IMG/VR virus record: IMGVR_UViG_3300017991_000001
Coordinates: 147,085-211,084 of that record
DNA length: 64,000 bases
Direction: 5' to 3' (one strand)
Positions 1 through 64,000 of this stretch are shown here, in pieces. How positions within the stretch are numbered: position 1 is the stretch's first letter; each line of letters starts with the position of its first letter. The translations under genes were made by a program, and so were the position numbers. The notes below the pieces were generated by a model that saw only the letters and a list, made by a program, of their open reading frames with translations, was not told where the DNA came from and ran no database searches.

Positions 1-140
1 ACATGCCGGAGATGGAAGACAACCTTCGCAACGTCTTCAAGAACCTGGGCGAGCTGGCCCTGTTCCTGAAGCAGAAGACGATCGAGCCGGACGAAGCCGA
101 CAGTGGGGAGGCGGAACTGACAAACGTCCTGGCATCATGA
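1..140 (+). CDS. 3' end of a gene truncated by the window edge (hypothetical)
   Basis: Frame from base 3 reads MPEMEDNLRNVFKNLGELALFLKQK...LAS to TGA 138-140, with GC3-rich codons; next ATG at 142. Confidence 0.7.
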   Translation, partial: MPEMEDNLRNVFKNLGELALFLKQKTIEPDEADSGEAELTNVLAS

Positions 141-141
141 T

Positions 142-978
142 ATGCAAAAAGCAGACCTTCAACTCCTCGAAGCCGCTCCTGACAAGGAGTGGCAGATGGT
201 ACAGGACGCGGTTACGAAGCGCCTCGAGCCGGGTCGCAGCCCCGAGCTGTCCCTGCGCCGGCGCTCCTACCGTTTCCTGCGCCGTTGGGTGAAGGCCTCC
301 ATCTGCGAAGCCGACAAGCTCAAGCGCGAATACCCCGACATCTACGTGGCCTACTGCCTGTACCTGAACCCGGCCAGCGTGCGCTGGATCATCGAGGCGG
401 GGCTGCTGACCGACGTGTCGTACGAGGACATGGCCGAGTACGTGGGCAAGTCGGTCGACGTGCTCAAGACCTACGAGAAGCTCTTCTTCAACGTGCGCCA
501 CCGGCTGGACTCCAAGGGCGAGATCATGAACATGGTTCTGCTCCCCACGGTGGCCTCCGGCCTGGACGGCCGCGACTTCGACTTCCTCTACAAGACGCTG
601 GCCTACTGCGCCGGCTGGAAGGCCCTGCAGGCGTTCATCGAGGTGGGCGAGATGGACGCCAACACCGAGGACTGGCTGCAGTCCTCGTTCCGTTCGCGCC
701 TGAAGAAGCTGGGCTGGATTGCCGTGCACCGCGTCGAGGTCAACCAGTTCACGGCCATCGAGATCATCGACCGGTGCCTGGAACTGGTGCGTTTGGAGAA
801 GGAGCACGGCACCGGAGCCGCCCAGGATCAGGCCTCCCAGCTGATGAAAGACTTGCTGGAGGGATCTTCGCTGACTATCATCTCTTCCAAGGCGAAGTTG
901 TCGGCGAATGAACCGCGTGCACTGTTTGCCAAGGCCGGAACGTACGAGGGGCCTTTCGCGCTCCCACAGGAGACCTGA
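142..978 (+). CDS. hypothetical protein (278 aa)
   Basis: Strong GC3 codon bias; abuts both neighbours. Confidence 0.8.
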   Translation: MQKADLQLLEAAPDKEWQMVQDAVTKRLEPGRSPELSLRRRSYRFLRRWVKASICEADKLKREYPDIYVAYCLYLNPASVRWIIEAGLLTDVSYEDMAEYVGKSVDVLKTYEKLFFNVRHRLDSKGEIMNMVLLPTVASGLDGRDFDFLYKTLAYCAGWKALQAFIEVGEMDANTEDWLQSSFRSRLKKLGWIAVHRVEVNQFTAIEIIDRCLELVRLEKEHGTGAAQDQASQLMKDLLEGSSLTIISSKAKLSANEPRALFAKAGTYEGPFALPQET

Positions 979-979
979 G

Positions 980-2368
980 ATGGAAAAGCTCAGCAAGGAA
1001 AATGAACAGAAGGTCATCGCCGCCATCGAGAGCGCGATCAAGCTGGCCAACGCCGGCTCCACGCCCAACGAGGCGCTGCGCAAGGTGGCCGAGGACAACA
1101 GCTTCACGCCGCCGCTGGTGCGCCGCATGGTCGAGGCCTTCAACGTTTCCAAGACGCTGGCGCACATGAAGCACGCTTCCGGCGAGGACCGCGTGAACTC
1201 CTTCCCGCTGGCCGACGCCGGCGAGATCCTCAAGGAGATGTACCCGGAGAACCCGGTCGCGCCCGCCGACGAGAAGGCTGCCGAGTTCGAGCCGTCCTTC
1301 TACCGGTACCCCGAGCGTCACAACTACATGAAAGAGGCGGCCACGGAAGTCACGCTGCCGCCCCTGGTCGACAAGAAGGCCGAGGCGTACGGGCCCGACC
1401 CGGTCGTGGTGGCGCGCACGCGTGCGGACAGGTTGCAGGGGCTGAGCAAAAGGGCCGACAACAGGCGCTCGGTGTACCGCCAGAAGATCTGGGAGCTGAA
1501 CAGTCTGGTGAAGGAGGGGGGCGCCTATTTCAGGCAGCTCTACCACACCCCGTTTGCCGAGGTCGAACGCAACATGGTCGGCGAGTACGGGGCCATGGGC
1601 AAGACGCTCATGGACATGATCTACAAGGAGGGCCGGCTCAAGGAATCGCGCTACGCCGAGGACGCGCCCGTGCGGCAGTGGCTGTTCGACTCCAAGGCCG
1701 AACCTTACACCCACCTGACCATGGCGCTGAAGGTCGCGTCCGACTCCGTGAAGCTGGTGAAGGAGGCAGCACGGGCCCAGCTCGAGCACGAGAAGTTCGC
1801 ACGGGAGTGCGGCTATCCGCTGCCCGTCGACGACGAGGAGGAGGGTGAGGTCAAGGAGGCGCTTCTTGATGAAGTGCTGCACGAGCACCACACCCCCTTC
1901 GAGGAGAACGCGCTCGCGCCGGCCTCGGAGGTGGCCGAGGACCCTTTTGAGAAAGACGCCGTCCTTCCGGGTCTGCCGGAGACGGCTTTGGCTTCCGGCG
2001 CCATGAGCATCCTGGGCCTGAAGGAGACGGACGAGAAGGACAGGCAGCAGGCGCTCAGCGAGGCGCTGGACCCCGTGCATGAGTCGAAGCTCAGGTCCAT
2101 CTCCACGCAGGCCATGCTGTCCGACTTCATGTCCAACGACCCGATCATCAGCTCCTACTCGCAGGACGACGTCGTGAACGCCTACAACCAGCTGGCGCAG
2201 CTGGCACCGTCCGTGTCGCAGCAGCCCGCGGTGGCGCGCGGCATGCTACGGCGGCTGCTGCAGTCCGAGAGCATCGTGGAACCGCACGAGGCCGGACAGC
2301 TGACGGACGTGGAGACGAAGCTGAGGAAGGGCACACCGGGTATCGCGGAAGTCCCTCCACGCGTTTGA
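980..2368 (+). CDS. hypothetical, probable head-associated protein
   Basis: ATG at 980 right after upstream TGA (MEKLSKENEQ...); many K-x-A motifs (KLA, KVA, KHA, KAA, KEA, KRA, KDA); lies upstream of protease/capsid genes. Confidence 0.7.
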   Translation: MEKLSKENEQKVIAAIESAIKLANAGSTPNEALRKVAEDNSFTPPLVRRMVEAFNVSKTLAHMKHASGEDRVNSFPLADAGEILKEMYPENPVAPADEKAAEFEPSFYRYPERHNYMKEAATEVTLPPLVDKKAEAYGPDPVVVARTRADRLQGLSKRADNRRSVYRQKIWELNSLVKEGGAYFRQLYHTPFAEVERNMVGEYGAMGKTLMDMIYKEGRLKESRYAEDAPVRQWLFDSKAEPYTHLTMALKVASDSVKLVKEAARAQLEHEKFARECGYPLPVDDEEEGEVKEALLDEVLHEHHTPFEENALAPASEVAEDPFEKDAVLPGLPETALASGAMSILGLKETDEKDRQQALSEALDPVHESKLRSISTQAMLSDFMSNDPIISSYSQDDVVNAYNQLAQLAPSVSQQPAVARGMLRRLLQSESIVEPHEAGQLTDVETKLRKGTPGIAEVPPRV

Positions 2369-2380
2369 TCGGAGCCTGAC

Positions 2381-3532
2381 ATGGAGCTGTCCCAAGAACT
2401 CGCCGTGACCTGTGTGGCCGTCAAGGAGGCTTCCGAGAAGGAGGCCATGCCTGGCGTGCCCGCCGCGCTGCCCATGAGCAATGCCCTGGCAGCCCCCGCC
2501 AAGAGCATGGCCGGCCAGGCAACGCAGATGGCCAACCAGCGCGTGGCGCAGGGGCAGGCCACCGAGCGTCAGCAGATCAACGATAAGGAACAACAGGGGC
2601 AAGTCCAGACGGCCAGCCCCATGACCAAGAACATTGCCCCCATCCGTCCCGCGAACATCGGCCAGCCCCTCATACGGCAGGGGTATCAGCCACCCGTGGT
2701 GCGCAATACCTGGTCACCGCCGGTGCCCGTCAAGGCGGCAGCCGACCCCGACCTGACCCAGCTGCGCGCGAAGTTCGAGTCCATGGAAGCCAGGGAACGC
2801 CTGCTGCGTCGGCACGCGCAGAAGTGGGAGGAGTTGTCGGCTGCACGCGCGGCGCGCGAGGAGCCCAGCGCCGTGTCCACGGCGTTACAGCGCATGGCTC
2901 CGGTACCGCACACGATGGGCGAGGCGGCCGTGCGTGCTCCGCTGGCGGCCCTTTCCGGGTACGGCGGATATAGAATGGGCGCCAAGTTGGAGCCGGCCGA
3001 CGTGGAGGAACTGCAGCGCGTGCTGGGCGCTTCCCGCGCCAAGGGCGAGGGGCTGCGCCCGATCGAGCGCAACCTGTCCGACCTGGTCGGTGAGCAACGG
3101 GCAAAGAGACTGGCCAAGGCGTTGCGCCAGGCGGACCCGACCGTGACCGCGCAAGCGCTCAGGGAGGCGGACATCACCGCGCCTGGTGAAGACGTCGCCA
3201 AGCTGCGTAAGCGTATGGGGAAGGCGGTGAAAGGTTCCAAGGGCAAGGCGTTGCGCGGCCTAGCCGGGCGCGCCCGCATCAAGTCCGAGATTTCCAACTT
3301 GTTTCGCCAGGGGCAGAGCCAGCCGCTTGTACCCAAGATGAGACCCTGGCGCATCGGCGGGGCGCTGGGCGGCCTGGCGCTGGGCGGACTGCTGTCCGGC
3401 ATCCCGTACGCGGCACACGCTCTGTACCGCAAGGGCGAGGGCGGCGAGGCGGCCTACCGCGCCGCGCAGCGGGCGAAGGAACTTACCGAGGAGGCTGAGC
3501 GCGTCTCCGCTGAAAGGGAGGCGCTGCTGTGA
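2381..3532 (+). CDS. hypothetical protein, K-x-A-rich N-terminus, basic middle, C-terminal glycine zipper; possible internal head protein
   Basis: GGAG RBS; VKEASEKEA near the N-terminus; IGGALGGLALGGLLSG; TGA overlaps the next GTG. Confidence 0.65.
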   Translation: MELSQELAVTCVAVKEASEKEAMPGVPAALPMSNALAAPAKSMAGQATQMANQRVAQGQATERQQINDKEQQGQVQTASPMTKNIAPIRPANIGQPLIRQGYQPPVVRNTWSPPVPVKAAADPDLTQLRAKFESMEARERLLRRHAQKWEELSAARAAREEPSAVSTALQRMAPVPHTMGEAAVRAPLAALSGYGGYRMGAKLEPADVEELQRVLGASRAKGEGLRPIERNLSDLVGEQRAKRLAKALRQADPTVTAQALREADITAPGEDVAKLRKRMGKAVKGSKGKALRGLAGRARIKSEISNLFRQGQSQPLVPKMRPWRIGGALGGLALGGLLSGIPYAAHALYRKGEGGEAAYRAAQRAKELTEEAERVSAEREALL

Positions 3533-4989
3533 TCAAGGTTATCCGTTCCGACAGCTACGACTTCGACATGCCCGCCGCGTCGCTGGTGCAGGTGTGGTCG
3601 CGCGGCATTGACCGCCACTGGATCACCAAGCGCGCGGCGGTGCTCAACGACGTCGTGCGGGGCATTCAGCCCGAGAAGGGCTTCCAGTACATCCACCTGA
3701 TCACCATGGGGGCGCAGGAGGCATACGGCCCCAACCGCAACGGGGACGGCTTCAACGAGAAGCGGGGCACCTTCGAGCTCCCGTACCCCAAGGACGGCGT
3801 GCCCGTCTACCACATGAGCGGTGGCCTGACCGAGCGGCACAACACCTTCACCAAGAACGCCCACGTCTTCGAGCACCACAAGAACAAGGACCCCAAGAAG
3901 GCCATCGGTTCGGTTCACGCGGACGCCTACAACCCCGAGATGAAGCGGGGCGAGCTGATCGCGAAGGTGCCCGAGAACGACAACTGGCTGCCCCATCTGG
4001 AGAAGCTGGCCAACGGGGAAGATATTCCCTTCAGCATGGCGTGCAAAGTCCCCTATGACGTGTGCACGATCTGCGGGAACAAGGCCAAGTCCCGGGCGGA
4101 ATACTGCAAGCACGCCTCCGACCACCTGACCGAGATCCTGAAGGAAGGCCACCAGTCCTTCGTGATCAACGACCAACCCAACTTCTTCGACATCTCGCGC
4201 GTCTTCCGGCCGGCCGACCGCATCGCCTGGTCGCTCAGGAAAGTGGCCTCGGCGGGGGTCGTTTCGATCAAGTCGGGAGCCCAGTTGGCCGAGGAAGAGG
4301 GGCTGATGTTACCGGAGCGCTTCTGGGACGCGGACAGCCCCGATGCCTCGGCCAAGATCGCCGCCGCGAAGAAGCTGGCCGAGATTGAGAAACTAGTTGA
4401 CGGATCGGCAAGGTCTGTGGACAATGCCGCCCGTTTGAAGGGGTTGGCTTGCGGGTGTCCATCCGAAAACCTTCCCCATGAAGCCATGGAGATCCTTCAG
4501 AAAGCGCAGCTCGGACAGGCGCTACACGGACTGGCGGACGCCAAGATTTGCCTTTCCCTGGAGGACTTCATCAAGCTGGTATCGGGGTCAGAAGCGTGCG
4601 ACTCCGCAGCCGGCGACATCCCTGCCGCAATGGGGGTGCTGCCTGGTGTGTTCAGCCGACTCCTCCGTAATGGGGGAATTGAGGACTGCGCGACGGACTC
4701 GGCGTACGACCCGTCCCGCTCGGCGATACCCAGGTGCATCCGGGAGGCTTTAGCTCCACTGGCAGACGGACACTCGATGTCGGCCGGTCCAGCTACGCGG
4801 CGCATGCAAATCACCATCATTCGCGCGACGCCCAAACCTTCCAAAGCACCCGTGAAACTCGCTTCCACCTCAAAGTCTGCTGAGCGCTTGGCCAGGGAGT
4901 ACGCCAAGTACCAGCTTTCGTTCGTTGCAGCAGCGGGAAGGGACGACGAACTGGTTCACGGGCTGACGGTCCTGCGCAACCACACTTGA
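3529..4989 (+). CDS. putative prohead (capsid maturation) protease
   Basis: GPNRNGDGF, HVFEHHKN and FSMACKVPYDVCTICGN motifs (candidate catalytic His/Ser plus CxxC) as in large-phage prohead proteases; directly precedes scaffold-like and capsid genes. Confidence 0.6.
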   Translation: MIKVIRSDSYDFDMPAASLVQVWSRGIDRHWITKRAAVLNDVVRGIQPEKGFQYIHLITMGAQEAYGPNRNGDGFNEKRGTFELPYPKDGVPVYHMSGGLTERHNTFTKNAHVFEHHKNKDPKKAIGSVHADAYNPEMKRGELIAKVPENDNWLPHLEKLANGEDIPFSMACKVPYDVCTICGNKAKSRAEYCKHASDHLTEILKEGHQSFVINDQPNFFDISRVFRPADRIAWSLRKVASAGVVSIKSGAQLAEEEGLMLPERFWDADSPDASAKIAAAKKLAEIEKLVDGSARSVDNAARLKGLACGCPSENLPHEAMEILQKAQLGQALHGLADAKICLSLEDFIKLVSGSEACDSAAGDIPAAMGVLPGVFSRLLRNGGIEDCATDSAYDPSRSAIPRCIREALAPLADGHSMSAGPATRRMQITIIRATPKPSKAPVKLASTSKSAERLAREYAKYQLSFVAAAGRDDELVHGLTVLRNHT

Positions 4990-5038
4990 AGACGCGGGAC
5001 GTTTTTACAGTCATCACAGTCCTCTAGGAGGCAGACGG

Positions 5039-6310
5039 ATGAGCAATCAGAGTCTCATGGCCATGATGGACACGCTCCTCAAGCAGGCCAATGACGTGGA
5101 AAAGGAAGCGCTTTCCGACGTCTCGGGCCCCGAACCGACGACCCATCCGGTCATGTCGGCCGACGATGGCACGCAGGCTGCCACCGAGGGGGCGAGAAGT
5201 TCCGAGAACGAAAGCGACGCTCGCGAGGAACACGGCGACCTGGCCGTCACCGGACAGGAGGACGCCGAGAGTGCCGAGGCCGGTGAGAAGGACGAAGCCG
5301 ACAGTATCGGCACCGAGACATCAGATTCGGACGAGATGCGAGGGAACGTGGAGCAGCCCAAGGCCACGAAGGACGCCCCGCCGGACAGCGGCCCGGGCGA
5401 CCACACCTTCTCCGAGAAGTACTCCGCCGCGGCCATCGTGGATTCGGGCAACAAGCTGCTCGCCGCGCTGGGCAACCTCACCGGACAGCACAAGCAGGCC
5501 GATGAGAAGAAGGAAGGCGAGGAGAAGAAGGACAAGAAGAAGGATGAGAAGGGCGAAGCGTGTGACGACGGAGAGAACTGCGACAAGAGCGCTTCCGAAC
5601 AGGAAAAGCGCGCCGCGGCCGAGAAGTATCAGGAGGACGCGGAAGCAGGGTACGTCGCCGCCCAAATGATCGCCGAGCAGCTGATGAGCAAGCAGGCTGA
5701 GGAGGAAGAGCTCGTCAAGCTGGCGGAGAACATCATCAAGACCGCGCACGCTGACGCGGATCTCCTCTGCGAATTCCTGGACAGCCACGAGAAGGGTGTC
5801 AAGGGCCTGGAGGCCGTCAAGAAGGCGTCTCTCAAGAAGAAGGCGCAGCCTCCCATGGGCGCGCTGCCTGCCATGGGTGGCGGCGGTGAGCTTGGCCCCG
5901 AAGCCGGCGGCATGATCCCCCCGGAAGCACTGGCGGCGGGCGCTCCCCCCGAGGAGCTTCCTCCCGAAGCGGGCATGGAAGGCGCGCCCGGTGACGAAGA
6001 GGCGGCGATCGACGCCCTGGCCGATGCACTGGCCGAAGCGGGCGTGACCCCGGAAGAGCTGGCTGAAACCATCGCCGAGGCGGGTGGTGAAGGCGAAGTC
6101 GCACCCGAAGGCCTCGAAGAGGGCATGGAGGAAGAGGCCCCCGCAGAGGTGCCCGGAGAGGTCGTTGAAGACGCAGCCGAAGGGGCTGCCGAGGGTGCTG
6201 CTGAAGGCGCCACCGAGGGAACCGAAGAGGCGGAGGAGGAGGCGCCCAAGGCTGCCTCTATGAGCAAGCAGAGCATCAAGGAGGCTTTGCTGAACATCGC
6301 ACGGGGCTAA
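5039..6310 (+). CDS. putative capsid scaffolding protein
   Basis: Very acidic, low complexity, E/A/G/P-rich; about a dozen K-x-A sites; lies between protease and capsid; AGGAGG RBS. Confidence 0.6.
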   Translation: MSNQSLMAMMDTLLKQANDVEKEALSDVSGPEPTTHPVMSADDGTQAATEGARSSENESDAREEHGDLAVTGQEDAESAEAGEKDEADSIGTETSDSDEMRGNVEQPKATKDAPPDSGPGDHTFSEKYSAAAIVDSGNKLLAALGNLTGQHKQADEKKEGEEKKDKKKDEKGEACDDGENCDKSASEQEKRAAAEKYQEDAEAGYVAAQMIAEQLMSKQAEEEELVKLAENIIKTAHADADLLCEFLDSHEKGVKGLEAVKKASLKKKAQPPMGALPAMGGGGELGPEAGGMIPPEALAAGAPPEELPPEAGMEGAPGDEEAAIDALADALAEAGVTPEELAETIAEAGGEGEVAPEGLEEGMEEEAPAEVPGEVVEDAAEGAAEGAAEGATEGTEEAEEEAPKAASMSKQSIKEALLNIARG

Positions 6311-6359
6311 ACAAGCCGATTGTCGTTCGCGAGTCTGCAAGGATCAAGGAGATAGGACA

Positions 6360-6743
6360 ATGGCGAAGGTCGAAGTCGATACCAAGGTCCTCGAAGCTGT
6401 GGTGGACTATGTCGAGCAGGCGACCGGCTACGCTCAGAAGCAGGCGGAGATTGAAAAAGCCGTCGCGGAGCGGGGCCCCGAGGTTGTCGATGCGCTCATC
6501 AAGGCAGGGTTCGTCACCGAGGACAAACGCGAGTCGGCCATCCGAGCAACCAGTGACCCGAGGAAGGTGCTCGAGTCGCTGGAGAAGACGGCGAAGCTCA
6601 AGGCCGGACGCAAGAGCGCGTCAGCGCCGGAACCGTTGGGTACCGGTGAAGACGTCAAGGAAGCTGGCGTGCAAAGGCCGGGGGACACGTCTCCCGCGAT
6701 GGCCGCCGCCAACGACAGGTTCATGCGCGCAATAGGCTTCTGA
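6360..6743 (+). CDS. small head-module protein (scaffold-like)
   Basis: AAGGAG RBS; KQA/KTA/KSA/KEA sites; position in the head cluster. Confidence 0.6.
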   Translation: MAKVEVDTKVLEAVVDYVEQATGYAQKQAEIEKAVAERGPEVVDALIKAGFVTEDKRESAIRATSDPRKVLESLEKTAKLKAGRKSASAPEPLGTGEDVKEAGVQRPGDTSPAMAAANDRFMRAIGF

Positions 6744-6811
6744 GAGAGGTCCGCGCTCAAACGGCGTTAGAGACAGTGACAGGAAACCTCAGGATTTAGG
6801 AGGAGACCAAG

Positions 6812-7318
6812 ATGCCGGGCACCAACGTTCCTGGACAGATGTACGACCACGAGCTCAATCCCGTAAAAGGGTGGCCGAGCCCGTACGCGGTCGACAAGAT
6901 CGCCGAGATCGCTTCAGGCGTCGAGGGTATCCTCGGCGGCATGGTGATCTCACTGGATGCCAACGGAAAGTTCATTCGGGGCGCCGACGGCTCGGCCATG
7001 CCGTGCTTCGCGTTTCCGAACGCGTCGGACTTCGATGTGCTGTCCGATCGCGGGAACATTTCCGGCGGAAACATGATGGGCCTCGTGGCCGTTGGCGCCT
7101 ACGAACTCGAGAGTACCGAGTACATGGGCTCCGGCTTCGCGGTCAACACGCCGCTGACCGCGCACAACGTTGCCGGTGACGATCAGGGCAAACTCAAGGT
7201 TACGACCTTGGGCAGCTCCGACCTCATCGTTGGCGTCTGCAACCGCGGCCCGACGGCGAACGAGTACAACAAGGAGATGGTCCGCTTCTGGCCTGTCTAT
7301 CTGCCCAAGCGTGCGTAA
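6812..7318 (+). CDS. putative capsid cement/decoration protein
   Basis: 168 aa, Gly-rich and beta-like; strong AGGAGGAG RBS; sits shortly upstream of the major capsid gene, a typical decoration position. Confidence 0.5.
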   Translation: MPGTNVPGQMYDHELNPVKGWPSPYAVDKIAEIASGVEGILGGMVISLDANGKFIRGADGSAMPCFAFPNASDFDVLSDRGNISGGNMMGLVAVGAYELESTEYMGSGFAVNTPLTAHNVAGDDQGKLKVTTLGSSDLIVGVCNRGPTANEYNKEMVRFWPVYLPKRA

Positions 7319-7356
7319 GCGCTTCACCCTGAACATCCGTTTGGAGGTGAGGGCTG

Positions 7357-7737
7357 ATGGACAAAAAGTGTGCAGCGTACCTGATCAAGGAGGCGACCCG
7401 GCCATACGCCCGGGGTAGCTCCGGGGGTCGAGTCATCCCCGTGCCAGGTATGCAGGAGGCCGTCGCTGCAGCCACCCGGCAGGGTATCGGCAGGAAGACG
7501 CCCCCTGCGGGCGGCGGAGGAGGAGGTGGCGGCTTTCTGGCCCCCTTCCGCCGGATGGGTTGGCGGCGGGGCTTGCGAGCGGCCGGCATCGGAGGCGGTA
7601 TCGGTGCCCTCCTTTGGGGCTTGGGCCATCTGTGGGCGAACAAGAATCGCCCCAGCGTGTCCGAGAACGTCACGCAAAACCTCAACGCGAGGATGCGTGG
7701 AGCTGGAGAAGAAGGCATTTACATGAAACCTCAGTAA
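7357..7737 (+). CDS. leader-bearing small basic glycine-zipper protein
   Basis: GGAGG RBS; N-terminus MDKKCAAYLIKEA; Gly run; AAGIGGGIGALLWGLG hydrophobic segment. Confidence 0.7.
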   Translation: MDKKCAAYLIKEATRPYARGSSGGRVIPVPGMQEAVAAATRQGIGRKTPPAGGGGGGGGFLAPFRRMGWRRGLRAAGIGGGIGALLWGLGHLWANKNRPSVSENVTQNLNARMRGAGEEGIYMKPQ

Positions 7738-7803
7738 TTGGTGCGGGCAGCTGCCAAGAGCGCATCCCGCGAGACGTAAGGCCAATTGATAAGGAGACAG
7801 GCC

Positions 7804-8751
7804 GTGGCTAACCCAACTGCGAGCGAGCCGACCTCTCGGATGGTCAACGATGCATTCATCGATCAGTTGGCCAGCGGGAACGACCGGATCGTGAAGGAAG
7901 CCCAGGACGCGATCAACGATTACGTCCGGGTAAGGATGCGTGAAGATGGCTTCTGGCGGAGAATCCTCCCGCCGGTGACCATCACCAACGACGAGCTGGA
8001 TCGGCAGGTGGACACCGACAAGCCCGTCAAGGTGGTCGACAAGGAACCTGAGAGCCCTGCGGCGATCAGCGTGCCTTTTGCCTCGCTGCCCATGAACCGG
8101 TACATCCGCGGGCCCCGGTTCCGCGTGATGTTCGACCGCATCCTGACGCCCAAGTTCACGAAGGACGTGGACGAGCTCAGGACCTACGACATGGACATCC
8201 GGCAGATCCTGTCGGACAACTCCATCAAGGACATGCTGGCCGAAGAAGACGGCAAGGCGATTGCCACCGTCAACTTCCTGCTCCTCGGCGTCAACACGCC
8301 CCTGGCCGAGACGGGCGTCGCGCAGTGGGTTGCCATCTCCGGTGGCGTCACCCGCGACAACCTGGCTGAAGCCATGAAGGTGCTCCCCCGCACCCCGAAC
8401 CACCTGAACGTGGCCACGGTGTTGGTCAACAACGTCACCATCTGGGACGTTGTCAAGTTCGGGCGCGACGAGGTCGGTGGTGACCTGTCCCAGGACCTGT
8501 TCGAGAACGGGTTCGCGGAGCGGGAGCTGCTCGGCCGGCGCTGGATCGTCACGATCAAGCGGGACCTGGTGCCTGACAGCACCATCTTCCTGTTTGCCGC
8601 GCCGAAGTTCCTCGGCAAGTTCTTCGTGCTCGAGGACACGACGATGTACATTGATCGCCGTGCCTTCATGCTCGAGTTCTTCGCGTACGAGAGCATTGGC
8701 TCCTCGATCGCGAACGTGGCCGGCATCGGGCGTGTCGACTTCGAGCCCTAA
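7804..8751 (+). CDS. major capsid protein (probable HK97 fold)
   Basis: GTG at 7804 after AAGGAG; ~315 aa; VRVRMREDGFWRRILPP and C-terminal FFAYESIGSSIANVAGIGRVDF resemble large-phage capsid proteins; follows protease and scaffold; followed by a hairpin. Confidence 0.7.
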   Translation: MANPTASEPTSRMVNDAFIDQLASGNDRIVKEAQDAINDYVRVRMREDGFWRRILPPVTITNDELDRQVDTDKPVKVVDKEPESPAAISVPFASLPMNRYIRGPRFRVMFDRILTPKFTKDVDELRTYDMDIRQILSDNSIKDMLAEEDGKAIATVNFLLLGVNTPLAETGVAQWVAISGGVTRDNLAEAMKVLPRTPNHLNVATVLVNNVTIWDVVKFGRDEVGGDLSQDLFENGFAERELLGRRWIVTIKRDLVPDSTIFLFAAPKFLGKFFVLEDTTMYIDRRAFMLEFFAYESIGSSIANVAGIGRVDFEP

Positions 8752-8795
8752 GCTCGCGCCGTAGGTCTGTGTGTAGCAGGCTTGCACCCTAACCC

Positions 8796-8819
8796 GGGCG
8801 GTCGGTGATCCGGCCGCCC
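8796..8819 (+). terminator. GC-rich hairpin after the capsid gene (attenuator or stabilising stem, no U tract)
   Basis: GGGCGGTCGG-TGAT-CCGGCCGCCC inverted repeat. Confidence 0.4.
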
Positions 8820-8850
8820 CTATGCAAAACGAGCACTCGAGGAGAGTCCG

Positions 8851-9183
8851 ATGAGTCAGGAAATGACCCAGGAGGACGCGGCGCTGTTCGAGAACGTGTA
8901 CGCGCCCGCCTTCGCCCAGAAGATGGCCTCCAACGGCCGCCCGCTCCACGACGACGAGTCGATGGAGCACGCGCTGGAGCTGACGGCGCGGGTGAAGCAG
9001 GAGGTGCAGTCTTCCGACGCCAACTCGATCAAGGAAGCCAACCTGGCTTTCCGCAAGGCGACCGGCGCGGACGAGCGCGATGCCGAAGAGGCTCGCGAGA
9101 CCAGCACCAAGGAGGCTGCCCGCAAGCTGGCGGCCGACCCCGGCTTCAGGCAGATGCTGGAAGCGGCGCGCAGCGCCCAGTAG
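8851..9183 (+). CDS. hypothetical head-module protein
   Basis: GAGGAG RBS; repeated KEA/KMA/KLA. Confidence 0.7.
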   Translation: MSQEMTQEDAALFENVYAPAFAQKMASNGRPLHDDESMEHALELTARVKQEVQSSDANSIKEANLAFRKATGADERDAEEARETSTKEAARKLAADPGFRQMLEAARSAQ

Positions 9184-9218
9184 GGATCGTTATCCTTCAC
9201 ACGCGGTGAGGTAATCCC

Positions 9219-9683
9219 ATGCCGGGTAAGCGTGGAATCGGTGAGGCGGACTTCGTAACGCCCCGCCAGGTATACCGGGAGGATGTCGATGCCGTCGACA
9301 GTGGCGGCGTCACGGACACGGACATCCCCATCCTGGACAGCCGCGAGCTGGCGACTCAGCGACAGGGGTTGGGTCAGGGCGACGTGGCGCAGTACGGGCG
9401 CAACGCGCAGTTGAACCTGGCTTGCATCCCTGAAGGTTTTTCCAGCGTCACGATGCAGTTGTGGCTCTGGGCCGACGTGGAGGAGCCGCTCGAACCGGGT
9501 ACCTCTTCCTCTTCGTACGGCGTGCTGCCGACCACGGAGGAGTGGGTACAGGTCGAGGAAAAGACGATCACGGGACCGGAGTTGTGGGTTGTCAAAGACG
9601 TTCCTCCGGGGCAATATAAGGTTATCGTCACGGCCAAGACAGGCAGTGGCCATCTTCAGATCCGCGAGCAACACGCAGCGTAA
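9219..9683 (+). CDS. hypothetical virion protein with a short Ser tract
   Basis: GAGG RBS; beta-rich; PGTSSSSY. Confidence 0.7.
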   Translation: MPGKRGIGEADFVTPRQVYREDVDAVDSGGVTDTDIPILDSRELATQRQGLGQGDVAQYGRNAQLNLACIPEGFSSVTMQLWLWADVEEPLEPGTSSSSYGVLPTTEEWVQVEEKTITGPELWVVKDVPPGQYKVIVTAKTGSGHLQIREQHAA

Positions 9684-9697
9684 GGAGTGAGGAGAAC

Positions 9698-9943
9698 ATG
9701 AGAACGACCATCACTAACACTTCGGGCGCGGAAAAGACCTTCGGGTGGATTCCTCCGCACGGGCACACCTTGGCGAACGGAGCATCCGTCGTCATTGAGG
9801 GCGACCTGCGCACGATCCTGGGAGGCGGCCGTGGTCGATACTCCAGGGGTCAGGAGCTTGCGGGCCTCAACGACGCGGTCACCCGCGGCCAAGTGACGGA
9901 AGAGGAGACCGTCGGTCCGTCCAGCTCTTCGAGCAGCGCCTAA
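9698..9943 (+). CDS. small protein with FGWIPPHG domain and C-terminal poly-Ser
   Basis: GAGGAG RBS; homologous to the N-terminus of the 59643 protein; ends GPSSSSSSA. Confidence 0.7.
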   Translation: MRTTITNTSGAEKTFGWIPPHGHTLANGASVVIEGDLRTILGGGRGRYSRGQELAGLNDAVTRGQVTEEETVGPSSSSSSA

Positions 9944-9985
9944 CCGCCGCCCGGCGGCGGTTTGCCGCGATACGGCGAATGAACC

Positions 9986-10022
9986 GCCGCCCGGCTATGT
10001 GTACATGGCCGGGCGGCTTTTT
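9986..10022 (+). terminator. Rho-independent terminator ending the head operon
   Basis: GCCGCCCGGCTATG-TGTA-CATGGCCGGGCGGC stem followed by TTTTT; a second hairpin at 9942-9962 begins with the same 14 bp (AACCGCCGCCCGGC). Confidence 0.8.
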
Positions 10023-10043
10023 CATTAGGAGAGGGACGCACAG

Positions 10044-10967
10044 ATGGCATTCGCGAACGAATGCATTGACGCTCAGGGGGTCTGCCCCAACCGCATCCCG
10101 TTCCTGGTGACCGGGCAGTGCGCCGTGGAGTCGCTGTACATCACCATCAAGGACATCAACAGCGGCGAGCCCATCGACCTGACTCAGTACGGGATCTTCT
10201 CCTCGTCGGACCCGAGCAGCTCATCGTCCTCGTCTTCCTCCAGCTTCTTCAGCAGCAGCTCCTCCTCGGGGGGCGACGACCCGGAGGACGGAGTCGAGTT
10301 CGTGGCCAAGGAGCTGCCTAAAACGCCCACGTACCTCTTCAAGAAGTACGGCGTCGTGGAGAGCGAGGAGGACGCGCGGAACGGTCGGGTGCGCCTGGAC
10401 GTGACGGCCGAGGACACGGCCCGCGCGGGGATCTGGTCCGCGATGGCCGGCGTCTGGTACAACGGCTACATACGCAAGCTGATGCCGTTCTACTACGAGG
10501 TCCAGCCCAACCTGCTGGCCGACTACTGGAACGGCCCCCTGACGACCTACCAGCTGCGCCTGTACCTGCGGGACAAGTGCGCTGAAGACAACTTCCTGCT
10601 CGACGACACGGAGTTCAAGCAGGAAGAGCTGCACGCGATGATGATCAAGGTGATCGACGAGTGGAACGAGGAGCCGCCGCCCGGCTTCGAGTCCAACCCG
10701 GTCGACTTCCCCTACCGTCACAACTGGGCCGAGGCGGTCATAGGCGAGCTGTTCACCATGGCGGCCTACCAGCTGCGCCGGAACAAGCTGGACTACACCG
10801 CCGGCGGGGTGCAGGTGGACGACGAGGCCCGCTGGGAGATGTACCTGGCCCGCGCGAAGGAACTCAAGTCGGAGTGGAAGGCGTTCATCATCCGCAAGAA
10901 GATCGAGCTGAACATTGAGGGTGGTTTCCAGAGCCTGGGAGGGTATCGGCACACGATACCGCGATAG
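10044..10967 (+). CDS. putative head-tail adaptor/neck protein with a poly-Ser insert
   Basis: C-half LRLYLRDK..DNFLLDD..NKLDYTAGGVQVDD resembles connector proteins; position after the capsid operon. Confidence 0.5.
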   Translation: MAFANECIDAQGVCPNRIPFLVTGQCAVESLYITIKDINSGEPIDLTQYGIFSSSDPSSSSSSSSSSFFSSSSSSGGDDPEDGVEFVAKELPKTPTYLFKKYGVVESEEDARNGRVRLDVTAEDTARAGIWSAMAGVWYNGYIRKLMPFYYEVQPNLLADYWNGPLTTYQLRLYLRDKCAEDNFLLDDTEFKQEELHAMMIKVIDEWNEEPPPGFESNPVDFPYRHNWAEAVIGELFTMAAYQLRRNKLDYTAGGVQVDDEARWEMYLARAKELKSEWKAFIIRKKIELNIEGGFQSLGGYRHTIPR

Positions 10968-10969
10968 TC

Positions 10970-11572
10970 ATGGAAAAAGAAGCCGTCGGGCCCGTTGCCG
11001 GGGCCCTTGGAAAGGCCTGGGGCATCGGTAAGGTTCTGCTGGGTTTCGGGGACAAGATGCCGAAGTGGTTGTGGCCCCTCTTCGGCATCGCCGCGGCGTC
11101 ACCCGTCGTGGGCTACGCCCTTGAGAGCCGGCGCGAGAAGTCCAAGCGCACCGACGAGATCAGGCGCCGCATGAACGTGATGCGGCAGCTGCCGGGCGGG
11201 GAGGCGCTCCCGATGAACTTCGGGGAGACGCAGCCCCTGCAGGCCAAGCGAACGTCGGAGGAGGGGTACCTGCCCTTCCCGCTGCCCCCGAAGCAGGAGT
11301 CCATCCTGTCCAAGTTCGGGGAGGCGCGGGTCGTCGTGGCACGTTCGCTGGGACGGCCCGAGATCAAGGAGTCGGGGCTCAACGAGCTGGGGATCATGTT
11401 GCAGCAGGCCAAGAACAGGGCCAAGCAGAAGAGCCCGGCGAGCACGCTGAACGAGGGCGTGGACACCGAGCCGAAGGGCGAGAAGCCCGAAGAGAAGCGC
11501 GAGCAGCAGGGTGAGGCTAGGCCTGCAGCCGACTACGCCAGCGTGGGCGGCGGCATGGCGCACGGAGTGTGA
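10970..11572 (+). CDS. hypothetical protein (MEKEA start, amphipathic/hydrophobic N-segment)
   Basis: ATG 2 nt after the upstream TAG; K-x-A at residues 3-5. Confidence 0.7.
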   Translation: MEKEAVGPVAGALGKAWGIGKVLLGFGDKMPKWLWPLFGIAAASPVVGYALESRREKSKRTDEIRRRMNVMRQLPGGEALPMNFGETQPLQAKRTSEEGYLPFPLPPKQESILSKFGEARVVVARSLGRPEIKESGLNELGIMLQQAKNRAKQKSPASTLNEGVDTEPKGEKPEEKREQQGEARPAADYASVGGGMAHGV

Positions 11573-11573
11573 G

Positions 11574-12710
11574 ATGAATCACCGGGCTTACTTGTTTAAG
11601 GAAGCAGCCAAGTGGTCTCGCCGCTTGATGGGTATGCTACGTTCTGCGACCCCCAAGAGGCGTAAACGCTTACTTAATCAATTCTACGAAGGTCATCTTC
11701 CTGAAAAGGGAATGGTGAGTCGGTATGGCTTAGAGGACGATCTAAGGGAGATGCAAACGTATAGTAGAGCACTGGAAAGGGCCGAGGATGCTTCAGAAGC
11801 GATGTCAGGATTGAAACAGCGTATGATAGAAAGAAAGATCCCTGTTCCGAAAACTGCCCCCACTCCAAAGGGCTTTCGTGACTATGGGTATGGTATGTCA
11901 GGTGCACGCACCATCGCTTCCGACCTGACAGAAGTGTTCCCTAAAGCAAAGAGATCAAAGATAAAAGGCATTGTGAAAAGAAGTCCGGCCGCTTTGTACA
12001 AATACCTGGCAAGTCAAGTTAGCGCTTATCCAATGAGTCCTGAAAGACGGTGGGGTGCCAATAGTCTACTGGAAAAGTGGCTTGTGTCGGGCAAAGGGAA
12101 AGCATTCAAACCACGTCCACCGCATAAGTATATGAAGACGCATAAGACAAAAGGGGGCAAAGTTGTCACGGAGGAATATAAGAAAAAGCAACCCGAGTAT
12201 CAGCCCGAAGCACACGTCTGGAGAGGCTATGGTTCGGACCGTCCTCTGCTTGCTCGTACAAGCGATGTTTTTGTTTCACCACACCCGCAAGTGGCAACAA
12301 GTTTTGGTGACCTCGTGGCCCGCATCCCTTTATCCCGATACGGCAACGTAAAGTATAGCCCGGACGTGGGGCTGAAATTTGAAGGTGCTGTTTCCTCTGG
12401 GTATAAGTGGCGTAAGAAGCGCCTTGCAAAGATCAAAAAAAGAATGTTGAAGGGGAAAGGATACAAGAAGTTCATCTACCCCGGAATGAACGCTCCCCTT
12501 CGAGATTATGAAACCGTTTTACCGACAGTGGGACCAAAGGACATCGGGGAGCTGTACAGCAGCCATGACTACAAACTGCACCCGCTTCGTTTGAAACTGC
12601 CGAAAAGGATGCAGACTGCAGGCAAGCGGACAGTACCGGCTACTGGCGAGAATCTGCTTTCACATCCCGTTACGAAGTCATTGTCTGAATTTGTAACACC
12701 AATCATGTAG
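11574..12710 (+). CDS. leader-bearing, AT-richer basic protein with ADP-ribosyltransferase-like motifs
   Basis: Starts MNHRAYLFKEA; HVWRG ... VFVSPHPQVATSFG ... RDYETVL; codon usage differs visibly from the flanks. Confidence 0.55.
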   Translation: MNHRAYLFKEAAKWSRRLMGMLRSATPKRRKRLLNQFYEGHLPEKGMVSRYGLEDDLREMQTYSRALERAEDASEAMSGLKQRMIERKIPVPKTAPTPKGFRDYGYGMSGARTIASDLTEVFPKAKRSKIKGIVKRSPAALYKYLASQVSAYPMSPERRWGANSLLEKWLVSGKGKAFKPRPPHKYMKTHKTKGGKVVTEEYKKKQPEYQPEAHVWRGYGSDRPLLARTSDVFVSPHPQVATSFGDLVARIPLSRYGNVKYSPDVGLKFEGAVSSGYKWRKKRLAKIKKRMLKGKGYKKFIYPGMNAPLRDYETVLPTVGPKDIGELYSSHDYKLHPLRLKLPKRMQTAGKRTVPATGENLLSHPVTKSLSEFVTPIM

Positions 12711-12719
12711 AGGAAAAAC

Positions 12720-13697
12720 ATGACAGACGTGCCGGTCCTACAGGGTTACGACATCTCGGCCATCGACTGCGATGTGTTCGAGCGTATCCAGATCCAGACC
12801 AACCCTCTGGGCGGCAACGTCATTGCGTGGGGCCTGCAGCAGGGCTTCAATCAACCCGGTCCCTATCACTTCTACGTGGACTTCGGCCGCTCCGGCACCA
12901 ACGAGTGGGAGGTCCTCAACCAGACCCCCGTCGTGGACGACTGCTTCTTCGTGGACCCCTGCCAGCGCCACTGGGACACGCTGGTCGACTACTTCTACAG
13001 GGTTCGCCTGGTGCTGCCCAGCGTCAAGGACGACGCCGGCAACTGTGTAGCCTACGTCTCCCAGCCCCAGCAGGCCAACGGGCTGTGGAACAAGAAGGAC
13101 TGGCTGAAGGCGCGCTACATCATCCGCCAGGAACTGAAGTTGCAGGACAAGGCCACCACCCAGACGTCGAAGGGTGTGCTGCTCAAGCGCCGGCGCTACG
13201 GCGAGCAGTCGGTGACGACCACCACCTGGGACGTCGGCGAGATCCAGCACACCGGTTCCACGGTGGATTACGGGACCGGCATCGTGGGCGGGTACTTCCG
13301 GGCCATCGATTACCGGATCACCTTTGACACGCCCTGGCGGCGCGAGTTCGGGCGCGACAACCCCACCAAGGGCACCACGCACGAGATCAAGCGCTCCGGG
13401 CGGGCCATCGCCTACCCCTACGTTGAACACGACGATGTGTTCCATCGGCTGGACAGCGGAGAGCGCTTTGTCATCAAGGCGGTGGAGACCGTCGCCGAGA
13501 TCGGCAACATCCCGATCATCGTGAAGCTCGAGTTGAGCCTTGCCCCAACGACCGCTGAGATTTATAAGATACCCCTTTCAGGGGGTTCCTCGTCCGCCGC
13601 GCCTGAGTCGTCGGACAGTTCGGAGTCAAGCCCAAGCGGCGTCGAACCCGAGAGCTGCGGCCCCACGGCCCGCATCGATGACGCCGGAGAGTGGTAA
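12720..13697 (+). CDS. putative neck/head-closure protein
   Basis: GAGG RBS; YGTGIVGGYF and GERFVIKAV motifs; position; Ser-rich C-terminal tail. Confidence 0.5.
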   Translation: MTDVPVLQGYDISAIDCDVFERIQIQTNPLGGNVIAWGLQQGFNQPGPYHFYVDFGRSGTNEWEVLNQTPVVDDCFFVDPCQRHWDTLVDYFYRVRLVLPSVKDDAGNCVAYVSQPQQANGLWNKKDWLKARYIIRQELKLQDKATTQTSKGVLLKRRRYGEQSVTTTTWDVGEIQHTGSTVDYGTGIVGGYFRAIDYRITFDTPWRREFGRDNPTKGTTHEIKRSGRAIAYPYVEHDDVFHRLDSGERFVIKAVETVAEIGNIPIIVKLELSLAPTTAEIYKIPLSGGSSSAAPESSDSSESSPSGVEPESCGPTARIDDAGEW

Positions 13698-13710
13698 AAG
13701 GAGACACACA

Positions 13711-13956
13711 ATGGCCGGTAAGGAAGAGCAAGTCAAAGAGGCGGAAGCCAACATCCAGGAGCGCCTGCAGGCGTTCGACTACGGGATGGAACTCTTCTTC
13801 AAGGAAGCGGGCATCGAGAAAGCCGCGGTTGCGCAGGCCGTCGGTCTCGAAGAGCAGGACCTTGCCCCGAAGTCGGCACGATGGCTGAAGGAACAGATGG
13901 AGGCGGCGAACAAGGAAGCAGAGAGCAAAGACGCCGCCCCGACAAAGGAGGAGTAG
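13711..13956 (+). CDS. small acidic protein with repeated K-x-A
   Basis: AAGGAG RBS then ATG 13711 (MAGKEEQVKEA...FFKEAGIEKAA). Confidence 0.7.
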   Translation: MAGKEEQVKEAEANIQERLQAFDYGMELFFKEAGIEKAAVAQAVGLEEQDLAPKSARWLKEQMEAANKEAESKDAAPTKEE

Positions 13957-14031
13957 GCCCGTTCGGTCGGGTCTCTCCGCTACTGCGCAGGATAGGCCTG
14001 ACCTGGGAGCCCGACCACGAGGAGATCCTCG

Positions 14032-14778
14032 ATGGCAGTCGACTGTGGAAACGATTCCGGGACGCCCGCACCAGGCGGGACACCGATTACAAAGGTCGGA
14101 CTCGATGAGAAGTCGAGTCTCTGCACGACCGGTTTCCACCCGAATATCATCACGGGGTTCATCACGCGGGCTTTGCGGGACCACTTCTCGGACCCTGACA
14201 ACCTGGAGTTCGGCGGGCGCAATGAGTTTCGCATCGTCGACGGCCAGCGGCTCATGGTCGAGGAGTTGCAGAATTACGTATGGACGGCGGGGCCGGACAC
14301 GGAGCTCCTGATCGATCCATCGTGGAAGTACAACCGGCAGAACATCCAGAAGCGGCCGGGCCTGCTCGTGCACCGAAACAAGTTCTCGCGCAGCAGCCCG
14401 ATCGTGATGGGGGACGGCCAGACGGTCGGCCCCAAACGGGATCAAGCCGGTAACATTCAGCGGGTGCGGGGGAGATACCAGACCTGCGCCATTGCGGGGA
14501 GCCACACGGTCTTCTGTATCGGTGGCGCCGGAGCAGAAGCAGAGTTGCTGGGTGCGGAAGTGTTCAACCACTTCCTCATGTTCGGGCAGCTGTTCCGCGA
14601 GGAGTGGAAGATGCACGAGTTCAGTGCAAATTCCGTGGAACCGGTTGCCTATCTTGAGGAATTCGACGATCATTACGTGGTGCCGGTCGTGCTGTCGTAC
14701 GCCTACATGCCCACGTGGCGCGTCGAACGGGAAGCACCCTGGCTTAAAACACTCGCGATTGACATTCAATCGGAATAA
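14032..14778 (+). CDS. putative tail terminator/completion protein
   Basis: GAGGAG RBS; immediately upstream of the sheath; size and beta pattern fit. Confidence 0.5.
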   Translation: MAVDCGNDSGTPAPGGTPITKVGLDEKSSLCTTGFHPNIITGFITRALRDHFSDPDNLEFGGRNEFRIVDGQRLMVEELQNYVWTAGPDTELLIDPSWKYNRQNIQKRPGLLVHRNKFSRSSPIVMGDGQTVGPKRDQAGNIQRVRGRYQTCAIAGSHTVFCIGGAGAEAELLGAEVFNHFLMFGQLFREEWKMHEFSANSVEPVAYLEEFDDHYVVPVVLSYAYMPTWRVEREAPWLKTLAIDIQSE

Positions 14779-14790
14779 GGAGACGCTCAC

Positions 14791-17598
14791 ATGCCGTCGT
14801 ACGTGCTCCCCCAGGTACTGGTCTTTCAAGAGTTTGAAGCCCAGCCCGCGCAGATCGCGCAGCCGCAACACGCGTGCATTGTGGGTCCCCACTACAGCCT
14901 CCACCGTTACACCGAGGAGCGCTCCGAGATCTACGTGGGCACCTATGATCCGCTCAACGAGGAATGCTTTGCCTGGCCCAACCGGCCGGCGGGCGGCGAG
15001 GTGGACCCGGACTACACGCGGGTCTACATGGAGAACGCCCTCCTCCAGTACTTCAACGACCCCGCGGGCGACAGCTCGCTGGTCAACCACGTCGCCCCCG
15101 GCAAGAACCGCATCCGGGCCGACTCCAAGATCTTCCAGACGGCCAACGGCTACGCCCGCAGCACCGACTTCCTCCGGGACGTCCAGGTGGGCGACGTGGC
15201 CAAGGTCCTGGCCAGCTCCTGTGGCGAGCCGGTCAGCCTGGTCGCCAACATTGTCGGCCTGGTCGCCGACGTGCTGGCCGCCGTGGTCGATTCGGCCGAG
15301 GTCGATATCGACAACCAGGCCGCCACCGTGGCCTCCACCGCCGACGCGCAAACGGCCGGCGCCATCAACAACGTGGGCGTCGACTCGGTCGACGGCTCCA
15401 GTTACGACGGCCTGCCGGACGGCGAGCCTTCCGAGACCTACACCATTGAAGTCATTGCCGGCTCCACCGGAGGGGACGCCACCTCGGCCCTTCTTCGGGT
15501 GACCTCGGCATCCGGGCTCGACAACGTGGCCGAGGTCACTCCGGCCGCATTCGCATCTCCGACCTCCATTGGCACCCGGGGCCTGACGGTAACCTTCGTC
15601 AACAACACCGGCAGTTCTTCGAGCGGCCCCGGCGGCCCGGTCGACCCCGACGACTTCCTGATCGGGCAGACCTGGGAGGTCGAGGTTTCGCAGACCTTCA
15701 CGCCGGCCACGCCGGCTTCGGGCGGCACGTACGGCGGCGCGGCGGACACGACCTACATCGTGGAAGTCACCCGCGGCGGGCTGTTCTCGAGCTCCACCAA
15801 GCCCCAGATCACGGTCACCACGACCACGGGCATCGACATCTCCGGCCCGACGGAAGTGCCCGCCTCCGCCACCGCGGTGGTGGTCGGCACCCAAGGCGTG
15901 ACCATCGCCTTCACGGGCGCGGGCCTGAACAAGGGCGACCGCTACACGATCGCCGTGGAAGCGGCCAAGGACGGGCCGGTCCGCACGCTGGTGCTGGACC
16001 GCAACCTGCCCGATGCCCTGCGGGGTGTCTGTGACGCGGGCACGTCCTCCTCGTCCAGCGGCGCGCCGCCGGACCTGGACCTGACGCTCTACGTCAAGAA
16101 GGACATCGAGGTGACCGAGGAACGCCTCGGCTCGCCGCCCCTGGTCAACTGGGAGCAGAGCGATACGGAGATCTGCCTGAAGTCCGGCATCACCGCCTTC
16201 GACAGCGACTTCCAGTCCGGCGGAAGCCTGGTGGCGCTGCCCGTCATGGACGGCGACATCTACATCAACTACCGGGCGATGCTCTCCACCCGCTGCAGCA
16301 CGGTGGGTTCGATCAGCGACGTCTCGGAGGTTTCCGGGGCGCTGGGTTCGGTCAGCCCGGACAACCCGCTGGCCTTCGGCGTCTACAAGGCGCTGGAGAA
16401 CAACAACGGCGAGGACGTGAAGTACCTGGCCGTGTGTGACGACAGCGGCAACGTGGACGCCACGCTGGAGCCGTGGCTGGACGCGCTGGAGATTCTGGTG
16501 GGCCGGGACGATGTCTACAGCCTGGTCCCCCTGACCCAGTACAAGCCCGTCTGCGACGCCTTCCTGGCGCACTGCTCGGCGCAGTCCACGCCGGAGAACG
16601 GCCGCTGGCGGATCACGTGGCTCAACCTGGCCGCCGAGGAGACCATCGGCGTCTACACGACCAGCGCGGTGGGCGGCGGTCCCGTCCTGGCCACGATCAC
16701 GGACGACCCCGACACCTCCGGCACGCAGTACACGCTGGTGGAAGCGGTCGGCGAGCAGTTCGTGACCAACGGGGTGCGGGCCGGCGACACGGTCCGGGCG
16801 CTGTACACCTCCGACGGGTTCGGCAACTACACCTACACCGAGTTCGTGGTGGACGCCGTGCTCAACGAGGAGTCGATTCGTTTGGTCACGGGACCGGACG
16901 CGGCGGTCAACACGCCCTCCAAGATCGAGATCTGGAGGACGCTCAGCAAGGACGAGCTGGCCACCGAGATGGCCACCAAGCCGGGCCTGTTCAGCAGCCG
17001 GCGCGCCTACCTGGTGTGGCCGGACACGCTCGGCAACGCCGGCGTCACTTTCGAGGGGTTCTACCTGTGTTCGGCTCTGGCGGGGCTGCGCTCCGGCGTG
17101 CTCCCGCACCAGGGCCTGACCAACGTGGAGATCAACGGGTTCGACGACCTGTCCCGCACGGTCGACTTCTTCAGCGCCAACCAGCTGAACACGATGGCGG
17201 CCAGCGGGTACTGGATCGTGACGCAGGACCCGAGCGACGGTTCGGTCTTCACCCGTCACCAGCTCTCGACGGGCGACCAGGACGAGCTGAACGAGAAGGA
17301 ACAGAACATCACCACCAACCTGGACAACATCTCGGTGAACTTCCTGATCCGCATGAAGCAGTTCATCGGACGCGGGAACGTGACGCCCACGATGCTGGCC
17401 ATCCTGCGCGGTGAGATTCTGGGACTGATCGAGCAGTTCAAGAACACGATCATCAACGACCAGTTAGGACCTCAGATCCTGAACGCTGAGATCCTGGAAC
17501 TCAGGCCGGACGATGTGCTGGGAGACCGGATCATCGCCCGCATCGACGTTGAGCTGCCGTACCCGCTCAACAACCTGGAGCTGCACCTGGTCGCTTAA
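14791..17598 (+). CDS. contractile tail sheath protein (935 aa, with large insertions)
   Basis: N-terminal YVLPQVLVFQE; C-terminal sheath-like region (GLRSGVLPHQGLTN, RHQLST, VELPYPLNNLELHLV); precedes the tube gene. Confidence 0.8.
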   Translation: MPSYVLPQVLVFQEFEAQPAQIAQPQHACIVGPHYSLHRYTEERSEIYVGTYDPLNEECFAWPNRPAGGEVDPDYTRVYMENALLQYFNDPAGDSSLVNHVAPGKNRIRADSKIFQTANGYARSTDFLRDVQVGDVAKVLASSCGEPVSLVANIVGLVADVLAAVVDSAEVDIDNQAATVASTADAQTAGAINNVGVDSVDGSSYDGLPDGEPSETYTIEVIAGSTGGDATSALLRVTSASGLDNVAEVTPAAFASPTSIGTRGLTVTFVNNTGSSSSGPGGPVDPDDFLIGQTWEVEVSQTFTPATPASGGTYGGAADTTYIVEVTRGGLFSSSTKPQITVTTTTGIDISGPTEVPASATAVVVGTQGVTIAFTGAGLNKGDRYTIAVEAAKDGPVRTLVLDRNLPDALRGVCDAGTSSSSSGAPPDLDLTLYVKKDIEVTEERLGSPPLVNWEQSDTEICLKSGITAFDSDFQSGGSLVALPVMDGDIYINYRAMLSTRCSTVGSISDVSEVSGALGSVSPDNPLAFGVYKALENNNGEDVKYLAVCDDSGNVDATLEPWLDALEILVGRDDVYSLVPLTQYKPVCDAFLAHCSAQSTPENGRWRITWLNLAAEETIGVYTTSAVGGGPVLATITDDPDTSGTQYTLVEAVGEQFVTNGVRAGDTVRALYTSDGFGNYTYTEFVVDAVLNEESIRLVTGPDAAVNTPSKIEIWRTLSKDELATEMATKPGLFSSRRAYLVWPDTLGNAGVTFEGFYLCSALAGLRSGVLPHQGLTNVEINGFDDLSRTVDFFSANQLNTMAASGYWIVTQDPSDGSVFTRHQLSTGDQDELNEKEQNITTNLDNISVNFLIRMKQFIGRGNVTPTMLAILRGEILGLIEQFKNTIINDQLGPQILNAEILELRPDDVLGDRIIARIDVELPYPLNNLELHLVA

Positions 17599-17606
17599 GG
17601 AGAGCG

Positions 17607-18308
17607 ATGGATTACAGGGGATACCTGATCAAGCAGGCGGCAGCGGGGCTTGTTGGCGAACAGGCCCCCGCGCCCGCTTCATGGTTTCTCAACCCCGTGA
17701 ACAAGGGGGATCGGGTACGCAAGTTCCTGAAGAACAGGAAGATCCAAAAGAGTCTCCAGAAGGAGGCGATGGGGCTGCGGCGGGCGCAACGTTTGGCGCG
17801 CCTGATGCGCAGCGGAAAGTTCAGCAAGCGCCGGGAGGTGTTCAAGCAGAAGCACGGGATTGAGACGCGGCATCCCTACGAGACAGCGCTGCATGACGTC
17901 AGGCGCAGGCTGCTGCGCCGGCAGCCGGAGAAGGCTTTTGGGGTGTTGACGGACCCGGACGTGCGGGACACGCTAAAGTATGTGGCGCGCAAGGGGCGCA
18001 ACCCGCTGGAACACCTGGAGCGCATGGGCGCCACGTCGAAGGCGGAACTGTTGGGGTTGGGGTTCCCGCCTGGCGTGCGACCGCCTGTCGGGTTGGGCGT
18101 GTTCGACCCGCTGCACAAGATCAAGGGTCGGTACCGGGGCGGCCAGGCAGCCAGCCGACCCATGGGTGCCTTGCCTGGCAGCCGGGTGATCGGGGCGCGG
18201 GAGAGTGCGCTGCCCGCGATACAGTTCGCCAAGGTCAAGGCCAAGGTGAAGGCGCCCGGCGGCAAATGGAAGAAGCGCAAGATGCGGATCGAGGACATGC
18301 CTGCATAA
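17607..18308 (+). CDS. leader-bearing highly basic protein inserted between sheath and tube
   Basis: AAGGAG RBS; starts MDYRGYLIKQA; very K/R-rich. Confidence 0.75.
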   Translation: MDYRGYLIKQAAAGLVGEQAPAPASWFLNPVNKGDRVRKFLKNRKIQKSLQKEAMGLRRAQRLARLMRSGKFSKRREVFKQKHGIETRHPYETALHDVRRRLLRRQPEKAFGVLTDPDVRDTLKYVARKGRNPLEHLERMGATSKAELLGLGFPPGVRPPVGLGVFDPLHKIKGRYRGGQAASRPMGALPGSRVIGARESALPAIQFAKVKAKVKAPGGKWKKRKMRIEDMPA

Positions 18309-18323
18309 TCGGGAGGATGAGCG

Positions 18324-18773
18324 ATGGCTCGTGACGTTTTCAATCGGGAAGTTGACCTGGGGACTCCGCTGGCGGCGGACGCCACGCGACTGCTGGTCAC
18401 GGGCCTGACCGAAGAGGACATGCTCGCCCAGAACGTGCGGATCGAGTACCGCCAGAACGTGAACCGCCTCTGGGAGGTGGGGTCCTCGAAGCAGTTCTTC
18501 ATCGCCGGCCGCACGGAAGGCACCATTGCCGTTGGCCGCATCATCGGGGGCAAGGGCGTCTCCGGTGAGTTCATTCGCCAGTACGGCGACGTCTGTAACA
18601 TGCCGGGCAATCACATCACGTTGCTGCTGGACTCGGGGTGCACGGACAACCAGACGCTGGGCAAGATCACGGCGTCCGGTGTCGTGGTTCAGTCCGTGGC
18701 CTACGCCGTCAACAGCCAGGAGATGGTGATCAACGAAGACATCGGCATGTTGTTCGCGCGCCTCGAGTTCTGA
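18324..18773 (+). CDS. tail tube protein
   Basis: 149 aa; QNVRIEYRQNVNRLWEVGS...GRTEGTI tube-like pattern; downstream of the sheath; GGAGG RBS. Confidence 0.7.
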   Translation: MARDVFNREVDLGTPLAADATRLLVTGLTEEDMLAQNVRIEYRQNVNRLWEVGSSKQFFIAGRTEGTIAVGRIIGGKGVSGEFIRQYGDVCNMPGNHITLLLDSGCTDNQTLGKITASGVVVQSVAYAVNSQEMVINEDIGMLFARLEF

Positions 18774-18813
18774 GGCGCCTTAGGCGCCGCTGCGGCGTCA
18801 TTGAGTAGCAGAG

Positions 18814-21435
18814 GTGTATTCCGTGGCCTTCGATTTCAGGTCTGAAGACACGTTGTCTGCGCGCCTGCGTCGCAGGGACACGGGCACACGCTCGGACCCC
18901 ACTTTCCAAGTTGGACTGATCAAAGACACTTACGCGCATACGGGTTGCTACCTGGTGGGGTTGCCTGCCGGGCGAACCATCGTTGCCACCGAAGCTTTGC
19001 CGATGTTTTCGGGCATACCCATGGGTGCCCGACCCGTGGGTATGTACATGCCGGGTGCTCGTGTAGTCGTCGCGCAATTCCCCCAAGTTGAATACGGTTT
19101 GATACTGGGCACGTCGCTAAAACAGGTCTCCGACGCCCGAGTCGTATTGCCTGACAGCATCGGCCGCCCGCGTCTGGATGTAGGCGTGAAGAGCGACAAC
19201 ATGCATTACGGTCCGTTGCAGGACTACGACACGCCCGGCAACTTTAGCGTTGGCCGTCCCCTCGACACGCTGCCCGGCGACTGGGGAAGCATCAACGACA
19301 TGGGCGTGGGCGTGCTCGTCGGCCGGATGATGGCCCTCCTGCGCGCCTCCGACCTGGCCAAGATCGAGGCCTTCTGGGGCGACGACCTGCTCAGAATCTT
19401 CGGCTACAACATGGAGATCAGCACCGCCGCCACCGAAGAGCAGCGGGTCAACGACGAGGGCGAGTACAACGAGATCCTCTTCAAGACGCCGTATCCGTGG
19501 GAAGGGTTGGGCAGCCGGGGCGGCCCCGGCGGCACCAGCACCACCGACGACGCCCCGGCGAAGAAGGGTTCGGTCAAGGCCACCGTGGAGCCCGAGGAGG
19601 ACGACCAGCACATCCTGCCGCGCTTCACCCGGCTGACGGGCTACCTGGGCGACATGGAGCGGGAGTGGATCTCCGCTCCGCCGTCCGAGCTGGAACTGGA
19701 GACCTTCAAGGGCCTGACGCGGCACACGGGTCTGTACGAGCAGGTCAAGAGCATCGACGGGTCCTACGCCCTGCGCTCGGCCCGCGAGATCATGCTCGAG
19801 AAGACCATCCTCATCCCGGTGCCCAAGCAGATGACCTCGTCCGAGGACCCGACGGGGGACAATAGGGAGAACTACTCCGCGTCGGGCCTGTTCAACGGCA
19901 CCCACGAGAAGAAACCCTACTTCTGGGGCGAGGACAAGGCCGGCATACGCAGCGCGCAGATGCTGGACTACCATACCTGGTTCTTCAACCGCTACACGCC
20001 CGTGGGCCTCAACAAGCACGAGCTGGACTGGTACTACCCAGAAGAGTCCGGCGGCGCCCTTGGCGACGGCACGCTCTACACGGGCGGCTACAACAACGGC
20101 CACGAGTTCCTCATGGAGCTGCCGCAGATCGCGGACATCACCATCGACCACCGCTCCGGGAACATCCAGAAGTACTACCGCTCGCGCAGCGCGTTCCACA
20201 TGCATGACGACGGCTCGCTGACCATCGAGGACGGCTACGGTTCCCAGATCGTCATGGCGGGCGGCTCGATCTCCCTGAAGGCCTTCAACGACGTCTTCCT
20301 GCAGCCGGGCCGAAGCATGGTCTGCTGGGCGCCGTACGACGCGATCGTGCGGGCCGGCAACTGCGCCGACGTCTCCGCGGCGCTGGGGGACGTGCGCCTC
20401 AAGGCCGAGCGCAACCTGCAGATCCTGGGCGGCAACTCCAAGTCCGACGGCGGCGTGCTGATCGAGAGCCGCTCGACGGGTCCGCAGACGGCCTCCGACT
20501 TCGGCGAGAAGACCGGTGCCCGGGTGACCAGCCACGGCATCACGATCAAGAGCGCCGCCTCCCCGGTCTACGTCGTCGGCAGCGAGGTCTACGTGGGCCG
20601 CTACGCCGAGGGCGCCGGCTCCGTCATCATCGACGGCGGGGACCAGGGCCGTGTGCTGACACGCGGCGCGCAGATCCTGACACGCTCCACCGACGTCATC
20701 TCCCAGACGGTCGTGGCTCCGGGCGACGGCCCCGAGGAGGAGATGTTCGCGCTCAACCTGAACGGGGCGCTCCTCTCCACCAACATCGACATCGGCGGCT
20801 CGATCCGCACGTCGCCTTCGGGCACCGGCAAGACCGGGGACGCGGTCATCGGCGGACAGATCCTCTGCCATGGCCTGGGTGTCTTCGGGGACAACGTGCT
20901 GACCAACGGCCAGATGGCCCAGCGCGAGGGCTCCAACTTCGTGGCCAGCATCGAGCGCGACATCGACCTGGGCACCGAGCCCAGCGAGATCGCCGCCAAG
21001 CTCAACCGGCAGGTGGAGGCCGTGCGTGAAGTGATCGACGAGCTGAACGACGAAGCCGTGGAGGAGGCGGAAACGTCCCCCGGCAACAAGGAGTTCCAGG
21101 ACAGCATCGGGGCCTCCATGCGGGCGACGGAGGAGGACCTGAAGCTGGGCGACTCGTTCATCATCTACGAGTCCCGTTGGCAGCAGGTCATGCGCGCCAA
21201 CGGCAACGCCTCGACGTGGAACGAACCCGTCGTGGAGGCGCCCAGCGGGGAGCCCACGCGGCCTCACCCGGGCGAGGCGGCCTGGGAGGAGGGCGATCAT
21301 TACGCCACGGTCGACCCGCTCAACCTGAGCCTGTCCGAGAACAAGACGCTGGAGCGCGAGAACATGCAGAACGAGGGGGCCGAGCCCGAACTGGCCACCC
21401 TCGCCGAGGGGTATCTGATCAACACGCAGACATGA
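18814..21435 (+). CDS. putative baseplate hub/spike protein (gp5/VgrG-like beta-helix)
   Basis: Repeating short beta strands (HMHDDGSLTIEDGYGSQIVMAGGSISL); follows the tube; start codon uncertain. Confidence 0.55.
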   Translation: MYSVAFDFRSEDTLSARLRRRDTGTRSDPTFQVGLIKDTYAHTGCYLVGLPAGRTIVATEALPMFSGIPMGARPVGMYMPGARVVVAQFPQVEYGLILGTSLKQVSDARVVLPDSIGRPRLDVGVKSDNMHYGPLQDYDTPGNFSVGRPLDTLPGDWGSINDMGVGVLVGRMMALLRASDLAKIEAFWGDDLLRIFGYNMEISTAATEEQRVNDEGEYNEILFKTPYPWEGLGSRGGPGGTSTTDDAPAKKGSVKATVEPEEDDQHILPRFTRLTGYLGDMEREWISAPPSELELETFKGLTRHTGLYEQVKSIDGSYALRSAREIMLEKTILIPVPKQMTSSEDPTGDNRENYSASGLFNGTHEKKPYFWGEDKAGIRSAQMLDYHTWFFNRYTPVGLNKHELDWYYPEESGGALGDGTLYTGGYNNGHEFLMELPQIADITIDHRSGNIQKYYRSRSAFHMHDDGSLTIEDGYGSQIVMAGGSISLKAFNDVFLQPGRSMVCWAPYDAIVRAGNCADVSAALGDVRLKAERNLQILGGNSKSDGGVLIESRSTGPQTASDFGEKTGARVTSHGITIKSAASPVYVVGSEVYVGRYAEGAGSVIIDGGDQGRVLTRGAQILTRSTDVISQTVVAPGDGPEEEMFALNLNGALLSTNIDIGGSIRTSPSGTGKTGDAVIGGQILCHGLGVFGDNVLTNGQMAQREGSNFVASIERDIDLGTEPSEIAAKLNRQVEAVREVIDELNDEAVEEAETSPGNKEFQDSIGASMRATEEDLKLGDSFIIYESRWQQVMRANGNASTWNEPVVEAPSGEPTRPHPGEAAWEEGDHYATVDPLNLSLSENKTLERENMQNEGAEPELATLAEGYLINTQT

Positions 21436-21443
21436 GGTGAACC

Positions 21444-22115
21444 ATGCCGGACGGATTCGCGATCAAGGAACCGCCCAAGCAGCCGCTTGAGCAGATGAAG
21501 AAGGGCGCCGGACCGCCCTCGCAGAAGAGGGTGATCTCCGAAGAGAACACGGTGGACAGCATCCCCTTCCCGGAGACAAAGCTGGATGAGAATTCGATGC
21601 CGGCACCGGAATCCAACGAGCCGGACAAGGAGCCGGGGCCGCCGCTGCCGAAGGACGTGCCGGACGAACGCGACAAGAAGAACTTCATGCGCGTGGTCTT
21701 CGCCAACAAGCGGTATGAGCGGACCTACAAGCTCTTCGGTGGCGGGATGACGATCACGTTCGAGGACCGGTCCACGCTCGAGACGGAGCTGATGTACGCG
21801 CTGCTGGACAAGAAGAGCATCCCCACCGAGGAGGAGTTCGCCACGGAGCTGGAGCGTCTCCAGCTGGCGCTGCAGTTCAGGAAGCTGGACGTCAAGGGCG
21901 AGCAGCAGCCGGTGAAGATGGGCCCGCTGCCGACGGAGGAGACGGAGACGGCGCAGGAGGAGGAGCTCACGAAGCGGCTGGAGCGGATCATGAAGTTGCC
22001 GCGGCCGGTCTACCACGCGTTGATGGAGGCCAACCGCCGCTTCGAGGACCACGTGCGGTACCTGACCGACCAGGCCCTGCACGCGGATTTTTGGAAAGCC
22101 GGTGGGGGCGCCTGA
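21444..22115 (+). CDS. putative tail assembly chaperone (gpG-like)
   Basis: Acidic and helical; ends at a G-GAT-TTT slippery heptamer overlapping the next ORF. Confidence 0.55.
   Translation: MPDGFAIKEPPKQPLEQMKKGAGPPSQKRVISEENTVDSIPFPETKLDENSMPAPESNEPDKEPGPPLPKDVPDERDKKNFMRVVFANKRYERTYKLFGGGMTITFEDRSTLETELMYALLDKKSIPTEEEFATELERLQLALQFRKLDVKGEQQPVKMGPLPTEETETAQEEELTKRLERIMKLPRPVYHALMEANRRFEDHVRYLTDQALHADFWKAGGGA
22085..22091 (+). other. candidate -1 programmed ribosomal frameshift site G_GAT_TTT
   Basis: In-frame G GAT TTT TGG; the -1 frame continues TTG GAA AGC CGG into ORF 22091-22585. Confidence 0.6.
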
Positions 22116-22585
22116 TCGTACACGCTTTCCGCACCGGCGCGCTCGACTTCTCGCAGTACAGCCAGGGGGATGCCTATTGGGAGCTGAGGGAGGAGCTGGT
22201 TCTCGAAGACATCCACATGGCGTTCGACGCGAAGGTTTCGGAGCTGTCGCTGCTGTGGCACTCCTGCGCCGGTCAGCCCACGGGTTGGGAGGAGGACGAG
22301 GAGCGTGCGAACTATCACTTCAAGGAAGCGGATAAGACGTGGAAGGATGTGGGCAGGTGTCTGCTGCCTTGGTATGATCTCTTCAAGAAGCGGGAGTTGT
22401 CGGCACAGCAGTTGTGGGAGGTGTTCAAGGAGCAGGAGAAGGACCCGGCATACGCGGCCTATCTGAAGAGTGAACGGCAGCGGTTGCGGACGATGGCGCG
22501 TCGTGCCGTGGAGGGCGTGGAGGCGGAGAAGGACGCCGTCGCCGCGCTGCGTGAGCTTCGGAGGCGGTTCAGGGAGAAGCGTTGA
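22091..22585 (+). CDS. putative frameshift extension of the tail chaperone (gpT-like)
   Basis: -1 frame relative to the upstream ORF; only a TTG start with no RBS; good codon bias. Confidence 0.55.
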   Translation: MESRWGRLIVHAFRTGALDFSQYSQGDAYWELREELVLEDIHMAFDAKVSELSLLWHSCAGQPTGWEEDEERANYHFKEADKTWKDVGRCLLPWYDLFKKRELSAQQLWEVFKEQEKDPAYAAYLKSERQRLRTMARRAVEGVEAEKDAVAALRELRRRFREKR

Positions 22586-24111
22586 TGCCCGACTTCGTAT
22601 CCAAGCGCAAGGAGGACCGCAAGCGGCTCGTGAAGAGCCCCGGGCGTAAGCCTCTGTCCATCTCCCCGGTTGCGACGCCCCGAACCAAACAGTCAAAGCG
22701 AGGACCGCTGGCCACGCTGCGCAAGCTGGCCCGCGACTTCCGCAGCGGGATAAGTGCTCTACAGAGAATGGCTTATGAGAAAGCCGCGGTGTCCGGCAAG
22801 CAACGGCCGGCCGAGAAATCGTCAACCGTGGAACATAGGAAGTTCATAACCAGAGAACACGTAAAGGATTACACCCCGTCTGCAATGTCTGCCGCAGGAC
22901 GGGAGCGCCTCTACCGGGCAAACGAGGCCTCGCGCCAGGCGCCTCGTCCGGTCACGCTGCCCGAGCAGCACACGTCCCGGTCGCCTCGTCCGGTCACGCT
23001 GCCCGAGCGGAACACGGTCAAATCGTCAAAAAAGACAGAGGGTCGTCGCACTGAGGTCGTACGTGAGCGTACGCAGCGCCTGCGTGACGATCGCAAGCCT
23101 GAACATCCGATAAGACCACCCGCCATTTCACGCTCGTACAGGGCGTTTAAGCGGCCTTTACAGCGGCCTTCCGGTGCACGTGGAGAGGGCGCACGGCAGG
23201 GCGTCTTCGCATACGGACGGCAGGGGATTGTGACCTCGGCCGACCGGGAGGCCGCTCAACAAGTGCACGAGCCCTACACGGGCGCGTTCCACCAACTGCC
23301 GGCAGCGGCCCGCGTGGCTCAGGTCATCCGGGCCGACGCGCTGATCAGAAGCGGAGAGGGAAAAGAGCACCCGACCATCCGCGCGCTGGCCCAGGCCGCG
23401 CGTGAGGGGCGCAAGCGCTACGTCGCGGACGCCGATCCGGTTCACTTGCAGCAGGCATTCAACGAGGCGTTCGGCGGGGCCACACGAGCCGAACAAGTTC
23501 TTAGCACACCTGTGATTCACAACATGGTCGAACGACACCGTTTTGCGGTAGAATCAGTACAGCGTCGCCTTGAAACCATATCGCGGCGCGAAGCACCCGG
23601 CAGGGTGCCGAACACGGGCTCCGGGACAGTTTCTGTGCGGCGGGGGCGCGGTTCAGGTGTACGTCGGTCGGCCTCCCCCCCACGATTGGCGTCACCTTCC
23701 GCGTCCTCGCTCCATCATACACCAGGCGGGGATGAAAGAACACACGTGCACGAACTTCGTGCACAACTCTCACACAACGACTTCGGACACCTTCCCTCCG
23801 CGGCCGACCAGGCCGAGCGGGAGGAACGCCTAAGGTCAACATCTCCATCCATATATGCGAGCAAGCAGGTTCGGACAGCGGAAACCAAGAAGTCCGACCG
23901 GCGCGTGACGCCGCCGCAGATGCCGCAGTCAGAGAGCGGCAGGCCGTCGATGCCGGCACCCACGCGGGTCTCGAAAGCGCCCGCCTCGGCGAACCAGCAG
24001 CGCAGTCAGGACGCCAAGCCAAAGCAGAACAAGTTCACGGGCGAGTTGCGCATGGTCTCTTCCACCGGCAAGGACATCGGCCGGGCGGAAGTCGAGATGA
24101 AGGGAGGTTGA
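22585..24111 (+). CDS. basic, low-complexity protein at the tape-measure position
   Basis: TGATG coupling to the chaperone; R/S/P-rich; internal PRPVTLPE duplication. Confidence 0.55.
   Translation: MPDFVSKRKEDRKRLVKSPGRKPLSISPVATPRTKQSKRGPLATLRKLARDFRSGISALQRMAYEKAAVSGKQRPAEKSSTVEHRKFITREHVKDYTPSAMSAAGRERLYRANEASRQAPRPVTLPEQHTSRSPRPVTLPERNTVKSSKKTEGRRTEVVRERTQRLRDDRKPEHPIRPPAISRSYRAFKRPLQRPSGARGEGARQGVFAYGRQGIVTSADREAAQQVHEPYTGAFHQLPAAARVAQVIRADALIRSGEGKEHPTIRALAQAAREGRKRYVADADPVHLQQAFNEAFGGATRAEQVLSTPVIHNMVERHRFAVESVQRRLETISRREAPGRVPNTGSGTVSVRRGRGSGVRRSASPPRLASPSASSLHHTPGGDERTHVHELRAQLSHNDFGHLPSAADQAEREERLRSTSPSIYASKQVRTAETKKSDRRVTPPQMPQSESGRPSMPAPTRVSKAPASANQQRSQDAKPKQNKFTGELRMVSSTGKDIGRAEVEMKGG
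22940..23008 (+). repeat. 27-bp direct repeat with a 42-bp period
   Basis: CGCCTCGTCCGGTCACGCTGCCCGAGC at 22940 and 22982. Confidence 0.85.
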
Positions 24112-24112
24112 G

Positions 24113-24565
24113 GTGGCCGACATCTTCAACTCCCGACCGGGCGTGGTGCAGGTGATCGAGGCCGAGCAGGCCATCCCGGCGCGCCTCCGCATAGGCGGCT
24201 TCGACCCCAAGGCGGTACTGGTCAGCGGCGTCGACTACACCCAGCGCACGAACCAGCAGTTCCAGTACTCGCTGGACCGCAACGTGTACATCTACGTGTT
24301 CGGCGACCTGATGGGCACGCTGATGGTCAGCGGGTTGGCCTTCCCCGAAACCTGCGCGGGCGAGGACGGGATCGTCGAGATCCTGGAGTTCTACCGGCAG
24401 GGGCGGGCGGCCATCAACCCGGCCACGGTCAACGTGGCCATCGGTAACGAGCTGATCGTGGGCTTCATGACGGAGGTCAGGCTGCGGGCCATGACCGGCG
24501 GGTACGACGCCGTCGCACCCACGGAGGAGTTTCACATCGGAATCAACGCGCTGCCGAGGGAATGA
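24113..24565 (+). CDS. putative tail tube initiator/baseplate protein
   Basis: Tube-like beta pattern (QFQYSLDRNVYIYVFGD); position. Confidence 0.5.
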   Translation: MADIFNSRPGVVQVIEAEQAIPARLRIGGFDPKAVLVSGVDYTQRTNQQFQYSLDRNVYIYVFGDLMGTLMVSGLAFPETCAGEDGIVEILEFYRQGRAAINPATVNVAIGNELIVGFMTEVRLRAMTGGYDAVAPTEEFHIGINALPRE

Positions 24566-25350
24566 TGATCAACCACGCCAGAACCCTCCTGCTGAACCGC
24601 AGCGGTGCGTCGCGCCCCCCGGCGGACTTCTTTCTCGAGGAGTACGTCTCGCCCGACTTCGCCCGGTTGGAGCTGCCGGACTACCTGCAGACGCTGCATC
24701 ACGCGCTGGTGGGCGAGAACGCGGACGACGCCTGGGCCAACTTCAGGATGCGGCAGTACACCACGCTCCTGCACGCGACCGAGTTCGCCTCTTATGTGCT
24801 GGATCTGGACAGCCGCGTAACCTACCTGCGTGAGAACTCCACCCTGGACGACATCGAGACGCGTACGGCGGTGCCGCTGAACGGCCTGGCCGGCACAGCC
24901 TATATTTTGGGCACGCTGGAGCCTTCATCCGGGCAACCGCGCCTGCTATATGAGTGGACCGTGGAGATGGTCATGCCCCTGCTGGCCCGCTCCAAGGACC
25001 TGCGCACGGGCACCATCCAGGACACGGTGATCACCGTGGCCGACAGCCTGAGCAGCGCTATCGCGCTGGCCGGGCAACAGGACCTGAACGTCAAGGTGGA
25101 GGACCCCGTGCAGAACGCGGCCTGGAAGGTGTCGGTCTTCGCGGAGCCGCCGAGCGACCTGAGCGCGCTGATGGACACCCTCAAGCAGACGGGCGGCGCC
25201 ACACTGGGCCGGCTGTTCGCGGGGGCGAGCCCGTACGACACGTTCAAGGAGCTGTGGGAGCGGCACCCCTTTCTGTCCTATCAACTCAGCGGCCTCCTGT
25301 TGGCCTTCATCTACCGCGCGGAGGGCGCGAGGGTTGGCGATACGGCTTGA
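24562..25350 (+). CDS. hypothetical baseplate-module protein
   Basis: ATGA overlap; codon bias. Confidence 0.65.
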   Translation: MMINHARTLLLNRSGASRPPADFFLEEYVSPDFARLELPDYLQTLHHALVGENADDAWANFRMRQYTTLLHATEFASYVLDLDSRVTYLRENSTLDDIETRTAVPLNGLAGTAYILGTLEPSSGQPRLLYEWTVEMVMPLLARSKDLRTGTIQDTVITVADSLSSAIALAGQQDLNVKVEDPVQNAAWKVSVFAEPPSDLSALMDTLKQTGGATLGRLFAGASPYDTFKELWERHPFLSYQLSGLLLAFIYRAEGARVGDTA

Positions 25351-26986
25351 AAACTTCTACCGCGTCGATGTGCAGGTGCGGGCCGAGATCGGCGGGCAAT
25401 CCGTGCCCGTGAACAGCGTCTCCGTGCGCTACTCGATCGACCGTATACCGGAAGCCGCTATTACCATACCAGTGGGCCGCTCAGCGCGCGGGGACGCCGT
25501 ACACGTGGGTGCGGGTGTTTTCGGCACGCTGCCTCCCTTTACGTCCATGCGTATCTACGCGCTTGCTGAGGCGACGCCCGCCGGTCGCGACGCTCCGCGA
25601 AAAGGAGGATTGCCGCAAGGGGAGTTCCTTCTGTTCGATGGGTACGTGTCCGCGCCGTCCATGCATCTCGATGTTTCAGGCGGCATGGGCAGTGCCACGC
25701 TCCGTGTACAAGGTTTTGGAAGGCTGGGCGGCTTGGCTGGAGCAACCACGCTGGGCGTGGGCGTGACCTTGAACAAGCCTCCGGGCGGTACGGACGTGTT
25801 TATGAGTAGTTTTGGTCAGAACGAGAAGAACAACCACCTGACGATTACTGACCAGCTCATGAAGAAGGGGTATTACAGAGACATCGGTGAAGCCGTTTTG
25901 GAACTGTTTGACGACGCGCTGAACGTGACCAGCGTTTGGGCCCACGATCAGCCGGGTTCGGCCAACGCTGGAGCTGCCGCGGACCGTGCCCACGCGAGTC
26001 TGGTGTCGGGCGCCAGCTTCGACCTGCTCAAGCGCGCGTCTCAGGTCAATCAGCAGGCGTTCGGACGCATGGTGGCGGAAACATTAGCGAATGTTTTCTG
26101 GGGCGTGTGGTCGGGCGTCGACAAAGCTGGAAACTTCTCGCCCAGCGCGGGCGGCGATTTGTGGGAAGTGATGCAGAAGCTCCAAGGCGTTTTCTACTTC
26201 CACGTCGTACCCACGGCGGCCACGGATTACATGGCGCCGATTACCCCCAACCTTGGCGGCGACCCGAACAACCTCTTCCCGGCCGGTGAATATTCCATCA
26301 TAGGCGGGGGTGAGGATTTCTTTGAAGGAGGGGGCGCCCGTTACATGTACGCCTATATCACACAGGTGGGTTTGGCGGCGTCGAGTTTCCAATCCTCTCC
26401 GTGGAATGACGGTTCGTCGGTAACCGGGCGCGTAGGGTACGCGAACTTGTCGTTGGGCGATGAAGACTTCGTGTTGGACGGTGGGCGCATCTTCATGTGC
26501 GGTTCACCGCCGTGGCTCATACCTGCCGGTTCACAAGCCAAGGACACACTGAATCCGTTCAAGGGCATCAGCGACGCGGCAGGTTCCGGCGGTTGGTTTA
26601 GCAGTGGCAAGCGGGCGTCGGAAATCGCCATGTTCGGTTCAACGCTGGGTGACCGTGTCGCCAGAACCATCCTGCATGAGCTGGTCTTTGAGCACCGTAA
26701 GCTTGCCGTTGCCGGCCGCCTGCGCACGGACGTGGCACCCGGCAACATCGTACGAGTTACGCTGCCCGCGGAAGGGTTCATCGGTCAACCCGGTGACAAC
26801 CTGTATGGGATGGCAAGCGATGTTATCCTGAGGATTATGACTCAGGAAGGCGGCAGTTTGGCGCGAACGGAGGTGGGCATTTCGCACCTGCGCACCGAAA
26901 GCGAGCACGAACGCCTCACGTTGGACGAACACCCCGTATACGGGGAGACTTGGTCGGGCGTGCCGTTAGTCGTGGAGGAGAGCTGA
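25334..26986 (+). CDS. putative baseplate hub protein (gp27/gpD-like)
   Basis: VSVRYSIDRIPEAAITI, LLFDGYV and C-terminal GRLRTDVAPGNIVRV patterns typical of hub proteins. Confidence 0.55.
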   Translation: MAIRLENFYRVDVQVRAEIGGQSVPVNSVSVRYSIDRIPEAAITIPVGRSARGDAVHVGAGVFGTLPPFTSMRIYALAEATPAGRDAPRKGGLPQGEFLLFDGYVSAPSMHLDVSGGMGSATLRVQGFGRLGGLAGATTLGVGVTLNKPPGGTDVFMSSFGQNEKNNHLTITDQLMKKGYYRDIGEAVLELFDDALNVTSVWAHDQPGSANAGAAADRAHASLVSGASFDLLKRASQVNQQAFGRMVAETLANVFWGVWSGVDKAGNFSPSAGGDLWEVMQKLQGVFYFHVVPTAATDYMAPITPNLGGDPNNLFPAGEYSIIGGGEDFFEGGGARYMYAYITQVGLAASSFQSSPWNDGSSVTGRVGYANLSLGDEDFVLDGGRIFMCGSPPWLIPAGSQAKDTLNPFKGISDAAGSGGWFSSGKRASEIAMFGSTLGDRVARTILHELVFEHRKLAVAGRLRTDVAPGNIVRVTLPAEGFIGQPGDNLYGMASDVILRIMTQEGGSLARTEVGISHLRTESEHERLTLDEHPVYGETWSGVPLVVEES

Positions 26987-27684
26987 TGGACAAGGAATAT
27001 GAGATCTGGAAGGGCAAGCCCAGCGACGCGAACTTCGACGCGGTGCTGAAGAAGGCCGACCCCGTCATCAACTCGGCGCTGCAGTCTTACGCTGGCGGGG
27101 ACAAAGGGCTGCATTCCAGGGCGAAACTGCTGGCCGCGCGGGCGATCAAGAGCTACGACGCGACCAAGGGGACCAAGCTGCGCACCCACCTGATGACCCA
27201 GCTGCAGCCGCTCTCCCGTACGCACCGCGAGCGCACCCAGGTCGTGCGCGTGCCCGAGCGCGTCACCGCGGACCTCTACAAGATGAGGCAGGAGGAACAG
27301 CGCTTCAAGGATCAGTTCGGCCGCTCGGCCTCCGACAGCGAGCTGTCCTCGGCGACGGGCCTCTCCCGCAAGCGGCTCATGCATGTGCGCAAGTTCGCCC
27401 GGGGAGAGATGGCCGAGTCGGGCCTGGTGGGGGACGAGGGCGAGATCCTGTACCCCGGCGTGTCCAAGCCGGACCCCGAGCAGGTGCTGATCGAGTACGT
27501 CCACCACGACCTGGACCCGATCGACCAGACCATCCTGGAGCATCGCTCCGGCCTGTACGGGAAGCCCGTTTTGAGCAACAATGATATCGCGGCGCGGTTA
27601 AGATTATCGCCGGGCGCCGTATCGCAGCGGGCGGCGAAGATCGCCAAGCGGATCAGCGAGTTGCGTGACCAGGGGGTCGCCTGA
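26986..27684 (+). CDS. sigma-70 family RNA polymerase sigma factor (phage-encoded, group-3-like)
   Basis: Region 2 AIKSYDATKGTKLRTH, VVRVPE, region 3 GRSASDSELSSATGLS, region 4 HTH LSNNDIAARLRLSPGAVSQ; GGAGGAG RBS. Confidence 0.85.
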   Translation: MDKEYEIWKGKPSDANFDAVLKKADPVINSALQSYAGGDKGLHSRAKLLAARAIKSYDATKGTKLRTHLMTQLQPLSRTHRERTQVVRVPERVTADLYKMRQEEQRFKDQFGRSASDSELSSATGLSRKRLMHVRKFARGEMAESGLVGDEGEILYPGVSKPDPEQVLIEYVHHDLDPIDQTILEHRSGLYGKPVLSNNDIAARLRLSPGAVSQRAAKIAKRISELRDQGVA

Positions 27685-28121
27685 TGGCCATCGACAACCA
27701 GTTCGAGGACCTCGTCAACGCCCTGATCAGCGCGCAGAGCGCGGTGTCCGACGGCACGCGGGACGGCGGCCAGCGCAGGTGGATGGACTACCTGGAGATC
27801 AAGGAGGCCGGCCAGTTCGATCTCGATGCCATCGCGGAGATCTTCTCACGGGCCGGCTTGAACGACACCTTCAGCAAGCTGATGGGCACGGACGGGGCGC
27901 GCGTGAAGGAGTTCCACGCGTCCAAGCTGTCCAACGACTTCATGGCCGGGATGGAGCGCGACCACGTGGCCCGCGTGCGCTCACGCGTCGCCACGATCAT
28001 GCACGGCGCCTCCCGGTCCCGGGCGAACGGCAAGTCCACGGGCCCGCTGCGGCGCAACACCATTGACTTCATCACCCGCGTGGTGGACGAGGATGACGCC
28101 ACGGCCAGGGCGGAGAGCTGA
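27684..28121 (+). CDS. hypothetical protein
   Basis: TGATG coupling; codon bias. Confidence 0.7.
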   Translation: MAIDNQFEDLVNALISAQSAVSDGTRDGGQRRWMDYLEIKEAGQFDLDAIAEIFSRAGLNDTFSKLMGTDGARVKEFHASKLSNDFMAGMERDHVARVRSRVATIMHGASRSRANGKSTGPLRRNTIDFITRVVDEDDATARAES

Positions 28122-28123
28122 GC

Positions 28124-28594
28124 ATGGCCAGCACGAACTACACGGGACGGACGGTGGACCTGTTCATCTTCCAGGGGGCGCTGCCCGCCGGGGAGCAGCT
28201 GATCGAGACGGGCTTCGGCACTGCGGGCGAGGTCATCACCGGCATCCAGAAACTCGTGCAGTCGTTCACGACACTGTTCCTGACACGCATCGGCACCGTG
28301 AAGTACAACGCCTCGCTGGGCTCGGGTTTCATCGCGGCCATCCAACGCGGGCGCATCCGCGACGAGTCGGGCGCGCGCACGGAGTTCGCGCTGGCCGCCG
28401 AGGACGTGCGCAAGATTCTGGCCGAAGATGCGGAGGCCAACAACCCGCCGGACGACGAGACGTATGCGGGCGCGGACCTGGAGAGTCTTGAATTAAACAG
28501 GGCTGAATCGTTGCTCGTGTTGAAGGTTCGCGTAAACTCCGTAGCGGGCGAGAGTCGTGAAGTTTTCCTCCCCGTGCCCCTGGCGATCAGGTAA
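28124..28594 (+). CDS. baseplate wedge protein (gp25/gpW-like)
   Basis: ITGIQKLVQSFTTLFLTRIGT...LGSGF pattern; 156 aa; precedes a baseplate J-like gene. Confidence 0.7.
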   Translation: MASTNYTGRTVDLFIFQGALPAGEQLIETGFGTAGEVITGIQKLVQSFTTLFLTRIGTVKYNASLGSGFIAAIQRGRIRDESGARTEFALAAEDVRKILAEDAEANNPPDDETYAGADLESLELNRAESLLVLKVRVNSVAGESREVFLPVPLAIR

Positions 28595-28606
28595 AACGAT
28601 CGCGCG

Positions 28607-28619
28607 GGCGCGTTACCAT
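28607..28619 (+). promoter_or_regulatory. candidate promoter motif GGCGCGTTACCAT
   Basis: Near-identical copy (GGCGCGTTACTAT) at 52417-52429; both are intergenic and upstream of accessory genes. Confidence 0.4.
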
Positions 28620-28663
28620 CTCCTAAGGCCGGCTTCATAGCCCCCGGCCGGAAAGGAGACACG

Positions 28664-28933
28664 ATGGGAGAGAAAGAAAAGGACCCCTTGTGGTACAGGG
28701 TGTTCCTGAAACTGGCCATACTCGCGGCCATCGCGGCGTTCCTGTACGGTTTCGTGGACGGATGGGTGTCCGCACGGGCCGAACGGCGTGAGAAGGTCAT
28801 GGAGAGGATCAGGGAGGAGAACGAGCTGCGGCGCATGGAGTCCGAGCTGATGCGTCCACGCATGGGGCAGCTTCCACCCCCGCCTCCGCCCGCGTCCCCT
28901 CCGCCCGACAAGAAGGATCAGTGGATCTTCTAG
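28664..28933 (+). CDS. small membrane protein with a Pro-rich tail (moron-like)
   Basis: AAGGAG RBS; one TM segment (VFLKLAILAAIAAFLYGFV); flanked by a candidate promoter and a hairpin. Confidence 0.7.
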   Translation: MGEKEKDPLWYRVFLKLAILAAIAAFLYGFVDGWVSARAERREKVMERIREENELRRMESELMRPRMGQLPPPPPPASPPPDKKDQWIF

Positions 28934-28952
28934 GCCCGAGAGGGCTGGGCCC

Positions 28953-28978
28953 GGAAGGGCGCCCCCGGGCGCTTTTCC
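28953..28978 (+). terminator. hairpin after the small membrane gene
   Basis: GGAAGGGCGCCC-CC-GGGCGCTTTTCC inverted repeat. Confidence 0.45.
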
Positions 28979-28997
28979 ATAGCTATCAGGCAGAGCC

Positions 28998-30647
28998 ATG
29001 TCCAGCGACTTGACAATCAACGACCTCGATTCGGACGACGTCCAACAGGCGGAAGGCTTCCTGGTGGACTTCCTGGCCACGGAGTACCCGAGCCTGGACC
29101 TGACGGCCGGCAAGGTTCTGCGTGATCTTCTGATCCGCCCGAACGCGATCTTCCACTCGCTCAACCAGGAGGACATCGACCGGCTGCGCAGGTCCATGAG
29201 CCTAAAAGCCATCGAGGAGGACCCCACCCTGGCCGACGACGACATCGTCGACGGGGTGCTCTCCAACTACCGCGTGGAGCGCGGCGAGGGCACCAAGGCC
29301 GAGGGGCAGGTCACCATCATCGTCGCCACGTTCACGACGACCACCGTCAGCGTGGGCACGGTCTTCACGGCCAACGGCGTCAACTTCGTCACCACCCAGA
29401 CCTACAGCGGCGTGACGACGGCCGACGCCGTGGTCTCGGACCAGCAGAAGGAGATCCAGCCCAGGAGCGACGGCACGTACGGTTTCACGATCCCCGTGGA
29501 GGCCGAGGAGGTGGGCGCCGTGGAGGTGCGGCGCAGCACGCGCTTCGCCGTGGTGCCCGAACCGGCGGGCCTGGTGGACGCCGTCGCGGCGGAGGACTTC
29601 TCGGGCGGCTCGGACACCGAGACCAACTCGGAGCTGATCGAGCGGTTCAAACTGGGGATCTCCCCGTCCACGTTCGCCGGCCGCGTGCACATCCAGTCGC
29701 TGCTGCGGGAGGAGGTCCCGAACCTGCAGGCCAGTTCCATCACCGGCTTCGGCGACCCCGAGATGCTGCGGGACCGCCACAACATCTTCGCCGTGTCGCA
29801 GGGCGGCAAGGCCGACATCTGGGCCCGGACGGGCACGCTGCCCACCACCCGCACGCTGACCAAGACGGCCACCCTGATCGACGCGGACAGCAAGACGTGG
29901 CAGGTTTCGATCCTGCGGGACGACGCGCCGGGCTTCTACACCGTGCCGTTCATCCTCCCGGAAGGGGCCGGCACGGACGAGAACACCTTTGAGATCACCG
30001 CGGAGACGCGGGGGATGGACCTGACCGCCGAGACGGGGGCGTTCGTGCCGGACGTGGACGACCTCGTCGAGGGCGGCTACTCGCGGTACCAGACGGCGGT
30101 GCTGCAGTTCGTCGACCCGGACACGGACACCTCGGGCCTGACCGAGCACGAGTCCACCCAGACGGTCCAGGTGGGCGTGCTGGCGTTGCCCGACATCGAC
30201 ACGCTGCAGGCCCTGTCCAACGACCGGGACCGCCGCAACCCGCAGGCCGACTACCTGGTCAAGGCGCCGGTGCCGGCCTTCGTGGCGATCACGCTGACGG
30301 TCCAGTACAAGACCGACACCGAGGCGCCGGACGCCGACGCGATCAAGGAGTCGATCGCCGGCCGGGTCAACGACCTGGGCTTCGAGGTGGGCAAGCTGCC
30401 CTCCAGCATGGTCTACGACGCCGTACACAATGCCACTTCCGAGCTGGACGCGCTGGTGGTCGCGCCCATCGACATGTTCTGCCAGATCCGCAGGCCCGAC
30501 GGGACCGTCGTCTCCATCCGCGACGGGAACGAGATCAGGATTCCCGACGAGCCGGAGCTGGGCGTGACCTCCCGCACGACGATGTTCTACGTGGACGTGA
30601 GCGACATTGACGTGACCGTCGAACCGCTGCCGGTGCTGCCGGCGTGA
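28998..30647 (+). CDS. baseplate J/gp6-like wedge protein
   Basis: GKVLRDLLIRP, RGEGTKAEGQVTI, FSGGSDTETNSELIER and GGKADIW motifs. Confidence 0.8.
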   Translation: MSSDLTINDLDSDDVQQAEGFLVDFLATEYPSLDLTAGKVLRDLLIRPNAIFHSLNQEDIDRLRRSMSLKAIEEDPTLADDDIVDGVLSNYRVERGEGTKAEGQVTIIVATFTTTTVSVGTVFTANGVNFVTTQTYSGVTTADAVVSDQQKEIQPRSDGTYGFTIPVEAEEVGAVEVRRSTRFAVVPEPAGLVDAVAAEDFSGGSDTETNSELIERFKLGISPSTFAGRVHIQSLLREEVPNLQASSITGFGDPEMLRDRHNIFAVSQGGKADIWARTGTLPTTRTLTKTATLIDADSKTWQVSILRDDAPGFYTVPFILPEGAGTDENTFEITAETRGMDLTAETGAFVPDVDDLVEGGYSRYQTAVLQFVDPDTDTSGLTEHESTQTVQVGVLALPDIDTLQALSNDRDRRNPQADYLVKAPVPAFVAITLTVQYKTDTEAPDADAIKESIAGRVNDLGFEVGKLPSSMVYDAVHNATSELDALVVAPIDMFCQIRRPDGTVVSIRDGNEIRIPDEPELGVTSRTTMFYVDVSDIDVTVEPLPVLPA

Positions 30648-30654
30648 GGATGCC

Positions 30655-31464
30655 ATGAACGCGAAAGCTTATCTCATCAAGCAGGCCGTCGAACCCATCG
30701 AGCTCCTCATGGGCGGCGGCACGTTGGGAGGTGGCTACCTGGCCGGCGAGTTGGCCGACGCGGGCGCGAACACGATGCTGAGCGACGTGGTGGCCCGTCA
30801 GATCGAGCGGTCCGCCGGCAAGATGTCGCCCAAGGAGCGGCGTGCCATACAAAAGGGCATTGGCGGGGTGAAGAAGGTACCCGTGCATGTCGTGGGCCCG
30901 AAAAAGCTTCACCACGGCAGCGAATACTTCGCGGCCGTGCCCGGCAAAAAGGGTATCGGCGAGGTGGTGATAACGAAACGCACGCCCGACTTCGTGTTGG
31001 CCCACGAGTTGGGGCACGCGAAGGTAAAGCCTACGTTCTTCAGCAAACGGATGTCGCGGTTGGAAGGATTATCCGAACGCCACGGCAAGATGTTGGGCGG
31101 CGGGGCCGGCGCGCTGTGGGCGGCACTCAGTGCCGACCCGGAAGAGAGCGCGCTGCGCACGGGCGTGGAAAGCGGCCTCAAGGGCGCGCTGACCGGCGTG
31201 GCGTCGCACGCGCCCATCCTCGCACACGAGGGGGCCGCATCGTTCCATGGCCTGCGCGGCATGGCTCGCGCGGGTGTGCCGTGGCGCAGCATGGCCCGTT
31301 CGGTACCCGGACTGGCCGCCCTGTTCGGCACGTACCTGGCTTCGGCCGCCCTACCTTCGGCGGGTGTCGCGGCCGGCGCGGGCCTGATCGCGCGCGAGGT
31401 CAAGAAGCGGCAGCTCAAGAGGGAGCTGCGCAAGGCTCGGCGGGAGGGCAAGCTTGGACGCTAA
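30655..31464 (+). CDS. leader-bearing HExxH zinc metallopeptidase-like membrane protein
   Basis: MNAKAYLIKQA; VLAHELGHA; downstream HEGAAS; Gly-rich hydrophobic helices. Confidence 0.7.
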   Translation: MNAKAYLIKQAVEPIELLMGGGTLGGGYLAGELADAGANTMLSDVVARQIERSAGKMSPKERRAIQKGIGGVKKVPVHVVGPKKLHHGSEYFAAVPGKKGIGEVVITKRTPDFVLAHELGHAKVKPTFFSKRMSRLEGLSERHGKMLGGGAGALWAALSADPEESALRTGVESGLKGALTGVASHAPILAHEGAASFHGLRGMARAGVPWRSMARSVPGLAALFGTYLASAALPSAGVAAGAGLIAREVKKRQLKRELRKARREGKLGR

Positions 31465-32086
31465 AGCCTACCTGATCAAGCAGGCCACGACGGTCGGTCG
31501 CCTGGCACGCATCGCCAAGCGGCATGGCATACCACTGGTCGGCGACTGGCGCTACGCGGCCAAGCTGCTGGGTCGGCAGGCCACGCCCAAGGGCAAGGCG
31601 CATTACCGGCGCGCGGCCGGCCTGATCGAGCCGGGCGAACGAAAGATCCTGCGCCGCCTACAGGCGAAGACCAAGGACCCCTTGGCAGAGCTCGGCGTGC
31701 AGCGCCTGCCGGGGGAGCGCCGGCTCGGGGTCATGGGAGATCGTACCGGCTTGGAGGTGACTGAGGGTGCCGTGCGTACGGTTCATACACACCCGGAAGC
31801 AGTGGAAAAGGTATTGGGGGTGGACCTTCCGCCTTTCAGGAGGAACCGGCTGGGGCAGGTGTTCCCCTCGAGCGGGCTGGACTACCGTTACAAGAAGTTC
31901 ATGCCCAAGACGATTAGGGAAGCCATAGCGGACCTAAAGAAGGGACCCTACTTCTTCAAGCACGACCTGGGTGATCTGGAAGATAACTTAGGACTGACCC
32001 ACGCCATCCTGGACCCGAGCACGGGCGTGCAGTCGGTGATAAAAGGTGGTCGGGGTAAGCTGAGAAGGCTGTTCTTCAAGGAGTGA
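31454..32086 (+). CDS. leader-bearing basic protein with a JAB/MPN-like motif
   Basis: TTG start with GGAGG; MDAKAYLIKQA; VHTHP...FPSSGLD...HAIL. Confidence 0.6.
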   Translation: MDAKAYLIKQATTVGRLARIAKRHGIPLVGDWRYAAKLLGRQATPKGKAHYRRAAGLIEPGERKILRRLQAKTKDPLAELGVQRLPGERRLGVMGDRTGLEVTEGAVRTVHTHPEAVEKVLGVDLPPFRRNRLGQVFPSSGLDYRYKKFMPKTIREAIADLKKGPYFFKHDLGDLEDNLGLTHAILDPSTGVQSVIKGGRGKLRRLFFKE

Positions 32087-32088
32087 TG

Positions 32089-32853
32089 ATGAACCCGCGC
32101 GCGTACCTCTTGAAGAGGGCCAAGGACCTGGACGCGGATCTGTCCACGGCGGGCCAGCTCATGACCGGAAACGTGCTGGGTGGCATAGGGGGAGGCTTGG
32201 CTGCCGCCGGTTCAACAGGTCTCCTGGCAAAGGTGCTCATGCCGGGGCTGGGCAGCCTGGCCGGGCCCGTTTCTTCATCGGAGCGCAAGCAGCTTCAAAA
32301 GGCCATGGGCGTCAAGAAGGTGCCCGTGAAGACGCTCAACCCTTTCAAGATGCCCGTGGAAGGGGAGCACTTCGACCCACAAGCAGGCAAGCGTGGAAAG
32401 GTGGTGATCTCCAAACGTTCGCCGGATTACATCCTGGCGCACGAGCTGGGCCACGCGCAGGACCCCGCCTGGACCAGCCCGAGGATGATGAGGGTTTACG
32501 ACATCGCAAGGGATGTAGGAATTCCATTGGGCAGTCTGGCCGGTTCCATCTGGGCCGCGCACGGCGCGGACCCGGAGGATAGCGTAGCCCGCACGGCAGT
32601 CGAGAGCGCGTTGAAAGGTGCCGCAGGTGGAACGGTCGGGTTCTCGCCCGTACTCGCCAGAGAGACGGTGGCATCCTTGCGGGGTTTCCAGGGGATGTAC
32701 AACGCGGGCATGCCTTGGCATAGGATACTCCGGTCAGCGCCCGGTTTGGCAGTGGGCATCCTCACATACATAGCCACGGGGGCGCTACCCGCTGCCGGCG
32801 CGGCAGTGGGTACGGGCCTTGCCGCCAGAGAGCTGAAGAAAGAGGAAGACTAG
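32089..32853 (+). CDS. leader-bearing HExxH metallopeptidase-like protein (paralogue of 30655)
   Basis: MNPRAYLLKRA; GVKKVPV, ILAHELGHA, ADPEDS..RTAVES.LKGA and G.PW..I.RS.PGLA shared with the 30655 protein. Confidence 0.75.
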   Translation: MNPRAYLLKRAKDLDADLSTAGQLMTGNVLGGIGGGLAAAGSTGLLAKVLMPGLGSLAGPVSSSERKQLQKAMGVKKVPVKTLNPFKMPVEGEHFDPQAGKRGKVVISKRSPDYILAHELGHAQDPAWTSPRMMRVYDIARDVGIPLGSLAGSIWAAHGADPEDSVARTAVESALKGAAGGTVGFSPVLARETVASLRGFQGMYNAGMPWHRILRSAPGLAVGILTYIATGALPAAGAAVGTGLAARELKKEED

Positions 32854-34478
32854 TGTCTGAGCTGCCGGGATACCCGGAGAACGACCTCAACAACGGACGT
32901 GACCTGCTGGTCATGCTGGGCAGCTTCTGGTCCGAGCTGTTCGGTGACCGGGACATCCTGCAAACCCACCTGCAATCCTCCGCCCACGAGCAGGCCCAGA
33001 CGCACCTGAACTATCTCGAGGCCGTGGCCAACGTTTCCCGCTTCACCATCCCGGTCTTCCACCGCGAGGACTGGCACCTGCTGACCTTCAAGCAGAGCGA
33101 GGCCAACGCGACGGCGAGCACGTACCGGGAAGGCGACCTGGTCTACGGGGAGCAGCCCGGCACGGTGGCGGGACGCGACGCCGGCTTCGTGCAGACCTAC
33201 GGCGGCACGGACCGCCCGGACCAGACGCGGGTGGTGCTGCCCGAGACCCTGGTCGACGCGCCCGTGACCCTCCAGAACCTGGTCATCGACCCCAGCCGCG
33301 TGTTGCTCAAGGACCTGGACTACGACATCGAGGAGCGCTACGGGAGCCGCGTGATGCGCTTCCGCGCCGACCCCTTCACGGACGACCTGATCCCGCGGCG
33401 CGACGTGGTGGATGACGACGGCAACGTGGTGGACGTGGAGATCGCCCTGTGGATCTACGTCGGCGAGTTCGACCTGGAGTACGTCTACACCCAGTTCGGG
33501 TACGCCATCGGTCTGCAGCTGCCGTCCACCGAGTTCTACAAGCAGCTCCTCAACGCCATCTGGGACTCGCACGTGCTGGGCTTCTCAAGGGCCGGTATGG
33601 AGAGCTTCCTGTCCGCCGTGTCGGGCGCGCCGATCATACTGGGCGCGCGGGAGACGGTGGAGGTGATCCGCGACGAGGGTGACTCGACCCTGGTCGTGAC
33701 CGATGCCAACGTTTATCGCGTGCCGGCTGGTGGCAACGTACTGTTGTCGGTGGGAACCACCTACCTGGCCGGTACGACGGTATCGGACATCTTCCAGATC
33801 AGGGAGCTGTCGGGTCACAGCCCGAGCTACGACCTGCTACCGGCCATGGCGTTCAGCAAGAGCCTGCTCAGCGGGCAGTTCATCTCCGAGCTGTTCATGG
33901 AGGACAAGCTCGCCGAGCTGTCGTACGAGGGGCTCGACGAGGACGGCAAGGCCATCGTGACCTTCGAGGTGTCCGGCTTCCCCAGCGACGTGGAAGCGTT
34001 CTGGGATGCGGTGCACGAGCGCGGCAAGGCGGATGGGCAGACGCTGGCCAACCTGCTAGACACGCGGGAGAATCCGGTGGGCGAGCCCGGCGAGAGTGAC
34101 CTGCCGTCCACGGTGAACCCGCTGGAGTTCATGCTGGATAACCTGTTGAAGAACAACCTCTTCCTGCTGCGCGTGAAGCCCGGGGCGTTCGATCCCGACG
34201 CTCCCGGCTTGAGCCTGTTCAGCCGGCTGCGCGAGATCATGCCGCCGCACACGACGTATATCGTGTTCATTGAGGTGACACCTGACGCGGAGAGCGTTGA
34301 CTTATCTCAGGCTGGCGGAGAAGATGAACCTGGTGCGGAGGTTAGCGCCGGTATGTTCCACGGGTCAGGGCTGCTGCTGGACGAGCTGTACGAGGGTACA
34401 TCGGCTCCCGCAGGCGACGTGTTGACATACGATGAGGCGGTCGTGGCCGCGCGCCACGTTTCGTTCACCTGTCAATGA
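32853..34478 (+). CDS. putative baseplate wedge protein (gp7/gpI-like)
   Basis: MLGSFWSELF N-terminus, LREIMPPHTTYI C-terminal motif; follows baseplate J once the inserts are discounted. Confidence 0.6.
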   Translation: MSELPGYPENDLNNGRDLLVMLGSFWSELFGDRDILQTHLQSSAHEQAQTHLNYLEAVANVSRFTIPVFHREDWHLLTFKQSEANATASTYREGDLVYGEQPGTVAGRDAGFVQTYGGTDRPDQTRVVLPETLVDAPVTLQNLVIDPSRVLLKDLDYDIEERYGSRVMRFRADPFTDDLIPRRDVVDDDGNVVDVEIALWIYVGEFDLEYVYTQFGYAIGLQLPSTEFYKQLLNAIWDSHVLGFSRAGMESFLSAVSGAPIILGARETVEVIRDEGDSTLVVTDANVYRVPAGGNVLLSVGTTYLAGTTVSDIFQIRELSGHSPSYDLLPAMAFSKSLLSGQFISELFMEDKLAELSYEGLDEDGKAIVTFEVSGFPSDVEAFWDAVHERGKADGQTLANLLDTRENPVGEPGESDLPSTVNPLEFMLDNLLKNNLFLLRVKPGAFDPDAPGLSLFSRLREIMPPHTTYIVFIEVTPDAESVDLSQAGGEDEPGAEVSAGMFHGSGLLLDELYEGTSAPAGDVLTYDEAVVAARHVSFTCQ

Positions 34479-34485
34479 GGTGGCC

Positions 34486-34854
34486 ATGAATCATCGGGCT
34501 TTCCTGCTTAAAGAGGCTGTGCAGAAGCGGTCCTACAGTCTGCTTCTGGGCCCTGTCGGCGGTGGTGCCGTGGGGGGCACCATGGCCGCACGGAACATCG
34601 ATCCCGAGCACAAGGAACGCATCAAGAAGATCCTGTACGGCGTGATGTACGGCACCGGCGGCGGCCTGATAGGAGGGGTGGGCGGACAGCTGGCCGGCGG
34701 CGCGGTGGGCGGTTTCGGTGGCAAGCACATCGGCAGGTTGGGGGGTATGGGGAGAGTCGGCGGAGCGGCCGGCATGACCCTCGGGGCGCTGCTGGGGGCC
34801 TTCGGAGGCATGGCTGCGGGCGGGCGCCTGGGCGGCATTAAAGCATCGGAATAG
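34486..34854 (+). CDS. leader-bearing glycine-zipper protein
   Basis: GAGG RBS; MNHRAFLLKEA; repeated GxxxG hydrophobic helices. Confidence 0.75.
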   Translation: MNHRAFLLKEAVQKRSYSLLLGPVGGGAVGGTMAARNIDPEHKERIKKILYGVMYGTGGGLIGGVGGQLAGGAVGGFGGKHIGRLGGMGRVGGAAGMTLGALLGAFGGMAAGGRLGGIKASE

Positions 34855-34858
34855 CGTC

Positions 34859-35464
34859 ATGAATGATCTGAAAAAGATGATGGAGACGTACGAGCCGGGG
34901 CGGAAGATGTGGGGCGACATCAGGATCTTCCTGTTCGACCCCGTCACGAAACGGATCAAGCGCCTGATCCGCAGGCGCAACCTGATCCTGTACAGCGGCG
35001 CGGACGTCCTGGCGCTGATGGCTTCGGGCGCGCCCGGCTTCCACGTCGCCACGATGTACATGGAGTACGAGAACCTGGCCGACCCCGGCGACACGCCGTC
35101 GATCCCGTCGTACGACCGCACGGGCGGCATCGCCTACTACAACGGCCTGTCCGCCTCCCCGAACAAGGACTTCCTGCGCATTCCGATCACGGTGTCCCCG
35201 AGCCTGTCCTCGTCCGACGATGCCATCTACGACGGCAACGTGGTGACCTTCTTCGCCGTCTCGGAAGGCTTGGCAGGCTTCCACGGCAAACCGTTCGGGC
35301 CCTCATCGAACTCGGCGGTATACGGTGCGGGCCTGGTGGCCTCGCCCGACCCCAGCGATCAGACGCAGGACCGGGTGTTCGCCCGGACGTACACGGGCAT
35401 CGGCAAGATCCTGAAGGAAACGGGTTTCGAGATCGGAATCACGTGGCAGTTGCGTTTCAATTGA
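34859..35464 (+). CDS. baseplate/tail-fibre attachment protein
   Basis: RRNLILYSGADVLA ... VFARTY ... EIGITWQLRF pattern common in myophage baseplate proteins. Confidence 0.55.
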   Translation: MNDLKKMMETYEPGRKMWGDIRIFLFDPVTKRIKRLIRRRNLILYSGADVLALMASGAPGFHVATMYMEYENLADPGDTPSIPSYDRTGGIAYYNGLSASPNKDFLRIPITVSPSLSSSDDAIYDGNVVTFFAVSEGLAGFHGKPFGPSSNSAVYGAGLVASPDPSDQTQDRVFARTYTGIGKILKETGFEIGITWQLRFN

Positions 35465-35465
35465 G

Positions 35466-37346
35466 GTGGCGCCCATGGCATCCCCCGTCACACCCTGGAT
35501 AAGCCGGGTCAATCCCATCCGCGATGGGGAAGAGGTACGCCAGCAGGTCGCGAACCGGTACCCGCACGAGCTGAAGGATCGCACCCAGCACCTCAAGGAC
35601 CTGCTGGACGCGATGAGTGCCGGACAGGCGCTGTTCCTGCGCGACGTGGCGCTCGACAGCGCCGTCGAGGTGGGGCACTACGTCTACTGGGACGCCTCCG
35701 CGCTGGAGTACAAGCGGGCCGTGGCGGCCCTGGTCTACGACGCTTCGGTGGGCGGTCTGGTCGTGGCGGACTCCAGCTACGCGGTCGGCATCGTGGTCTA
35801 CAAGGCCGGCGCCACGCGCGGCGACATCCTGCAGACGGGCTTCCTCAACGGCGACTTCGACTTCACCAACACGATCGGCTCGGCGGGCGACACGGCGGCG
35901 GAGGCGGGCGCCTACTACCTGTCCGGGACCACGCCGGGCATGGCGGTCAAACAGAAGCCGCCCGTCGGCATCTACCTCATGTTCCTGCGCGGCGACGGCG
36001 GCGCGCACGTGGCCCCGGCCCCCAGAGAGGTGCTGGAGGATCACATCCACTACGTGATGGATCTACACGCCCAACCGGCCGGCACGCTGGAATGCACCGA
36101 ACCACACAACGAATACGAATTCCTTACCGTTGACGACACGATGCCAGGCTGGCTGCCGGCCGACCATTCATCGTTCAACGGCGCGGCCCCCTCGGGTGCC
36201 GTGCTGGGCTACAACCTGGCCATGCACACGGAGCTGGAGCGCGTGTGGCCCCCGTTCCCCATGGACAGCGTCTTCGTGGAGCGCGACGGCGTGGGCGAGC
36301 ACCCCAACCGCTACATCGTCGACGCCACGACGCTGTGGTGGACGGAGAAGTGCTACGGCAAGGCCCCGTGGTCGCCGGAGATCCTGGACTGCGGTTCGCC
36401 CGCCTCGTCATCGTCATCGTCTTCCTCGAGCAGCAGCAGCAGCGAGGCCGGACCCGTGGCGCGCGAGTGTGAGAGCGGCGGCGTGCTTGAGCAGATGGGC
36501 TTCGTCAAGGGCGACCCCTTCGAGCGGCGCTTGCGCCTGTACTTCACCAAGATGCTGGCGAAGACCTCCAACACGGTGGTGACCAGCCTGAGGGCGGCCG
36601 AGGGCAGCCCGATCACCGTGCAGGGCTGTGACGGGGAGGAAGCCGGCACCGGGGACCTGGAAGTCGACATCGACCTGGCGCTGGGCCTGACCGAAGGGGA
36701 GGGCGGCTACCAGGCGATCAAGGACATCGACGGGCTGACGTTCAAGCGCGGCCCCGTCATCGAGGCGATCAAGGCCGGCACCAACGTTGAAATCAACGCG
36801 GTGTCGGGCGAGAGCGCCATGGACACGAACGGGTACGTGTACGGCAAGGCCGTGATCAACGCCGTACTGCCCGGTTCCGACCAGCAGGAAGGCAGCATCG
36901 TGCTGGTCTCGCTGGACAAGGCGCGCGAGGACGTGGTCGATGACATCTTCGTGCTGTCGCTGCCGGCCGGGATCAACTCCTCCTTCCGCGGCAAGATCGA
37001 CGTGCCCCGCGACGGGATCGTGGCCAACCCGCAGATGGAGCTGTGGTTCTGGCTGCTGGCCAACTCGGCCGGCGAGCTGCCCGAGCTGCCGCTTTCGTAC
37101 CGCCGCCTGCCCCGCCCGGACGGGTGTACGTCCCTGGCGTGGCCGGAGGCCGACACGGCGCTGGCGAACCTGAACCCGGGCTGCGGCACCCTGACCGCCA
37201 AGCGCTACGTGGAGGTGACCGGCGCGGCCTTCTCCATCGCCGAGGGCGACCAGGTGAACTTCGAGTTGGGACGGCTCTCTACGGACACGTACGCGGGCAA
37301 GGTGAGCATCGCCCGCATGGGCTTTCGGATAACAGCAGGCAGCTAG
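35466..37346 (+). CDS. baseplate/tail structural protein with poly-Ser
   Basis: Position; PIRDGEEV...NR N-terminus; 13-Ser tract. Confidence 0.6.
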   Translation: MAPMASPVTPWISRVNPIRDGEEVRQQVANRYPHELKDRTQHLKDLLDAMSAGQALFLRDVALDSAVEVGHYVYWDASALEYKRAVAALVYDASVGGLVVADSSYAVGIVVYKAGATRGDILQTGFLNGDFDFTNTIGSAGDTAAEAGAYYLSGTTPGMAVKQKPPVGIYLMFLRGDGGAHVAPAPREVLEDHIHYVMDLHAQPAGTLECTEPHNEYEFLTVDDTMPGWLPADHSSFNGAAPSGAVLGYNLAMHTELERVWPPFPMDSVFVERDGVGEHPNRYIVDATTLWWTEKCYGKAPWSPEILDCGSPASSSSSSSSSSSSSEAGPVARECESGGVLEQMGFVKGDPFERRLRLYFTKMLAKTSNTVVTSLRAAEGSPITVQGCDGEEAGTGDLEVDIDLALGLTEGEGGYQAIKDIDGLTFKRGPVIEAIKAGTNVEINAVSGESAMDTNGYVYGKAVINAVLPGSDQQEGSIVLVSLDKAREDVVDDIFVLSLPAGINSSFRGKIDVPRDGIVANPQMELWFWLLANSAGELPELPLSYRRLPRPDGCTSLAWPEADTALANLNPGCGTLTAKRYVEVTGAAFSIAEGDQVNFELGRLSTDTYAGKVSIARMGFRITAGS

Positions 37347-37355
37347 GGATGAGAC

Positions 37356-38285
37356 ATGCCTCCAGTAGGCCCGGTTTGGAACGCGGACTGGCTGAACGCG
37401 AACAGCCAGCGGCACTACCCGATCTCGGAGAGTGCCACCCTTAAGGACTTGACGGGCAGCTTCGAGTTGCCCAAGGACTTCCTTGTCGACCTGCTTCTGC
37501 CCGTACATTCCGATGCCGGCATCGATCCGACCCTCTTTCACGTGCACAGCGTCGGCATCTTCGGTACCGGCATCTCGCTGACGCTGGGCTACAACGGCAC
37601 GGCAATCGGCAGCATCTCTACAGATTCATCGACGTTCACCGGCAACCAGAGCTTCATCTTCGAGGGGACGGGCGCCTTCTTCGACACGGTCGGGAAGGTG
37701 ATCCTGGGTTCCCTGGACAACATCCTGAACTTTGCCGGCTCCTATGAGTTCGACGTCGCGGGGGCCCGTCTCGAACCACATGCCATCGTCCCGGACCTTC
37801 GCGGCGTATCTGCTCTGTACCTCAAGAACGGGGACGACACGATTGGTCCCCTGACCGGCGACATCGTCTTCCAGGCCGGCCGCAACTTCCTCATGAACTA
37901 CGTGAACGGCCCGGCGGGAGAGCCGGACCGGCTCCTGATGAACGCCATCTCGGGTGAGGGGCTGACCGAGGACTGTGACTGCGGGGAGGCCGCGTCGCGC
38001 CCCTGCATCGAGACCATCAACGGGATCAGCCCGGACGAGGACGGCGACTACACGCTTCTGGGTGACGAGTGTCTGGAGCTGGAAGCCATCGCCAACGGGC
38101 TCCAGCTAACGGACAAGTGTGCCAATCCCTGCTGCGGATGTCCTGAACTGGAGGTGGTGGAGACCCACATGCAGTCCCTGACGGAAGCCATCTACCGGCT
38201 CGAGCAGCAGGCGTCGAAGCTGGAAACGGCGATCATCACCATGGAGAACGTGATCCTTGCCTCCAAAACGGAACTTCAGGAATGA
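37356..38285 (+). CDS. tail/baseplate paralogue 1 (WLNAN..R.YP family)
   Basis: DWLNANSQRHYP; TINGISPDEDGD; CANPCCGC; C-terminal coiled coil. Confidence 0.7.
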   Translation: MPPVGPVWNADWLNANSQRHYPISESATLKDLTGSFELPKDFLVDLLLPVHSDAGIDPTLFHVHSVGIFGTGISLTLGYNGTAIGSISTDSSTFTGNQSFIFEGTGAFFDTVGKVILGSLDNILNFAGSYEFDVAGARLEPHAIVPDLRGVSALYLKNGDDTIGPLTGDIVFQAGRNFLMNYVNGPAGEPDRLLMNAISGEGLTEDCDCGEAASRPCIETINGISPDEDGDYTLLGDECLELEAIANGLQLTDKCANPCCGCPELEVVETHMQSLTEAIYRLEQQASKLETAIITMENVILASKTELQE

Positions 38286-39706
38286 CGCAGCCCGTCTTCG
38301 AGTTCTACAGTGCCAACGAGTTCCGCGAGTACCCCTTCGACACGCGGCGTGATGACGGTCTGCACGAGCTTTTCGTGGACGCTTACGTGATGCATACGGC
38401 GCACCGGGATAACGCCGGACGCCTGCGCATGGTGAGTTTCAATACGACCGGGGACCTGGAGCTGCGCTTCGAGGACGGCACGTTGCTGGGCACTCTCACA
38501 AGTGCAGACGGGTTTATTTCCAGCTCTTTTGGCCGCTATACCTTGTACGAATGGCGAAAATCAGTTACGTATGGGGCCGGGTTCACGTCAGAGGATCTTA
38601 TCGCCCGCCTAGTGACAGTCACCGAGAAGTTGAGCAGCTTCTCTTTTCCAATCTCACCGTCAGACGCCTACCTCCTCGCCTCCAGGGTGAACCCACGTCC
38701 GTTGAACGTGATCTCCACGGCTTTGGCGTTCCCAGGTTTGGCTTGTTGTCTGGGCGGCCCCAATCGCAATGCTTTGCAGATGGAATCAGGCTATAACCTT
38801 GAGCTTTCCACGCAAGCACCAGAAAGCGAAGTCGGCCTGGCCCTGGCCGAGACGCCGGAAGTGAGGGCACCGGAAGAAGTGTCCGTGTCGGCGTTGGCTG
38901 GCGCGGGCGCGGGCACCTTCCCCTTGTGCGAGGACCCCTCCGAGTTCGTGCGCTCGCTCAACGGTGTCCAGCCCAACGACGAGAAGGACTTCCGCCTCGG
39001 ACTGGTGGACTGCACCTGGGAGGAGACGCGGCTGGTGGGCGGCACCTCCTCGCCGGTCAATCCCAACACCGATTACCTGGGCTCGATCATCGATGCCACG
39101 GAGAAGATCATCCTGCAGCTGCACCAGGCCTGTCGGGCCTGCTGCGACTGCCCGGACTACGGCCGCGCCTACGACATCATCTATACGACCTGGTCGCGCG
39201 CGAAGACCGTGAACAACCGTCTCATCGAGGTGCTTGGAGACTACGAGCGCATCCTGAACGAGTACAAGGAGATCAAGGCGGACCGCGAGACCGACCTGCA
39301 GGTGAAACTGCGCCTCATCGCGACGCCCGACTACCAGGTGGCCATCGCCGTGCAGATCGGGAACAACTCCCACACGGACCTGAACCCGATGACGCTGACG
39401 GTCGACGCGAACAACGTTGCGTCGCCGACCATCTATCCCGTGTACACCGAGGGTAGCGGCTTCGTGGAGATGGAAGGTACCCACAACGCACAGAGAGACC
39501 CAGCCGGAACGCCGGGCGGTCCCTTCACGCTCGAGATGCCGGCGCTGGCGCCCGGCAAGTACGCCATCTTTCGGATGGCGGTGCGGTACACCGGCAACCT
39601 GCGCTACCAGAAGTACTCGGAGGTTTCGGCAAGGGTGGTGAACGACGAGTTTGACGAGCTGGCGGAGCGGCGCATCCTGCTTCGTGGGCCCCTGGTGAAA
39701 GAATAA
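38282..39706 (+). CDS. tail/baseplate paralogue 2
   Basis: EFYSANEFREYP; SLNGVQPNDEKD; CRACCDC; coiled coil then Ig-like C-terminus. Confidence 0.7.
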   Translation: MTQPVFEFYSANEFREYPFDTRRDDGLHELFVDAYVMHTAHRDNAGRLRMVSFNTTGDLELRFEDGTLLGTLTSADGFISSSFGRYTLYEWRKSVTYGAGFTSEDLIARLVTVTEKLSSFSFPISPSDAYLLASRVNPRPLNVISTALAFPGLACCLGGPNRNALQMESGYNLELSTQAPESEVGLALAETPEVRAPEEVSVSALAGAGAGTFPLCEDPSEFVRSLNGVQPNDEKDFRLGLVDCTWEETRLVGGTSSPVNPNTDYLGSIIDATEKIILQLHQACRACCDCPDYGRAYDIIYTTWSRAKTVNNRLIEVLGDYERILNEYKEIKADRETDLQVKLRLIATPDYQVAIAVQIGNNSHTDLNPMTLTVDANNVASPTIYPVYTEGSGFVEMEGTHNAQRDPAGTPGGPFTLEMPALAPGKYAIFRMAVRYTGNLRYQKYSEVSARVVNDEFDELAERRILLRGPLVKE

Positions 39707-41265
39707 TGCTTGTCTTTTCGGAATGGCTGAACGCGAATGAGGTCCGCCGCTACCCCCTCCATGACAGTGCGAGCGGGGAGCTGCAGGACAATATCCTCGT
39801 GGACGCCCGGCTTTGGGTGCCCAAGAGCGCGGGGCGCGTGGTCTACGTCTCTTCCGTGGGCATCACCAGCGGGCTGGTCACCCTGACCTTCCTGGCCGCG
39901 GCGGACTCCCCTTTCCTGGACGGCACCGGCACGCCGGTCTCCTTCACGCCGCTGGCGGTCGTGCGCGCCTCGCGGCCCGTGACCAGGTTCGTGAACATGG
40001 CCGTCGAGGCGCTCTACCCCGGCGTGGGTGGGTGGATCGCGCTCGGGGAAGGCGCCGTCGAGATCGAGAGCCTGAACGCCCGCTTTACCGGCCCGGCCGA
40101 GACCCAGCTCAACGAGCGCTGCGTGAACGTCTACGACGACGCGGCCGTGTCCAGCGTGGGCAAGGAAAACGTTGCCGAGGGGCTGACGGGCCTGATCACG
40201 CTCCGCGGCGAAGCCGGTGTGCTGAAGACGTTCAAGGCCACCCGTACGGTCGAAGGGGTGGACCGCGAGGTAGCCGTAGTGGCCATGGACCTGGGCGACA
40301 ACAAGGTGTCCAGGCTGCAGGACTTCTCCGGCGTGTGTGGCGGCCGGCCGCAAGCCAACACCTGCAGGAAGCGCGTGGTCGAGCGGATCAACACGGTCAC
40401 CCCGGACGACGACGGCAACATCGACCTGGTCTTCGAGGGGGACATGACGGTCGGGGACGTGCAGCGGGGGCTCATCGTGGACTTCCCCGTGGGACTGGAC
40501 GACGTGTGCCCCGAGTCGATCTCCAACGAGATCCCGTTCCCCGTACCGGGCGGCCCGCCGAGCCCGACGCCGCCCGAGCCGCCGCCGGAACCGTCCGGGT
40601 CTTCGGGCCAGTCCGACTCATCCGAGGGGCTTCCTTCGGGCTATTGCGAGGACTTCGAGGACGGCGTGGCCGAGGAGCTGGACAACTTCGTGGGCAGCTT
40701 CACAATCGAGGACGTACCCGGGCGCACCAAGCGTTACGTCAGCGCCGCCGATGACACCGGTCAGCAGCTTGCCACCAACTACCTGCGGCAGTTCAACACG
40801 GAAGAGGGTGAGACTTATACGGTCGTAAGCATCATTCGTCCGCGCAGCGTGGATGGCAAGAGTTTCCTGATCGCGGGCTTCAAGAACGACAACCTGTTCA
40901 CGTTCGCTGGCATTACGTTGGAGAACGGGGGCAGCTTCTTCGTCGGCAACAAGAGCGGCGAGACAGGCGGGTCCTTCGGTAGCGGGTACAGACCCTACCT
41001 GGAGTTCGCCCCCGAGTGGGACACGCCGCCGGACACGGATTACCAGGTAACCTTCGCCATCTACTCGAGCGACATCGCTGAGATGAAGGTGGCGTGGAAC
41101 GACGGCATCGCCGACCGGGAGCAGACACAGCTTGTGGTGCTGGCTTCCTTCCAGGAGAAGGGACGGCCCGGTCTGGGTGTGCTGAATTCGGAAACGGAGT
41201 TCGATGACTTCGGGGTCAACTGCGAAGAGTTCCCGTCGTCGTCATCGTCAAGTTCGGGGCCTTAA
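39706..41265 (+). CDS. tail/baseplate paralogue 3 with C-terminal beta domain and poly-Ser
   Basis: EWLNANEVRRYP; RINTVTPDDDGN; Pro/Ser linker; ends [10 protein letters not shown]. Confidence 0.7.
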   Translation: MLVFSEWLNANEVRRYPLHDSASGELQDNILVDARLWVPKSAGRVVYVSSVGITSGLVTLTFLAAADSPFLDGTGTPVSFTPLAVVRASRPVTRFVNMAVEALYPGVGGWIALGEGAVEIESLNARFTGPAETQLNERCVNVYDDAAVSSVGKENVAEGLTGLITLRGEAGVLKTFKATRTVEGVDREVAVVAMDLGDNKVSRLQDFSGVCGGRPQANTCRKRVVERINTVTPDDDGNIDLVFEGDMTVGDVQRGLIVDFPVGLDDVCPESISNEIPFPVPGGPPSPTPPEPPPEPSGSSGQSDSSEGLPSGYCEDFEDGVAEELDNFVGSFTIEDVPGRTKRYVSAADDTGQQLATNYLRQFNTEEGETYTVVSIIRPRSVDGKSFLIAGFKNDNLFTFAGITLENGGSFFVGNKSGETGGSFGSGYRPYLEFAPEWDTPPDTDYQVTFAIYSSDIAEMKVAWNDGIADREQTQLVVLASFQEKGRPGLGVLNSETEFDDFGVNCEEFPSSSSSSSGP

Positions 41266-41266
41266 G

Positions 41267-42043
41267 ATGGCCGAGCGCATCGTCGCCACCGAGTGGCGCA
41301 ACAACAACGAGCGGGTCCGCTACCCCTTCGTGGACACCACCTCACTTACCAGCGAGGACGGTGCGGCCACGATCGACCAGGACCTCTTCGACGACGCGCG
41401 GCTCTACCCCGTGGGTGCCGCAGTGGGCGTGTACCTGCGCAAAATCAACGTGGACGGCAAGAACGTGACCTTTACGGTGGGGGACCCTGTCAATGGGGAC
41501 CTGGCAGACGGTACTTATGACGCGACCTCCGCTCCGGCTGAGGTCCCGCTCTATGACGCCTACAACCGCCCCGCAGGCGTACTGGTATCGGACGCCGCGA
41601 GGCTGGGCGCACTGGCCGACCAGCTCCCGCAAGGCGAGACGGTCTTCGAGGCGGCGGCGACGGAATTTGTCGCGTCCGTCGTGATCCCCATGCCGCACCC
41701 CGGTGTGCGCGGTTTCCTGCTGGATGACGGCAACATCGTCTCCGGGGACGTGTGGCTGGTGGGCGAGGACGGGGTGGTGCTCTCCTACGAGGATGGGGCC
41801 ATCCGCGTCGATGTGATCGGCGACCCCTACGCGCTCATCAAGGACTGCGAGGAGCAGGGCCAGCCGCTGCCCACGTTCAACGGGCTGAAGACCCTCAACG
41901 ACATCGAGCCGGACGACGCCGGCGACTTCAAGCTCCTGGTGGGTGGCAACCTGTCGGAGAAGCCCGTATTGCGGATCGCCACGCAGGGTGGCGGTCGCAT
42001 CGAGTTCAAGCTGGTGGGCACCAGCGGGGTGAAGGAGATCTAG
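41267..42043 (+). CDS. tail/baseplate paralogue 4
   Basis: EWRNNNERVRYP; TLNDIEPDDAGD. Confidence 0.7.
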   Translation: MAERIVATEWRNNNERVRYPFVDTTSLTSEDGAATIDQDLFDDARLYPVGAAVGVYLRKINVDGKNVTFTVGDPVNGDLADGTYDATSAPAEVPLYDAYNRPAGVLVSDAARLGALADQLPQGETVFEAAATEFVASVVIPMPHPGVRGFLLDDGNIVSGDVWLVGEDGVVLSYEDGAIRVDVIGDPYALIKDCEEQGQPLPTFNGLKTLNDIEPDDAGDFKLLVGGNLSEKPVLRIATQGGGRIEFKLVGTSGVKEI

Positions 42044-42044
42044 G

Positions 42045-42941
42045 ATGGCCGAGCTGGAATTTCTCGACCACATGGACAAGATCGCCTTCCCGCTTGTGAA
42101 CGGGGACGACCGGTCCTTCGTCGGCGGAGGCGCGCTGCCGCGGCAGGGCCTGTCCGACGCCGGCTTCCTGCTGGGGGTCGACAGCGGTTTCGTGGCCGCC
42201 ACGCACACGGTCCGCCTGTACAGCTACGCGCGCTCCGGCAGCACCATGTCATTCGACTTCCGCTCCGACGCCATGGTCGAGCACCGCTTCCTGTTCGAGG
42301 TGCCTGCGACCACATCGTTCGGCAAGGCGTTCAGGGTGACGGCCACGCGGATCGTGGGGGGCGCCTCCGCGCCCAGCTACGGCGAAGGCTACATCGTGGT
42401 CGGCAACCTGGAGGAGCTGGAAGCGCTGGGGGAAGGCACGTTCCTGTTGACGGGAACACTGCGGGTGGAGCCGGCGCTGCTGCAACCCCTGGTCAACACG
42501 CTGATGAACACGCTGAGCATCGCCAACGAGCCCAGGCTGTGCCCCACCGTCCCGGGCAGTTCCGCGGTGCCCGAGCCGGACTACGTGTGCCCCTTCATCA
42601 AGAACCTGGACGGGGCGATCAAGTTCTCCGAGGGCAACAACGCCCGGGTCTCCGTGGACGCGGACAACAACGTGCTCCAGCTGGGCGGTGCCGTCGGGGC
42701 GGGGCTTGGAGAGCCCTGCGAGGATGTTATCATCGACGAGGACTGCGGGTTCACGCGCGGGGAGGAGTGCGACCCGTGCGACGATTACATCCGTTCGTTC
42801 AACGGGATGCAGACGGAAGACGGGGTGATCTACTTCACAGAGGGACCAGGGGTGGTGGTCATCAACGAGCCGGACGACCACCGCATCCGCATCGTGATCG
42901 ATTCGGACCTGAGGACGTGCACGTCCTCATCGACGCCGTGA
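42045..42941 (+). CDS. tail/baseplate paralogue 5
   Basis: EFLDHMDKIAFP; GAVGAGLGEPC; SFNGMQTEDG. Confidence 0.65.
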   Translation: MAELEFLDHMDKIAFPLVNGDDRSFVGGGALPRQGLSDAGFLLGVDSGFVAATHTVRLYSYARSGSTMSFDFRSDAMVEHRFLFEVPATTSFGKAFRVTATRIVGGASAPSYGEGYIVVGNLEELEALGEGTFLLTGTLRVEPALLQPLVNTLMNTLSIANEPRLCPTVPGSSAVPEPDYVCPFIKNLDGAIKFSEGNNARVSVDADNNVLQLGGAVGAGLGEPCEDVIIDEDCGFTRGEECDPCDDYIRSFNGMQTEDGVIYFTEGPGVVVINEPDDHRIRIVIDSDLRTCTSSSTP

Positions 42942-42948
42942 GGGTCAG

Positions 42949-44769
42949 ATGGCCAGAGCTTTTCCAGAGCGCTCGGAGTGCCCGGAAGTTCCCGATAACG
43001 ACGCGATCGGGACGCTGAACCTCAATGACCCGTCGGAGCCGGCGGACCGCATCATCCAGACGCGGTTCTTCACGTTCCCTCCACCGGAACCGCCCAACTT
43101 TGACTTCGGCTGCTACGGCCCCACCGCGACCGTAAGCGTGTCCGAGGCCTCGTCGGCGGCCGGCGAGGTCGACATCGAGTACCCGAACGAGGACGAGACG
43201 GGGCGCTGTGAGCCACGCTTCAACTTCGACTTCTCCGTGCCGCCCTGTGTGACGGCCAGCACCGAGGCCTCCATTCAGGTCAGTTCGGAACTGGCGGACC
43301 CGGCGGTGGAGTTCGAGGCCTCCCGCAAGACCGGCGACCCTTGTGCCTGGGACTTCCGCTTCAACCTGAACCTGCCCGGTTTCTGCCCGACGGTGCGCAC
43401 GGACGCCTCCATCTCCATCAACGCCTCGCTTTCCGACCCGACGGTGGAGTTCGTCGGCGAGCGCGACCCGCTGGAACCGTGCCGTTTCAACTTCGACCTG
43501 GACATCCAGCTGCCGGAGTTCGGAGAGGATGACGTCTGTCAGGCCAGGTTGGCCACCACGGGCAACATTTCCCTGTCGGGCCTGCAGACCGTAGACGGCG
43601 TCGCGGCCAGCGAGGACGACGTGATCCTGGTGCGGGCGCAGTCGACGGGCAGCCAGAACGGCGCCTACCGCATGAAGTCCGGCGCCTGGGAGCGGACTTG
43701 CGACATGTCCCGGGCCGGCATCATCGTAACGGTGCGGGAGGGTGCGGAGTACGCGGGCACGGCGTGGTTGTTGAGCACCAACGACCCCATCTCGGTGGGT
43801 TCAACGCCGCTGACCTTCACCCTGATAAGCGGATCGACCTGCTGCTGTTCAGCCAGGGTCGCCACGCTCGAGGACATCACGCTCAGCGGGTTGCAGACGA
43901 TCGACGGCGTCTCGGTGGCCGAGGACGACATCGTGCTGGTGAAGAACCAGGGCTCCGAGTCGGAGAACGGCCCCTACCTGGTCAAGGATGGGGCGGCGTG
44001 GGAGCGCACCTGCGAGGTCTTCTCCGGGCACACCGTGTCTGTCCGGGAGGGCACGTACCAGAAGCAGACGGTTTGGATGCTGACCACCGACGGCGCGATC
44101 GAGTTGGATACGACGGGGCTCACTTACCGCCAGGTGGTCGACCGCCCAATGTGCCGGGTGGCCTCCGGCGGCCACACAATACGCTCAACCACCCGCACGA
44201 TCGACGGCGTCGCCACGTCCGTCGACGACATCGTCCTGCTCATGAACCAGAACAACCCGGCACAGAACGGCCTTTACCTGGTCAAGAGCGGGAGCTGGGT
44301 GCGCACCGGCGACATCACGCCGGGCATGATCATCACCGTGCAGGAAGGGGCTGTGTACGGCGGGCAGTCCATCGTCCTGTCCACGGCGGACCCGATCACG
44401 GTGGGTACCACGAACCTGACCTTCTCGCCATTGCGCATGGTCGTGCGGGCTTACGTTGCGCTGGACAAGGGGCCGTTCGGGCAACCCGCTCAGGGGTTGA
44501 CGGGCACGCCCGACATCGACGATATAACCACGCAGGCCGGCGACGTCGTCCTGGTCTTCAATTCCAGTACGCCGGCGAACAACGGTGTTTGGGTCGTGCC
44601 GGGTACGGGGGCCTGGCAAGAGGCAATGCCCGGCACCACGGGCTTTGCCGGTACAATCGTCTCCGTGCGGGAAGGGAACAGGTTCGGACAGGTTTCCTTC
44701 ATGATTCTGGGCGGGGCAGACCGGGATATTTGGGGCATCACCGGCGTGGTGGGCCCGAACACAATTTGA
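42949..44769 (+). CDS. fibre-like virion protein with tandem repeats
   Basis: Four ~100-aa copies of R.AT..I.LSGLQTIDGV....D.VLV.NQ....NG.Y, a module common in phage fibre proteins; three N-terminal C..F.F...P repeats. Confidence 0.7.
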   Translation: MARAFPERSECPEVPDNDAIGTLNLNDPSEPADRIIQTRFFTFPPPEPPNFDFGCYGPTATVSVSEASSAAGEVDIEYPNEDETGRCEPRFNFDFSVPPCVTASTEASIQVSSELADPAVEFEASRKTGDPCAWDFRFNLNLPGFCPTVRTDASISINASLSDPTVEFVGERDPLEPCRFNFDLDIQLPEFGEDDVCQARLATTGNISLSGLQTVDGVAASEDDVILVRAQSTGSQNGAYRMKSGAWERTCDMSRAGIIVTVREGAEYAGTAWLLSTNDPISVGSTPLTFTLISGSTCCCSARVATLEDITLSGLQTIDGVSVAEDDIVLVKNQGSESENGPYLVKDGAAWERTCEVFSGHTVSVREGTYQKQTVWMLTTDGAIELDTTGLTYRQVVDRPMCRVASGGHTIRSTTRTIDGVATSVDDIVLLMNQNNPAQNGLYLVKSGSWVRTGDITPGMIITVQEGAVYGGQSIVLSTADPITVGTTNLTFSPLRMVVRAYVALDKGPFGQPAQGLTGTPDIDDITTQAGDVVLVFNSSTPANNGVWVVPGTGAWQEAMPGTTGFAGTIVSVREGNRFGQVSFMILGGADRDIWGITGVVGPNTI

Positions 44770-44776
44770 GGTTTAT

Positions 44777-46792
44777 ATGTCACTGGTCATATGGCGACCC
44801 TACGAGACGGAAGGCGACACTGATTGGCCGGCAGAACTGCGCGGCGGCGGCGAGGACTGGTGGCCGCGCCGTCACTTCGACGTGGAGAACATCATCGGGC
44901 GTCACGATATTTACTCCGATCCCCCGACGTGCATAGAGATGGCTTCGGAACACTCGAAGGGCCTTAACCAGATCATCGCCGTTATGAAGTACATGGTCTA
45001 CGCGTACGACCTCCACCTTTTTACCCCTACGCCTGACTATGTGGACGTGGACGAGTTTCAACAGGTCGGGTTTTCCAAGCGGTTCCCGGAACGAAATTTG
45101 TGGGACGACATCAAGCGCGACATAAACAACCTGCGAAGTGTCATAGGTGTTCCCGCTTTTTCATGGACGCTGCCTTACATCCGCCAGGTCCCCTTTATCC
45201 CGGGCGACGAACGGAAGTCGATGATCGGGAAGAACAAGATCAGCTTCGTCGATCTGACCGAGTTCAGACAAGCGTTGACCGAAGACGTGTATACGGCAGT
45301 CACGTTGCCGGAGTACTTTCAAGCAAAACCGTCTCAAGCCTACGTGAGAGAGTTTCAGGAGAAGTACCCGTCGGACATCACTGGCTATTTTTGGACGGCG
45401 GGTATGCGCATGCACATGAATCAGTATACGGGGTGTGGTGCGAGCGGTACGAGTGACCTGACAACGCTGGATAACTACTTTGACTGGTACTTCGACAAGC
45501 GACCCAACCACCACTACCCGGACCCTCCAGTGCACATTTCTCCGACAAAAGTGATCTTGTATTTGGAAGGTGAACGCAGCGAGCTTACTTGGAGCAGAGG
45601 CCCGGGGTGTCCTTCTTGTTCAGGTGACCATTATATTTATACCGGACAAAGAGGCATTTTCATGTTTAAGATTCCCCCCACGGCCGGGACATTGCCCATC
45701 ACCAAGATCACGTTGTACGGAACAACGGCAGGAGCTATAGCGGGTGTGGATGACAACGTGAGCTTCTGGATGCCTACGGAGGAATTTCTGAACGACGGGA
45801 TGGAAGACCCCGGCGCGTATGGCTCGCCGCTTGACAACATGTATCCTTTCGGCTTCGGTGGAGGTTTCAGACGCGTGCTTTGGAGACCGGCTACGCCGCA
45901 GTCTTTTCCCATGCTCGGAGGAAACAGTTCTTATCAGGAGTACACATGGGGCGGCGGTGCGGGCGGCGGTTTGGGCACGACAATGGTACAAGCCGTATCC
46001 TGGGTGAATGATCCCCTCCCCACTTATGACGGGATACGTTTCAATACGCTCGGCCACGTCCTCTATGTAGGCGGCACGAAGGTATGCGATTTCAGGAACT
46101 CAGCGTGCGTAACGCCTCCAGACCCATGCCTGGAATGTAGCCTCGGCGCAGGGGTCCTTCTTCTGGGCCAGGACGATCCCCGTGAGAACGGGTACTGGAG
46201 GGTCACAATGAGTGACCCCGACGGCAAAGGGTTGAAGCTGAATGTGACAAAACGCGGAAACCTTTGTCCGTACGCTTACTACCCTTCGGACATCGGTATT
46301 GCCTGTGAAGACGCTCAATTCATGTTTGCGACGTATCCCGACGACGGCGGAAGAGCCGGGTCGGTGTGGACGATAACGTCAGACCCCGTTGAATGTTCTT
46401 CGCTGTCGTCGGACGCGTCGGACTGTTCGGAGACCAGCGCGCAGAGTATTTCTTCCTCTACACCCTTTTCGTCGTCGTCGTCGTTCGGTTCCTGCGGAGG
46501 ACCCTTGAGGTTGCGCAAGATGACGGACTACGAACTCAGATACAGGAAGATTGCCACTTTACCGGATTGGGGCATTAAGCTGGGAACACACGACATGAGC
46601 GTGTACGATCATGGAGATCCGTTTGAAATTGAGCTGACAAACATCCCGGACTACGTGCGGGACGCGTGCCATGACTACTGGATGGTTGTTTCGCTTGATA
46701 AGGAGGTTGCGCGGACGGGCGTCTTTGACGAAGCGCTGTCGCTGCTTCTGTCTCGCTTGGAATTCGAGTTCGGTTCATCGTCGTCAGCCTAG
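44777..46792 (+). CDS. variable, lower-GC virion protein (possible receptor-binding/fibre tip)
   Basis: Weaker codon bias; degenerate VLLLGQDDPRENGYW fibre motif; Cys- and Ser-rich; ends GSSSSA. Confidence 0.55.
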   Translation: MSLVIWRPYETEGDTDWPAELRGGGEDWWPRRHFDVENIIGRHDIYSDPPTCIEMASEHSKGLNQIIAVMKYMVYAYDLHLFTPTPDYVDVDEFQQVGFSKRFPERNLWDDIKRDINNLRSVIGVPAFSWTLPYIRQVPFIPGDERKSMIGKNKISFVDLTEFRQALTEDVYTAVTLPEYFQAKPSQAYVREFQEKYPSDITGYFWTAGMRMHMNQYTGCGASGTSDLTTLDNYFDWYFDKRPNHHYPDPPVHISPTKVILYLEGERSELTWSRGPGCPSCSGDHYIYTGQRGIFMFKIPPTAGTLPITKITLYGTTAGAIAGVDDNVSFWMPTEEFLNDGMEDPGAYGSPLDNMYPFGFGGGFRRVLWRPATPQSFPMLGGNSSYQEYTWGGGAGGGLGTTMVQAVSWVNDPLPTYDGIRFNTLGHVLYVGGTKVCDFRNSACVTPPDPCLECSLGAGVLLLGQDDPRENGYWRVTMSDPDGKGLKLNVTKRGNLCPYAYYPSDIGIACEDAQFMFATYPDDGGRAGSVWTITSDPVECSSLSSDASDCSETSAQSISSSTPFSSSSSFGSCGGPLRLRKMTDYELRYRKIATLPDWGIKLGTHDMSVYDHGDPFEIELTNIPDYVRDACHDYWMVVSLDKEVARTGVFDEALSLLLSRLEFEFGSSSSA

Positions 46793-46802
46793 AGGCGCGC
46801 TC

Positions 46803-47198
46803 ATGCTGCATCTACCTTTCAAGCTGTCGCCAACGGGCAGGGCGGAGCGTCCCAAGATCAACCGGCCCGCGCCTGCGCCCGCGCCTGCGCCCGCGCCTGC
46901 GCCCGCTCCCGTAATAGAACCCGAGGAAAACGTGTCGCACATGATAACGGACGACAACGTGTTGGACTTGCTGGACAACCAGCGCGTACTGTCGTTTCTT
47001 CCACACCTGGGTCCTGCCTTTAGCGGGTGGAAACCCAAGAAACCTTGCCCGCGAGAAGAGGAGCGCAGGGAGTACGCCAAGGTGCTCCGGCGCATGCTTC
47101 GCCACATGAAGCCGAAGCGCAGACGCCTGCTCAAGAAGGCTCTGCGTGTGAGGCGGCTGACGTTCAGTCTTGAAGGCGGTCCCGCGGAAACAATTTGA
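46803..47198 (+). CDS. small basic protein with (PA)n linker; paralogue family A
   Basis: GAGG RBS, ATG 46803; ITDDNVLDLLDN..V...PHL. Confidence 0.6.
   Translation: MLHLPFKLSPTGRAERPKINRPAPAPAPAPAPAPAPVIEPEENVSHMITDDNVLDLLDNQRVLSFLPHLGPAFSGWKPKKPCPREEERREYAKVLRRMLRHMKPKRRRLLKKALRVRRLTFSLEGGPAETI
46866..46910 (+). repeat. 12-bp tandem repeat CCCGCGCCTGCG x3+ encoding PAPA
   Basis: Directly visible in the sequence. Confidence 0.85.
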
Positions 47199-47254
47199 TC
47201 TTCCGCCATTCATCAGTATATTCGATACCCCTTAAGAACTTCGCGGAGAAAACC

Positions 47255-49054
47255 ATGCGCGTATTCGTCCTGGGCATCCCCCACACGCAGACCACGATCG
47301 AGTTCACGACCTGTGCCTACACCATGAAGGTGTGGAACCTCTGCCGCATGCTGCACCGCCGCGGCCACGAGGTCATCCACATGGGCACGGAAGGGTCCAA
47401 CCCGGACTGCACGACCCACGTGTCGGTCACGCCGCTGGAGATGTGGGAGGAGCTGTACGGCCATCCGGGTGCGGGCTTCTACCAGACCAGCGCCGACGGG
47501 AAGTTCGCCCCGTACCACAACATCTACGAGCAGAACGTCCGCAGCGAGCTGTTGCAACGCGGAGGCGACCCCAACACCTCGATCGTCTGCGTGCCGTGGG
47601 GCGGCGCCCAGTTCAGGGCGCTGGAGGGCGTGCCGCAGCTGGCCTGCGAGAGCGGCATCGGCTACCACATCACCCAGCTGCAGAACCGGGTCTTCGAGTC
47701 CTACGCCTGGCTTCACTTCCACTGGGGCCGCGAGAACAAGCACGACGGCAAGGGCTGGTTCGATGCCGTGATCCCCAACGCCTTCGACCCCGAGATGTTT
47801 CCCTTCTCGCCCAAGGACAAGCGCAAGGACTACTTCCTCTTCATCGGCCGGCTGAACTGGGACAAGGGCGTGCCCATCGCCGTGGACGTGACCAAGCGCA
47901 TTGGCGCCAAGCTGAAGATCGTCGGCCCCGGCAGCCCCGAGCAGTGGGTCAAGGACAACCCGCACGTGGAGTACCTGCCGCCGGTGGGCGTGGAGGATCG
48001 CAAGAAGCTCATGGGCGAGGCCATCGCCACGTTCGTGCCCACCCAGTACCTGGAGCCCTTCGGCGGCGTCAACGTCGAGGCCCAGATGACGGGCTGTCCG
48101 GTGATCACCACGGACTGGGGCGCCTTCCCCGAGACGGTGCTCCATGGCATCACGGGCTACCGCTGCCGCTCCATCGAGCAGTTCGTGTGGGCCGCGAAGA
48201 ACATCGACCAGCTCGACCCGGCCAGCTGCCGGCAGTGGGCGCTGGCCAACTACTCGCTGGACCGCATCGCGCCCATGTACGAGGAGTACCTGCAGATGGT
48301 GCTCAATCGCAGGGGCCAGGGCTTCTACCAGGAGTTCCCGGAGCGCAAGCAGCTGATGTGGATGACCAAGGCCTTCCCGGCGGCGGCCACCGCGCAGCCG
48401 GCCATCCCGAAGGAGCACGTGGCCCCCAAGATCGACACGGCCTGGGAGCACGCGATCAAGTGGGAGGCGGAGTGGTGGGGCAACGAGCCCAACGAGCGCT
48501 GGGCGGCCGAGGTGGACAAGCAGAAGACCTACGCCCGCCTGATGGGCCTGCCGTACGACCTGGACATGGGCAAGAAGAACATCCTGGACGTGGGCTGCGG
48601 CCCGACCAGCATGCTGCTCAGGGCCAAGCACGGCGGCAAGTCGGTGGGCGTCGATCCGCTCCCCGTCTCCAAGAAGACAAAGGCCCGCTACAAGGACGCC
48701 AAGGTTAGGCTGTTCACCGTCAAGGGCGAGGACCTGTTCAACCCGGGCAACGGCACCAACACCCTGCGCGGCGCCACCTTCGACGAGGTCTGGATGTACA
48801 ACTGCCTGCAGCACTGCGACCAGCCGGCGATCATCCTCTCGCGCATCGCGCTGGCGGGGAAGGTCATCCGCATCTTCGAGTGGCTCAACATGGGCGTGGC
48901 TCCGGGCCACCCTCACAACCTGACGGAGAAGCTGTTTGAACTCTTCCGTAACCCGGAAATGTGGGTACAACATATCTGGAACACCGGCGTGCTGCGGGAC
49001 TTCGGCGGCACCGTGAACAACAATTACCTGGCCATCCACGTGGAGCGCAAGTGA
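47255..49054 (+). CDS. GT-B (GT4-like) glycosyltransferase fused to a SAM-dependent methyltransferase
   Basis: LFIGRLNWDKG, EPFGGVNVEAQMTGCPVITTDWGAFPETV; C-terminal ILDVGCGP and FDEVWMYNCLQH. Confidence 0.9.
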   Translation: MRVFVLGIPHTQTTIEFTTCAYTMKVWNLCRMLHRRGHEVIHMGTEGSNPDCTTHVSVTPLEMWEELYGHPGAGFYQTSADGKFAPYHNIYEQNVRSELLQRGGDPNTSIVCVPWGGAQFRALEGVPQLACESGIGYHITQLQNRVFESYAWLHFHWGRENKHDGKGWFDAVIPNAFDPEMFPFSPKDKRKDYFLFIGRLNWDKGVPIAVDVTKRIGAKLKIVGPGSPEQWVKDNPHVEYLPPVGVEDRKKLMGEAIATFVPTQYLEPFGGVNVEAQMTGCPVITTDWGAFPETVLHGITGYRCRSIEQFVWAAKNIDQLDPASCRQWALANYSLDRIAPMYEEYLQMVLNRRGQGFYQEFPERKQLMWMTKAFPAAATAQPAIPKEHVAPKIDTAWEHAIKWEAEWWGNEPNERWAAEVDKQKTYARLMGLPYDLDMGKKNILDVGCGPTSMLLRAKHGGKSVGVDPLPVSKKTKARYKDAKVRLFTVKGEDLFNPGNGTNTLRGATFDEVWMYNCLQHCDQPAIILSRIALAGKVIRIFEWLNMGVAPGHPHNLTEKLFELFRNPEMWVQHIWNTGVLRDFGGTVNNNYLAIHVERK

Positions 49055-49512
49055 GCGTCGTCGCACACATCATGGAAGAGGTGGAGCCGGGCCTGTATGC
49101 AGACTCCGCGAACCACCTGAAGATCGTGCGAGCCGTGCTGTCCAGGGCCAGCTACCGCCCCCGCAGCCACGGTGTCGAGCACTGCCCGCCCGACGTGGTG
49201 GAGTACTACCGCACGCAGACCAACATGCGTTACCCCTACAGGGCCGCGTTCACGGACAGCTTCACGAACCGCGTGCGCCGGTTGCCGGGCGACATCGTTG
49301 TGGCGACCGAACCGTGGCACCGGGAGTGCTTCAAGGGACTCCTGCGTAACGGCGCGTGGGACGGGATGCATGTCATTGAACTGCTACGCCAGGAGGGAGA
49401 GGACGCTCCGATCGCGACCGCCCGGATGACCCTGGCGCTGTCGGAGCTGAACAGATGCCCGAACCGGTTTGCATCAAAAATACGCAGAGTCCTGGAGACT
49501 ACATTGTCCTGA
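49051..49512 (+). CDS. hypothetical protein
   Basis: GTGA overlap with the upstream stop; codon bias; overlaps the next gene by ~58 bp. Confidence 0.5.
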   Translation: MSVVAHIMEEVEPGLYADSANHLKIVRAVLSRASYRPRSHGVEHCPPDVVEYYRTQTNMRYPYRAAFTDSFTNRVRRLPGDIVVATEPWHRECFKGLLRNGAWDGMHVIELLRQEGEDAPIATARMTLALSELNRCPNRFASKIRRVLETTLS

Positions 49513-51206
49513 CGGCGGCACTGCGGGACATCACGCTGTGCTACCCGGGCGTCTTCCAGTTCACCGCGGCCACGCCGGAGCCGGACATCTGGCGCAACAA
49601 CCCGCTGGTGAAGCACGGGGATAAGCGCGGCATCAGGCGCATCGTGGCCAGGTACTCCTCGCCCAACAACCCCTACCGCATCCACAAGTCCAACCAGGCC
49701 CGCGCCCACTTCATGTGGTCCTTCCTGGCCGACCTCAACCTGATGCTGAAGACCCACGCCGTGCTGACGGACTTTCGTCCGGCACTGTACCTGACCGAGG
49801 AGGAGAAGGCCACGCCCCTGCTCCAGACGGACAAGCCGTACTGGGTGATGGTGGCCGGCGGCAAGCGGGACTTCACGGCGAAGTGGTGGGACAAGGACCG
49901 CTGGCAGCAGGTGGTCGACCGCGTCAAGGACAGGGTGACGGTCGTACAGGTGGGCGGAGGCAGCCACATCCACCCAAGACTCACGGGTGTGCATGACCTG
50001 GTGGCCAAGACCTCCTTCCGCGAGCTGATGCGGCTGATCTACCACAGCCACGGGGTCTTCTGCATCGTGACCTGCCTGATGCACATCGCCGCGGCCTTCA
50101 ACAAGCCCTGCGTGACGGTGGCCGGCGGCCGGGAGCCGTGGTGGTGGGAGGCGTACAACGAGGAGAACCGCCTGGCCAACATGCGGATCGGCCGGGCGGA
50201 CTGGAAGCCGCCCGAGCCCGACACGTTCATCCCGCACCGGTACATCTACCTGGAGTGCGACAAACCCAAGTGGAGTGGCGGGCGGGGGTGTTGGAAGAGC
50301 AAGCTGGAGGGTGGGAACAAGTGTGAGGATATCGTGGCCACGCAGACGGGTCTCAGGCTCCCGCACTGCCTGGACAAGATCACGGCCGAAAGGGTGGTCA
50401 AGGAGTTCGAGTGGTACTACGAGAACGAGATCCTGTCGCTGGACAAGAAACTGATCCTGCCTCCCATTATCCCCGCCATTCCTTCAAGCAACGCCTATCC
50501 GACCCCACAGGCGTACGTGCCGAGCAAGTCGAAAGCCAAAGTACCCAAGGGCAGGGCGCAACCCACGCCCCTCTGGCATGATGTGGCCAAGCCGGCACCC
50601 GAACCGAACCTGGACAAGACCCACCTGTTCGTATACCTGGGCGGCCAGACCAGGCTGGACTACCTGAACCAGATACGGGAGCGTTCCCCCCGCGCGGCGC
50701 TCACGGCTGTCTGCAACACCGCCTCCGGCGAAGTGGACAACTGGTGCAAACACAACGCGGCCGAGGCCGTCATGGACGGGGCCGAACCGGGGCGCCCGGA
50801 GATGCTCTACCGCGCGCTCTCCGACGCCAAGCGCGAGCAGCTCGTGTGGATCGAGTACCCCGTCATGCCGCGTGCCGGCCACTGGGGCAGGTACCTTACG
50901 CCGTTCCCCGATAAGTCCTTCGGCGGCTGCTTCTACTGGCAGCGCATAACCGACGGGCATGAGCAGCTGATGAAGTCATCTCCGTGGGCAAAGGGTTGGA
51001 ACCCCCGGCAGCATGGCACGGAAGGCTTCGCCACCATGGTCTTTCCGCTGCGCGGGTACTTGGTGCTTCCGCGAAGCCTGGTCGGTCGTATAGAATGGGC
51101 GTGCAGGCACGTGCCCGACGCGGCGTTCGAGCTGGTGCTGGGCGCGCTGCTGAGCCAGTGGCAGACACCTCTGTTGGACTTGGGCCATACGGTGGAACAC
51201 CAATGA
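49455..51206 (+). CDS. GT9-like (heptosyltransferase-type) glycosyltransferase with an extra C-terminal domain
   Basis: SPGDYIVLTAAL, AKWW..DRW, DLVAKTSFRELMRLI, MHIAAAFNKPCV motifs. Confidence 0.8.
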   Translation: MPEPVCIKNTQSPGDYIVLTAALRDITLCYPGVFQFTAATPEPDIWRNNPLVKHGDKRGIRRIVARYSSPNNPYRIHKSNQARAHFMWSFLADLNLMLKTHAVLTDFRPALYLTEEEKATPLLQTDKPYWVMVAGGKRDFTAKWWDKDRWQQVVDRVKDRVTVVQVGGGSHIHPRLTGVHDLVAKTSFRELMRLIYHSHGVFCIVTCLMHIAAAFNKPCVTVAGGREPWWWEAYNEENRLANMRIGRADWKPPEPDTFIPHRYIYLECDKPKWSGGRGCWKSKLEGGNKCEDIVATQTGLRLPHCLDKITAERVVKEFEWYYENEILSLDKKLILPPIIPAIPSSNAYPTPQAYVPSKSKAKVPKGRAQPTPLWHDVAKPAPEPNLDKTHLFVYLGGQTRLDYLNQIRERSPRAALTAVCNTASGEVDNWCKHNAAEAVMDGAEPGRPEMLYRALSDAKREQLVWIEYPVMPRAGHWGRYLTPFPDKSFGGCFYWQRITDGHEQLMKSSPWAKGWNPRQHGTEGFATMVFPLRGYLVLPRSLVGRIEWACRHVPDAAFELVLGALLSQWQTPLLDLGHTVEHQ

Positions 51207-51532
51207 CCGTACTCGAACTGGACGACGAGAAGATCTTCAAGCTCGCGGGCGACCCGGCCGTCTACGCGGCGGCGCCGTTCCTGGAGCCCATGAAGAACGC
51301 TGCACTTTCCGCCGCGGCTAAGTACCGCAGCTGCAAGAAGTGTCAGAAGCCCGCCTATATCAAGACGGCCAAGGCCGTGGGCGGGGCCTTCGTGCGTCTC
51401 ACGCTGGACGCCGACCCGTCCCTGTACCCGCCCCTGAAGGCGATCATCTTCAAGATCCTGAACGTCCACCATGCCGACCAGGTGATGATGAACTACACCA
51501 AGGACGGGCAGCAGCACCAGTTGACCTTCTGA
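51203..51532 (+). CDS. small CxxC protein; paralogue family A
   Basis: ATGA overlap; LDDEKIFKLAGDPAV...PFL; SCKKC. Confidence 0.65.
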   Translation: MTVLELDDEKIFKLAGDPAVYAAAPFLEPMKNAALSAAAKYRSCKKCQKPAYIKTAKAVGGAFVRLTLDADPSLYPPLKAIIFKILNVHHADQVMMNYTKDGQQHQLTF

Positions 51533-51554
51533 ACATGGGACCTACAATGCTGCC

Positions 51555-52040
51555 ATGACGACCGTGCCGACCGAGTTCTATACGGGTGACAGCAGCCGCT
51601 ACATCAAATTGCAGCGGGAGGGCATGACCACCTACGTGAGCGGCCGCACGCAGGGCTTCCGCGTGCGGATCACGGCCATCGAATCCAACGAGATGCCGCT
51701 GGAGATCTTCGTCTACCAGCACCTCCCCTTCCCCGACAGCGAGACCGGGTACCAGGACCGTTTCGTCAACATTGCCAGCCCCAACGACATCGAGGAGTAT
51801 AATGTGGGTGAGGTGGGGGATTCCACGCGCCCCTTCTTCCGGCTGGCCGCGATCGACCTGGTCTTCCGCAACGATGACATGCTCGAGGAGGCGGTCCAGA
51901 AGATCTACGACGAGATCGGCCAGCTCGTGGAGAGCCTCAACTACATGGACGACCTCGAAGTGCAGGAGGAAGTGACCATTGGGACACCGCCAACTAGTTC
52001 CTCCTCCTCGTCCTCCGATTCAAGCTCGAGCTCGTCCTAA
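51555..52040 (+). CDS. hypothetical acidic protein with C-terminal poly-Ser
   Basis: Ends PPTSSSSSSSDSSSSSS. Confidence 0.75.
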   Translation: MTTVPTEFYTGDSSRYIKLQREGMTTYVSGRTQGFRVRITAIESNEMPLEIFVYQHLPFPDSETGYQDRFVNIASPNDIEEYNVGEVGDSTRPFFRLAAIDLVFRNDDMLEEAVQKIYDEIGQLVESLNYMDDLEVQEEVTIGTPPTSSSSSSSDSSSSSS

Positions 52041-52116
52041 CACGCCCCCCAAGCCGTTTGACCGCACCGTACGCTCGCGTCCGCCGCCCCCGGCCAGGGC
52101 TCCGCGGCGCAAGAGC

Positions 52117-52404
52117 ATGACGCTGGGCAACGACCAGCTGATCAACCTGCTCAGGAACGCCGCCGTCATCACCGCCATCCCCAGGCTGCGCGGCCTGCTC
52201 AAGAACCTGCCGCAAGGCGGGTGCCGCTGCGCCAAGAAGAGCGCCGCGGCACACAACCGCAGGGAGGCGATCAACCGCGTCAAGGAAACCCTCCAGACCC
52301 TCTCGCCCGACGAGCGCGCGGCGCTGCTGCGGGCCATGCAGACGGACGAGATCTTCTTCTACGTGAGCGCCGGCAACGGTTCCGTCGAGCGCCGCAGCAT
52401 CTAA
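52117..52404 (+). CDS. small Cys-containing protein; paralogue family A
   Basis: LGNDQLINLLRNAAV...PRL; GCRC; start uncertain. Confidence 0.6.
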   Translation: MTLGNDQLINLLRNAAVITAIPRLRGLLKNLPQGGCRCAKKSAAAHNRREAINRVKETLQTLSPDERAALLRAMQTDEIFFYVSAGNGSVERRSI

Positions 52405-52416
52405 AGACAACCTCCC

Positions 52417-52429
52417 GGCGCGTTACTAT
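52417..52429 (+). promoter_or_regulatory. candidate promoter motif GGCGCGTTACTAT
   Basis: Second copy of the 28607 motif; contains TACTAT (-10-like). Confidence 0.4.
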
Positions 52430-52556
52430 TCCATGTGACCCGAGTTGGCCATTCGGCCAGTTTTGGCTCATGTCAGTTCCGCGCGCATTGGGCGCAGGGA
52501 GGTGACTTATGTAGCGGCGCTACGTTCCGGGTAGCTCCCGGAGAAAGGACAGAAGC

Positions 52557-53159
52557 ATGCCCAGAAAGGGTAGGAGGGGCGGGAAGGCTCATGACGACAA
52601 GGTGACGGAGAAAGTGCTGGAGAAAGCATTCGACAGCATGCCGCTTCACCATCAGGCCCTCGCGGTTGCCGAAGGGACGCTGGAGGCAGCCATGAGTGTT
52701 CCCGGGTCGGTTATCGACGGTGTGACGGGCCTCGCGTCGGACATCTATTACGACGCCTGTGCCGCATATCGCGGGGGGAAGTTGCGCGGGACGATGAAGC
52801 ACAAGCCCGCGACAAAACTCGCGGTGGGTATCCTGATCCACCTGCTGCGACGGAAGTACGGCATCGGCTGGAAGGATGCCGCTATCGCCCTTGACCTTGG
52901 CAAGGGTGAGGCGCGACGTCTCGCGAAGAGCAAGAAGATTCAGCGAGCGCTCAAGGACCCCGTCAAGATGGTGGAGGTCCTGCACGGCAAGAAGGCCGCC
53001 AAACGTGTGGAGGCCCGAGCCGACGAAAGGGTCAGGAAAGCCGAGGACAAGGCCCGCAGGAAAGTCGAGAAGGAGCGGGCCAAAACCGAAGGAAAGGAGA
53101 CCGTGTCGGTCCTCGACGACTATGGTATCAGGCCGATCGAGGCGCCGGCGCCAGGCTGA
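52557..53159 (+). CDS. hypothetical basic protein (possible DNA-binding)
   Basis: AAGGA RBS; GWKDAAIALDLGKGEARRL is weakly HTH-like. Confidence 0.6.
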   Translation: MPRKGRRGGKAHDDKVTEKVLEKAFDSMPLHHQALAVAEGTLEAAMSVPGSVIDGVTGLASDIYYDACAAYRGGKLRGTMKHKPATKLAVGILIHLLRRKYGIGWKDAAIALDLGKGEARRLAKSKKIQRALKDPVKMVEVLHGKKAAKRVEARADERVRKAEDKARRKVEKERAKTEGKETVSVLDDYGIRPIEAPAPG

Positions 53160-53161
53160 AC

Positions 53162-53320
53162 ATGAAAGGCAAGAAGGGCAAGAAGGGAAAGAAGGGCAAG
53201 AAGAAGCGCAGGAAGGTTGGAGCGGAGGACACCGACCGCTCCTCGCAGACGGCGAGGGTGGTCGGCAAGGTTGCCGCCTGGACGGTGGTGGGCATGGCAA
53301 CCGCCGCGTGTCTCGTTTAG
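53162..53320 (+). CDS. 52-aa peptide: (KG)K-rich N-terminus plus C-terminal hydrophobic helix
   Basis: MKGKKGKKGKKGKKKRRK...VAAWTVVGMATAACLV*; below the ORF-track cutoff; followed by a terminator. Confidence 0.55.
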   Translation: MKGKKGKKGKKGKKKRRKVGAEDTDRSSQTARVVGKVAAWTVVGMATAACLV

Positions 53321-53334
53321 GAGGAAGGTCATGT

Positions 53335-53365
53335 GGCCGCCGGGGAAACCCGGCGGCCTTCTTTT
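53335..53365 (+). terminator. Rho-independent terminator
   Basis: GGCCGCCGGG-GAAA-CCCGGCGGCC followed by TTCTTTT. Confidence 0.85.
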
Positions 53366-53379
53366 AGCTATCAGGTTGC

Positions 53380-53407
53380 TTGACGATATCGAATAGTTTG
53401 GTAGTCT
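53380..53407 (+). promoter_or_regulatory. sigma70-type promoter
   Basis: TTGACG-16 bp-TAGTCT with an extended TG; AGGAGGAG RBS downstream. Confidence 0.6.
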
Positions 53408-53434
53408 CATGGGCCAACTTCAGGAGGAGAACCG

Positions 53435-53806
53435 ATGACAGAACAACAGCAGCAGCCCCCTTTGGCCACGGGCGCGGGGCAGATCGTGGATGCCAGGCCG
53501 CACGCCGGCGACATCAAGGTCGTGGAGGTGAAGGGCGGGGCACCGGGACAGGGCATTGACTACCTGTACGTGACCGTGGAGGCGGAGACCGCCGAGAAGG
53601 TCCTCTCGCAGGCGGCCAAGCAGGTGGCCTGGGAGGCGCGCAAGAAACACGGCATGCACAGCGCCGGCATCGAACCGGCAGGCGGACCCTACCCCGTCGA
53701 CGCGCGGAACGGCAAGGCGGTGCCCAACGAAGTCCTGCAGGACGTCAGGCGGCGACCGAAGCTGCGCTACCGGCACACGTTCAGGCTGACCCAGGCGGCG
53801 GTGTAA
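53435..53806 (+). CDS. hypothetical protein
   Basis: Strong RBS, own promoter, codon bias. Confidence 0.75.
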   Translation: MTEQQQQPPLATGAGQIVDARPHAGDIKVVEVKGGAPGQGIDYLYVTVEAETAEKVLSQAAKQVAWEARKKHGMHSAGIEPAGGPYPVDARNGKAVPNEVLQDVRRRPKLRYRHTFRLTQAAV

Positions 53807-53982
53807 TGTTCTTCGCGCAGGCCATATCACTGGGCGTTGCCATCGGCTTCACCTTGGAGTCGGTGGAACGCCTGTTGTTCTTCAGGCACGACCAGCTCCT
53901 GATACCAAAGAAGAACTGGACCCATTTCTTTACGGGGTTGAGCTGGGGACTGGTCTACTTCAACTTCTCCCTCTTAGCATGA
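53806..53982 (+). CDS. 58-aa hydrophobic (two-TM-like) peptide
   Basis: TAATG coupling; MFFAQAISLGVAIGF...GLSWGLVYFNFSLLA*. Confidence 0.5.
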   Translation: MFFAQAISLGVAIGFTLESVERLLFFRHDQLLIPKKNWTHFFTGLSWGLVYFNFSLLA

Positions 53983-54001
53983 TTCCGGTGCCGGCATCGA
54001 A

Positions 54002-54490
54002 ATGTTCACCGCCGACTTCGTCAAGGGCGCCACCCGCCTGTCGGATGAGAACATCCGCTACGTGCTGACGGTCTGCCTGCACCGCAAGGTCGAGGGGCCG
54101 GTGACCAGCGGGGAGCTGTTGTGCCTGCTGGTCTTCGACCTGCTCAAGGGGATGGGCTTCTCCGTCGAGCACCTGACGGCCATACTGCTCCACTGCGGGG
54201 AGCGTCTGATCGGAATAGGGAAGGTGTTCGACCTGGCCAAGCCCGGCGACGAGATCGAGTTCCAGTCGCTGCAGATTCTGGACAACCGGTGGGTGGTGAT
54301 GAACGAGGAAGTGCCGTACGACTTCACGAAAATGGAACCGGCGCCACAGTCTCCGCTGCCTGTGCTTTCTCTTGCTGTCGCGCTGCCAAGGCTGTATCAG
54401 CTCGCGATTTCAGCTTCTGCACCCGCTCCTCGTCAGCGTTCTTCAGGGGCAACGAAGCCAGATCGGAAATCAGGCGACGCATCCGGGTGA
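54002..54490 (+). CDS. hypothetical protein
   Basis: Good codon bias in the 5' two-thirds; 3' end overlaps a convergent gene. Confidence 0.55.
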   Translation: MFTADFVKGATRLSDENIRYVLTVCLHRKVEGPVTSGELLCLLVFDLLKGMGFSVEHLTAILLHCGERLIGIGKVFDLAKPGDEIEFQSLQILDNRWVVMNEEVPYDFTKMEPAPQSPLPVLSLAVALPRLYQLAISASAPAPRQRSSGATKPDRKSGDASG

Positions 54491-55067
54491 GCAGGTACTC
54501 GTCGATCTCCATGCGCTTGCGGGTCTGCATGTCCCAGTAGGCGTTGACCTCGATCGCGTCAACGGCCAGCCCCTCCTCGACACTGCTGGCGTCCTGCAGT
54601 TCGGTGCCCACGTGGGGCGCGAGGATCTGCGGGACCTGGGTGAAACCCTCCTCCTTCAGCGACGTTTTCATGTACGCCAGGATCTCCGAGGAGAAGTCCT
54701 CGTCCTCCCCGAGCGGGTCGATCAGGTGCTGCTCGGACAGCGCCCAGCACATCTCCCGGACGGTGGCCGGGTCGTAGCTGGCGAAGTCCGCGCCGTTGCC
54801 GGAGAGGGCGTTGCAGGCGTGGATGAAGAACTCAAGGCTGACCTGGAAGAGGTTGGTCGTGACGATGTTGATCAGCGCCCAGATCTTGTCCATGTTCTCC
54901 TGGGGCGGCTCGGCGCCCCAGGCGGCCCTGATCTCCATGCGCAGGGTGTCGGGCTCCCAGTCGAAGAGCTCCGTGCCGAACCGGTCAAGCAGGATGACCA
55001 GCAGGGGCGTGGCGATGGCGTCGGGGTCGCGTAGCATGTCGGCCACGCGTTTCTCTTCCTGGCGCAT
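54324..55067 (-). CDS. hypothetical protein
   Basis: Globular-looking sequence; minus-strand codon bias; coupled to the upstream minus-strand gene. Confidence 0.75.
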   Translation of the reverse strand: MRQEEKRVADMLRDPDAIATPLLVILLDRFGTELFDWEPDTLRMEIRAAWGAEPPQENMDKIWALINIVTTNLFQVSLEFFIHACNALSGNGADFASYDPATVREMCWALSEQHLIDPLGEDEDFSSEILAYMKTSLKEEGFTQVPQILAPHVGTELQDASSVEEGLAVDAIEVNAYWDMQTRKRMEIDEYLLTRMRRLISDLASLPLKNADEERVQKLKSRADTALAARQQEKAQAAETVAPVPFS

Positions 55068-55068
55068 A

Positions 55069-55641
55069 TCAGTTTCCGAACGTGGGCGGCACGTATCCAG
55101 AGAGCAGGGCGGCGCGCAGGCTGGCAGGCGTCGCGGGTTTGGGTTCGGGCACGTTGCTCAGGCCGTAGGCCGTGCCGAGAGCGGCGGCCGGCGCCATGAA
55201 GCCCAGCGTGCGGGCCGTGCGCGGGTTGGTGGGTCCGCCGGCCAGGCGCACCAGCAGCTTCTGGATCTCGGGCGAGAGCTCGTAGGACATGTTCGAGATG
55301 CTGTGCCCCAGGCTTTCGGCCAGGCCGGGTACGGTCGGGCCGCCTTCGGGTATGCCCGAGGGCAGCTCGATCTTGGCCGGGTAGTCCGCGCCGACGCGGT
55401 GCTCGGGCGCCTCCACGGCCTTGGGTGCGGGCTTGCCTTTGCCCTTCTTGCCTTTGGGTTTGCCCTTACCCTTGATCTTACCCTTCGCTTTGCCCAGGCC
55501 CTTGCTCAGGCCCTTGCCCAGGCCCTTCTTGCCCACGAGGCGCGCGCCGGCGCGCAGAGCCGTGCGCATGATGGCCGCTTTCTCCACGCCTTCGGACGAG
55601 CCGAGGCCGCAGAGGAGGCCGAGCTTCGATGCTGTGGTCAT
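55069..55641 (-). CDS. G/K-rich basic protein with N-terminal EKAA; possible internal head protein
   Basis: AAGGAG RBS; GKKGLGKGLSKGLGKAKGK repeat; hydrophobic C-segment. Confidence 0.65.
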   Translation of the reverse strand: MTTASKLGLLCGLGSSEGVEKAAIMRTALRAGARLVGKKGLGKGLSKGLGKAKGKIKGKGKPKGKKGKGKPAPKAVEAPEHRVGADYPAKIELPSGIPEGGPTVPGLAESLGHSISNMSYELSPEIQKLLVRLAGGPTNPRTARTLGFMAPAAALGTAYGLSNVPEPKPATPASLRAALLSGYVPPTFGN

Positions 55642-55651
55642 GGACGTCTCC

Positions 55652-56980
55652 TTACTTGTCGCTGATGCGGTTGACCGGTACGGCCATCGTGTAGCGAATG
55701 TCTCGGGGGCTGTGCCCCTTTTTCCTGAAGAACTCGAGCATGCTTTCGCGGCTGAAGGGGTCCTCGCCGGGCAGCTTGGTGTAGGGGTTGTTCTGGAGCT
55801 TGTTGTGGCCGGCGGTCTTGTTCAGCTCCTCGTCGGCGGCTTCGGAGATCACCTTCTCCAGCAGCGACGCGTCCGTGCGCGGCAGCGTCGGCAGGATCTC
55901 GGCGGCCTTCTCCGTGTCGACGCTCATGCCGTCCTTGGCCATGATGGCGTCCACCAGCTCCTGTCCCATCACGGAGGCGATCTTGTCCAGCGGGAGGTGC
56001 TTCAGGGCTTCCACCGGATAGGTGTTGCCGGTGGTCAGCGTGATGAAGCCCTCCTTGATGTGCTGAGCCTGCTTGGCGACCAGCTGGAAGAGCGCCTCCT
56101 CGGGCAGCTCCACGCCGTGGTGGTAGTGGTTGCAAATGCCGCTTTCGCGGTCGATGGCATCGATGGCGGCGGCCGTCTTCTGCAGGAAGGCCGGCGTGCA
56201 GGCTGTGACCGGCATGGCGTGGATGGTCTTGGCCACCTTGGCCAGCTTGATCTTCAAGGGCTTGTGCCGCTCGCCCAGCATCATCACGCGCTGAGCCACC
56301 TTCTCCGCGACATGCTCGGGGAAGGAGGCGCCGATGCCGGCAGCCTTCTCCAAGTATTCCCGCGTGTCGGCGCCGAAGCGCAAGGCACCCAAGTCAGCGC
56401 CGGCGATCTTCTCGCCTTTCTTCCAGCGCTCGTCGTATTCGTTGGCTTTTCTGAGGATGTTGCGCGCGGCGGTCTTGCGCCACGGATACGGGTAGCGGAA
56501 GCGGTTGGCGAAGAGGTACTCGCCGGCCAGCTTCACCGATATGGGATTGGGCATCGGGAACATCTTCACTTTCCTGCCGCCATAGTCGACTACCAGGGCG
56601 CAGTCCTTCTCGTCCGCGGCCTGCTTGTTCATGCCGGAGACGCGGTCCCAGTTGCGCCGGAAGGCTTTGACGAGGCCGGAGATGCCGAAGTGTTCAGCGG
56701 CCTTTTCGATGCGGGCTTGAATGAAGGCTGCTTCCTTCTTAGAGTAGCCCTCCTGGCAGAGCGTGAAATACGCCTGCGCAAGCCACGTGGCTGCTTTGGT
56801 GTGGCACGGGAACTTGCGTCTCCGGGAGTCGCCGAAGACATGGCCGGGGAGCTGGTCCACCCCTTCCCGATGTTTCAACGCCGAAGCGTTCTTGACGAAA
56901 TCGGGTATACCATGCAGCCGTTCAAGCGTGTAGAATCGCTGCTGGTTGGGGTCATCAAGAAAATCGCAAGGTCCGCGCAT
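55652..56980 (-). CDS. hypothetical K-x-A-rich protein, probably head-associated
   Basis: GGAGG RBS before ATG 56980; KNA, KQA, KTA, KLA sites; FPCHTKAATWL motif. Confidence 0.7.
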   Translation of the reverse strand: MRGPCDFLDDPNQQRFYTLERLHGIPDFVKNASALKHREGVDQLPGHVFGDSRRRKFPCHTKAATWLAQAYFTLCQEGYSKKEAAFIQARIEKAAEHFGISGLVKAFRRNWDRVSGMNKQAADEKDCALVVDYGGRKVKMFPMPNPISVKLAGEYLFANRFRYPYPWRKTAARNILRKANEYDERWKKGEKIAGADLGALRFGADTREYLEKAAGIGASFPEHVAEKVAQRVMMLGERHKPLKIKLAKVAKTIHAMPVTACTPAFLQKTAAAIDAIDRESGICNHYHHGVELPEEALFQLVAKQAQHIKEGFITLTTGNTYPVEALKHLPLDKIASVMGQELVDAIMAKDGMSVDTEKAAEILPTLPRTDASLLEKVISEAADEELNKTAGHNKLQNNPYTKLPGEDPFSRESMLEFFRKKGHSPRDIRYTMAVPVNRISDK

Positions 56981-59642
56981 GCCTTCTCCTCCAAACGATT
57001 TATCGCGCCACGTACCGCCTGCTTCGATACTAGCTCCGGCAGGGATAACCGTCAAGGATGTGACCCCCGAGGTTACCGACTGTCCCTTCTGTCATGAGCA
57101 TACGCTCTCCATCTACATGGACCCCATCCTGTCCGGCACGGGAAGATGGCTCAGGTGTTCCGCTTGTGGCAATCAGGGGGACACCATAGAGACGTACGGT
57201 CGCATGCTCGGCATCGACGACGTCAGGAAAGCGTTCCAGCAGGTGGTTGCCGACGGGCTCTTCAAAGCCTCCTGGCACGAGGTCACACCCGACATTGTTG
57301 ACAGCTACATCGCCAACTACCCCGGTCATCGCAGCCGCCTCGAAGGGTATTGGGAAAAGTTAAGGGACACCATCAATAATGTCGATCCCCGCATGGTGGC
57401 TCGAGGCCACGGCGACCACTTGTGGGGCGGCTGGAACACGTGTACCAAGGGCCGGCTCCGGCGTTTCCTGGGTGGCGGCAAGCGCAGAGACATCATCGAC
57501 ATCTTCGGCGACCGAAAGATCCTTCCTCGAAGGGGACATAATACCAACTTCGTCCTTAACTACCAGGATGTACCGGGCAGGATTTGCGCCTTTCAGTTCC
57601 TGGGCGAGGAGGCGGACACGCTGAAAATGTTCCACCGCTCCGGCAAGCGCACCGGCGGAGAGGGCGGCCTGTCCATGCTGGATGTCCTGGAGCCTTACGA
57701 GGACACCGTTTACGCGCTGGGCAGCCCACGCACCGCGCTGCTGATGCAGCAGTACAAGATGGGCACGCTGCCCGAACCCCTGAAGATGGTGGTGTACAAC
57801 CAGCACACGCGCAAGTCCTGGGACAGCATCTCGGCCCGGCGCGTGATCTTCTGGGAGGCGGCCCCGTCGCAGGAGCTGTTCGCCCAGGTGCGACAGATCG
57901 GGCTGGGCGCGGGGTTCGTGACCCACAAGCCGAACCTGCGCAAGCGTTCGGACCAGCTGCACGTCTACCTGTGCGAGCAGGGCCTGGAAGGGTTCATGCG
58001 GATCATGCAGCGCTTCGCCCGCCCCTGGCCGGAGGCGCTGGCCAAGTGGATCATCGACCAGAACATGGACGAGGGCCTGCTCCGGGGGTTGGCCAGCAAC
58101 CTGCAATTCGACCACGACGAGCGCCTGGCCATCATCGACGCCTTCCCCTCCCGCTACCGCGATCAGGTGGAGTTCTGCCTGGGCGACGAGCGCATCACCC
58201 TCAGCACGTTCGTGAAGGGGTCCGGCGTGGTGGAAGCCGACGGCGTGTGGAGCGCCATGCGCGGTTCCAGGGAGCGGGAGCTGGTCTCTGACGCGATCAT
58301 CAAGATCCTGCGCGAGATCACCGACGAGGACACCAAGAAGGTCTACTGGGACGGCTTCATCCGCTTCAAGGGCGAGCAGATCCCCTTCAACGAGCCGGTC
58401 GAGAACATCGAACTCAACCCGCGCAGGTGGTTGATCGGGGCGGTGGAGGCGGCCGGCCTGGGACGGCCCAACATACAGCACAGCTGGTCCAAAAGCCTGA
58501 TGCAGCTCGCGCAGCAGTTCTCCACGCCGCAGCGCATGTTCGGGACGTCCAGGCTGGGCATCCGCTCCGACGGGCGCGTCATCTTCCCCAACTTCACGAT
58601 CGAAGGCGGCCAGGCCAAGGAACAGCGGACCGTGATACGGGCGCAGGACTGCCCGGCCGCGCACATACACCCGCCGGTCAAGCGCCGCCTGCGGGACTGC
58701 GATGAGCCCTGCCCGGAAAGGTCCCTCTTCACGGCCATGATGACCTCTTTCGTCTCAGGCCTGATCGCGCCGCTGTTCGGCGACGAGCCCCGTCCCGTGG
58801 CGGTGGTGGGCCCCATCGGATCGTTCGGCCGTAGCATGGCACAGACCTTCTGCAAGCACGCCGGGATGCGCACCATCGAGCTGGAGGACGGGAAGTGGTC
58901 CGTGATCGACGGGGCACAGCAGCGCGTGGGCCTGCACAACTACCCCGTCATGCTCGACACACGTGCGCCGGGGCTGCTGAAGGACTGGAGCCACAAGCGC
59001 TCGAAGCACCTGTTCATGACCACGGACGTGGTGGAGGCTTCGGCCCTGTGCACGGGCGCCAACTGGGTGTTCATCTACGGGCAGAAGCTGACTCCGCTTA
59101 CACGAGCCATCGCGCCCTTCGACGACGTGCTCTGGTACCTGGCCGACCTGCAGCGCCGCAGGTATGAGCTGCCCCATGGCCAGGACCGTGAGGACGCTGT
59201 ACTCAAGGACATCTGTCTATGGTATGAAGGGTATCTGAGAAAGGAGGATTTGAGCCGTTATAATGAAACGCGCAAGGTGATGGCCACGGCCATGTCGCCC
59301 AGCATGGCGGCGATGCGCCTTTACTGCCACCTGTACCGGCAGAAGCTGGTCCGGCGGGACTACGAACCGTTCATGGCCAACGTGGCCGCCGGGGGCTCCA
59401 TAGGCAAGAAGAGCAGCAGCATCGTGATCGACATGGAGGAGGAGCGCGTATTCCTGTCCAGGGCCAGCCTACGCAACGCGGCCAAGCGAGCGGCCGTGCC
59501 GGCGCCGGACCTGGTGAAGATCTCCGAGGACCTGATGGAATGTGGCGCGCTATTCGAGACGGGGGCGTCCCTGGACGGATGGGTCGTCTCCCTGAAGGAT
59601 TGGGAGACGCTTGTCGCGGACTGGCAACGGTGGGACCTGTAA
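56979..59642 (+). CDS. primase/helicase-like protein with N-terminal zinc finger (possibly degenerate)
   Basis: CPFC...WLRCSACGNQGD resembles primase Zn-binding domains; AVVGPIGSFGRS is a degenerate Walker A; start uncertain. Confidence 0.5.
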   Translation: MPSPPNDLSRHVPPASILAPAGITVKDVTPEVTDCPFCHEHTLSIYMDPILSGTGRWLRCSACGNQGDTIETYGRMLGIDDVRKAFQQVVADGLFKASWHEVTPDIVDSYIANYPGHRSRLEGYWEKLRDTINNVDPRMVARGHGDHLWGGWNTCTKGRLRRFLGGGKRRDIIDIFGDRKILPRRGHNTNFVLNYQDVPGRICAFQFLGEEADTLKMFHRSGKRTGGEGGLSMLDVLEPYEDTVYALGSPRTALLMQQYKMGTLPEPLKMVVYNQHTRKSWDSISARRVIFWEAAPSQELFAQVRQIGLGAGFVTHKPNLRKRSDQLHVYLCEQGLEGFMRIMQRFARPWPEALAKWIIDQNMDEGLLRGLASNLQFDHDERLAIIDAFPSRYRDQVEFCLGDERITLSTFVKGSGVVEADGVWSAMRGSRERELVSDAIIKILREITDEDTKKVYWDGFIRFKGEQIPFNEPVENIELNPRRWLIGAVEAAGLGRPNIQHSWSKSLMQLAQQFSTPQRMFGTSRLGIRSDGRVIFPNFTIEGGQAKEQRTVIRAQDCPAAHIHPPVKRRLRDCDEPCPERSLFTAMMTSFVSGLIAPLFGDEPRPVAVVGPIGSFGRSMAQTFCKHAGMRTIELEDGKWSVIDGAQQRVGLHNYPVMLDTRAPGLLKDWSHKRSKHLFMTTDVVEASALCTGANWVFIYGQKLTPLTRAIAPFDDVLWYLADLQRRRYELPHGQDREDAVLKDICLWYEGYLRKEDLSRYNETRKVMATAMSPSMAAMRLYCHLYRQKLVRRDYEPFMANVAAGGSIGKKSSSIVIDMEEERVFLSRASLRNAAKRAAVPAPDLVKISEDLMECGALFETGASLDGWVVSLKDWETLVADWQRWDL

Positions 59643-60902
59643 ATGGCCCGTAACCCACAGGCCTTGACCATCGTCAAGAACATCTCCGGCGGGGGACTGT
59701 TCTTCGGGTGGATTCCTCCGCACGGCCGCTACCTCGAAGACGACGAGCGGATCGAAATACAGGGTACGCTCGAGACCCTCTTCCAGACGGACCCCAACAA
59801 GACCTACCTGCGCGAGTACCTGCGCGACATCGCCGACCAGCGTGTCGAGGTTTCCCACGAGGCCGGCTCCACGGTCGCCGCGCACACGCCTGTCGACGAC
59901 AACTTCGAGCTGGCCAACATCACCAGCGCGGAAGCCGAGTTCTACCGGGACCAGATGCTGTGTCTCTCGGAGGAGTCGGGCCTTTACCGTTTCGACGCGC
60001 AAAGCACGCTGACACCCGACGCCGACAAGGTCGTCATACCGTTCGACCTGCCGTCCGTGGCGCTGCCCGGACGCTGGATCAAGCTCACCGGGCCGGCTGC
60101 GGTGGTTACGCCGGGACCGACGGGCGTCACCGGGGTCACGGGTGCGACCGGGGCCGACGGGGTCACGGGTGCGACCGGGGCGACAGGCGTCACCGGTGCC
60201 ACCGGTGCGGGCGTGACGGGCGTGACGGGTGTGACGGGTGTGACCGGTGTCACGGGTCCTCCCGGCATGGGCACCGCGATCAAACTGGAAGTCGCGGACA
60301 TCGACAACCCGATCGAGCTGCATGGCGTCCAGGGCGACGAGAACGGGAAGCTGGCGGTTGTTTCACAGGTCAACGAGTGCAACAACGATTTCACCATCTA
60401 CTCGTGGGATTCGGGGGAGGCGCCGTCCAGCTCATCTTCGTCCTCTTCCTCGTCGAGCTCATGTGAACCTGAGGACATACCTTACACTGTGGATGGGGCG
60501 GTCGGCCGCTGGATCGCGGTGGGCGGCAAATACATCTACAACCTCCAGGACACAGGTGATTTCGACGGAGATCAGATAGTCACGTCCGGCAGCGGAATTA
60601 CAACGATCTCCACTGTTCCGGTGCCCGACAATACGGTTATACTGATCACAGTGTGGGTCTCGTGCCGGCGCCTCGACGACGAGGACCGCGGAGGGTATCA
60701 GCGTCAGGCGCTCGTGTACCGGGAAGGGGGCGGAACTGCCAAGAGGCAAGGCAACACGCAGACCCTGTTCACGAGGGAGTCGGTGGGCCAGTACCAGGTC
60801 TTCATCAATGTGAGCGGGAACAACGCGCTGATCCAGGTGCGGGGCCGCGTAGGCCATACGGTTAGATGGAAGAGCAAGTACTTCACCACGGAGGTCGCGT
60901 AA
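59643..60902 (+). CDS. collagen-like fibre protein 1 (FGWIPPHG N-domain, G-X-T repeats, poly-Ser)
   Basis: GVT/GAT triplets; 12-Ser tract; C-terminal [12 protein letters not shown] domain. Confidence 0.8.
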
Positions 60903-60905
60903 CCA

Positions 60906-62120
<1,215 letters not shown>

Positions 62121-62131
62121 GGTTCACATGA

Positions 62132-63178
62132 ATGGCCATCGAAAGTGTTGTAGATATGGGCGAGGGCGTGCGATGCGCGGTCGTTTCACACGACCCGACA
62201 TCGACGTCCACTGACGTCCCCAAGGGCTCTCAGCTCTTCAGCACCAGCACCAACAAGTGGTATAGCAAGGACGACGACGGGGACACCACCAACGTAACCG
62301 AGTTTGGACCGCCCGGACCCACGGGCGTAACCGGCGCTACAGGCGTCACAGGCGCGCTCGGCGTGACAGGGGTCACGGGCGTGACGGGTAACGCCGGCCC
62401 CATCGGCGTGACCGGCGTCACGGGTCCGGCAGGCGCCACGGGTCCGCAGGGGGTTACAGGCGCGCTCGGCACGACGGGCGCCACCGGCCCGGCGGGCGCA
62501 ACGGGACCACAGGGCGTGACCGGCGCGCAAGGGGCTACGGGCGCGCAGGGCGCCACAGGTAACCAGGGCCCCACCGGGGCGACGGGGCCGCAGGGCGCGA
62601 CGGGACCTCAGGGCGCCACGGGCGCGCAGGGGGCTTCGGGCGCGACCGGCGTTACGGGCGCGATCGGTGTCACGGGCGTGACCGGGGCCACGGGCGTCTC
62701 AGGGGCGGGCGTGACCGGCGTCACGGGACCGACCGGTCCCACGGGAGTCACCGGGAACCAGGGCGTTACAGGCGTCACCGGCGCCACCGGTCCTGCGAGC
62801 GGCGTTTTCGGCAACGATTATCAGACCGTCACTTCCCTGACCGTCAGTTCCACCACGTCCTCTTCGTGGCAAACCAAGTTGACGTTGACGACGCCTGCGT
62901 TGACGGGAACATATCGCGTAAGCTGGACGTGCGGCTTGAGCCAGAGCAACCTGGCCGATCAGGTGGAAGGACGACTGTACAACACCACGGACGCCGCGCA
63001 GGTGGGGGTGGCCTACAACTACGAACCGAAACAGACCACGAACATCTTCCGCGCCGGCAGCTTCGCCGAGGTCGTCTTCACGGGGTCCGCCAAGTCGTTC
63101 GAGATCCAGTACAGGCAGCAGAGCGGACAAACGGCTTACATACAAGACGCCCGCATCGAGATTTGGAGAGTGTCGTAG
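62132..63178 (+). CDS. collagen-like fibre protein 3
   Basis: G-X-T/G-X-Q run; N-domain shared with fibre 2; distinct beta-sandwich-like C-terminus. Confidence 0.85.
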
Positions 63179-63204
63179 CACCCGTTTAACGAGAGGAGAA
63201 AACG

Positions 63205-64000
63205 ATGTCACACACCTACACCTACAGCGTGGCGGACGATTTCCCCGACGGCGCGGTCAACGTGACCAAGCTGGTCAAGGAGATTGCGGCGGCGGAGTTG
63301 GGGGAGGATCTGGAACACATCACCACGGGCGAAGGGGGTGACGAGGACCGCCTCGACCTTGTCTTCGAGAACGAACTTTCGTCCGGCGACAAGACCAAGC
63401 TCGACGGTGACACCAGCGACCCGGCCGGAGGGCTCATCGCCGACCACGACAACGGCCCGTTCGTGCCCACGGACATCGAGTACTGGCTCACCCAGACGGC
63501 CGAGGTCACCATTGGCGACATCACCGGGCCCTGGAACGTGATGCAGATCCTGCAGCACAGAAAGGACCTGTACAACGATTCTGACAGCCCGCTCTATGAT
63601 GCCGAACACCAGCCGATTTTGGGTACGGGCGGCATCCTCGAAGACCACGGCGACAAGATCACGAACCTTGAGAACATCCACGCCAAGCTGGGCTGGCACA
63701 ACCAGCAGGTGTTGCAGGCGCTCTACGCCAAGCCGAAGGACCTGCTCATCTACTACGGCTGGACGAACAGCTTCAACAGCGGCGTCAACGGCTGGGACAA
63801 CTGGAAGGTCGCGCTCGACATGTCCCGCTACGAGCTGGTTGTCTTCGGCGCCGGCATCGAGGACTCCGGCCACGGCGACCACTCCAACTGCCAGGCCATC
63901 ATCAACTACATCAAGTCGCTCAACCCGAACACCAAGCTCTTCGGCTACGTGAGCACGAACCAGACCTACGCGAACTTCACCTCCAAGACCGACGACTGGG
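63205..64000 (+). CDS. partial gene; virion-associated protein with a putative glycoside hydrolase (GH114/GH166-like TIM barrel) domain
   Basis: GAGGAG RBS; open to the window end; LLIYYGW...YELVVFG...IINYIKSLNPNTKLFGYVS. Confidence 0.5.
   Translation, partial: MSHTYTYSVADDFPDGAVNVTKLVKEIAAAELGEDLEHITTGEGGDEDRLDLVFENELSSGDKTKLDGDTSDPAGGLIADHDNGPFVPTDIEYWLTQTAEVTIGDITGPWNVMQILQHRKDLYNDSDSPLYDAEHQPILGTGGILEDHGDKITNLENIHAKLGWHNQQVLQALYAKPKDLLIYYGWTNSFNSGVNGWDNWKVALDMSRYELVVFGAGIEDSGHGDHSNCQAIINYIKSLNPNTKLFGYVSTNQTYANFTSKTDDW

What the first reader, a model, noticed from the sequence alone, without database searches (positions are those of the whole stretch)
980..9183. Pervasive K-x-A motif in head-module proteins points to the prohead protease specificity
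Seen: KQA/KEA/KTA/KVA/KLA/KSA/KRA recur densely in the 980, 2381, 5039 (TLLKQA near the N-terminus, mirroring the leader end), 6360, 8851 and 13711 proteins, and in the protease after its catalytic half (LRKVAS, AKIAAAKKLA, VKLAS). They appear sparser in sheath, tube and baseplate proteins. The 10970 (MEKEA) and 55641 (VEKAA) proteins have it near their N-termini. Inference: K-x-A is the cleavage site, analogous to [ILV]-x-E in T4, and marks proteins that enter the prohead.
Basis: partly seen in the sequence, partly recalled or inferred. Interest (0 to 1): 0.65.

Follow-up and report, generated by a model that had tools for sequence, protein, structure and literature searches.

The report
Predicted cleavage motif of jumbo-phage head protease
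In this 211-kb phage and its distant relatives, the short pattern Lys-x-Ala is about three times too frequent in the proteins encoded beside the head-maturation protease, and it sits at conserved propeptide boundaries, so it is very probably where that protease cuts; this specificity has not been described for a phage.

Summary
K-A, K-xx-A, K-xxx-A and A-x-K are at expectation. The tail and baseplate block (37 against about 40) and the rest of the genome (197 against 193) are at expectation.

The 3529-4989 protein has the T4 gp21 / herpesvirus assemblin fold and belongs to an uncharacterised family of more than 1000 proteins. In 110 members H117, S169 and K238-x-A240 never vary. K238-x-A240 lies in the one disordered linker after the catalytic domain.

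The HK97-fold capsid protein has one K-x-A, kept in 118 of 120 homologs, exactly where a variable N-terminus meets the conserved body.

In a fixed test (protease plus two genes each side) K-x-A ranks first of about 280 residue pairs in 10 of 13 lineages with GC from 31 to 65%. These include Salmonella phage Arash, Vibrio phage D69 and mycobacteriophage Catera. The same scan on T4 returns the known I/L-x-E motif.

The fuller motif is hydrophobic-x-K-x-A then S/A/E. Cleavage itself is inferred, not observed. I rate it a new variant of a known kind.

The parts
1..140 (+). 3' end of an 863-residue protein (G000 144633-147224; L005:16634-19225). It has 13 K-x-A against 4.8 expected, mostly in poorly conserved linkers. 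The N- and C-terminal domains are conserved. Function unknown; portal identity not shown.
   Evidence: ortholog slot 52 / 18.8; no Pfam, PHROG or tblastn match
980..2368 (+). 462-residue helical protein with 12 K-x-A sites (3.5 expected). Several sites keep their position in six orthologs while the surrounding sequence diverges. Proposed prohead core or scaffold-like substrate.
   Evidence: (orthologs 58 / 20.5)
2381..3532 (+). 383-residue protein, not enriched overall (3 / 3.85). One N-terminal K-x-A at residues 15-19 is kept in all five orthologs. Proposed short N-terminal propeptide.
3529..4989 (+). Prohead maturation protease. Residues 1-235 have the T4 gp21 / herpesvirus assemblin fold. 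A disordered linker (236-245) and a helical C-terminal domain follow. 10 K-x-A sites (4.1 expected).
   Evidence: AlphaFold2 model, mean pLDDT 86.8; VIA-align Z 11.3 to 5JBL_B, then VZV, PrV, HSV-2, HCMV, EBV and KSHV proteases; Foldseek top three hits are gp21; 1061 homologs without a Pfam domain
3877..3879 (+). His117, invariant in 110 homologs. Proposed catalytic His.
   Evidence: the catalytic role is inferred, since no residue-level superposition on gp21 was available
4033..4035 (+). Ser169, invariant in 110 homologs. Proposed catalytic Ser, 52 residues after His117.
   Evidence: role inferred
3628..3636 (+). K34-R-A36 of the protease, kept in 94% of homologs. Proposed N-terminal autoprocessing site.
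4240..4248 (+). K238-V-A240 of the protease (context LRKVAS). K and A are invariant in 110 homologs. It lies inside the only pLDDT<50 linker just after the catalytic domain. Proposed release-type autocleavage site.
5039..6310 (+). 423-residue acidic, low-complexity protein in the scaffold position, with 13 K-x-A sites (5.6 expected). One site lies 7 residues from the C-terminus, and a near-C-terminal site is kept in 4 of 7 orthologs.
   Evidence: (orthologs 70 / 32)
6360..6743 (+). 127-residue protein with 4 sites (2.0 expected). An N-terminal K-x-A at residues 20-40 is kept in all seven orthologs.
   Evidence: (23 / 9.2)
7357..7737 (+). 126-residue Gly-rich protein that begins with the leader MDKKCAAYLIKEA.
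   Evidence: the same slot in L012 and L016 carries YLIKEA
7804..8751 (+). Major capsid protein with the HK97 fold. The likely start is GTG at 7804 (315 residues). The predicted mature form starts after residue 33 and has 282 residues.
   Evidence: phrog_2522 at E 4e-5; model matches HK97 Head II at E 2.7e-10; P0121 gives the start
7894..7902 (+). K-E-A, the only K-x-A in the capsid protein. It falls in the same alignment column in 11 divergent capsid proteins and in 118 of 120 closer homologs (K 100%, A 98%, x variable). It marks the step from a variable N-terminus to a conserved body (mostly 90% identity or more).
8851..9183 (+). 110-residue protein with 4 sites (1.2 expected).
   Evidence: (16 / 5.8)
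13711..13956 (+). 81-residue protein with 6 sites (1.75 expected). The start codon is uncertain.
55652..57055 (-). 467-residue protein (the true start may be 25 codons downstream) with 17 K-x-A sites (4.7 expected), the strongest excess in the window. It lies outside the head module. Predicted head-internal substrate.
   Evidence: no PHROG or tblastn match; one weak Pfam hit below its cut-off (DUF6582, E 0.0035)
11574..12710 (+). Protein beginning with the leader MNHRAYLFKEA.
17607..18308 (+). Protein beginning with the leader MDYRGYLIKQA.
30655..31464 (+). Protein beginning with the leader MNAKAYLIKQA. Paralog of 32083-32853.
31454..32086 (+). Protein beginning (TTG start) with the leader (M)DAKAYLIKQA.
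32083..32853 (+). Protein with the leader MNPRAYLLKRA (Met at 32089).
34486..34854 (+). Protein beginning with the leader MNHRAFLLKEA.

Best explanation
K-x-A is the core of the recognition site of this phage's prohead maturation protease (3529-4989). The fuller form is [L/F/M/I]-x-K-x-A followed by S, A or E. The protease is a serine protease of the T4 gp21 / herpesvirus assemblin fold.

Proposed mechanism, with each step marked:
1. The protease is co-assembled into the prohead through its helical C-terminal domain (inferred).
2. It frees its catalytic domain by cutting the invariant K238-V-A240 linker, and trims its N-terminus at K34-R-A36 (inferred from conservation and the model).
3. It removes a propeptide of about 33 residues from the HK97-fold capsid protein at K31-E-A33 (inferred from the conservation step).
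4. It cuts the core or scaffold-like proteins at many sites so that the pieces can leave or rearrange. These are 980, 5039, 6360, 8851, 13711, 55652(-) and the 863-residue upstream protein (inferred from the three-fold excess, by analogy with T4 gp22).
5. It trims an 11-residue N-terminal leader ending in K-x-A from at least eight small proteins (inferred).

The scissile bond is most likely after the Ala (P3 Lys, P1 Ala, P1' Ser/Ala/Glu). This rests on analogy with [LI]-x-E| in T4 and (V/L/I)-x-A|S in herpesviruses.

Shown here: the statistical excess, its spacing and frame specificity, its conservation, the protease fold, and the invariant residues. Not shown: any actual cleavage.
For: 1. Excess over composition with global and local shuffles, and only at spacing 2. 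It is specific to the reading frame.
2. The excess is confined to the head-module genes and two further proteins. The rest of the window is 65 / 72.4 and the genome outside the window 197 / 193.
3. The enriched proteins are not paralogs of one another.
4. Six syntenic relatives with 43-81% protease identity keep the excess in the same ortholog slots. The flanking slots (142, 2381, 6812, capsid protein, tail) are at expectation.
5. In a pre-specified test of the protease plus two genes each side, K-x-A ranks first of about 280 testable pairs in 10 of 13 lineages and second or third in the other three. GC content ranges from 31 to 65%.
6. The fold matches T4 gp21 at Z 11.3, rmsd 3.0 over 147 residues, followed by seven herpesvirus protease entries.
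7. H117 and S169 are invariant, and K238 and A240 are invariant inside the only disordered linker.
8. The capsid protein's single site is conserved exactly at the boundary between variable and conserved sequence.
9. The flanks are non-random over 454 sites: Leu x3.2 at P5, Ser x3.5 at P1', and Pro and Gly depleted at P2.
10. Positive control: the same scan on T4 gp67, gp68, gp21 and gp22 gives IxE (z 4.3) and LxE (z 3.8) as the top two pairs, and nothing of the kind in gp20, gp23, gp24 and gp19.
11. In SPN3US, whose sites were mapped by mass spectrometry, propeptides likewise carry multiple copies of the protease's motif (PMC10052503).
Against: - No proteomic or biochemical evidence of cleavage exists for this phage or any relative. 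The Arash virion study reports only coverage and spectral counts, and its supplement holds no peptide-level data.
- Several conserved K-x-A columns lie inside the folded catalytic domain (residues 109 and 159). Either they are not cut or they are self-inactivation sites.
- In the capsid model the K-E-A lies at the start of a helix rather than in a loop, and the model's confidence there is low, pLDDT 54-59.
- There is no sequence-level link to gp21: Pfam is blank and hhalign gives probability 0.1.
- The assignment of H117 and S169 as catalytic was not checked by residue-level superposition.
- Leader-bearing genes sit in the baseplate block. That is unexpected for head-internal proteins.
Confidence: 0.75

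Rival explanations
1. K-x-A is a docking or assembly motif rather than a cleavage site. For example, it could be a short helix-surface pattern by which core proteins, the protease tail and the capsid protein's N-arm bind a common partner inside the prohead. It could also be a site where the Lys is modified or cross-linked.
For: The excess and its conservation show selection on the motif but do not show what acts on it. Many sites lie in predicted helices. Conserved sites exist inside the protease's folded domain.
Against: The invariant K238-x-A240 lies in a disordered interdomain linker, where other prohead and herpesvirus proteases release themselves (PMC4498786). The capsid site sits exactly at a conservation step typical of a propeptide boundary. 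The preference for small residues at P1 and P1', and the exclusion of Pro and Gly at P2, look like protease subsites. The same statistic recovers a true cleavage motif in T4.
Confidence: 0.12
2. The motif is a cleavage site, but either the cut is made after the Lys (K|x-A, trypsin-like, as HK97 cuts after a Lys) or a different protease makes it (a host enzyme or a second phage protease).
For: The position of the scissile bond is not fixed by any result here. One relative encodes a Peptidase_S8 gene 4 kb upstream of the protease (L015).
Against: The excess travels with this protease family across hosts as different as Salmonella, Vibrio, a Bacillus-type host and Mycobacterium, which argues against a host enzyme. 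The S8 gene is present in only one of the six syntenic loci. The strict Ala two residues after Lys and the Ser/Ala/Glu preference after it fit P1/P1' better than P2'/P3'. The closest structural relatives with mapped sites cut after the third residue of an x-x-x triplet.
Confidence: 0.1
3. The excess is a by-product of composition, helical periodicity, shared ancestry of the proteins, or a DNA-level motif.
For: The enriched proteins are rich in Lys, Ala and Glu and are largely helical.
Against: Local 15-residue shuffles give the same z (7.4). K-A, K-xx-A, K-xxx-A and A-x-K are at expectation. The enriched proteins share no detectable similarity. The DNA pattern is confined to one frame on one strand. 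The signal persists in a 31.6% GC relative in which Ala is about 5% of residues.
Confidence: 0.02

Closest known systems
T4 gp21 prohead protease and its [L/I]-x-E cleavage motif (also phiKZ gp175 and SPN3US gp245, with a small residue at P3, Glu at P1 and Ser favoured at P1')
   Same: Same fold (Z 11.3 to 5JBL). The gene sits beside the scaffold and capsid genes. The motif is a three-residue P3-x-P1 pattern that is over-represented in core and scaffold proteins and present once at the capsid protein's propeptide end. Self-processing sites are predicted at both ends of the catalytic domain. The enrichment scan recovers IxE and LxE in T4. SPN3US propeptides carry multiple motif copies (PMC10052503).
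   Different: P1 is Ala rather than Glu, and P3 is Lys rather than a hydrophobic or small residue. No sequence similarity is detectable (Pfam blank; hhalign probability 0.1). A helical domain of about 245 residues follows the catalytic domain. LxE and IxE are not among the eight most enriched gap-2 pairs listed for these proteins; the phiKZ-type A/S/G-x-E pairs are also absent from that list.
Herpesvirus assemblin (pUL26 / VP24), with its release (R) and maturational (M) sites
   Same: The fold matches VZV, PrV, HSV-2, HCMV, EBV and KSHV proteases at Z 4.6-8.2. The architecture is a protease domain, then an autocleavage site at about residue 240, then a C-terminal assembly domain, like the R-site of pUL26 (PMC4498786). 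The inferred P1 Ala and P1' Ser preference matches the herpesvirus (V/L/I)-x-A|S consensus, which I give from my own knowledge and did not retrieve here. The scaffold-position protein 5039 has a site 7 residues from its C-terminus, which resembles an M-site.
   Different: P3 is Lys, not Val, Leu or Ile. Whether there is a Ser-His-His triad is unknown; only one invariant His (H117) was singled out. The sites are far more numerous. The host is bacterial. Membership of one family is not claimed, only a shared fold and a similar P1/P1' preference.
T4 capsid targeting sequence (the roughly 10-residue N-terminal leader of internal proteins IPI-III, removed by gp21)
   Same: At least eight small proteins start with an 11-residue conserved leader, M-[DN]-x-[KR]-[AG]-[YF]-L-[ILF]-K-[EQR]-A. 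It ends exactly in the inferred protease motif.
   Different: Neither targeting nor removal is shown. Four of the genes lie in the baseplate gene block. The T4 comparison is from my own knowledge.
HK97 gp4 protease and gp5 delta domain
   Same: The capsid protein has the HK97 fold (E 2.7e-10 to 2FT1). The predicted mature length of 282 residues equals that of mature HK97 gp5 (from my own knowledge).
   Different: The propeptide is about 33 residues, against the 103-residue delta domain. Separate scaffold-like proteins are present here.

Membership tests
Prohead / capsid maturation serine proteases of the gp21-assemblin fold | Assemblin-type beta-barrel fold of the catalytic domain | tested here: met
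   AlphaFold2 model with mean pLDDT 86.8. VIA-align Z 11.3, rmsd 3.0, 147 of 164 residues to T4 gp21 (5JBL_B); herpesvirus proteases at Z 4.6-8.2.
Prohead / capsid maturation serine proteases of the gp21-assemblin fold | Conserved catalytic His and Ser | tested here: inconclusive
   H117 and S169 are invariant in 110 homologs, in the order His then Ser and 52 residues apart. No residue-level superposition on the gp21 catalytic residues could be made.
Prohead / capsid maturation serine proteases of the gp21-assemblin fold | Sequence match to the curated family models (Pfam Peptidase_S77, S78, S80, S21) | tested here: not met
   No Pfam family at E <= 0.01. Only phrog_2774, of unknown function. 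hhalign of the family profile against T4 gp21 gives probability 0.1. None of the 120 listed homologs carries a protease Pfam domain.
Prohead / capsid maturation serine proteases of the gp21-assemblin fold | Gene placed among the scaffold and major capsid genes | tested here: met
   The order protease, acidic scaffold-like protein, small proteins, HK97-fold capsid protein is kept in the six syntenic metagenomic relatives; the protease lies a few genes upstream of the capsid gene in Arash, D69, phage G and Catera too. Distant homologs are annotated as capsid or head maturation proteases: Stormageddon gp13 and phage G gp19 (PMC12484599).
Prohead / capsid maturation serine proteases of the gp21-assemblin fold | Proteolytic activity on capsid and scaffold proteins, and autoprocessing | not testable with these tools
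   Needs mass spectrometry or an enzyme assay.
T4 / phiKZ-type substrate motif (x-x-Glu|) | [L/I]-x-E or [A/S/G]-x-E over-represented in core proteins | tested here: not met
   In the enriched set the top gap-2 pairs are KxA (z 10.7), ExL, LxK and SxS. No x-x-E pair is among the eight listed. The scan does detect IxE and LxE in T4 itself.
Herpesvirus-type substrate motif ((V/L/I)-x-A|S) | Ala at P1 with Ser at P1' | tested here: inconclusive
   Ser is the most enriched residue after K-x-A (23% of sites, x3.5), with Ala and Glu next. The scissile bond is not known.
Herpesvirus-type substrate motif ((V/L/I)-x-A|S) | Hydrophobic residue at P3 | tested here: not met
   P3 is Lys by definition of the enriched pair. 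The hydrophobic preference is at P5 instead (Leu x3.2).
HK97-fold major capsid proteins | HK97 fold | tested here: met
   The model (pLDDT 72.3) matches HK97 Head II, 2FT1_G, at E 2.7e-10 and probability 1.00, along with many other capsid proteins and encapsulins.

The most novel reading that the evidence does not exclude
This family of more than 1000 jumbo-phage proteases has a herpesvirus-like way of working. It cuts after Ala before Ser, releases itself at an R-site-like linker at about residue 240, and has a scaffold with a near-C-terminal M-like site. That would make it a closer functional counterpart of herpesvirus assemblin than any characterised phage protease. In addition, the 11-residue leader M-x-x-K-A-Y-L-I-K-x-A would be a removable address tag that loads at least eight proteins into the capsid, including proteins encoded among the baseplate genes.
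Probability: 0.3. Interest if true: 0.8.

Novelty: new variant of a known kind. Interest (0 to 1): 0.68.

Why it matters
Prohead proteases decide which parts of a phage head survive into the virion. Their specificity is known for only a few model phages (T4, phiKZ/SPN3US, HK97).

Here a specificity is predicted from sequence alone for a large family with no annotation. The family includes cultured phages: Salmonella phage Arash, Vibrio phages D69, D148 and D181, and more distantly Bacillus phage G and the Bxz1-type mycobacteriophages.

If it is right, it has four uses:
- It predicts mature N-termini and propeptides for dozens of proteins with no other annotation.
- It flags head-internal proteins encoded elsewhere in the genome, such as 55652-57055(-).
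- It offers a short leader that could be tried for packaging foreign proteins.
- It links phage and herpesvirus maturation at the level of substrate preference as well as fold.

The enrichment scan is also a general and cheap way to read protease specificity from uncultured phage genomes.

Tried and rejected
- Pfam and PHROG scans of 20 head-module proteins and 30 tail-region proteins were almost blank. The sheath and tube could not be named. Only a baseplate wedge (28998-30647), an Ig-repeat fibre-like protein (42949-44769), a sigma-like protein (26950-27684) and a glycosyltransferase (47195-49054) were identified.
- megablast of the first 20 kb against GenBank phages gave no match.
- phmmer of the protease against PDB sequences gave nothing meaningful.
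- hhalign of the protease family against T4 gp21 gave no signal.
- tblastn of the 863-residue protein and of 55652-57055(-) against phages gave no match.
- ESM Atlas look-ups for the same two proteins gave only low-confidence models and unnamed viral clusters. Whether the 863-residue protein is the portal remains open.
- The Arash paper and its supplements hold no peptide-level data, so its mass spectrometry cannot test the motif.
- Literature searches for a Lys/Ala prohead-protease motif, and for processing in phage G or Bxz1, found nothing relevant. The library is incomplete, so this is not proof of absence.
- Explanations by composition, helical periodicity, paralogy or a DNA motif were tested and rejected.
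- Not attempted: a protease-substrate complex prediction, because a transient enzyme-peptide contact is a poor case for that test; and sequencing-run or read tools, which do not bear on the question.


Full report
**Setting.** The window is the last 64 kb of a 211,084-bp virus record with direct terminal repeats, a jumbo phage of about 64% GC. Nearly all genes are on the + strand. Pfam and PHROGs recognise almost nothing in the head module. The 3529-4989 protein matches only phrog_2774 (unknown function), and the 7837-8751 protein matches a major-head-protein PHROG weakly.

- 980: 12 against 3.5
- 3529: 10 / 4.1
- 5039: 13 / 5.6
- 6360: 4 / 2.0
- 8851: 4 / 1.2
- 13711: 6 / 1.75

The 2381 protein is not enriched (3 / 3.85). 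One is 55652-57055 on the minus strand (17 / 4.7). The other is the 863-residue protein that ends at window base 140 (13 / 4.8).

Shuffling only within 15-residue blocks, which keeps local composition, gives 22.7 (z 7.4). The block from 14032 to 51206, which holds the baseplate and fibre genes, is at expectation (37 against 39-42). So are the other head-module genes (9 / 10-11) and the 200 genes outside the window (197 / 193).

The excess exists only at this spacing. In the seven most enriched proteins K-x-A is 66 / 22.4 (z 10.7) and is the top pair of all. K-A, K-xx-A, K-xxx-A and A-x-K are at expectation or slightly below. At DNA level the pattern AAR-NNN-GCN occurs 66 times in frame, 11 and 2 times out of frame, and 10 times on the antisense strand. 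The enriched proteins show no similarity to one another. Composition, helical periodicity, paralogy and a DNA motif are therefore excluded.

**What is the 3529-4989 protein?** A word-based search found 1061 homologs, none with a protease Pfam domain or a name pointing to one. With 68 of them as alignment, AlphaFold2 gave a model of mean pLDDT 86.8. It has a mixed beta domain (residues 1-235), a disordered stretch (236-245, pLDDT below 50) and a helical C-terminal domain.

Foldseek's three best PDB hits are the three chains of T4 gp21 (probability 0.99). VIA-align gives Z 11.3 (rmsd 3.0, 147 of 164 residues) to gp21. VZV, pseudorabies, HSV-2, HCMV, EBV and KSHV proteases follow at Z 4.6-8.2.

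In 110 aligned homologs H117 and S169 are invariant, in the His-then-Ser order of this protease class. There is no sequence-level link to gp21. Distant homologs include Gordonia phage Stormageddon gp13, annotated as a capsid maturation protease. They also include Bacillus phage G gp19, listed as a head maturation protease in PMC12484599. I take the protein to be the prohead protease. Assigning H117 and S169 as the catalytic pair is an inference.

**The protease's own sites.** In the same alignment K238 and A240 are invariant, and they lie inside the one disordered linker just after the catalytic domain. K34-x-A36 is kept in 94% of members. Further K-x-A columns are kept in 61-81% (residues 109, 159, 276, 282).

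A conserved site in the linker after the catalytic domain is what T4 gp21, phiKZ gp175 and herpesvirus pUL26 use to release themselves. For pUL26 this is the R-site (PMC4498786); the other two I cite from my own knowledge.

**The capsid protein.** The 7804/7837-8751 protein models as an HK97 fold, matching HK97 Head II at E 2.7e-10. It has a single K-x-A.

In an alignment of 11 capsid proteins down to 22% identity, that site occupies one column (KEA, KQA, KNA, KTA). The set includes Arash gp226, Vibrio phage D69 and a 31.6% GC metagenomic phage.

In 120 closer homologs K is kept in 100% and A in 98%, while the middle residue varies. The 30 residues before the site are poorly conserved and vary in length. 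Most residues after it are conserved at 90% or more. 103 of the 120 proteins have exactly one K-x-A. This conservation step is the signature of a boundary between propeptide and mature protein. The predicted mature protein has 282 residues.

**Relatives.** I collected these lineages:
- two distant loci from IMG/VR: L008 at 31.6% GC and L009 at 62.5%;
- six syntenic contigs with 43-81% protease identity, L012 to L017;
- Salmonella phage Arash and Vibrio phage D69;
- Bacillus phage G and mycobacteriophage Catera.

In the six syntenic relatives the excess falls in the same ortholog slots:
- 863-residue protein: 52 / 18.8
- 980: 58 / 20.5
- protease: 73 / 22.4
- 5039: 70 / 32
- 6360: 23 / 9.2
- 8851: 16 / 5.8

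The 142, 2381, 6812, capsid and tail slots are at expectation. Alignments show that many sites hold their position while the flanks diverge, and that some sites turn over.

I then fixed a uniform test in advance: the protease plus two genes on each side. K-x-A ranks first of about 280 testable pairs in 10 of 13 lineages. It ranks second in L012 and phage G and third in L013. L-x-K and M-x-K recur among the runners-up, which fits a longer motif.

**Extended motif.** Over 454 sites the flanks are non-random:
- P5: Leu, Phe, Met or Ile (Leu at 3.2 times its background)
- P4: Glu, Val or Ile
- P2: avoids Pro, Gly and Asn
- the residue after Ala: Ser (3.5 times), Ala or Glu, rarely Ile, Pro, Lys, Val or Leu

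In the window the full pattern occurs 7.95 times per 1000 residues in the eight enriched proteins and 0.64 times elsewhere.

**A leader ending in the motif.** Most of the few full-pattern hits outside the enriched set lie at or near protein N-termini. At least eight proteins begin with M-[DN]-x-[KR]-[AG]-[YF]-L-[ILF]-K-[EQR]-A. They are window 7357, 11574, 17607, 30655, 31454, 32089 and 34486, and one gene 8 kb upstream of the window. L012 and L016 have the same leader in the 7357 slot.

In Arash, D69 and L008 the proteins around the protease carry a K-x-A 10-35 residues from the start. The 2381 slot, though not enriched, keeps one N-terminal site in all five orthologs, and the 6360 slot in all seven. 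The MEKEA of 10970 is not kept.

**Positive control.** The same unbiased scan on T4 gp67, gp68, gp21 and gp22 returns IxE (15 / 5.8, z 4.3) and LxE (16 / 7.0, z 3.8) as the top two pairs. This is the experimentally known gp21 motif. No such signal appears in gp20, gp23, gp24 and gp19. So this statistic does read out a prohead protease's specificity.

In SPN3US, whose sites were mapped by mass spectrometry, propeptides likewise hold several motif copies and Ser is favoured at P1' (PMC10052503).

**Interpretation.** The most economical reading is that [hydrophobic]-x-K-x-A, followed by Ser, Ala or Glu, is this protease family's substrate site. It would serve four purposes: self-release, removal of a short capsid propeptide, fragmentation of core or scaffold-like proteins, and trimming of short leaders.

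Placing the cut after Ala rests on analogy with T4 (P3-x-P1|) and with the herpesvirus (V/L/I)-x-A|S consensus, which I cite from my own knowledge. A cut after Lys cannot be excluded. A docking role for the motif is the main rival.

**What is not shown.** No cleavage product has been seen. The Arash virion proteome gives only coverage and spectral counts, and its supplement has no peptides. I found no paper that describes such a specificity, but the library is incomplete. Identities beyond the protease and the capsid protein remain open; in particular, whether the 863-residue protein is the portal. The sheath and tube could not be named.

**Verdict.** This is a new variant of a known kind: a gp21/assemblin-fold prohead protease family with a Lys/Ala motif in place of the Glu-based motifs of T4 and phiKZ. 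It can be tested at once in cultured phages.

Noticed in passing
window 7357-7737, 11574-12710, 17607-18308, 30655-31464, 31454-32086, 32083-32853, 34486-34854; also G000 139176-139388: Eight proteins share an 11-residue N-terminal leader, M-[DN]-x-[KR]-[AG]-[YF]-L-[ILF]-K-[EQR]-A. Gly-rich hydrophobic stretches often follow. Four of the genes lie directly after the baseplate-wedge gene. 30655 and 32083 are 44% identical paralogs.
   Followed up: partly
protease homologs P0103, P0108, P0119: Some homologs of the protease are 727-833 residues long and carry intein or homing-endonuclease domains (PF14890 and PF13403, or PF14528). This suggests inteins inserted in the protease gene.
   Followed up: no
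L012:885-2729, L014:1970-3808, L016:1421-3259, L017:1574-3436; Arash gp206 and gp216 (L010): An RNA polymerase Rpb1_5-domain gene lies a few genes upstream of the head module in the relatives. In Arash the beta and beta' subunits are among the most abundant proteins in the virion preparation (PMC10585845). This hints at a packaged multisubunit RNA polymerase, as in phiKZ-like phages.
   Followed up: no
window 9698-9943, 10044-10967, 12720-13697, 14791-17598: Several structural-region proteins contain runs of 5-15 serines, at the C-terminus or internally.
   Followed up: no
window 44777-46792: This 671-residue ORF has a clearly lower GC3 (0.66 against 0.85-0.95) and lower GC than its neighbours, and no family match. 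It may be a recent acquisition.
   Followed up: no
window 26950-27684: A protein with an RNA polymerase sigma-factor-like region (phrog_351, E 1.6e-11) is encoded in the middle of the structural gene block.
   Followed up: no
L019 (mycobacteriophage Catera gp94, 1369 residues): In Bxz1-type mycobacteriophages the protease domain is the N-terminal part of a very large protein, which also shows a K-x-A excess (18 / 8.2). This looks like a protease fused to a long scaffold-like region, as in herpesvirus pUL26.
   Followed up: partly
window 3529-4989, residues C179, C182, C193 with D177 and Y192: Three invariant cysteines lie just after the proposed catalytic Ser. They may form a metal site, which I do not recall being described for gp21 or assemblin.
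   Followed up: no

What the first reader, a model, noticed from the sequence alone, without database searches (positions are those of the whole stretch)
7357..34854. Shared N-terminal leader on seven unrelated inserted genes: candidate virion-packaged effector system
Seen: seven ORFs start with nearly the same peptide: 7357 MDKKCAAYLIKEA, 11574 MNHRAYLFKEA, 17607 MDYRGYLIKQA, 30655 MNAKAYLIKQA, 31454 MDAKAYLIKQA, 32089 MNPRAYLLKRA, 34486 MNHRAFLLKEA (consensus M-[ND]-x-[RK]-[AG]-[YF]-L-[ILF]-K-[EQR]-A). After the final Ala the sequences diverge completely, except one paralogous pair. The leader DNA uses different synonymous codons, so conservation is at protein level. Each gene is wedged between core genes that are normally adjacent (decoration|capsid, neck|neck, sheath|tube, baseplate J|wedge, wedge|next). 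The cargo is basic while the structural proteins are acidic. Known precedent: T4 internal proteins carry a ~10-aa capsid-targeting sequence removed by the prohead protease and are ejected with the DNA. Inference: this leader is a capsid-targeting signal ending in a K-x-A cleavage site, loading a polymorphic set of enzymes and membrane-active proteins into the head for delivery at infection (host takeover or anti-defence).
Basis: partly seen in the sequence, partly recalled or inferred. Interest (0 to 1): 0.95.

Follow-up and report, generated by a model that had tools for sequence, protein, structure and literature searches.

The report
Shared address tag on phage proteins
An uncultured 211-kb phage puts the same 11-residue N-terminal tag, ending in Lys-x-Ala, on at least eight otherwise unrelated basic proteins, and the same Lys-x-Ala motif marks its capsid, scaffold and head protease, so the tag most likely sends swappable cargo into the head, as in phage T4 but with unrelated sequences.

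Summary
The peptide [YFW]-L-[ILFMV]-K-x-A occurs 7 times in the six-frame translation (0.16 expected). Every copy lies in the first 13 residues of a + strand ORF with a Shine-Dalgarno site. All seven proteins are basic and have no family hits. Conservation is at peptide level: codon-position identity is 0.81/0.96/0.42, and the tag persists in a relative with GC 0.44.

About 35 tagged genes were found in relatives, all in virion-module slots that differ between phages.

- K-x-A is the most over-represented of all 400 gapped dipeptides in head-module proteins (43 vs 16, z 7.4), but not in tail proteins.
- It is invariant near the capsid protein N-terminus, in the scaffold-like N-terminus, and in the linker after a domain with a prohead-protease fold.
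- The scaffold-like protein's own N-terminus resembles the tag.

Packaging, cleavage and delivery are inferred, not shown. The metallopeptidase-like cargo is a conserved resident of its slot, not an insert. Sheath, tube and neck labels are unverified.

Verdict: a new variant of the T4 capsid-targeting/internal-protein principle. Confidence 0.55, interest about 0.68.

The parts
7357..7737 (+). Tagged gene 1, 126 aa. The tag MDKKCAAYLIKEA is at 7357-7395. pI 11.4, 21% Gly, with a weakly hydrophobic Gly-rich segment at residues 72-94.
   Evidence: No homolog in 15 relatives. The slot is empty in L003 and holds a different tagged gene in L004.
11574..12710 (+). Tagged gene 2, 378 aa. The tag MNHRAYLFKEA is at 11574-11606. 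pI 10.3. GC3 is 0.50 against mostly about 0.8-0.95 in its neighbours. Complete orphan.
17607..18308 (+). Tagged gene 3, 233 aa. The tag MDYRGYLIKQA is at 17607-17639. pI 11.3.
   Evidence: The slot is empty in L004, L011, L014 and L030. L003 carries a different tagged gene there.
30655..31464 (+). Tagged gene 4, 269 aa. The tag MNAKAYLIKQA is at 30655-30687. Has an HELGH motif plus a conserved downstream Glu, and Gly/Ala-rich weakly hydrophobic segments. Putative membrane-active Zn peptidase.
31454..32086 (+). Tagged gene 5, 210 aa, TTG start. The tag (M)DAKAYLIKQA is at 31454-31486. Has a conserved HTHP...PSSxxD motif. Soluble and basic.
32089..32853 (+). Tagged gene 6, 254 aa. The tag MNPRAYLLKRA is at 32089-32121. 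HELGH paralog of gene 4 (46% identity).
34486..34854 (+). Tagged gene 7, 122 aa. The tag MNHRAFLLKEA is at 34486-34518. 30% Gly, pI 10.5. An ortholog with the tag is present in L140.
3529..4989 (+). Prohead protease candidate. The protease-fold domain is at 3529-4236, with invariant H56, H117 and S169 and four invariant Cys. An invariant K-x-A at residues 238-240 (nt 4240-4248) lies in a low-confidence linker. A helical C-terminal domain follows.
5039..6310 (+). Putative scaffold, 423 aa, pI 4.2. Its N-terminus MAMMDTLLKQANDVEKEA resembles the tag and holds two K-x-A (nt 5081-5089 and 5102-5110). It has 13 K-x-A against 5.5 expected.
   Evidence: The name scaffold is inferred from position and composition.
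7786..8751 (+). Major capsid protein, 321 aa. Its only K-x-A is at residues 37-39 (IVKEA|QDAINDY, nt 7894-7902) and is invariant in relatives. Cleavage there would leave a 282-residue mature protein.
908..2368 (+). Head-module protein, 486 aa, with 12 K-x-A against 3.4 expected (z 5.1). Candidate core or scaffold component.
55652..57055 (-). Minus-strand ORF of about 467 aa with the strongest K-x-A excess (17 against 4.5-4.8 expected, z 6.2-6.3). Possible further head-internal protein.
1..140 (+). 3' end of an 820-aa portal-like ORF that starts upstream of the window. It has 13 K-x-A against 4.6 expected. Two more tagged genes lie further upstream (L153:6622-6834 and L153:6831-7613).

Best explanation
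The 11-13 residue N-terminal peptide, consensus M-[NDG]-x(2-5)-[YF]-L-[ILVFM]-K-x-[AS], is most likely a prohead-targeting tag. [quoted passage not shown]

Proposed mechanism:
1. The tagged genes sit in the late virion operon and are made together with head and tail proteins (shown from gene layout: same strand, tight spacing).
2. The tag resembles the N-terminus of the phage's own scaffold-like protein, a short hydrophobic stretch followed by K-x-A. It would therefore co-assemble the cargo into the scaffold core of the procapsid (inferred).
3. The prohead protease encoded at 3529-4989 cuts at or next to K-x-A. The same motif marks the capsid protein N-terminus, the scaffold-like protein, other head-module proteins and the protease's own linker. 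The cut would free the mature basic cargo inside the head (inferred from motif statistics and conservation).
4. The cargo stays with the DNA and leaves with it at infection (inferred by analogy only).

The cargo set is modular. It includes two HExxH metallopeptidase-like proteins with weakly hydrophobic Gly/Ala-rich segments, an HTHP...PSSxxD protein, two small Gly-rich proteins and basic orphans. Cassettes appear, disappear and change slots between related phages. What the cargo does in the host is unknown. Envelope or membrane action and DNA charge neutralisation are as likely as anti-defence.
For: - Tag statistics and N-terminal position.
- Peptide-level selection: codon-position identity 0.81/0.96/0.42, and the tag is kept in L140 (GC 0.44).
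- About 35 tagged genes in relatives, on at least three protein families plus orphans.
- Three collection-wide DNA-pattern scans hit the 211-kb source contig only inside the virion module.
- K-x-A ranks 1 of 400 gapped dipeptides in head-module proteins (43 vs 16, z 7.4) and 273 of 400 in tail and baseplate proteins.
- The capsid protein has a single K-x-A, invariant in about 78 relatives.
- 42 of 43 scaffold-like N-termini carry K-x-A (77 vs 25.7 +/- 4.8).
- K-x-A is invariant in the low-pLDDT linker after the protease domain in 16 of 16 members.
- Protease fold: the best PDB hit in both searches is T4 gp21. Many BFVD 'prohead protease' models match at E 1e-6 to 1e-3. tblastn reaches an annotated capsid maturation protease.
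- The scaffold-like N-terminus DTLLKQA (window) and TFIKEA (L005) resemble the tag.
- Cargo is basic while most neighbours are acidic.
- Cultured relative Salmonella phage Arash shows the same head-restricted K-x-A excess, and its capsid protein has GLVKEA at residues 24-29.
[quoted passage not shown] Giant-phage head proteins lose N-terminal propeptides at a three-residue motif (PMC10052503).
Against: - There are no proteomic, cleavage or packaging data for this uncultured phage.
- K-x-A carries little information. Its excess could partly reflect Lys/Ala-rich helices.
- The residue after the tag (T, A, V, K) does not match the S/A/E preference seen after K-x-A in head proteins.
- Most tagged genes lie among tail and baseplate genes. 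The HExxH gene is a conserved resident next to Baseplate_J, which would also fit a tail or baseplate role.
- Four of the seven have Gly/Ala-rich weakly hydrophobic segments that could instead mean host-membrane proteins.
- Arash shares the K-x-A signature but showed no such tag in the two virion-module stretches examined, about half of its genome. Its published coverage values do not settle cleavage.
Confidence: 0.55

Rival explanations
1. The tag directs proteins to the tail, baseplate or tail-tube lumen rather than the head. This would resemble N-terminal loading signals of contractile injection system payloads, or a docking strand for the baseplate.
For: Six of the seven tagged genes in the window sit among presumed neck, tail and baseplate genes. 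The HExxH gene is conserved directly after Baseplate_J in L140, L142, L143 and L144. Other tagged genes in relatives sit between baseplate or fibre-region genes.
Against: Tagged genes also occur in the head module (L004:5269, L004:9481, L005, L153). The tag ends in the motif that is enriched only in head-module proteins and resembles the scaffold-like N-terminus. The same cargo family occupies different slots in different phages, so position is not tied to a structural neighbour. The tag is 11 residues, not the roughly 50-residue disordered signal recalled for such payloads (own knowledge).
Confidence: 0.12
2. The tag is a host-cell localisation signal, for membrane or envelope targeting or a signal-anchor-release-like start. 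The proteins would then be late non-virion proteins such as lysis, superinfection-exclusion or envelope-remodelling factors.
For: Four of the seven have Gly/Ala-rich weakly hydrophobic segments with KD19 of 1.0-1.6. The HExxH family is weakly similar to PF04298, whose members are, from own knowledge, membrane peptidases. The tag has a basic residue before a hydrophobic triplet.
Against: g11574 and g31454 have no hydrophobic segment, and g17607 has only one marginal Pro/Gly-rich stretch (KD19 1.08). There is no twin arginine, no h-region directly after the tag in g30655 (acidic residues at 13, 16, 32 and 35), and no lipobox. This reading does not explain the K-x-A link to capsid, scaffold and protease.
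Confidence: 0.1
3. The conserved start is a nucleic-acid or translational feature: a shared ribosome-loading or regulatory element, or a homology hook that lets cassettes recombine into new slots. It would not be a functional peptide.
For: Cassettes do move between slots. All copies have a similar Shine-Dalgarno context.
Against: Third codon positions are only 0.42 identical against 0.81 and 0.96 at positions 1 and 2. The peptide is kept across relatives with GC from 0.44 to 0.65 using different codons. Upstream DNA is not conserved.
Confidence: 0.06
4. The tag is a leader removed by the phage's own HExxH peptidase, which would be a dedicated leader peptidase encoded among the cargo. It would be independent of the prohead protease.
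For: HExxH proteins with the tag are the most widespread tagged family and are conserved in several relatives.
Against: L238 has tagged genes but no HExxH gene in its Baseplate_J slot or anywhere in the 21-kb stretch examined. The K-x-A excess is in head proteins and reaches Arash, which gave no match to the HExxH protein. The peptidase carries the tag itself.
Confidence: 0.05

Closest known systems
Phage T4 capsid targeting sequence and internal proteins (IPI, IPII, IPIII, Alt), processed by prohead protease gp21
   Same: A conserved N-terminal peptide of about 10 residues sits on otherwise unrelated, basic, highly polymorphic proteins. The peptide ends in the short motif that the head protease uses on capsid, scaffold and core proteins. 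A protease of the gp21/assemblin fold is encoded in the head module.
   Different: There is no sequence similarity to the T4 tag or cargo. The motif is K-x-A rather than the hydrophobic-x-Glu site of T4 (own knowledge). There are at least 8-9 cargo genes per genome, spread through head, tail and baseplate gene slots rather than a few loci. Cargo includes HExxH proteins with membrane-like segments. Packaging and ejection are unproven here.
Giant phage (phiKZ, 201phi2-1, SPN3US) head-protein propeptides cut by a gp21-like protease
   Same: A jumbo phage with many head-associated proteins. N-terminal propeptides are removed at a three-residue motif that also recurs many times in scaffold-like proteins, and the protease cuts itself C-terminal to its catalytic domain (PMC10052503).
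   Different: In those phages the propeptides are 20-254 residues long and, as far as I recall, are not a common short tag (lengths; the rest is own knowledge). The motif there ends in Glu. This clade is unrelated at sequence level apart from the protease fold.
Phage P1 Dar antirestriction proteins packaged into the head
   Same: Accessory, non-structural proteins are loaded into the capsid during morphogenesis for use at the next infection. The P1 virion paper in the library mentions capsid targeting sequences (PMC9024508, listed; details from own knowledge).
   Different: From own knowledge, no short shared cleavable N-terminal tag across all cargo is known there. Loading depends on an ordered protein hierarchy.
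N-terminal extension shared by capsid and scaffold proteins of some Firmicutes phages and ribosomal protein L27, removed by the host Prp protease (own knowledge)
   Same: A short shared N-terminal leader on several phage proteins, removed by one protease, with mature proteins starting at or next to Ala.
   Different: That leader sits on the main structural proteins, not on accessory cargo. It ends in Phe-Phe|Ala and is cut by a host cysteine protease. Here the motif differs, and a phage serine-protease-fold enzyme is the candidate.
PF04298 Zn_peptidase_2 (putative neutral zinc metallopeptidases), for cargo g30655 and g32089 only
   Same: An HExxH motif with a conserved downstream Glu and hydrophobic C-terminal segments. 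One tagged homolog (P0003) has a weak precomputed PF04298 hit.
   Different: The window proteins do not reach any Pfam threshold. They carry the phage tag and sit in a baseplate gene cluster.

Membership tests
T4-type capsid-targeting / internal-protein system | A short (about 10 aa) conserved N-terminal peptide shared by otherwise unrelated proteins of one phage | tested here: met
   Seven copies in the window plus 1-2 upstream. Cargo is unrelated except for one paralog pair.
T4-type capsid-targeting / internal-protein system | The peptide ends in the cleavage motif that the prohead protease also uses on capsid, scaffold and core proteins | tested here: inconclusive
   The sequence signature fits. 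K-x-A ranks 1 of 400 in head-module proteins only and is invariant in the capsid protein, the scaffold-like N-terminus and the protease linker. Actual cleavage could not be tested.
T4-type capsid-targeting / internal-protein system | A prohead protease of the gp21/assemblin fold encoded with the head genes | tested here: met
   The domain model has pLDDT 78.5. T4 gp21 is the top PDB hit, and many BFVD prohead-protease models match at E down to about 3e-6. tblastn reaches an annotated capsid maturation protease.
T4-type capsid-targeting / internal-protein system | Cargo is physically inside the capsid and is ejected with the DNA | not testable with these tools
   The phage is uncultured and no virion proteome exists for it.
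T4-type capsid-targeting / internal-protein system | Cargo genes are basic and hypervariable between close relatives | tested here: met
   pI 9.7-11.4. Three cargo genes have no homolog in 15 syntenic relatives, and slots are filled, empty or differently filled.
T4-type capsid-targeting / internal-protein system | Sequence homology to the T4 tag or internal proteins | tested here: not met
   No PHROG, Pfam, NCBIfam or PDB sequence hits for any cargo. This is therefore an analogue, not a member.
Twin-arginine (Tat) signal peptide | An RR pair in S/T-R-R-x-F-L-K, followed by a 12-20 residue hydrophobic region and an A-x-A site | tested here: not met
   There is a single R or K. Two of the seven have no hydrophobic stretch and a third only a marginal one far from the N-terminus. 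Acidic residues follow the tag in g30655.
Contractile-injection-system payload signal (tail-lumen loading) | A disordered N-terminal signal of about 50 residues, with payload genes clustered after the structural operon (own knowledge) | tested here: not met
   The tag is 11-13 residues with a sharp end. The genes are interspersed in head, tail and baseplate slots. A loading ATPase was not searched for.
PF04298 Zn_peptidase_2 (g30655, g32089) | HExxH zinc site plus a match to the family model above the gathering score | tested here: inconclusive
   HELGH and a downstream Glu are invariant in the alignment. There is no Pfam hit for the window proteins and only a weak hit for homolog P0003.

The most novel reading that the evidence does not exclude
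A widespread clade of uncultured jumbo phages may use one portable 11-residue address tag, cut at K-x-A by the head protease, to load a freely exchangeable arsenal into the capsid and inject it at the start of infection. The arsenal would include membrane-active metallopeptidases, a JAB-like enzyme and Gly-rich pore-like proteins. Cassettes would hop between any intergenic slot of the virion operon. This would be an independent and much more modular reinvention of the T4 internal-protein system. It would also be a ready-made tag for packaging foreign proteins.
Probability: 0.3. Interest if true: 0.85.

Novelty: new variant of a known kind. Interest (0 to 1): 0.68.

Why it matters
If the tag works as proposed, it gives a sequence rule for picking out virion-delivered proteins in an uncultured jumbo-phage clade. 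Most of those genes have no annotation, so the rule would point directly at candidates for host takeover, envelope penetration or counter-defence.

It would also predict the specificity of a prohead protease (K-x-A) from sequence statistics alone. That approach could be reused for other phages.

It would show that the T4 solution of a short cleavable capsid-targeting peptide arose independently, and here in a more modular form.

A short portable packaging tag also has practical use for loading proteins into phage capsids.

The K-x-A part can be tested now in a cultured relative, Salmonella phage Arash, for which virion mass-spectrometry data already exist.

Tried and rejected
- Family and structure-sequence searches on all seven cargo proteins (PHROGs, Pfam, NCBIfam, PDB sequences) gave nothing usable.
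- Most flanking proteins also have no family hit, so 'sheath', 'tube', 'neck' and 'decoration' could not be confirmed.
- Megablast of 12 kb against cultured phages found nothing. tblastn of the HExxH cargo against cultured phages found nothing.
- PDB sequence-profile searches for 908-2368 and 3529-4989 gave nothing. Pfam on 16 protease homologs gave nothing relevant.
- Single-protein locus searches with 32853-34478 and Baseplate_J returned almost only the source contig.
- 'MRERYLIKDA' upstream of the window (L001:892) was rejected as a tag. It is internal to the 820-aa portal-like ORF.
- Low-GC, short-ORF hits from the pattern scans were rejected as chance. The MNSYEYLLKSA family (L101, L106, L111) and L098 were left unassigned, because those stretches share no protein with the window.
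- A Tat or Sec signal reading was rejected. A DNA-level element was rejected on codon-position identity.
- Arash was checked for a comparable tag family in two virion-module stretches (about half of its genome), and none was seen.
- Distant relatives of the clade showed no YLIK-type tag within 20 kb of the capsid gene.

Full report
**What the window is.** The window is the last 64 kb of a 211-kb IMG/VR contig, IMGVR_UViG_3300017991_000001. It has GC of about 0.64, and window position 1 corresponds to roughly contig position 147,085. The capsid protein places it in a large clade of uncultured phages of about 150-235 kb. The nearest cultured relatives are distant: Salmonella phage Arash and three Vibrio phages, at 31% capsid identity. 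Few genes have family hits. Those that do are the major capsid protein at 7786-8751 (weak PHROG hit), Baseplate_J at 28998-30647, a sigma/HTH-like protein at 26950-27684, and glycosyltransferases and collagen-like proteins further on.

- The seven ORFs and their N-termini are as described.
- The peptide [YFW]L[ILFMV]K.A has exactly seven matches in the six-frame translation, against 0.16 expected from composition. All lie within the first 13 residues of + strand ORFs.
- The DNA form gave 5 matches and none in 100 shuffles.
- Each start has a GGAG/GAGG site 5-10 nt upstream. An in-frame stop lies a few codons upstream of five starts and 18-20 codons upstream of the other two.
- The seven proteins have pI 9.7-11.4, while most neighbouring structural proteins have pI 4.2-5.6. 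Their GC3 is lower, and 11574-12710 is only 0.50.
- Apart from the paralogs 30655 and 32089 (46% identity), they match each other only in the tag or in Gly-rich low-complexity stretches.
- None has a Pfam, PHROG, NCBIfam or PDB sequence hit.

**The tag is selected as a peptide and is older than this phage.**
- Across 18 copies from the window and relatives, core codons are 0.81, 0.96 and 0.42 identical at positions 1, 2 and 3.
- A close relative, L140, has core proteins 62-85% identical to the window but GC 0.44. It still carries three tagged genes: MNSRMYLIKQS, MGYKAYLIKQS and MGYKSYLFKMA.
- Tagged genes also occur in the phages of L003, L004 and L005 and in L141-L144 and L238.
- They occur among database homologs of two cargo families. 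Thirteen of the 153 protein sequences held at that point, nearly all from the HExxH search, carry the tag, and so do all four homologs of the 31454 family.
- In all I counted about 35 tagged genes. The consensus is M-[NDG]-x(2-5)-[YF]-L-[ILVFM]-K-x-[AS]. Conservation stops sharply after the last residue.
- The same phage has at least one more tagged gene (MDAKAYLIKQAL, 70 aa, pI 11) and one variant (MNRLNPQLIKLA, 260 aa). Both lie just upstream of the window, before an 820-aa portal-like ORF.

**Where the genes sit.**
- Synteny with 15 relatives shows that 7357, 11574 and 17607 have no homolog anywhere, although the flanking genes are conserved and collinear.
- The slot before the capsid gene is empty in L003 and holds an unrelated tagged gene in L004. 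The slot after the 935-aa protein is empty in L004, L011, L014 and L030 and holds an unrelated tagged gene in L003.
- Other relatives have tagged genes in slots that are closed in the window:
  - between the sigma-like gene and its neighbour (L109);
  - between the 34859 and 35466 homologs (L119, L144, L238);
  - between the 37356 and 38282 homologs (L142, L238);
  - between the 2381 and 3529 homologs (L004).
- The 31454 family sits in the Baseplate_J slot here but in the 37356|38282 slot in L238.
- The HExxH gene, however, is a conserved resident directly after Baseplate_J in L140, L142, L143 and L144. The window has it duplicated with 31454 between the copies. It is absent from that slot in L085 and L238.
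- So 'inserted between normally adjacent genes' is right for most of these genes but not all.
- Three DNA-pattern scans of the whole viral collection were not biased by location. They hit the source contig only within the virion module. Those patterns cover only four of the seven known forms, so this is suggestive rather than complete.

**The link to head maturation (new here).**
- The putative scaffold (5039-6310, pI 4.2) begins MAMMDTLLKQANDVEKEA, which is tag-like with two K-x-A.
- Its homologs are otherwise very divergent. Forty-two of 43 distinct N-termini have one or two K-x-A at residues 18-32 after an amphipathic stretch: 77 occurrences against 25.7 +/- 4.8 in shuffles.
- The capsid protein has a single K-x-A at residues 37-39, invariant in about 78 relatives. 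Cutting there would leave 282 residues.
- ORF 3529-4989 has an N-terminal domain with invariant His and Ser residues and four invariant Cys.
  - Its AlphaFold model (pLDDT 78.5) has T4 gp21 as best PDB hit (E 0.07).
  - It matches many BFVD models named prohead protease at E 3e-6 to 1e-3.
  - tblastn reaches Arash gp222, phage G gp19 and an annotated capsid maturation protease of a Gordonia phage.
- Directly after this domain, in a low-confidence linker, K-x-A is present in all 16 aligned members. This fits self-cleavage.
- Of all 400 X.Y patterns, K.A is the most over-represented in the head-module proteins 908, 3529, 5039, 6360 and 8851 (43 against 16, z 7.4). The same holds for the minus-strand ORF 55652-57055 (17 against 4.8). 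In 19 tail and baseplate proteins it ranks 273rd (15 against 17.1).
- Cultured phage Arash shows the same pattern. Head-module gp220, gp223, gp225 and gp222 are enriched, its tail proteins mostly are not, and its capsid protein has GLVKEA at residues 24-29.
- This is how a prohead-protease site behaves in T4 and in phiKZ-like phages, where a three-residue motif recurs in scaffold and core proteins and at the ends of N-terminal propeptides.

**Interpretation.** The best reading is a capsid-targeting tag that imitates the scaffold-like N-terminus and is removed at K-x-A by the head protease. It would load a modular set of basic proteins into the head.
- Shown: the tag, its peptide-level selection, its spread and mobility, the head-specific K-x-A signature, and the protease fold.
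- Inferred: binding to the scaffold core, cleavage, retention in the head, ejection, and any role in the host.

The cargo comprises:
- two HExxH proteins with an invariant downstream Glu, distant PF04298 similarity and a family of more than 1000 database relatives;
- a family with conserved HTHP...PSSxxD, which I note as JAB/MPN-like from memory only;
- two small proteins with 21-30% Gly;
- basic orphans.

The hydrophobic segments are weak (KD19 1.0-1.6). That fits proteins stored soluble and inserted into membranes later, but equally fits ordinary membrane proteins.

**Rivals.**
- A tail or baseplate loading signal is the main one, because of gene position. It does not explain the head-specific motif, the tagged genes in head slots, or the movement of one family between slots.
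- A host-membrane or secretion signal fails for the cargo proteins that lack a clear hydrophobic segment, and it fails the Tat criteria.
- A nucleic-acid element is contradicted by codon-position identity.
- A dedicated leader peptidase (the HExxH protein itself) is unlikely, because L238 has tags without that gene nearby.

**Comparison and novelty.** This works like the T4 capsid targeting sequence and internal-protein system, but it is not a member. There is no homology, the predicted site is different, there are more cargo genes, and they are scattered through the virion operon. I class it as a new variant of a known kind.

**Most useful next step.** Run a semi-specific re-search of the published Arash virion mass-spectrometry data for N-termini after K-x-A. 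Follow with protease and tag-reporter assays in E. coli.

Noticed in passing
window 26950-27684: A sigma-factor/HTH-like protein (phrog_351, HTH_24) sits inside the baseplate gene cluster. Arash has a sigma factor (gp10) at what looks, from gene order, like the matching place, and it was reported in virions by mass spectrometry. It may be a packaged transcription factor.
   Followed up: partly
window 55652-57055 (minus strand): An ORF of about 467 aa has the strongest K-x-A excess in the window (17 against 4.5-4.8 expected, z 6.2-6.3). It lies far from the head module and on the opposite strand, with only a faint DUF6582 hit. It may be another head-internal protease substrate.
   Followed up: partly
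L140 (Logan SRR32827935 contig) versus window 21444-37346: This collinear relative has 62-85% protein identity in core genes but GC 0.44 against 0.64 in the window. That is a very large base-composition shift between close relatives.
   Followed up: no
window 11574-12710: GC3 is 0.50 where neighbours mostly have about 0.8-0.95, and there is no homolog in 5.8 billion proteins except itself. It looks recently acquired, yet already carries the tag. Gene callers elsewhere start it at Met19, which hides the tag.
   Followed up: partly
window 10970-11572; L143:3295-4053; L144:6521-6838: A second, minimal shared start M-[EQ]-K-[EK]-A (MEKEAVGP, MQKKALLP, MQKEAFGP) occurs on basic or Gly-rich variable proteins in the same kinds of slots. 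It may be a stripped-down K-x-A leader.
   Followed up: no
P0004, P0007, P0008, P0010, P0011 (HExxH homologs): HExxH relatives without the YLIK tag begin with LFQKLLN...Y[KR]xAD. This resembles the scaffold-like N-terminus (SLFAQLNALAEEI...VKxA) of the more distant phages in the clade. It may be a second tag type.
   Followed up: no
L153:2-5950 (upstream of the window): A giant ORF of at least 1982 aa lies next to a 208-aa Lys-rich protein (pI 11) and the two extra tagged genes, all before the portal-like gene.
   Followed up: no
window 31454-32086 and P0155-P0158: Conserved VHTHP, then 20-30 residues, then FPSSxxD and a C-terminal G..SV.KG..G.L.RLYFR. This is reminiscent of a JAB/MPN metal site with an insertion.
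   Followed up: no
window 47195-51206 and 59643-62120: A glycosyltransferase-methyltransferase fusion, a heptosyltransferase-like protein, and two collagen-repeat proteins lie downstream of the baseplate genes.
   Followed up: no
L082 (Arash) 15469-16020, gp221: Arash gp221 starts MNHNEELLKGL and sits just before the protease gene. This is the same place as a tagged gene in L004. It may be a distant cognate of the tag, and it was detected in Arash virions.
   Followed up: no

What the first reader, a model, noticed from the sequence alone, without database searches (positions are those of the whole stretch)
9501..60461. Mixed-codon poly-serine tags on about a dozen predicted virion proteins: candidate O-glycosylation tags
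Seen: Ser runs in the 9219, 9698 (C-end), 10044 (~10198-10268), 12720 (C-tail), sheath (~15612, ~16045), 35466 (~36405-36443), 39706 (C-end), 42045 (C-end), 44777 (internal and C-end), 51555 (C-end) and 59643 (~60426-60461) proteins. They mix TCN and AGY codons (e.g. AGT TCC TCC TCC TCG TCC TCC GAT TCA AGC TCG AGC TCG TCC at ~51996), so they are not simple slippage microsatellites. Several are free C-terminal tails, so not inter-domain linkers. They are absent from the capsid, tube, leader-tagged cargo and enzymes. Known: some mycobacteriophages glycosylate capsid and tail proteins using their own glycosyltransferases. Inference: poly-Ser is a portable acceptor tag that coats neck, sheath, baseplate and fibres with glycan.
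Basis: partly seen in the sequence, partly recalled or inferred. Interest (0 to 1): 0.85.

Follow-up and report, generated by a model that had tools for sequence, protein, structure and literature searches.

The report
Poly-serine tags on phage tail proteins
An uncultured 211-kb jumbo phage carries short runs of pure serine in floppy loops and tail ends of about a dozen neck, sheath, baseplate and fibre proteins, and comparative genomics links such runs to a phage heptosyltransferase-like enzyme, which suggests but does not prove that they are sugar-attachment tags.

Summary
The window's gene set has 13 Ser runs of at least 4 residues (0.32 expected) and 8 of at least 6 (0.0013 expected). No other amino acid does this, and the codons are mixed. 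The runs lie only in neck, sheath, baseplate and fibre proteins. They are absent from capsid, tube, RNA polymerase and other upstream genes. In orthologues of 35-67% identity they keep their position but vary in length. In the sheath model they are two of the five segments with pLDDT below 50, and the only ones inside the N-terminal half.

The GT4-methyltransferase (47195/47255) does not track the tracts. The GT9-like enzyme (49455) is a core gene of the phage family, present in tract-free relatives too. However, outside the family, 14 of 31 loci holding this GT9 subtype encode an extremely Ser-rich protein within 10 kb, often the adjacent gene, against 0 of 78 GT4 control loci. The GT9 domain folds like the heptosyltransferases WaaF, TibC and WaaC. 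The gene after it (51555) has a Ser-rich C-tail across the family.

A counter-example exists: the tract-richest lineage has no GT at the conserved site.

Best reading: disordered poly-Ser acceptor tags for a GT9-type O-glycosyltransferase, confidence about 0.5. The main rival is unmodified flexible linkers.

The parts
9504..9515 (+). Ser run (S4) in g9219 (9219-9683), a neck-region protein
   Evidence: Orthologues carry S6-S8, or three runs, at the same place.
9920..9937 (+). C-terminal S6 tail of g9698 (81 aa)
   Evidence: Orthologues L002, L005, L009 and L065 end in S5-S6.
10200..10268 (+). Ser-rich insert (S3, S10, S6) in g10044
   Evidence: S5-S12 at the matching place in L002, L003, L007 and L009; none in distant relatives.
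13608..13631 (+). SSDSSESS near the C-end of g12720
   Evidence: Orthologues carry S5-S7 at about aa 300, also in a second lineage, L034-36 and L065/66.
14791..17598 (+). Tail sheath gene with Ser loops at 15613-15624 (aa 275-278) and 16045-16059 (aa 419-423)
   Evidence: Fold matches phage and contractile-injection-system sheaths. Segments with pLDDT below 50 are 1-19, 274-282, 417-422, 827-830 and 927-935, so the two tracts are the only such loops in the N-terminal half. Length varies from 4 to 11 in homologues, and the loop is deleted in the distant clade.
36396..36443 (+). S13 loop in g35466 (baseplate-module protein)
   Evidence: A variable loop between the conserved blocks WWxxDC..PW and PEC. 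It is Ser/Thr/acidic in tract-free relatives.
41236..41256 (+). C-terminal S7(GP) tail of g39706
   Evidence: The orthologue in L078 ends FPS9GP and the one in L158 has S12.
42924..42932 (+). C-terminal SSS(TP) of g42045
   Evidence: S6+A in L078, and a (S5PP)n array in L158.
46469..46492 (+). S5-FG-S in g44777 (fibre-like, lower GC3). A second run, S4+A, lies at the C-end, 46775-46786.
47195..49054 (+). GT4-type glycosyltransferase fused to a SAM methyltransferase. The likely true start is ATG 47255.
   Evidence: Pfam Glycos_transf_1 2.5e-16 and Methyltransf_11 5.1e-05, the only methyltransferase model above its Pfam cut-off (24.3 vs 21.2 bits). phrog_3408 2e-85. Homologues align from aa 21.
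49455..51206 (+). GT9-like (heptosyltransferase-fold) enzyme: N-domain aa 1-335 plus a variable C-part
   Evidence: Pfam PF01075, 52.1 bits against a cut-off of 22. The profile hits WaaF and WaaC. AF2 pLDDT 87.5; the top 30 fold hits are all GT9 proteins (WaaF, TibC, WaaC and an uncharacterised Veillonella GT9). Invariant GD, GGKxD..K.W, MH.AAA and GGRE motifs plus four conserved Cys.
51555..52040 (+). Small protein directly downstream of the GT9 gene, with a C-terminal S7-D-S6 tail (51996-52037)
   Evidence: The gene pair is conserved across the family. Ser is 28% of the last 12 aa against 8.5% in the body, over 59 orthologues.
60426..60461 (+). S12 linker in the collagen-like fibre protein g59643
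   Evidence: The collagen repeat is at aa 157-208; the C-terminal domain, aa 308-418, is homologous to L006.

Best explanation
The poly-Ser runs are short, intrinsically disordered, surface-exposed segments: loops, C-terminal tails and inter-domain linkers. They have been installed on many neck, sheath, baseplate and fibre proteins of one lineage of uncultured jumbo myoviruses of about 200 kb.

Proposed mechanism. In the infected cell the phage's GT9-like, heptosyltransferase-fold enzyme (g49455) transfers a sugar from a nucleotide-sugar donor onto the serine hydroxyls of these tags. ADP-heptose is the obvious candidate donor. The GT4-methyltransferase fusion (g47195) may extend and methylate the glycan. 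The assembled tail would then carry a glycan coat.

The conserved partner of the enzyme is the small protein encoded directly downstream (g51555), which has a Ser-rich tail. The same tag appears to have spread to other virion proteins by conversion of pre-existing Ser/acidic loops and tails into pure poly-Ser.

Shown: the tracts, their non-randomness, conserved position with variable length, predicted disorder, restriction to tail-module proteins, the fold and conserved motifs of the enzyme, and the genomic association.

Inferred: the transfer itself, the donor, the role of the second GT and the benefit of a glycan coat.
For: 1. Non-random and Ser-specific, with mixed codons.

2. Position is conserved and length varies in orthologues of 35-67% identity, for nine proteins.

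3. In the sheath model (pLDDT 84.8) the two Ser tracts are among the five segments below pLDDT 50, and are the only ones inside the N-terminal, non-core half.

4. There are 13 runs in 16,436 aa of the tail module. There are none in 2,932 aa of head-module proteins or 5,952 aa of upstream proteins that include RNA polymerase (binomial p = 0.006).

5. The g49455 N-domain is a GT9 enzyme with invariant motifs. Among them is the N-terminal GD motif, which aligns with the GD motif of WaaC and WaaF in weak N-terminal HMMER segments (scores 1.3 and -0.0 bits). The top 30 fold hits are all GT9 proteins. TibC, which O-heptosylates serines of autotransporters (PMC4358343), scores as well as WaaF and slightly better than WaaC: TM 0.56-0.60 and rmsd 5.4-6.2, against TM 0.43-0.58 and rmsd 6.6-9.8 for the other GT9 structures.

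6. Among 31 loci from viral contigs that hold this GT9 subtype but no marker gene of the phage family, 14 encode a protein with at least 3 runs of S5 or longer within 10 kb. Examples are proteins of 556 to 1342 aa with 28-48% Ser. Among 78 loci found with the GT4 domain, none does (Fisher p = 1.7e-9; about 8 of 21 lineages after rough dereplication, p = 1e-6). Tract density is 35 against 0.4 per 100 kb.

7. In six lineages the Ser-rich gene lies 0-656 nt from the GT9 gene. The proteins that carry the tail are not homologous to each other (hhalign probability 3%), so the tag looks portable.

8. L239 shows collagen-like gene, then a 1008-aa Ser-rich protein, then GT9, GT4, GT2, methyltransferases and a sugar epimerase. 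This is a full glycan-building cluster beside the Ser-rich protein.

9. On the GT9 tree, 17 of 19 Ser-rich-positive loci fall in one supported clade, which holds the window's enzyme.

10. The protein downstream of GT9 has a Ser-enriched tail across the family, even where no run exists (18% against 8.5%).
Against: - No chemical evidence of modification exists.
- The GT9-like gene is kept by at least 19 family loci with no tract in 20 kb, so the enzyme does not need poly-Ser.
- Homologues in Planctomycetota genomes have no Ser-rich neighbours.
- The tract-richest lineage (L181, L183, L185; 17-34 tracts per locus) has no GT9 or GT4 homologue and no Pfam GT where relatives have GT9 followed by the g51555 gene. 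A clade-specific motif scan found no GT9 on those contigs. The contigs are incomplete (94-120 kb), so absence from the genome is not proven.
- The GT4-methyltransferase shows no association with tracts.
- The association could in part reflect shared residence of GT9 and Ser-rich proteins in fibre modules.
- Sequence profiles link g49455 to LPS heptosyltransferases, not to TibC.
Confidence: 0.5

Rival explanations
1. The tracts are unmodified flexible, hydrophilic spacers, working as linkers or entropic bristles. They would resemble the poly-serine linkers of secreted carbohydrate-active enzymes in Saccharophagus, Teredinibacter and Cellvibrio. They would give reach and solubility to surface domains. 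The GT genes would act on something else, such as host envelope sugars or the collagen-like fibres.
For: - Several tracts are clearly linkers: g59643 between the collagen region and the C-domain, and long S-arrays between domains in relatives' fibre proteins.
- In tract-free relatives the same loops and tails are Ser/Thr/Glu/Asp-rich, as for ordinary disordered segments.
- GT9 is kept without tracts, and the tract-richest lineage lacks the local GT.
- Poly-serine linkers are described for the bacteria named above (PMC2386152 and PMC2699552, listed).
- Tail length varies from 0 to 70 residues between near-identical phages.
Against: - It does not explain why Ser-rich proteins sit next to this GT9 subtype in 8 or more separate viral lineages but in none of 78 GT4 loci. 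About 30 of those GT4 loci also hold collagen-like fibre genes.
- It does not explain short C-terminal tails of 4-7 Ser, which link nothing.
- It does not explain pure Ser in place of the usual mixed linker composition.
Confidence: 0.3
2. The tracts are acceptors for a different modification, for example phosphorylation, glycerol-phosphate or acylation, made by a host or phage enzyme that was not identified here.
For: Serine hydroxyls accept many modifications. The L183 lineage has tracts but no GT nearby. Streptococcal Ser/Thr-rich disordered regions carry more than one kind of decoration (PMC12041528, listed).
Against: No kinase or other transferase was found among the 48 or so window proteins scanned against Pfam or PHROGs. 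About a dozen window genes were not scanned. The only enzymes in the module are the two GTs and the methyltransferase domain. The cross-lineage signal is specific to GT9.
Confidence: 0.07
3. The tracts are neutral low-complexity expansions, from replication slippage followed by codon drift, that are tolerated in exposed loops and have no function.
For: Length is highly variable, from 0 to 70 residues between close relatives. The poly-Ser-rich state changes at least 6 times on the phage tree. Some sub-runs repeat one codon 5 times.
Against: - Only Ser expands, although Ala, Gly and Leu are commoner.
- The same sites are kept across 35-67% identity in nine proteins.
- Tracts occur at GC contents from 28% to 67%, so base composition does not drive them.
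- Tracts are absent from 8,900 aa of non-tail proteins.
Confidence: 0.08

Closest known systems
Bacterial autotransporter heptosyltransferases (BAHT: TibC, AAH) that O-heptosylate many serines of AIDA-I and TibA (PMC4358343)
   Same: The fold is a cytoplasmic GT-B enzyme of the GT9 type, with TM 0.56-0.60 to TibC. The N-lobe GD motif aligns with that of WaaC and WaaF (weakly). A Cys-rich insertion follows the donor-binding motif. The proposed chemistry is multiple O-linked sugars on serines of a surface protein before export or assembly.
   Different: There is no sequence-level hit to TibC. There is no N-terminal beta-barrel. The Cys spacing differs from the TibC iron finger. The substrates would be disordered poly-Ser, not serines in a beta-helix. 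The system is encoded by a phage and would act on virion proteins.
Mycobacteriophage virion glycosylation (Che8 and other cluster F1 phages; Freeman et al. 2023, as summarised in PMC11256854)
   Same: Phage-encoded glycosyltransferases are thought to coat virion proteins with glycans.
   Different: In those phages the glycans are on the major capsid protein (PMC11256854), and also on the tail tube by my recollection of the primary paper. Here capsid and tube never carry tracts. The enzymes there are not reported as GT9. The host phylum and phage type differ, and no poly-Ser tag is described.
Serine-rich repeat glycoproteins of Gram-positive bacteria with GtfA/GtfB (PMC7948813)
   Same: Very Ser-rich, disordered regions are encoded next to dedicated cytoplasmic glycosyltransferases. 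Relatives such as L239, L252 and L267 have proteins of 1000-1342 aa with 28-48% Ser beside a GT cluster.
   Different: Those repeats are mixed Ser-rich repeats by my recollection, not homopolymers. The initiating enzyme is a GT4-type GtfA/B pair, again by my own knowledge and not tested here. Export uses the accessory Sec system. None of this was found here.
Poly-serine linkers of secreted glycoside hydrolases (Saccharophagus degradans, Teredinibacter turnerae; PMC2386152, PMC2699552)
   Same: Homopolymeric Ser runs with mixed codons join folded domains of extracellular proteins.
   Different: Those are bacterial secreted enzymes with no dedicated GT next to them. Here many runs are terminal tails or loops of 4-13 residues on virion proteins.

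Membership tests
GT9 heptosyltransferases (Pfam PF01075; WaaC/WaaF type) | Match to the family model above the curated cut-off | tested here: met
   g49455 scores 52.1 bits against a cut-off of 22. The profile of 19 orthologues hits WaaF at 2e-07 and WaaC at 5e-06.
GT9 heptosyltransferases (Pfam PF01075; WaaC/WaaF type) | GT-B fold with an N-lobe catalytic Asp and the C-lobe donor motif | tested here: met
   AF2 pLDDT is 87.5 and pTM 0.90. The top 30 fold hits are all GT9 proteins (heptosyltransferases plus an uncharacterised Veillonella GT9). Invariant G14-D15 aligns with the GD motif of WaaC and WaaF in weak N-terminal HMMER segments. MH.AAA..P.....GGRE is invariant.
GT9 heptosyltransferases (Pfam PF01075; WaaC/WaaF type) | ADP-heptose donor and an LPS core acceptor | not testable with these tools
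   This needs an enzyme assay. No heptose-synthesis genes were seen among the window proteins scanned.
BAHT protein-serine heptosyltransferases (TibC/AAH) | Sequence relatedness to TibC or AAH | tested here: not met
   No TibC chain appears among the profile hits up to E = 1.
BAHT protein-serine heptosyltransferases (TibC/AAH) | Structural similarity of the catalytic domain | tested here: met
   TibC chains rank 2-17 with E of 4e-10 and higher, TM 0.56-0.60 and rmsd 5.4-6.2. This is as good as WaaF and slightly better than WaaC.
BAHT protein-serine heptosyltransferases (TibC/AAH) | Four-Cys iron-finger insertion in the C-lobe, and an N-terminal beta-barrel | tested here: inconclusive
   Four conserved Cys (C268, C279, C290, C305) and two His lie in an insertion after GGRE, with partly low pLDDT. 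Their spacing is unlike TibC's C339/342/358/370 (PMC4358343). There is no N-terminal barrel: the GT domain starts at residue 3.
Phage virion glycosylation of the mycobacteriophage Che8 type | Phage-encoded GTs, with glycans on the capsid and tail tube subunits | tested here: not met
   GTs are present. However, capsid g7786 and tube g18324 carry no tracts in any of 44-61 orthologues. Glycans themselves cannot be tested here.
Serine-rich repeat glycoprotein systems (SRRP with GtfA/B and aSec) | A Ser-rich repeat protein encoded beside dedicated GTs | tested here: met
   Met in relatives L239, L252, L267, L232 and L247. In the window only the short-tag form exists.
Serine-rich repeat glycoprotein systems (SRRP with GtfA/B and aSec) | GtfA/GtfB pair and accessory Sec export genes | tested here: not met
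   No such families appear among the window proteins or the L239 cluster proteins that were scanned.
Poly-serine linkers of secreted CAZymes | A homopolymeric Ser run joining two folded domains | tested here: met
   Met for g59643 and for fibre proteins of L005, L160 and L183. Not met for the C-terminal tails of g9698, g39706, g42045, g44777 and g51555.

The most novel reading that the evidence does not exclude
A portable, minimal acceptor tag (a run of serines) and a soluble phage GT9-type enzyme form a general virion O-glycosylation system. The system would be shared by horizontal transfer among several groups of large uncultured phages. It would range from 4-13-residue tags on a dozen tail proteins (this phage) to 1000-aa Ser-rich fibre proteins with full glycan-building clusters (L239, L252, L267). 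It would be the first virion glycosylation system outside actinobacteriophages, and the first protein-targeting GT9 enzymes outside the autotransporter heptosyltransferases.
Probability: 0.4. Interest if true: 0.85.

Novelty: new variant of a known kind. Interest (0 to 1): 0.72.

Why it matters
If the tags are glycosylated, tail, baseplate and fibre glycan coats would be a common feature of a large clade of environmental jumbo phages that has never been cultured. That bears on adsorption, protease resistance, particle stickiness and recognition by host defences or grazers. It would also yield a very simple enzyme-and-tag pair, a cytoplasmic GT and a run of serines, for protein glyco-engineering.

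Even if the tags are unmodified, the analysis gives three usable results:
- a positionally conserved marker of exposed loops in otherwise unannotatable virion proteins;
- a well-defined GT9 subfamily with a testable substrate hypothesis;
- a family-wide gene pair (GT9 and a small Ser-tailed protein) to test first.

Tried and rejected
- Megablast of 24 kb against the phage records found nothing. tblastn with the sheath found only remote Vibrio and Salmonella phage hits at 28-29% identity, so no annotated relative exists.
- Pfam and PHROGs gave no family for nearly all tract proteins.
- The tail-fibre protein g42949 was tried as an anchor for relatives. It is too fast-evolving, with full-length homologues only in the close clade, so the conserved g41204 was used instead.
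- One look-up failed because the start codon I chose differs from the recorded gene call.
- The Freeman 2023 paper is not held in the library.
- Literature searches for polyserine or poly-serine with phage found nothing relevant.
- I asked whether the small Ser-tailed proteins next to GT9 in other viruses are homologues of g51555. They are not.
- I asked whether GT47195 might be a DNA glycosyltransferase, because its best PDB relative, 7FG9, is also the best structural match of a putative DNA GT of phage RL38J1. This could be neither confirmed nor excluded. Its position among fibre genes and its frequent neighbourhood with collagen-like genes suggest a protein or envelope target.
- PHROGs on the Ser-rich proteins and their neighbours in other viruses gave no structural annotation.
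- GC content as the driver of the tracts is rejected. Tract-free relatives reach 64-71% GC, and tract-rich loci range from 28% to 67%.

Full report
**What the window is.**
The window is the last 64 kb of a 211,084-bp IMG/VR contig, IMGVR_UViG_3300017991_000001. It has 64% GC and nearly all genes lie on the + strand. It holds the head, neck, tail, baseplate and fibre module of an uncultured jumbo myovirus.
- g7786 is the major head protein (phrog_2522).
- g14791 is the tail sheath by fold.
- g28998 is a Baseplate_J protein.
- g59643, g60906 and g62132 are collagen-like fibres.
- 6-18 kb upstream, the phage encodes split multisubunit RNA polymerase genes.

No cultured or annotated relative exists. 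However, the sheath has more than 680 metagenomic homologues, many on contigs of 140-230 kb, so this is a large family. I fetched 76 loci around the sheath, 52 around the conserved baseplate protein g41204, 80 around GT4 homologues, 80 plus 26 around GT9 homologues, and 12 from cellular genomes.

Yes.
- In 19,486 residues with 6.5% Ser there are 13 runs of four or more (0.32 expected) and 8 of six or more (0.0013 expected).
- Ala, Gly, Leu and Val are commoner than Ser but show almost no runs.
- Tract codons mix TCG, TCC, AGC, TCA, TCT and AGT in roughly the genome's own proportions. No single codon is repeated more than five times.

Three small corrections apply. The g12720 tract is sub-terminal, not a free tail. 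The g42045 run is only three residues here. The g59643 tract is an inter-domain linker.

**Are the tracts under selection?**
The tracts keep their positions in orthologues that share only 35-67% identity, while their length changes.
- Sheath: S4-S8 at about aa 275 and S4-S11 at about aa 419 in most homologues down to about 53% identity. In the more distant clade the second loop is simply deleted.
- The same holds for g9219, g9698, g10044 and g12720, for g39706, g42045 and g51555, and for g35466.
- Capsid, tube, g18814, g24113, g37356 and g41204 never acquire tracts in dozens of orthologues.
- In the window phage, 13 runs fall in 16,436 aa of the neck-to-fibre module. None falls in 2,932 aa of head genes or in 5,952 aa upstream that include RNA polymerase (p = 0.006).

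**Where are the tracts in the proteins?**
The AlphaFold model of the sheath has mean pLDDT 84.8. Segments below pLDDT 50 are the two termini (1-19, 927-935), a short stretch at 827-830, and residues 274-282 and 417-422, which are the two Ser tracts. Both tracts lie in the beta-rich N-terminal half, which is additional to the conserved sheath core. By analogy with solved sheaths this half faces outward; that step is inference.

In g35466 the tract fills a variable loop between two conserved Cys-containing blocks. In tract-free relatives the same loop is 12-20 residues of Ser, Thr, Glu, Asp and Pro, often with alternating Ser. The C-tail of g51555 orthologues is Ser/acidic in tract-free phages and pure Ser in tract-rich ones. 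So the tracts look like conversions of pre-existing exposed, hydrophilic segments.

**How is the trait distributed?**
Poly-Ser richness is lineage-specific and independent of GC. The window's clade (L001-L005, L007, L009) is rich. Many relatives with 45-71% GC have none. On a tree of two conserved baseplate proteins the rich state changes at least six times. Some relatives are extreme, with arrays such as S8-W-S8-D, (S5PP)10 or (S7Q)10 in fibre-like proteins.

**The two glycosyltransferases.**
*g47195 (true start probably 47255)* is a GT4-type enzyme fused to a methyltransferase.
- Its GT domain has more than 550 relatives in unrelated viral contigs.
- Those loci hold 5 tracts in 1.17 Mb and no Ser-rich protein.
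- About 30 of 79 of them hold collagen-like genes.
- Within the family it occurs only in the window, its closest relative (L078), L173 and L013. The last two are tract-free.

*g49455* is different.
- Its N-terminal 335 residues are a GT9 domain with invariant motifs.
- The model is confident (pLDDT 87.5). Its top 30 structural matches are all GT9 proteins: WaaF, TibC, WaaC and an uncharacterised Veillonella GT9. TibC is the protein-serine heptosyltransferase of enterotoxigenic E. coli (PMC4358343), and it scores as well as WaaF and slightly better than WaaC.
- The gene is a core gene of the family. It is nearly always followed by the g51555 orthologue, including in at least 19 loci without any tract.

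Presence or absence within the family is therefore uninformative.

**The informative signal comes from outside the family.**
Thirty-one loci hold this GT9 subtype but no family marker gene.
- 14 of the 31 encode a protein with at least three S5-or-longer runs within 10 kb. None of the 78 GT4 loci does (p = 1.7e-9; about 8 of 21 lineages after rough dereplication, p = 1e-6).
- Examples: a 1008-aa, 28%-Ser protein 39 nt from GT9 in L239 (GC 28%); a 1342-aa, 48%-Ser protein in L252; a 971-aa or longer, 42%-Ser protein on a 461-kb contig (L267); and a 250-300-aa protein with a 45-70-residue Ser tail 155 nt from GT9 in L244, L247 and L249.
- L239 adds GT4, GT2, methyltransferases and a sugar epimerase in the same cluster.
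- The tail-bearing proteins are not homologous to g51555, so the tag is what recurs, not the protein.
- On the GT9 tree, 17 of 19 positive loci fall in one supported clade that contains the window's enzyme.

**Evidence against.**
- Nothing here shows a sugar on a serine.
- The enzyme persists without tracts.
- Homologues in Planctomycetota genomes lack Ser-rich neighbours.
- The tract-richest lineage (L181, L183, L185) has no GT between its fibre genes and its g51555 orthologue, and no Pfam GT in 20.7 kb. A clade-specific scan found no GT9 on its incomplete contigs.
- The plain-linker reading accounts for the long arrays between domains and for the composition shift of ordinary disordered segments.

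**Verdict.**
The tracts are real, selected, disordered surface tags of tail-module proteins. The most likely function is as acceptors for O-glycosylation by the GT9-type enzyme, possibly elaborated by the GT4-methyltransferase (confidence about 0.5). Unmodified linkers or bristles are the main rival (about 0.3). Its proposed test gives a negative answer for one enzyme and a neutral one for the other, while an unplanned cross-virus comparison gives the positive evidence. I did not find the system described in the literature available here. It is best seen as a new variant of known protein O-glycosylation systems: BAHT, SRRP and mycobacteriophage virion glycosylation.

Noticed in passing
L210:1650-3488 and L211:1-6243 (6-18 kb upstream of the window start on the same phage): The phage encodes split multisubunit RNA polymerase pieces. 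One is a 2310-aa beta/beta' fusion that carries an intein with a LAGLIDADG endonuclease. This recalls the phiKZ-like jumbo phages.
   Followed up: no
L079-L156 (GT4 loci); window 47195-49054 and 59643-63178: Homologues of the GT4 domain (phrog_3408) occur in more than 550 unrelated viral contigs. About 30 of the 79 fetched loci also hold collagen-like fibre genes, sometimes adjacent (L084, L013). The collagen-like fibres may be this enzyme's target.
   Followed up: partly
L294-L301: GT9-like homologues of 31-35% identity occur in Planctomycetota genomes, including the isolate Planctopirus hydrillae JC280. This may hint at the host phylum or at the source of the gene. No Ser-rich proteins lie nearby there.
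   Followed up: partly
window 36330-36470 (g35466 aa 290-345) and its orthologues: The tract sits in a loop bounded by conserved Cys residues (WWxxDC..PW ... PEC). Many tracts in relatives are likewise flanked by Cys, which suggests disulfide- or metal-closed loops.
   Followed up: partly
L256:9355-9939 versus L259:9166-10065 and L251:9313-9939: Near-identical phages carry the same GT9-adjacent protein with no Ser tail, a 14-residue tail or a tail of about 70 residues. Tail length therefore changes very fast.
   Followed up: no
L163, L171, L174, L177, L187, L199 (C-ends of the long GT9 homologues): The long forms of the GT9 protein (600-900 aa) end in a conserved motif resembling RRG[YF]SExFPW. 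The window's 583-aa protein lacks it. Its function is unknown.
   Followed up: no
window 8805-9209 and 11511-12710: Two ORFs have GC3 of about 0.5 against about 0.85 for their neighbours, and have no detectable orthologue in any related locus. They may be recent insertions or partly mis-called genes.
   Followed up: no
window 7357-7737 and 28664-28933: The only other long homopolymer runs in the gene set are G8 in g7357 and P6 in g28664.
   Followed up: no
L239:5002-17641: A complete glycan-building cluster in a 28%-GC viral contig: collagen-like protein, 1008-aa Ser-rich protein, GT9, GT4, GT2, two methyltransferases and an NAD-dependent sugar epimerase.
   Followed up: partly
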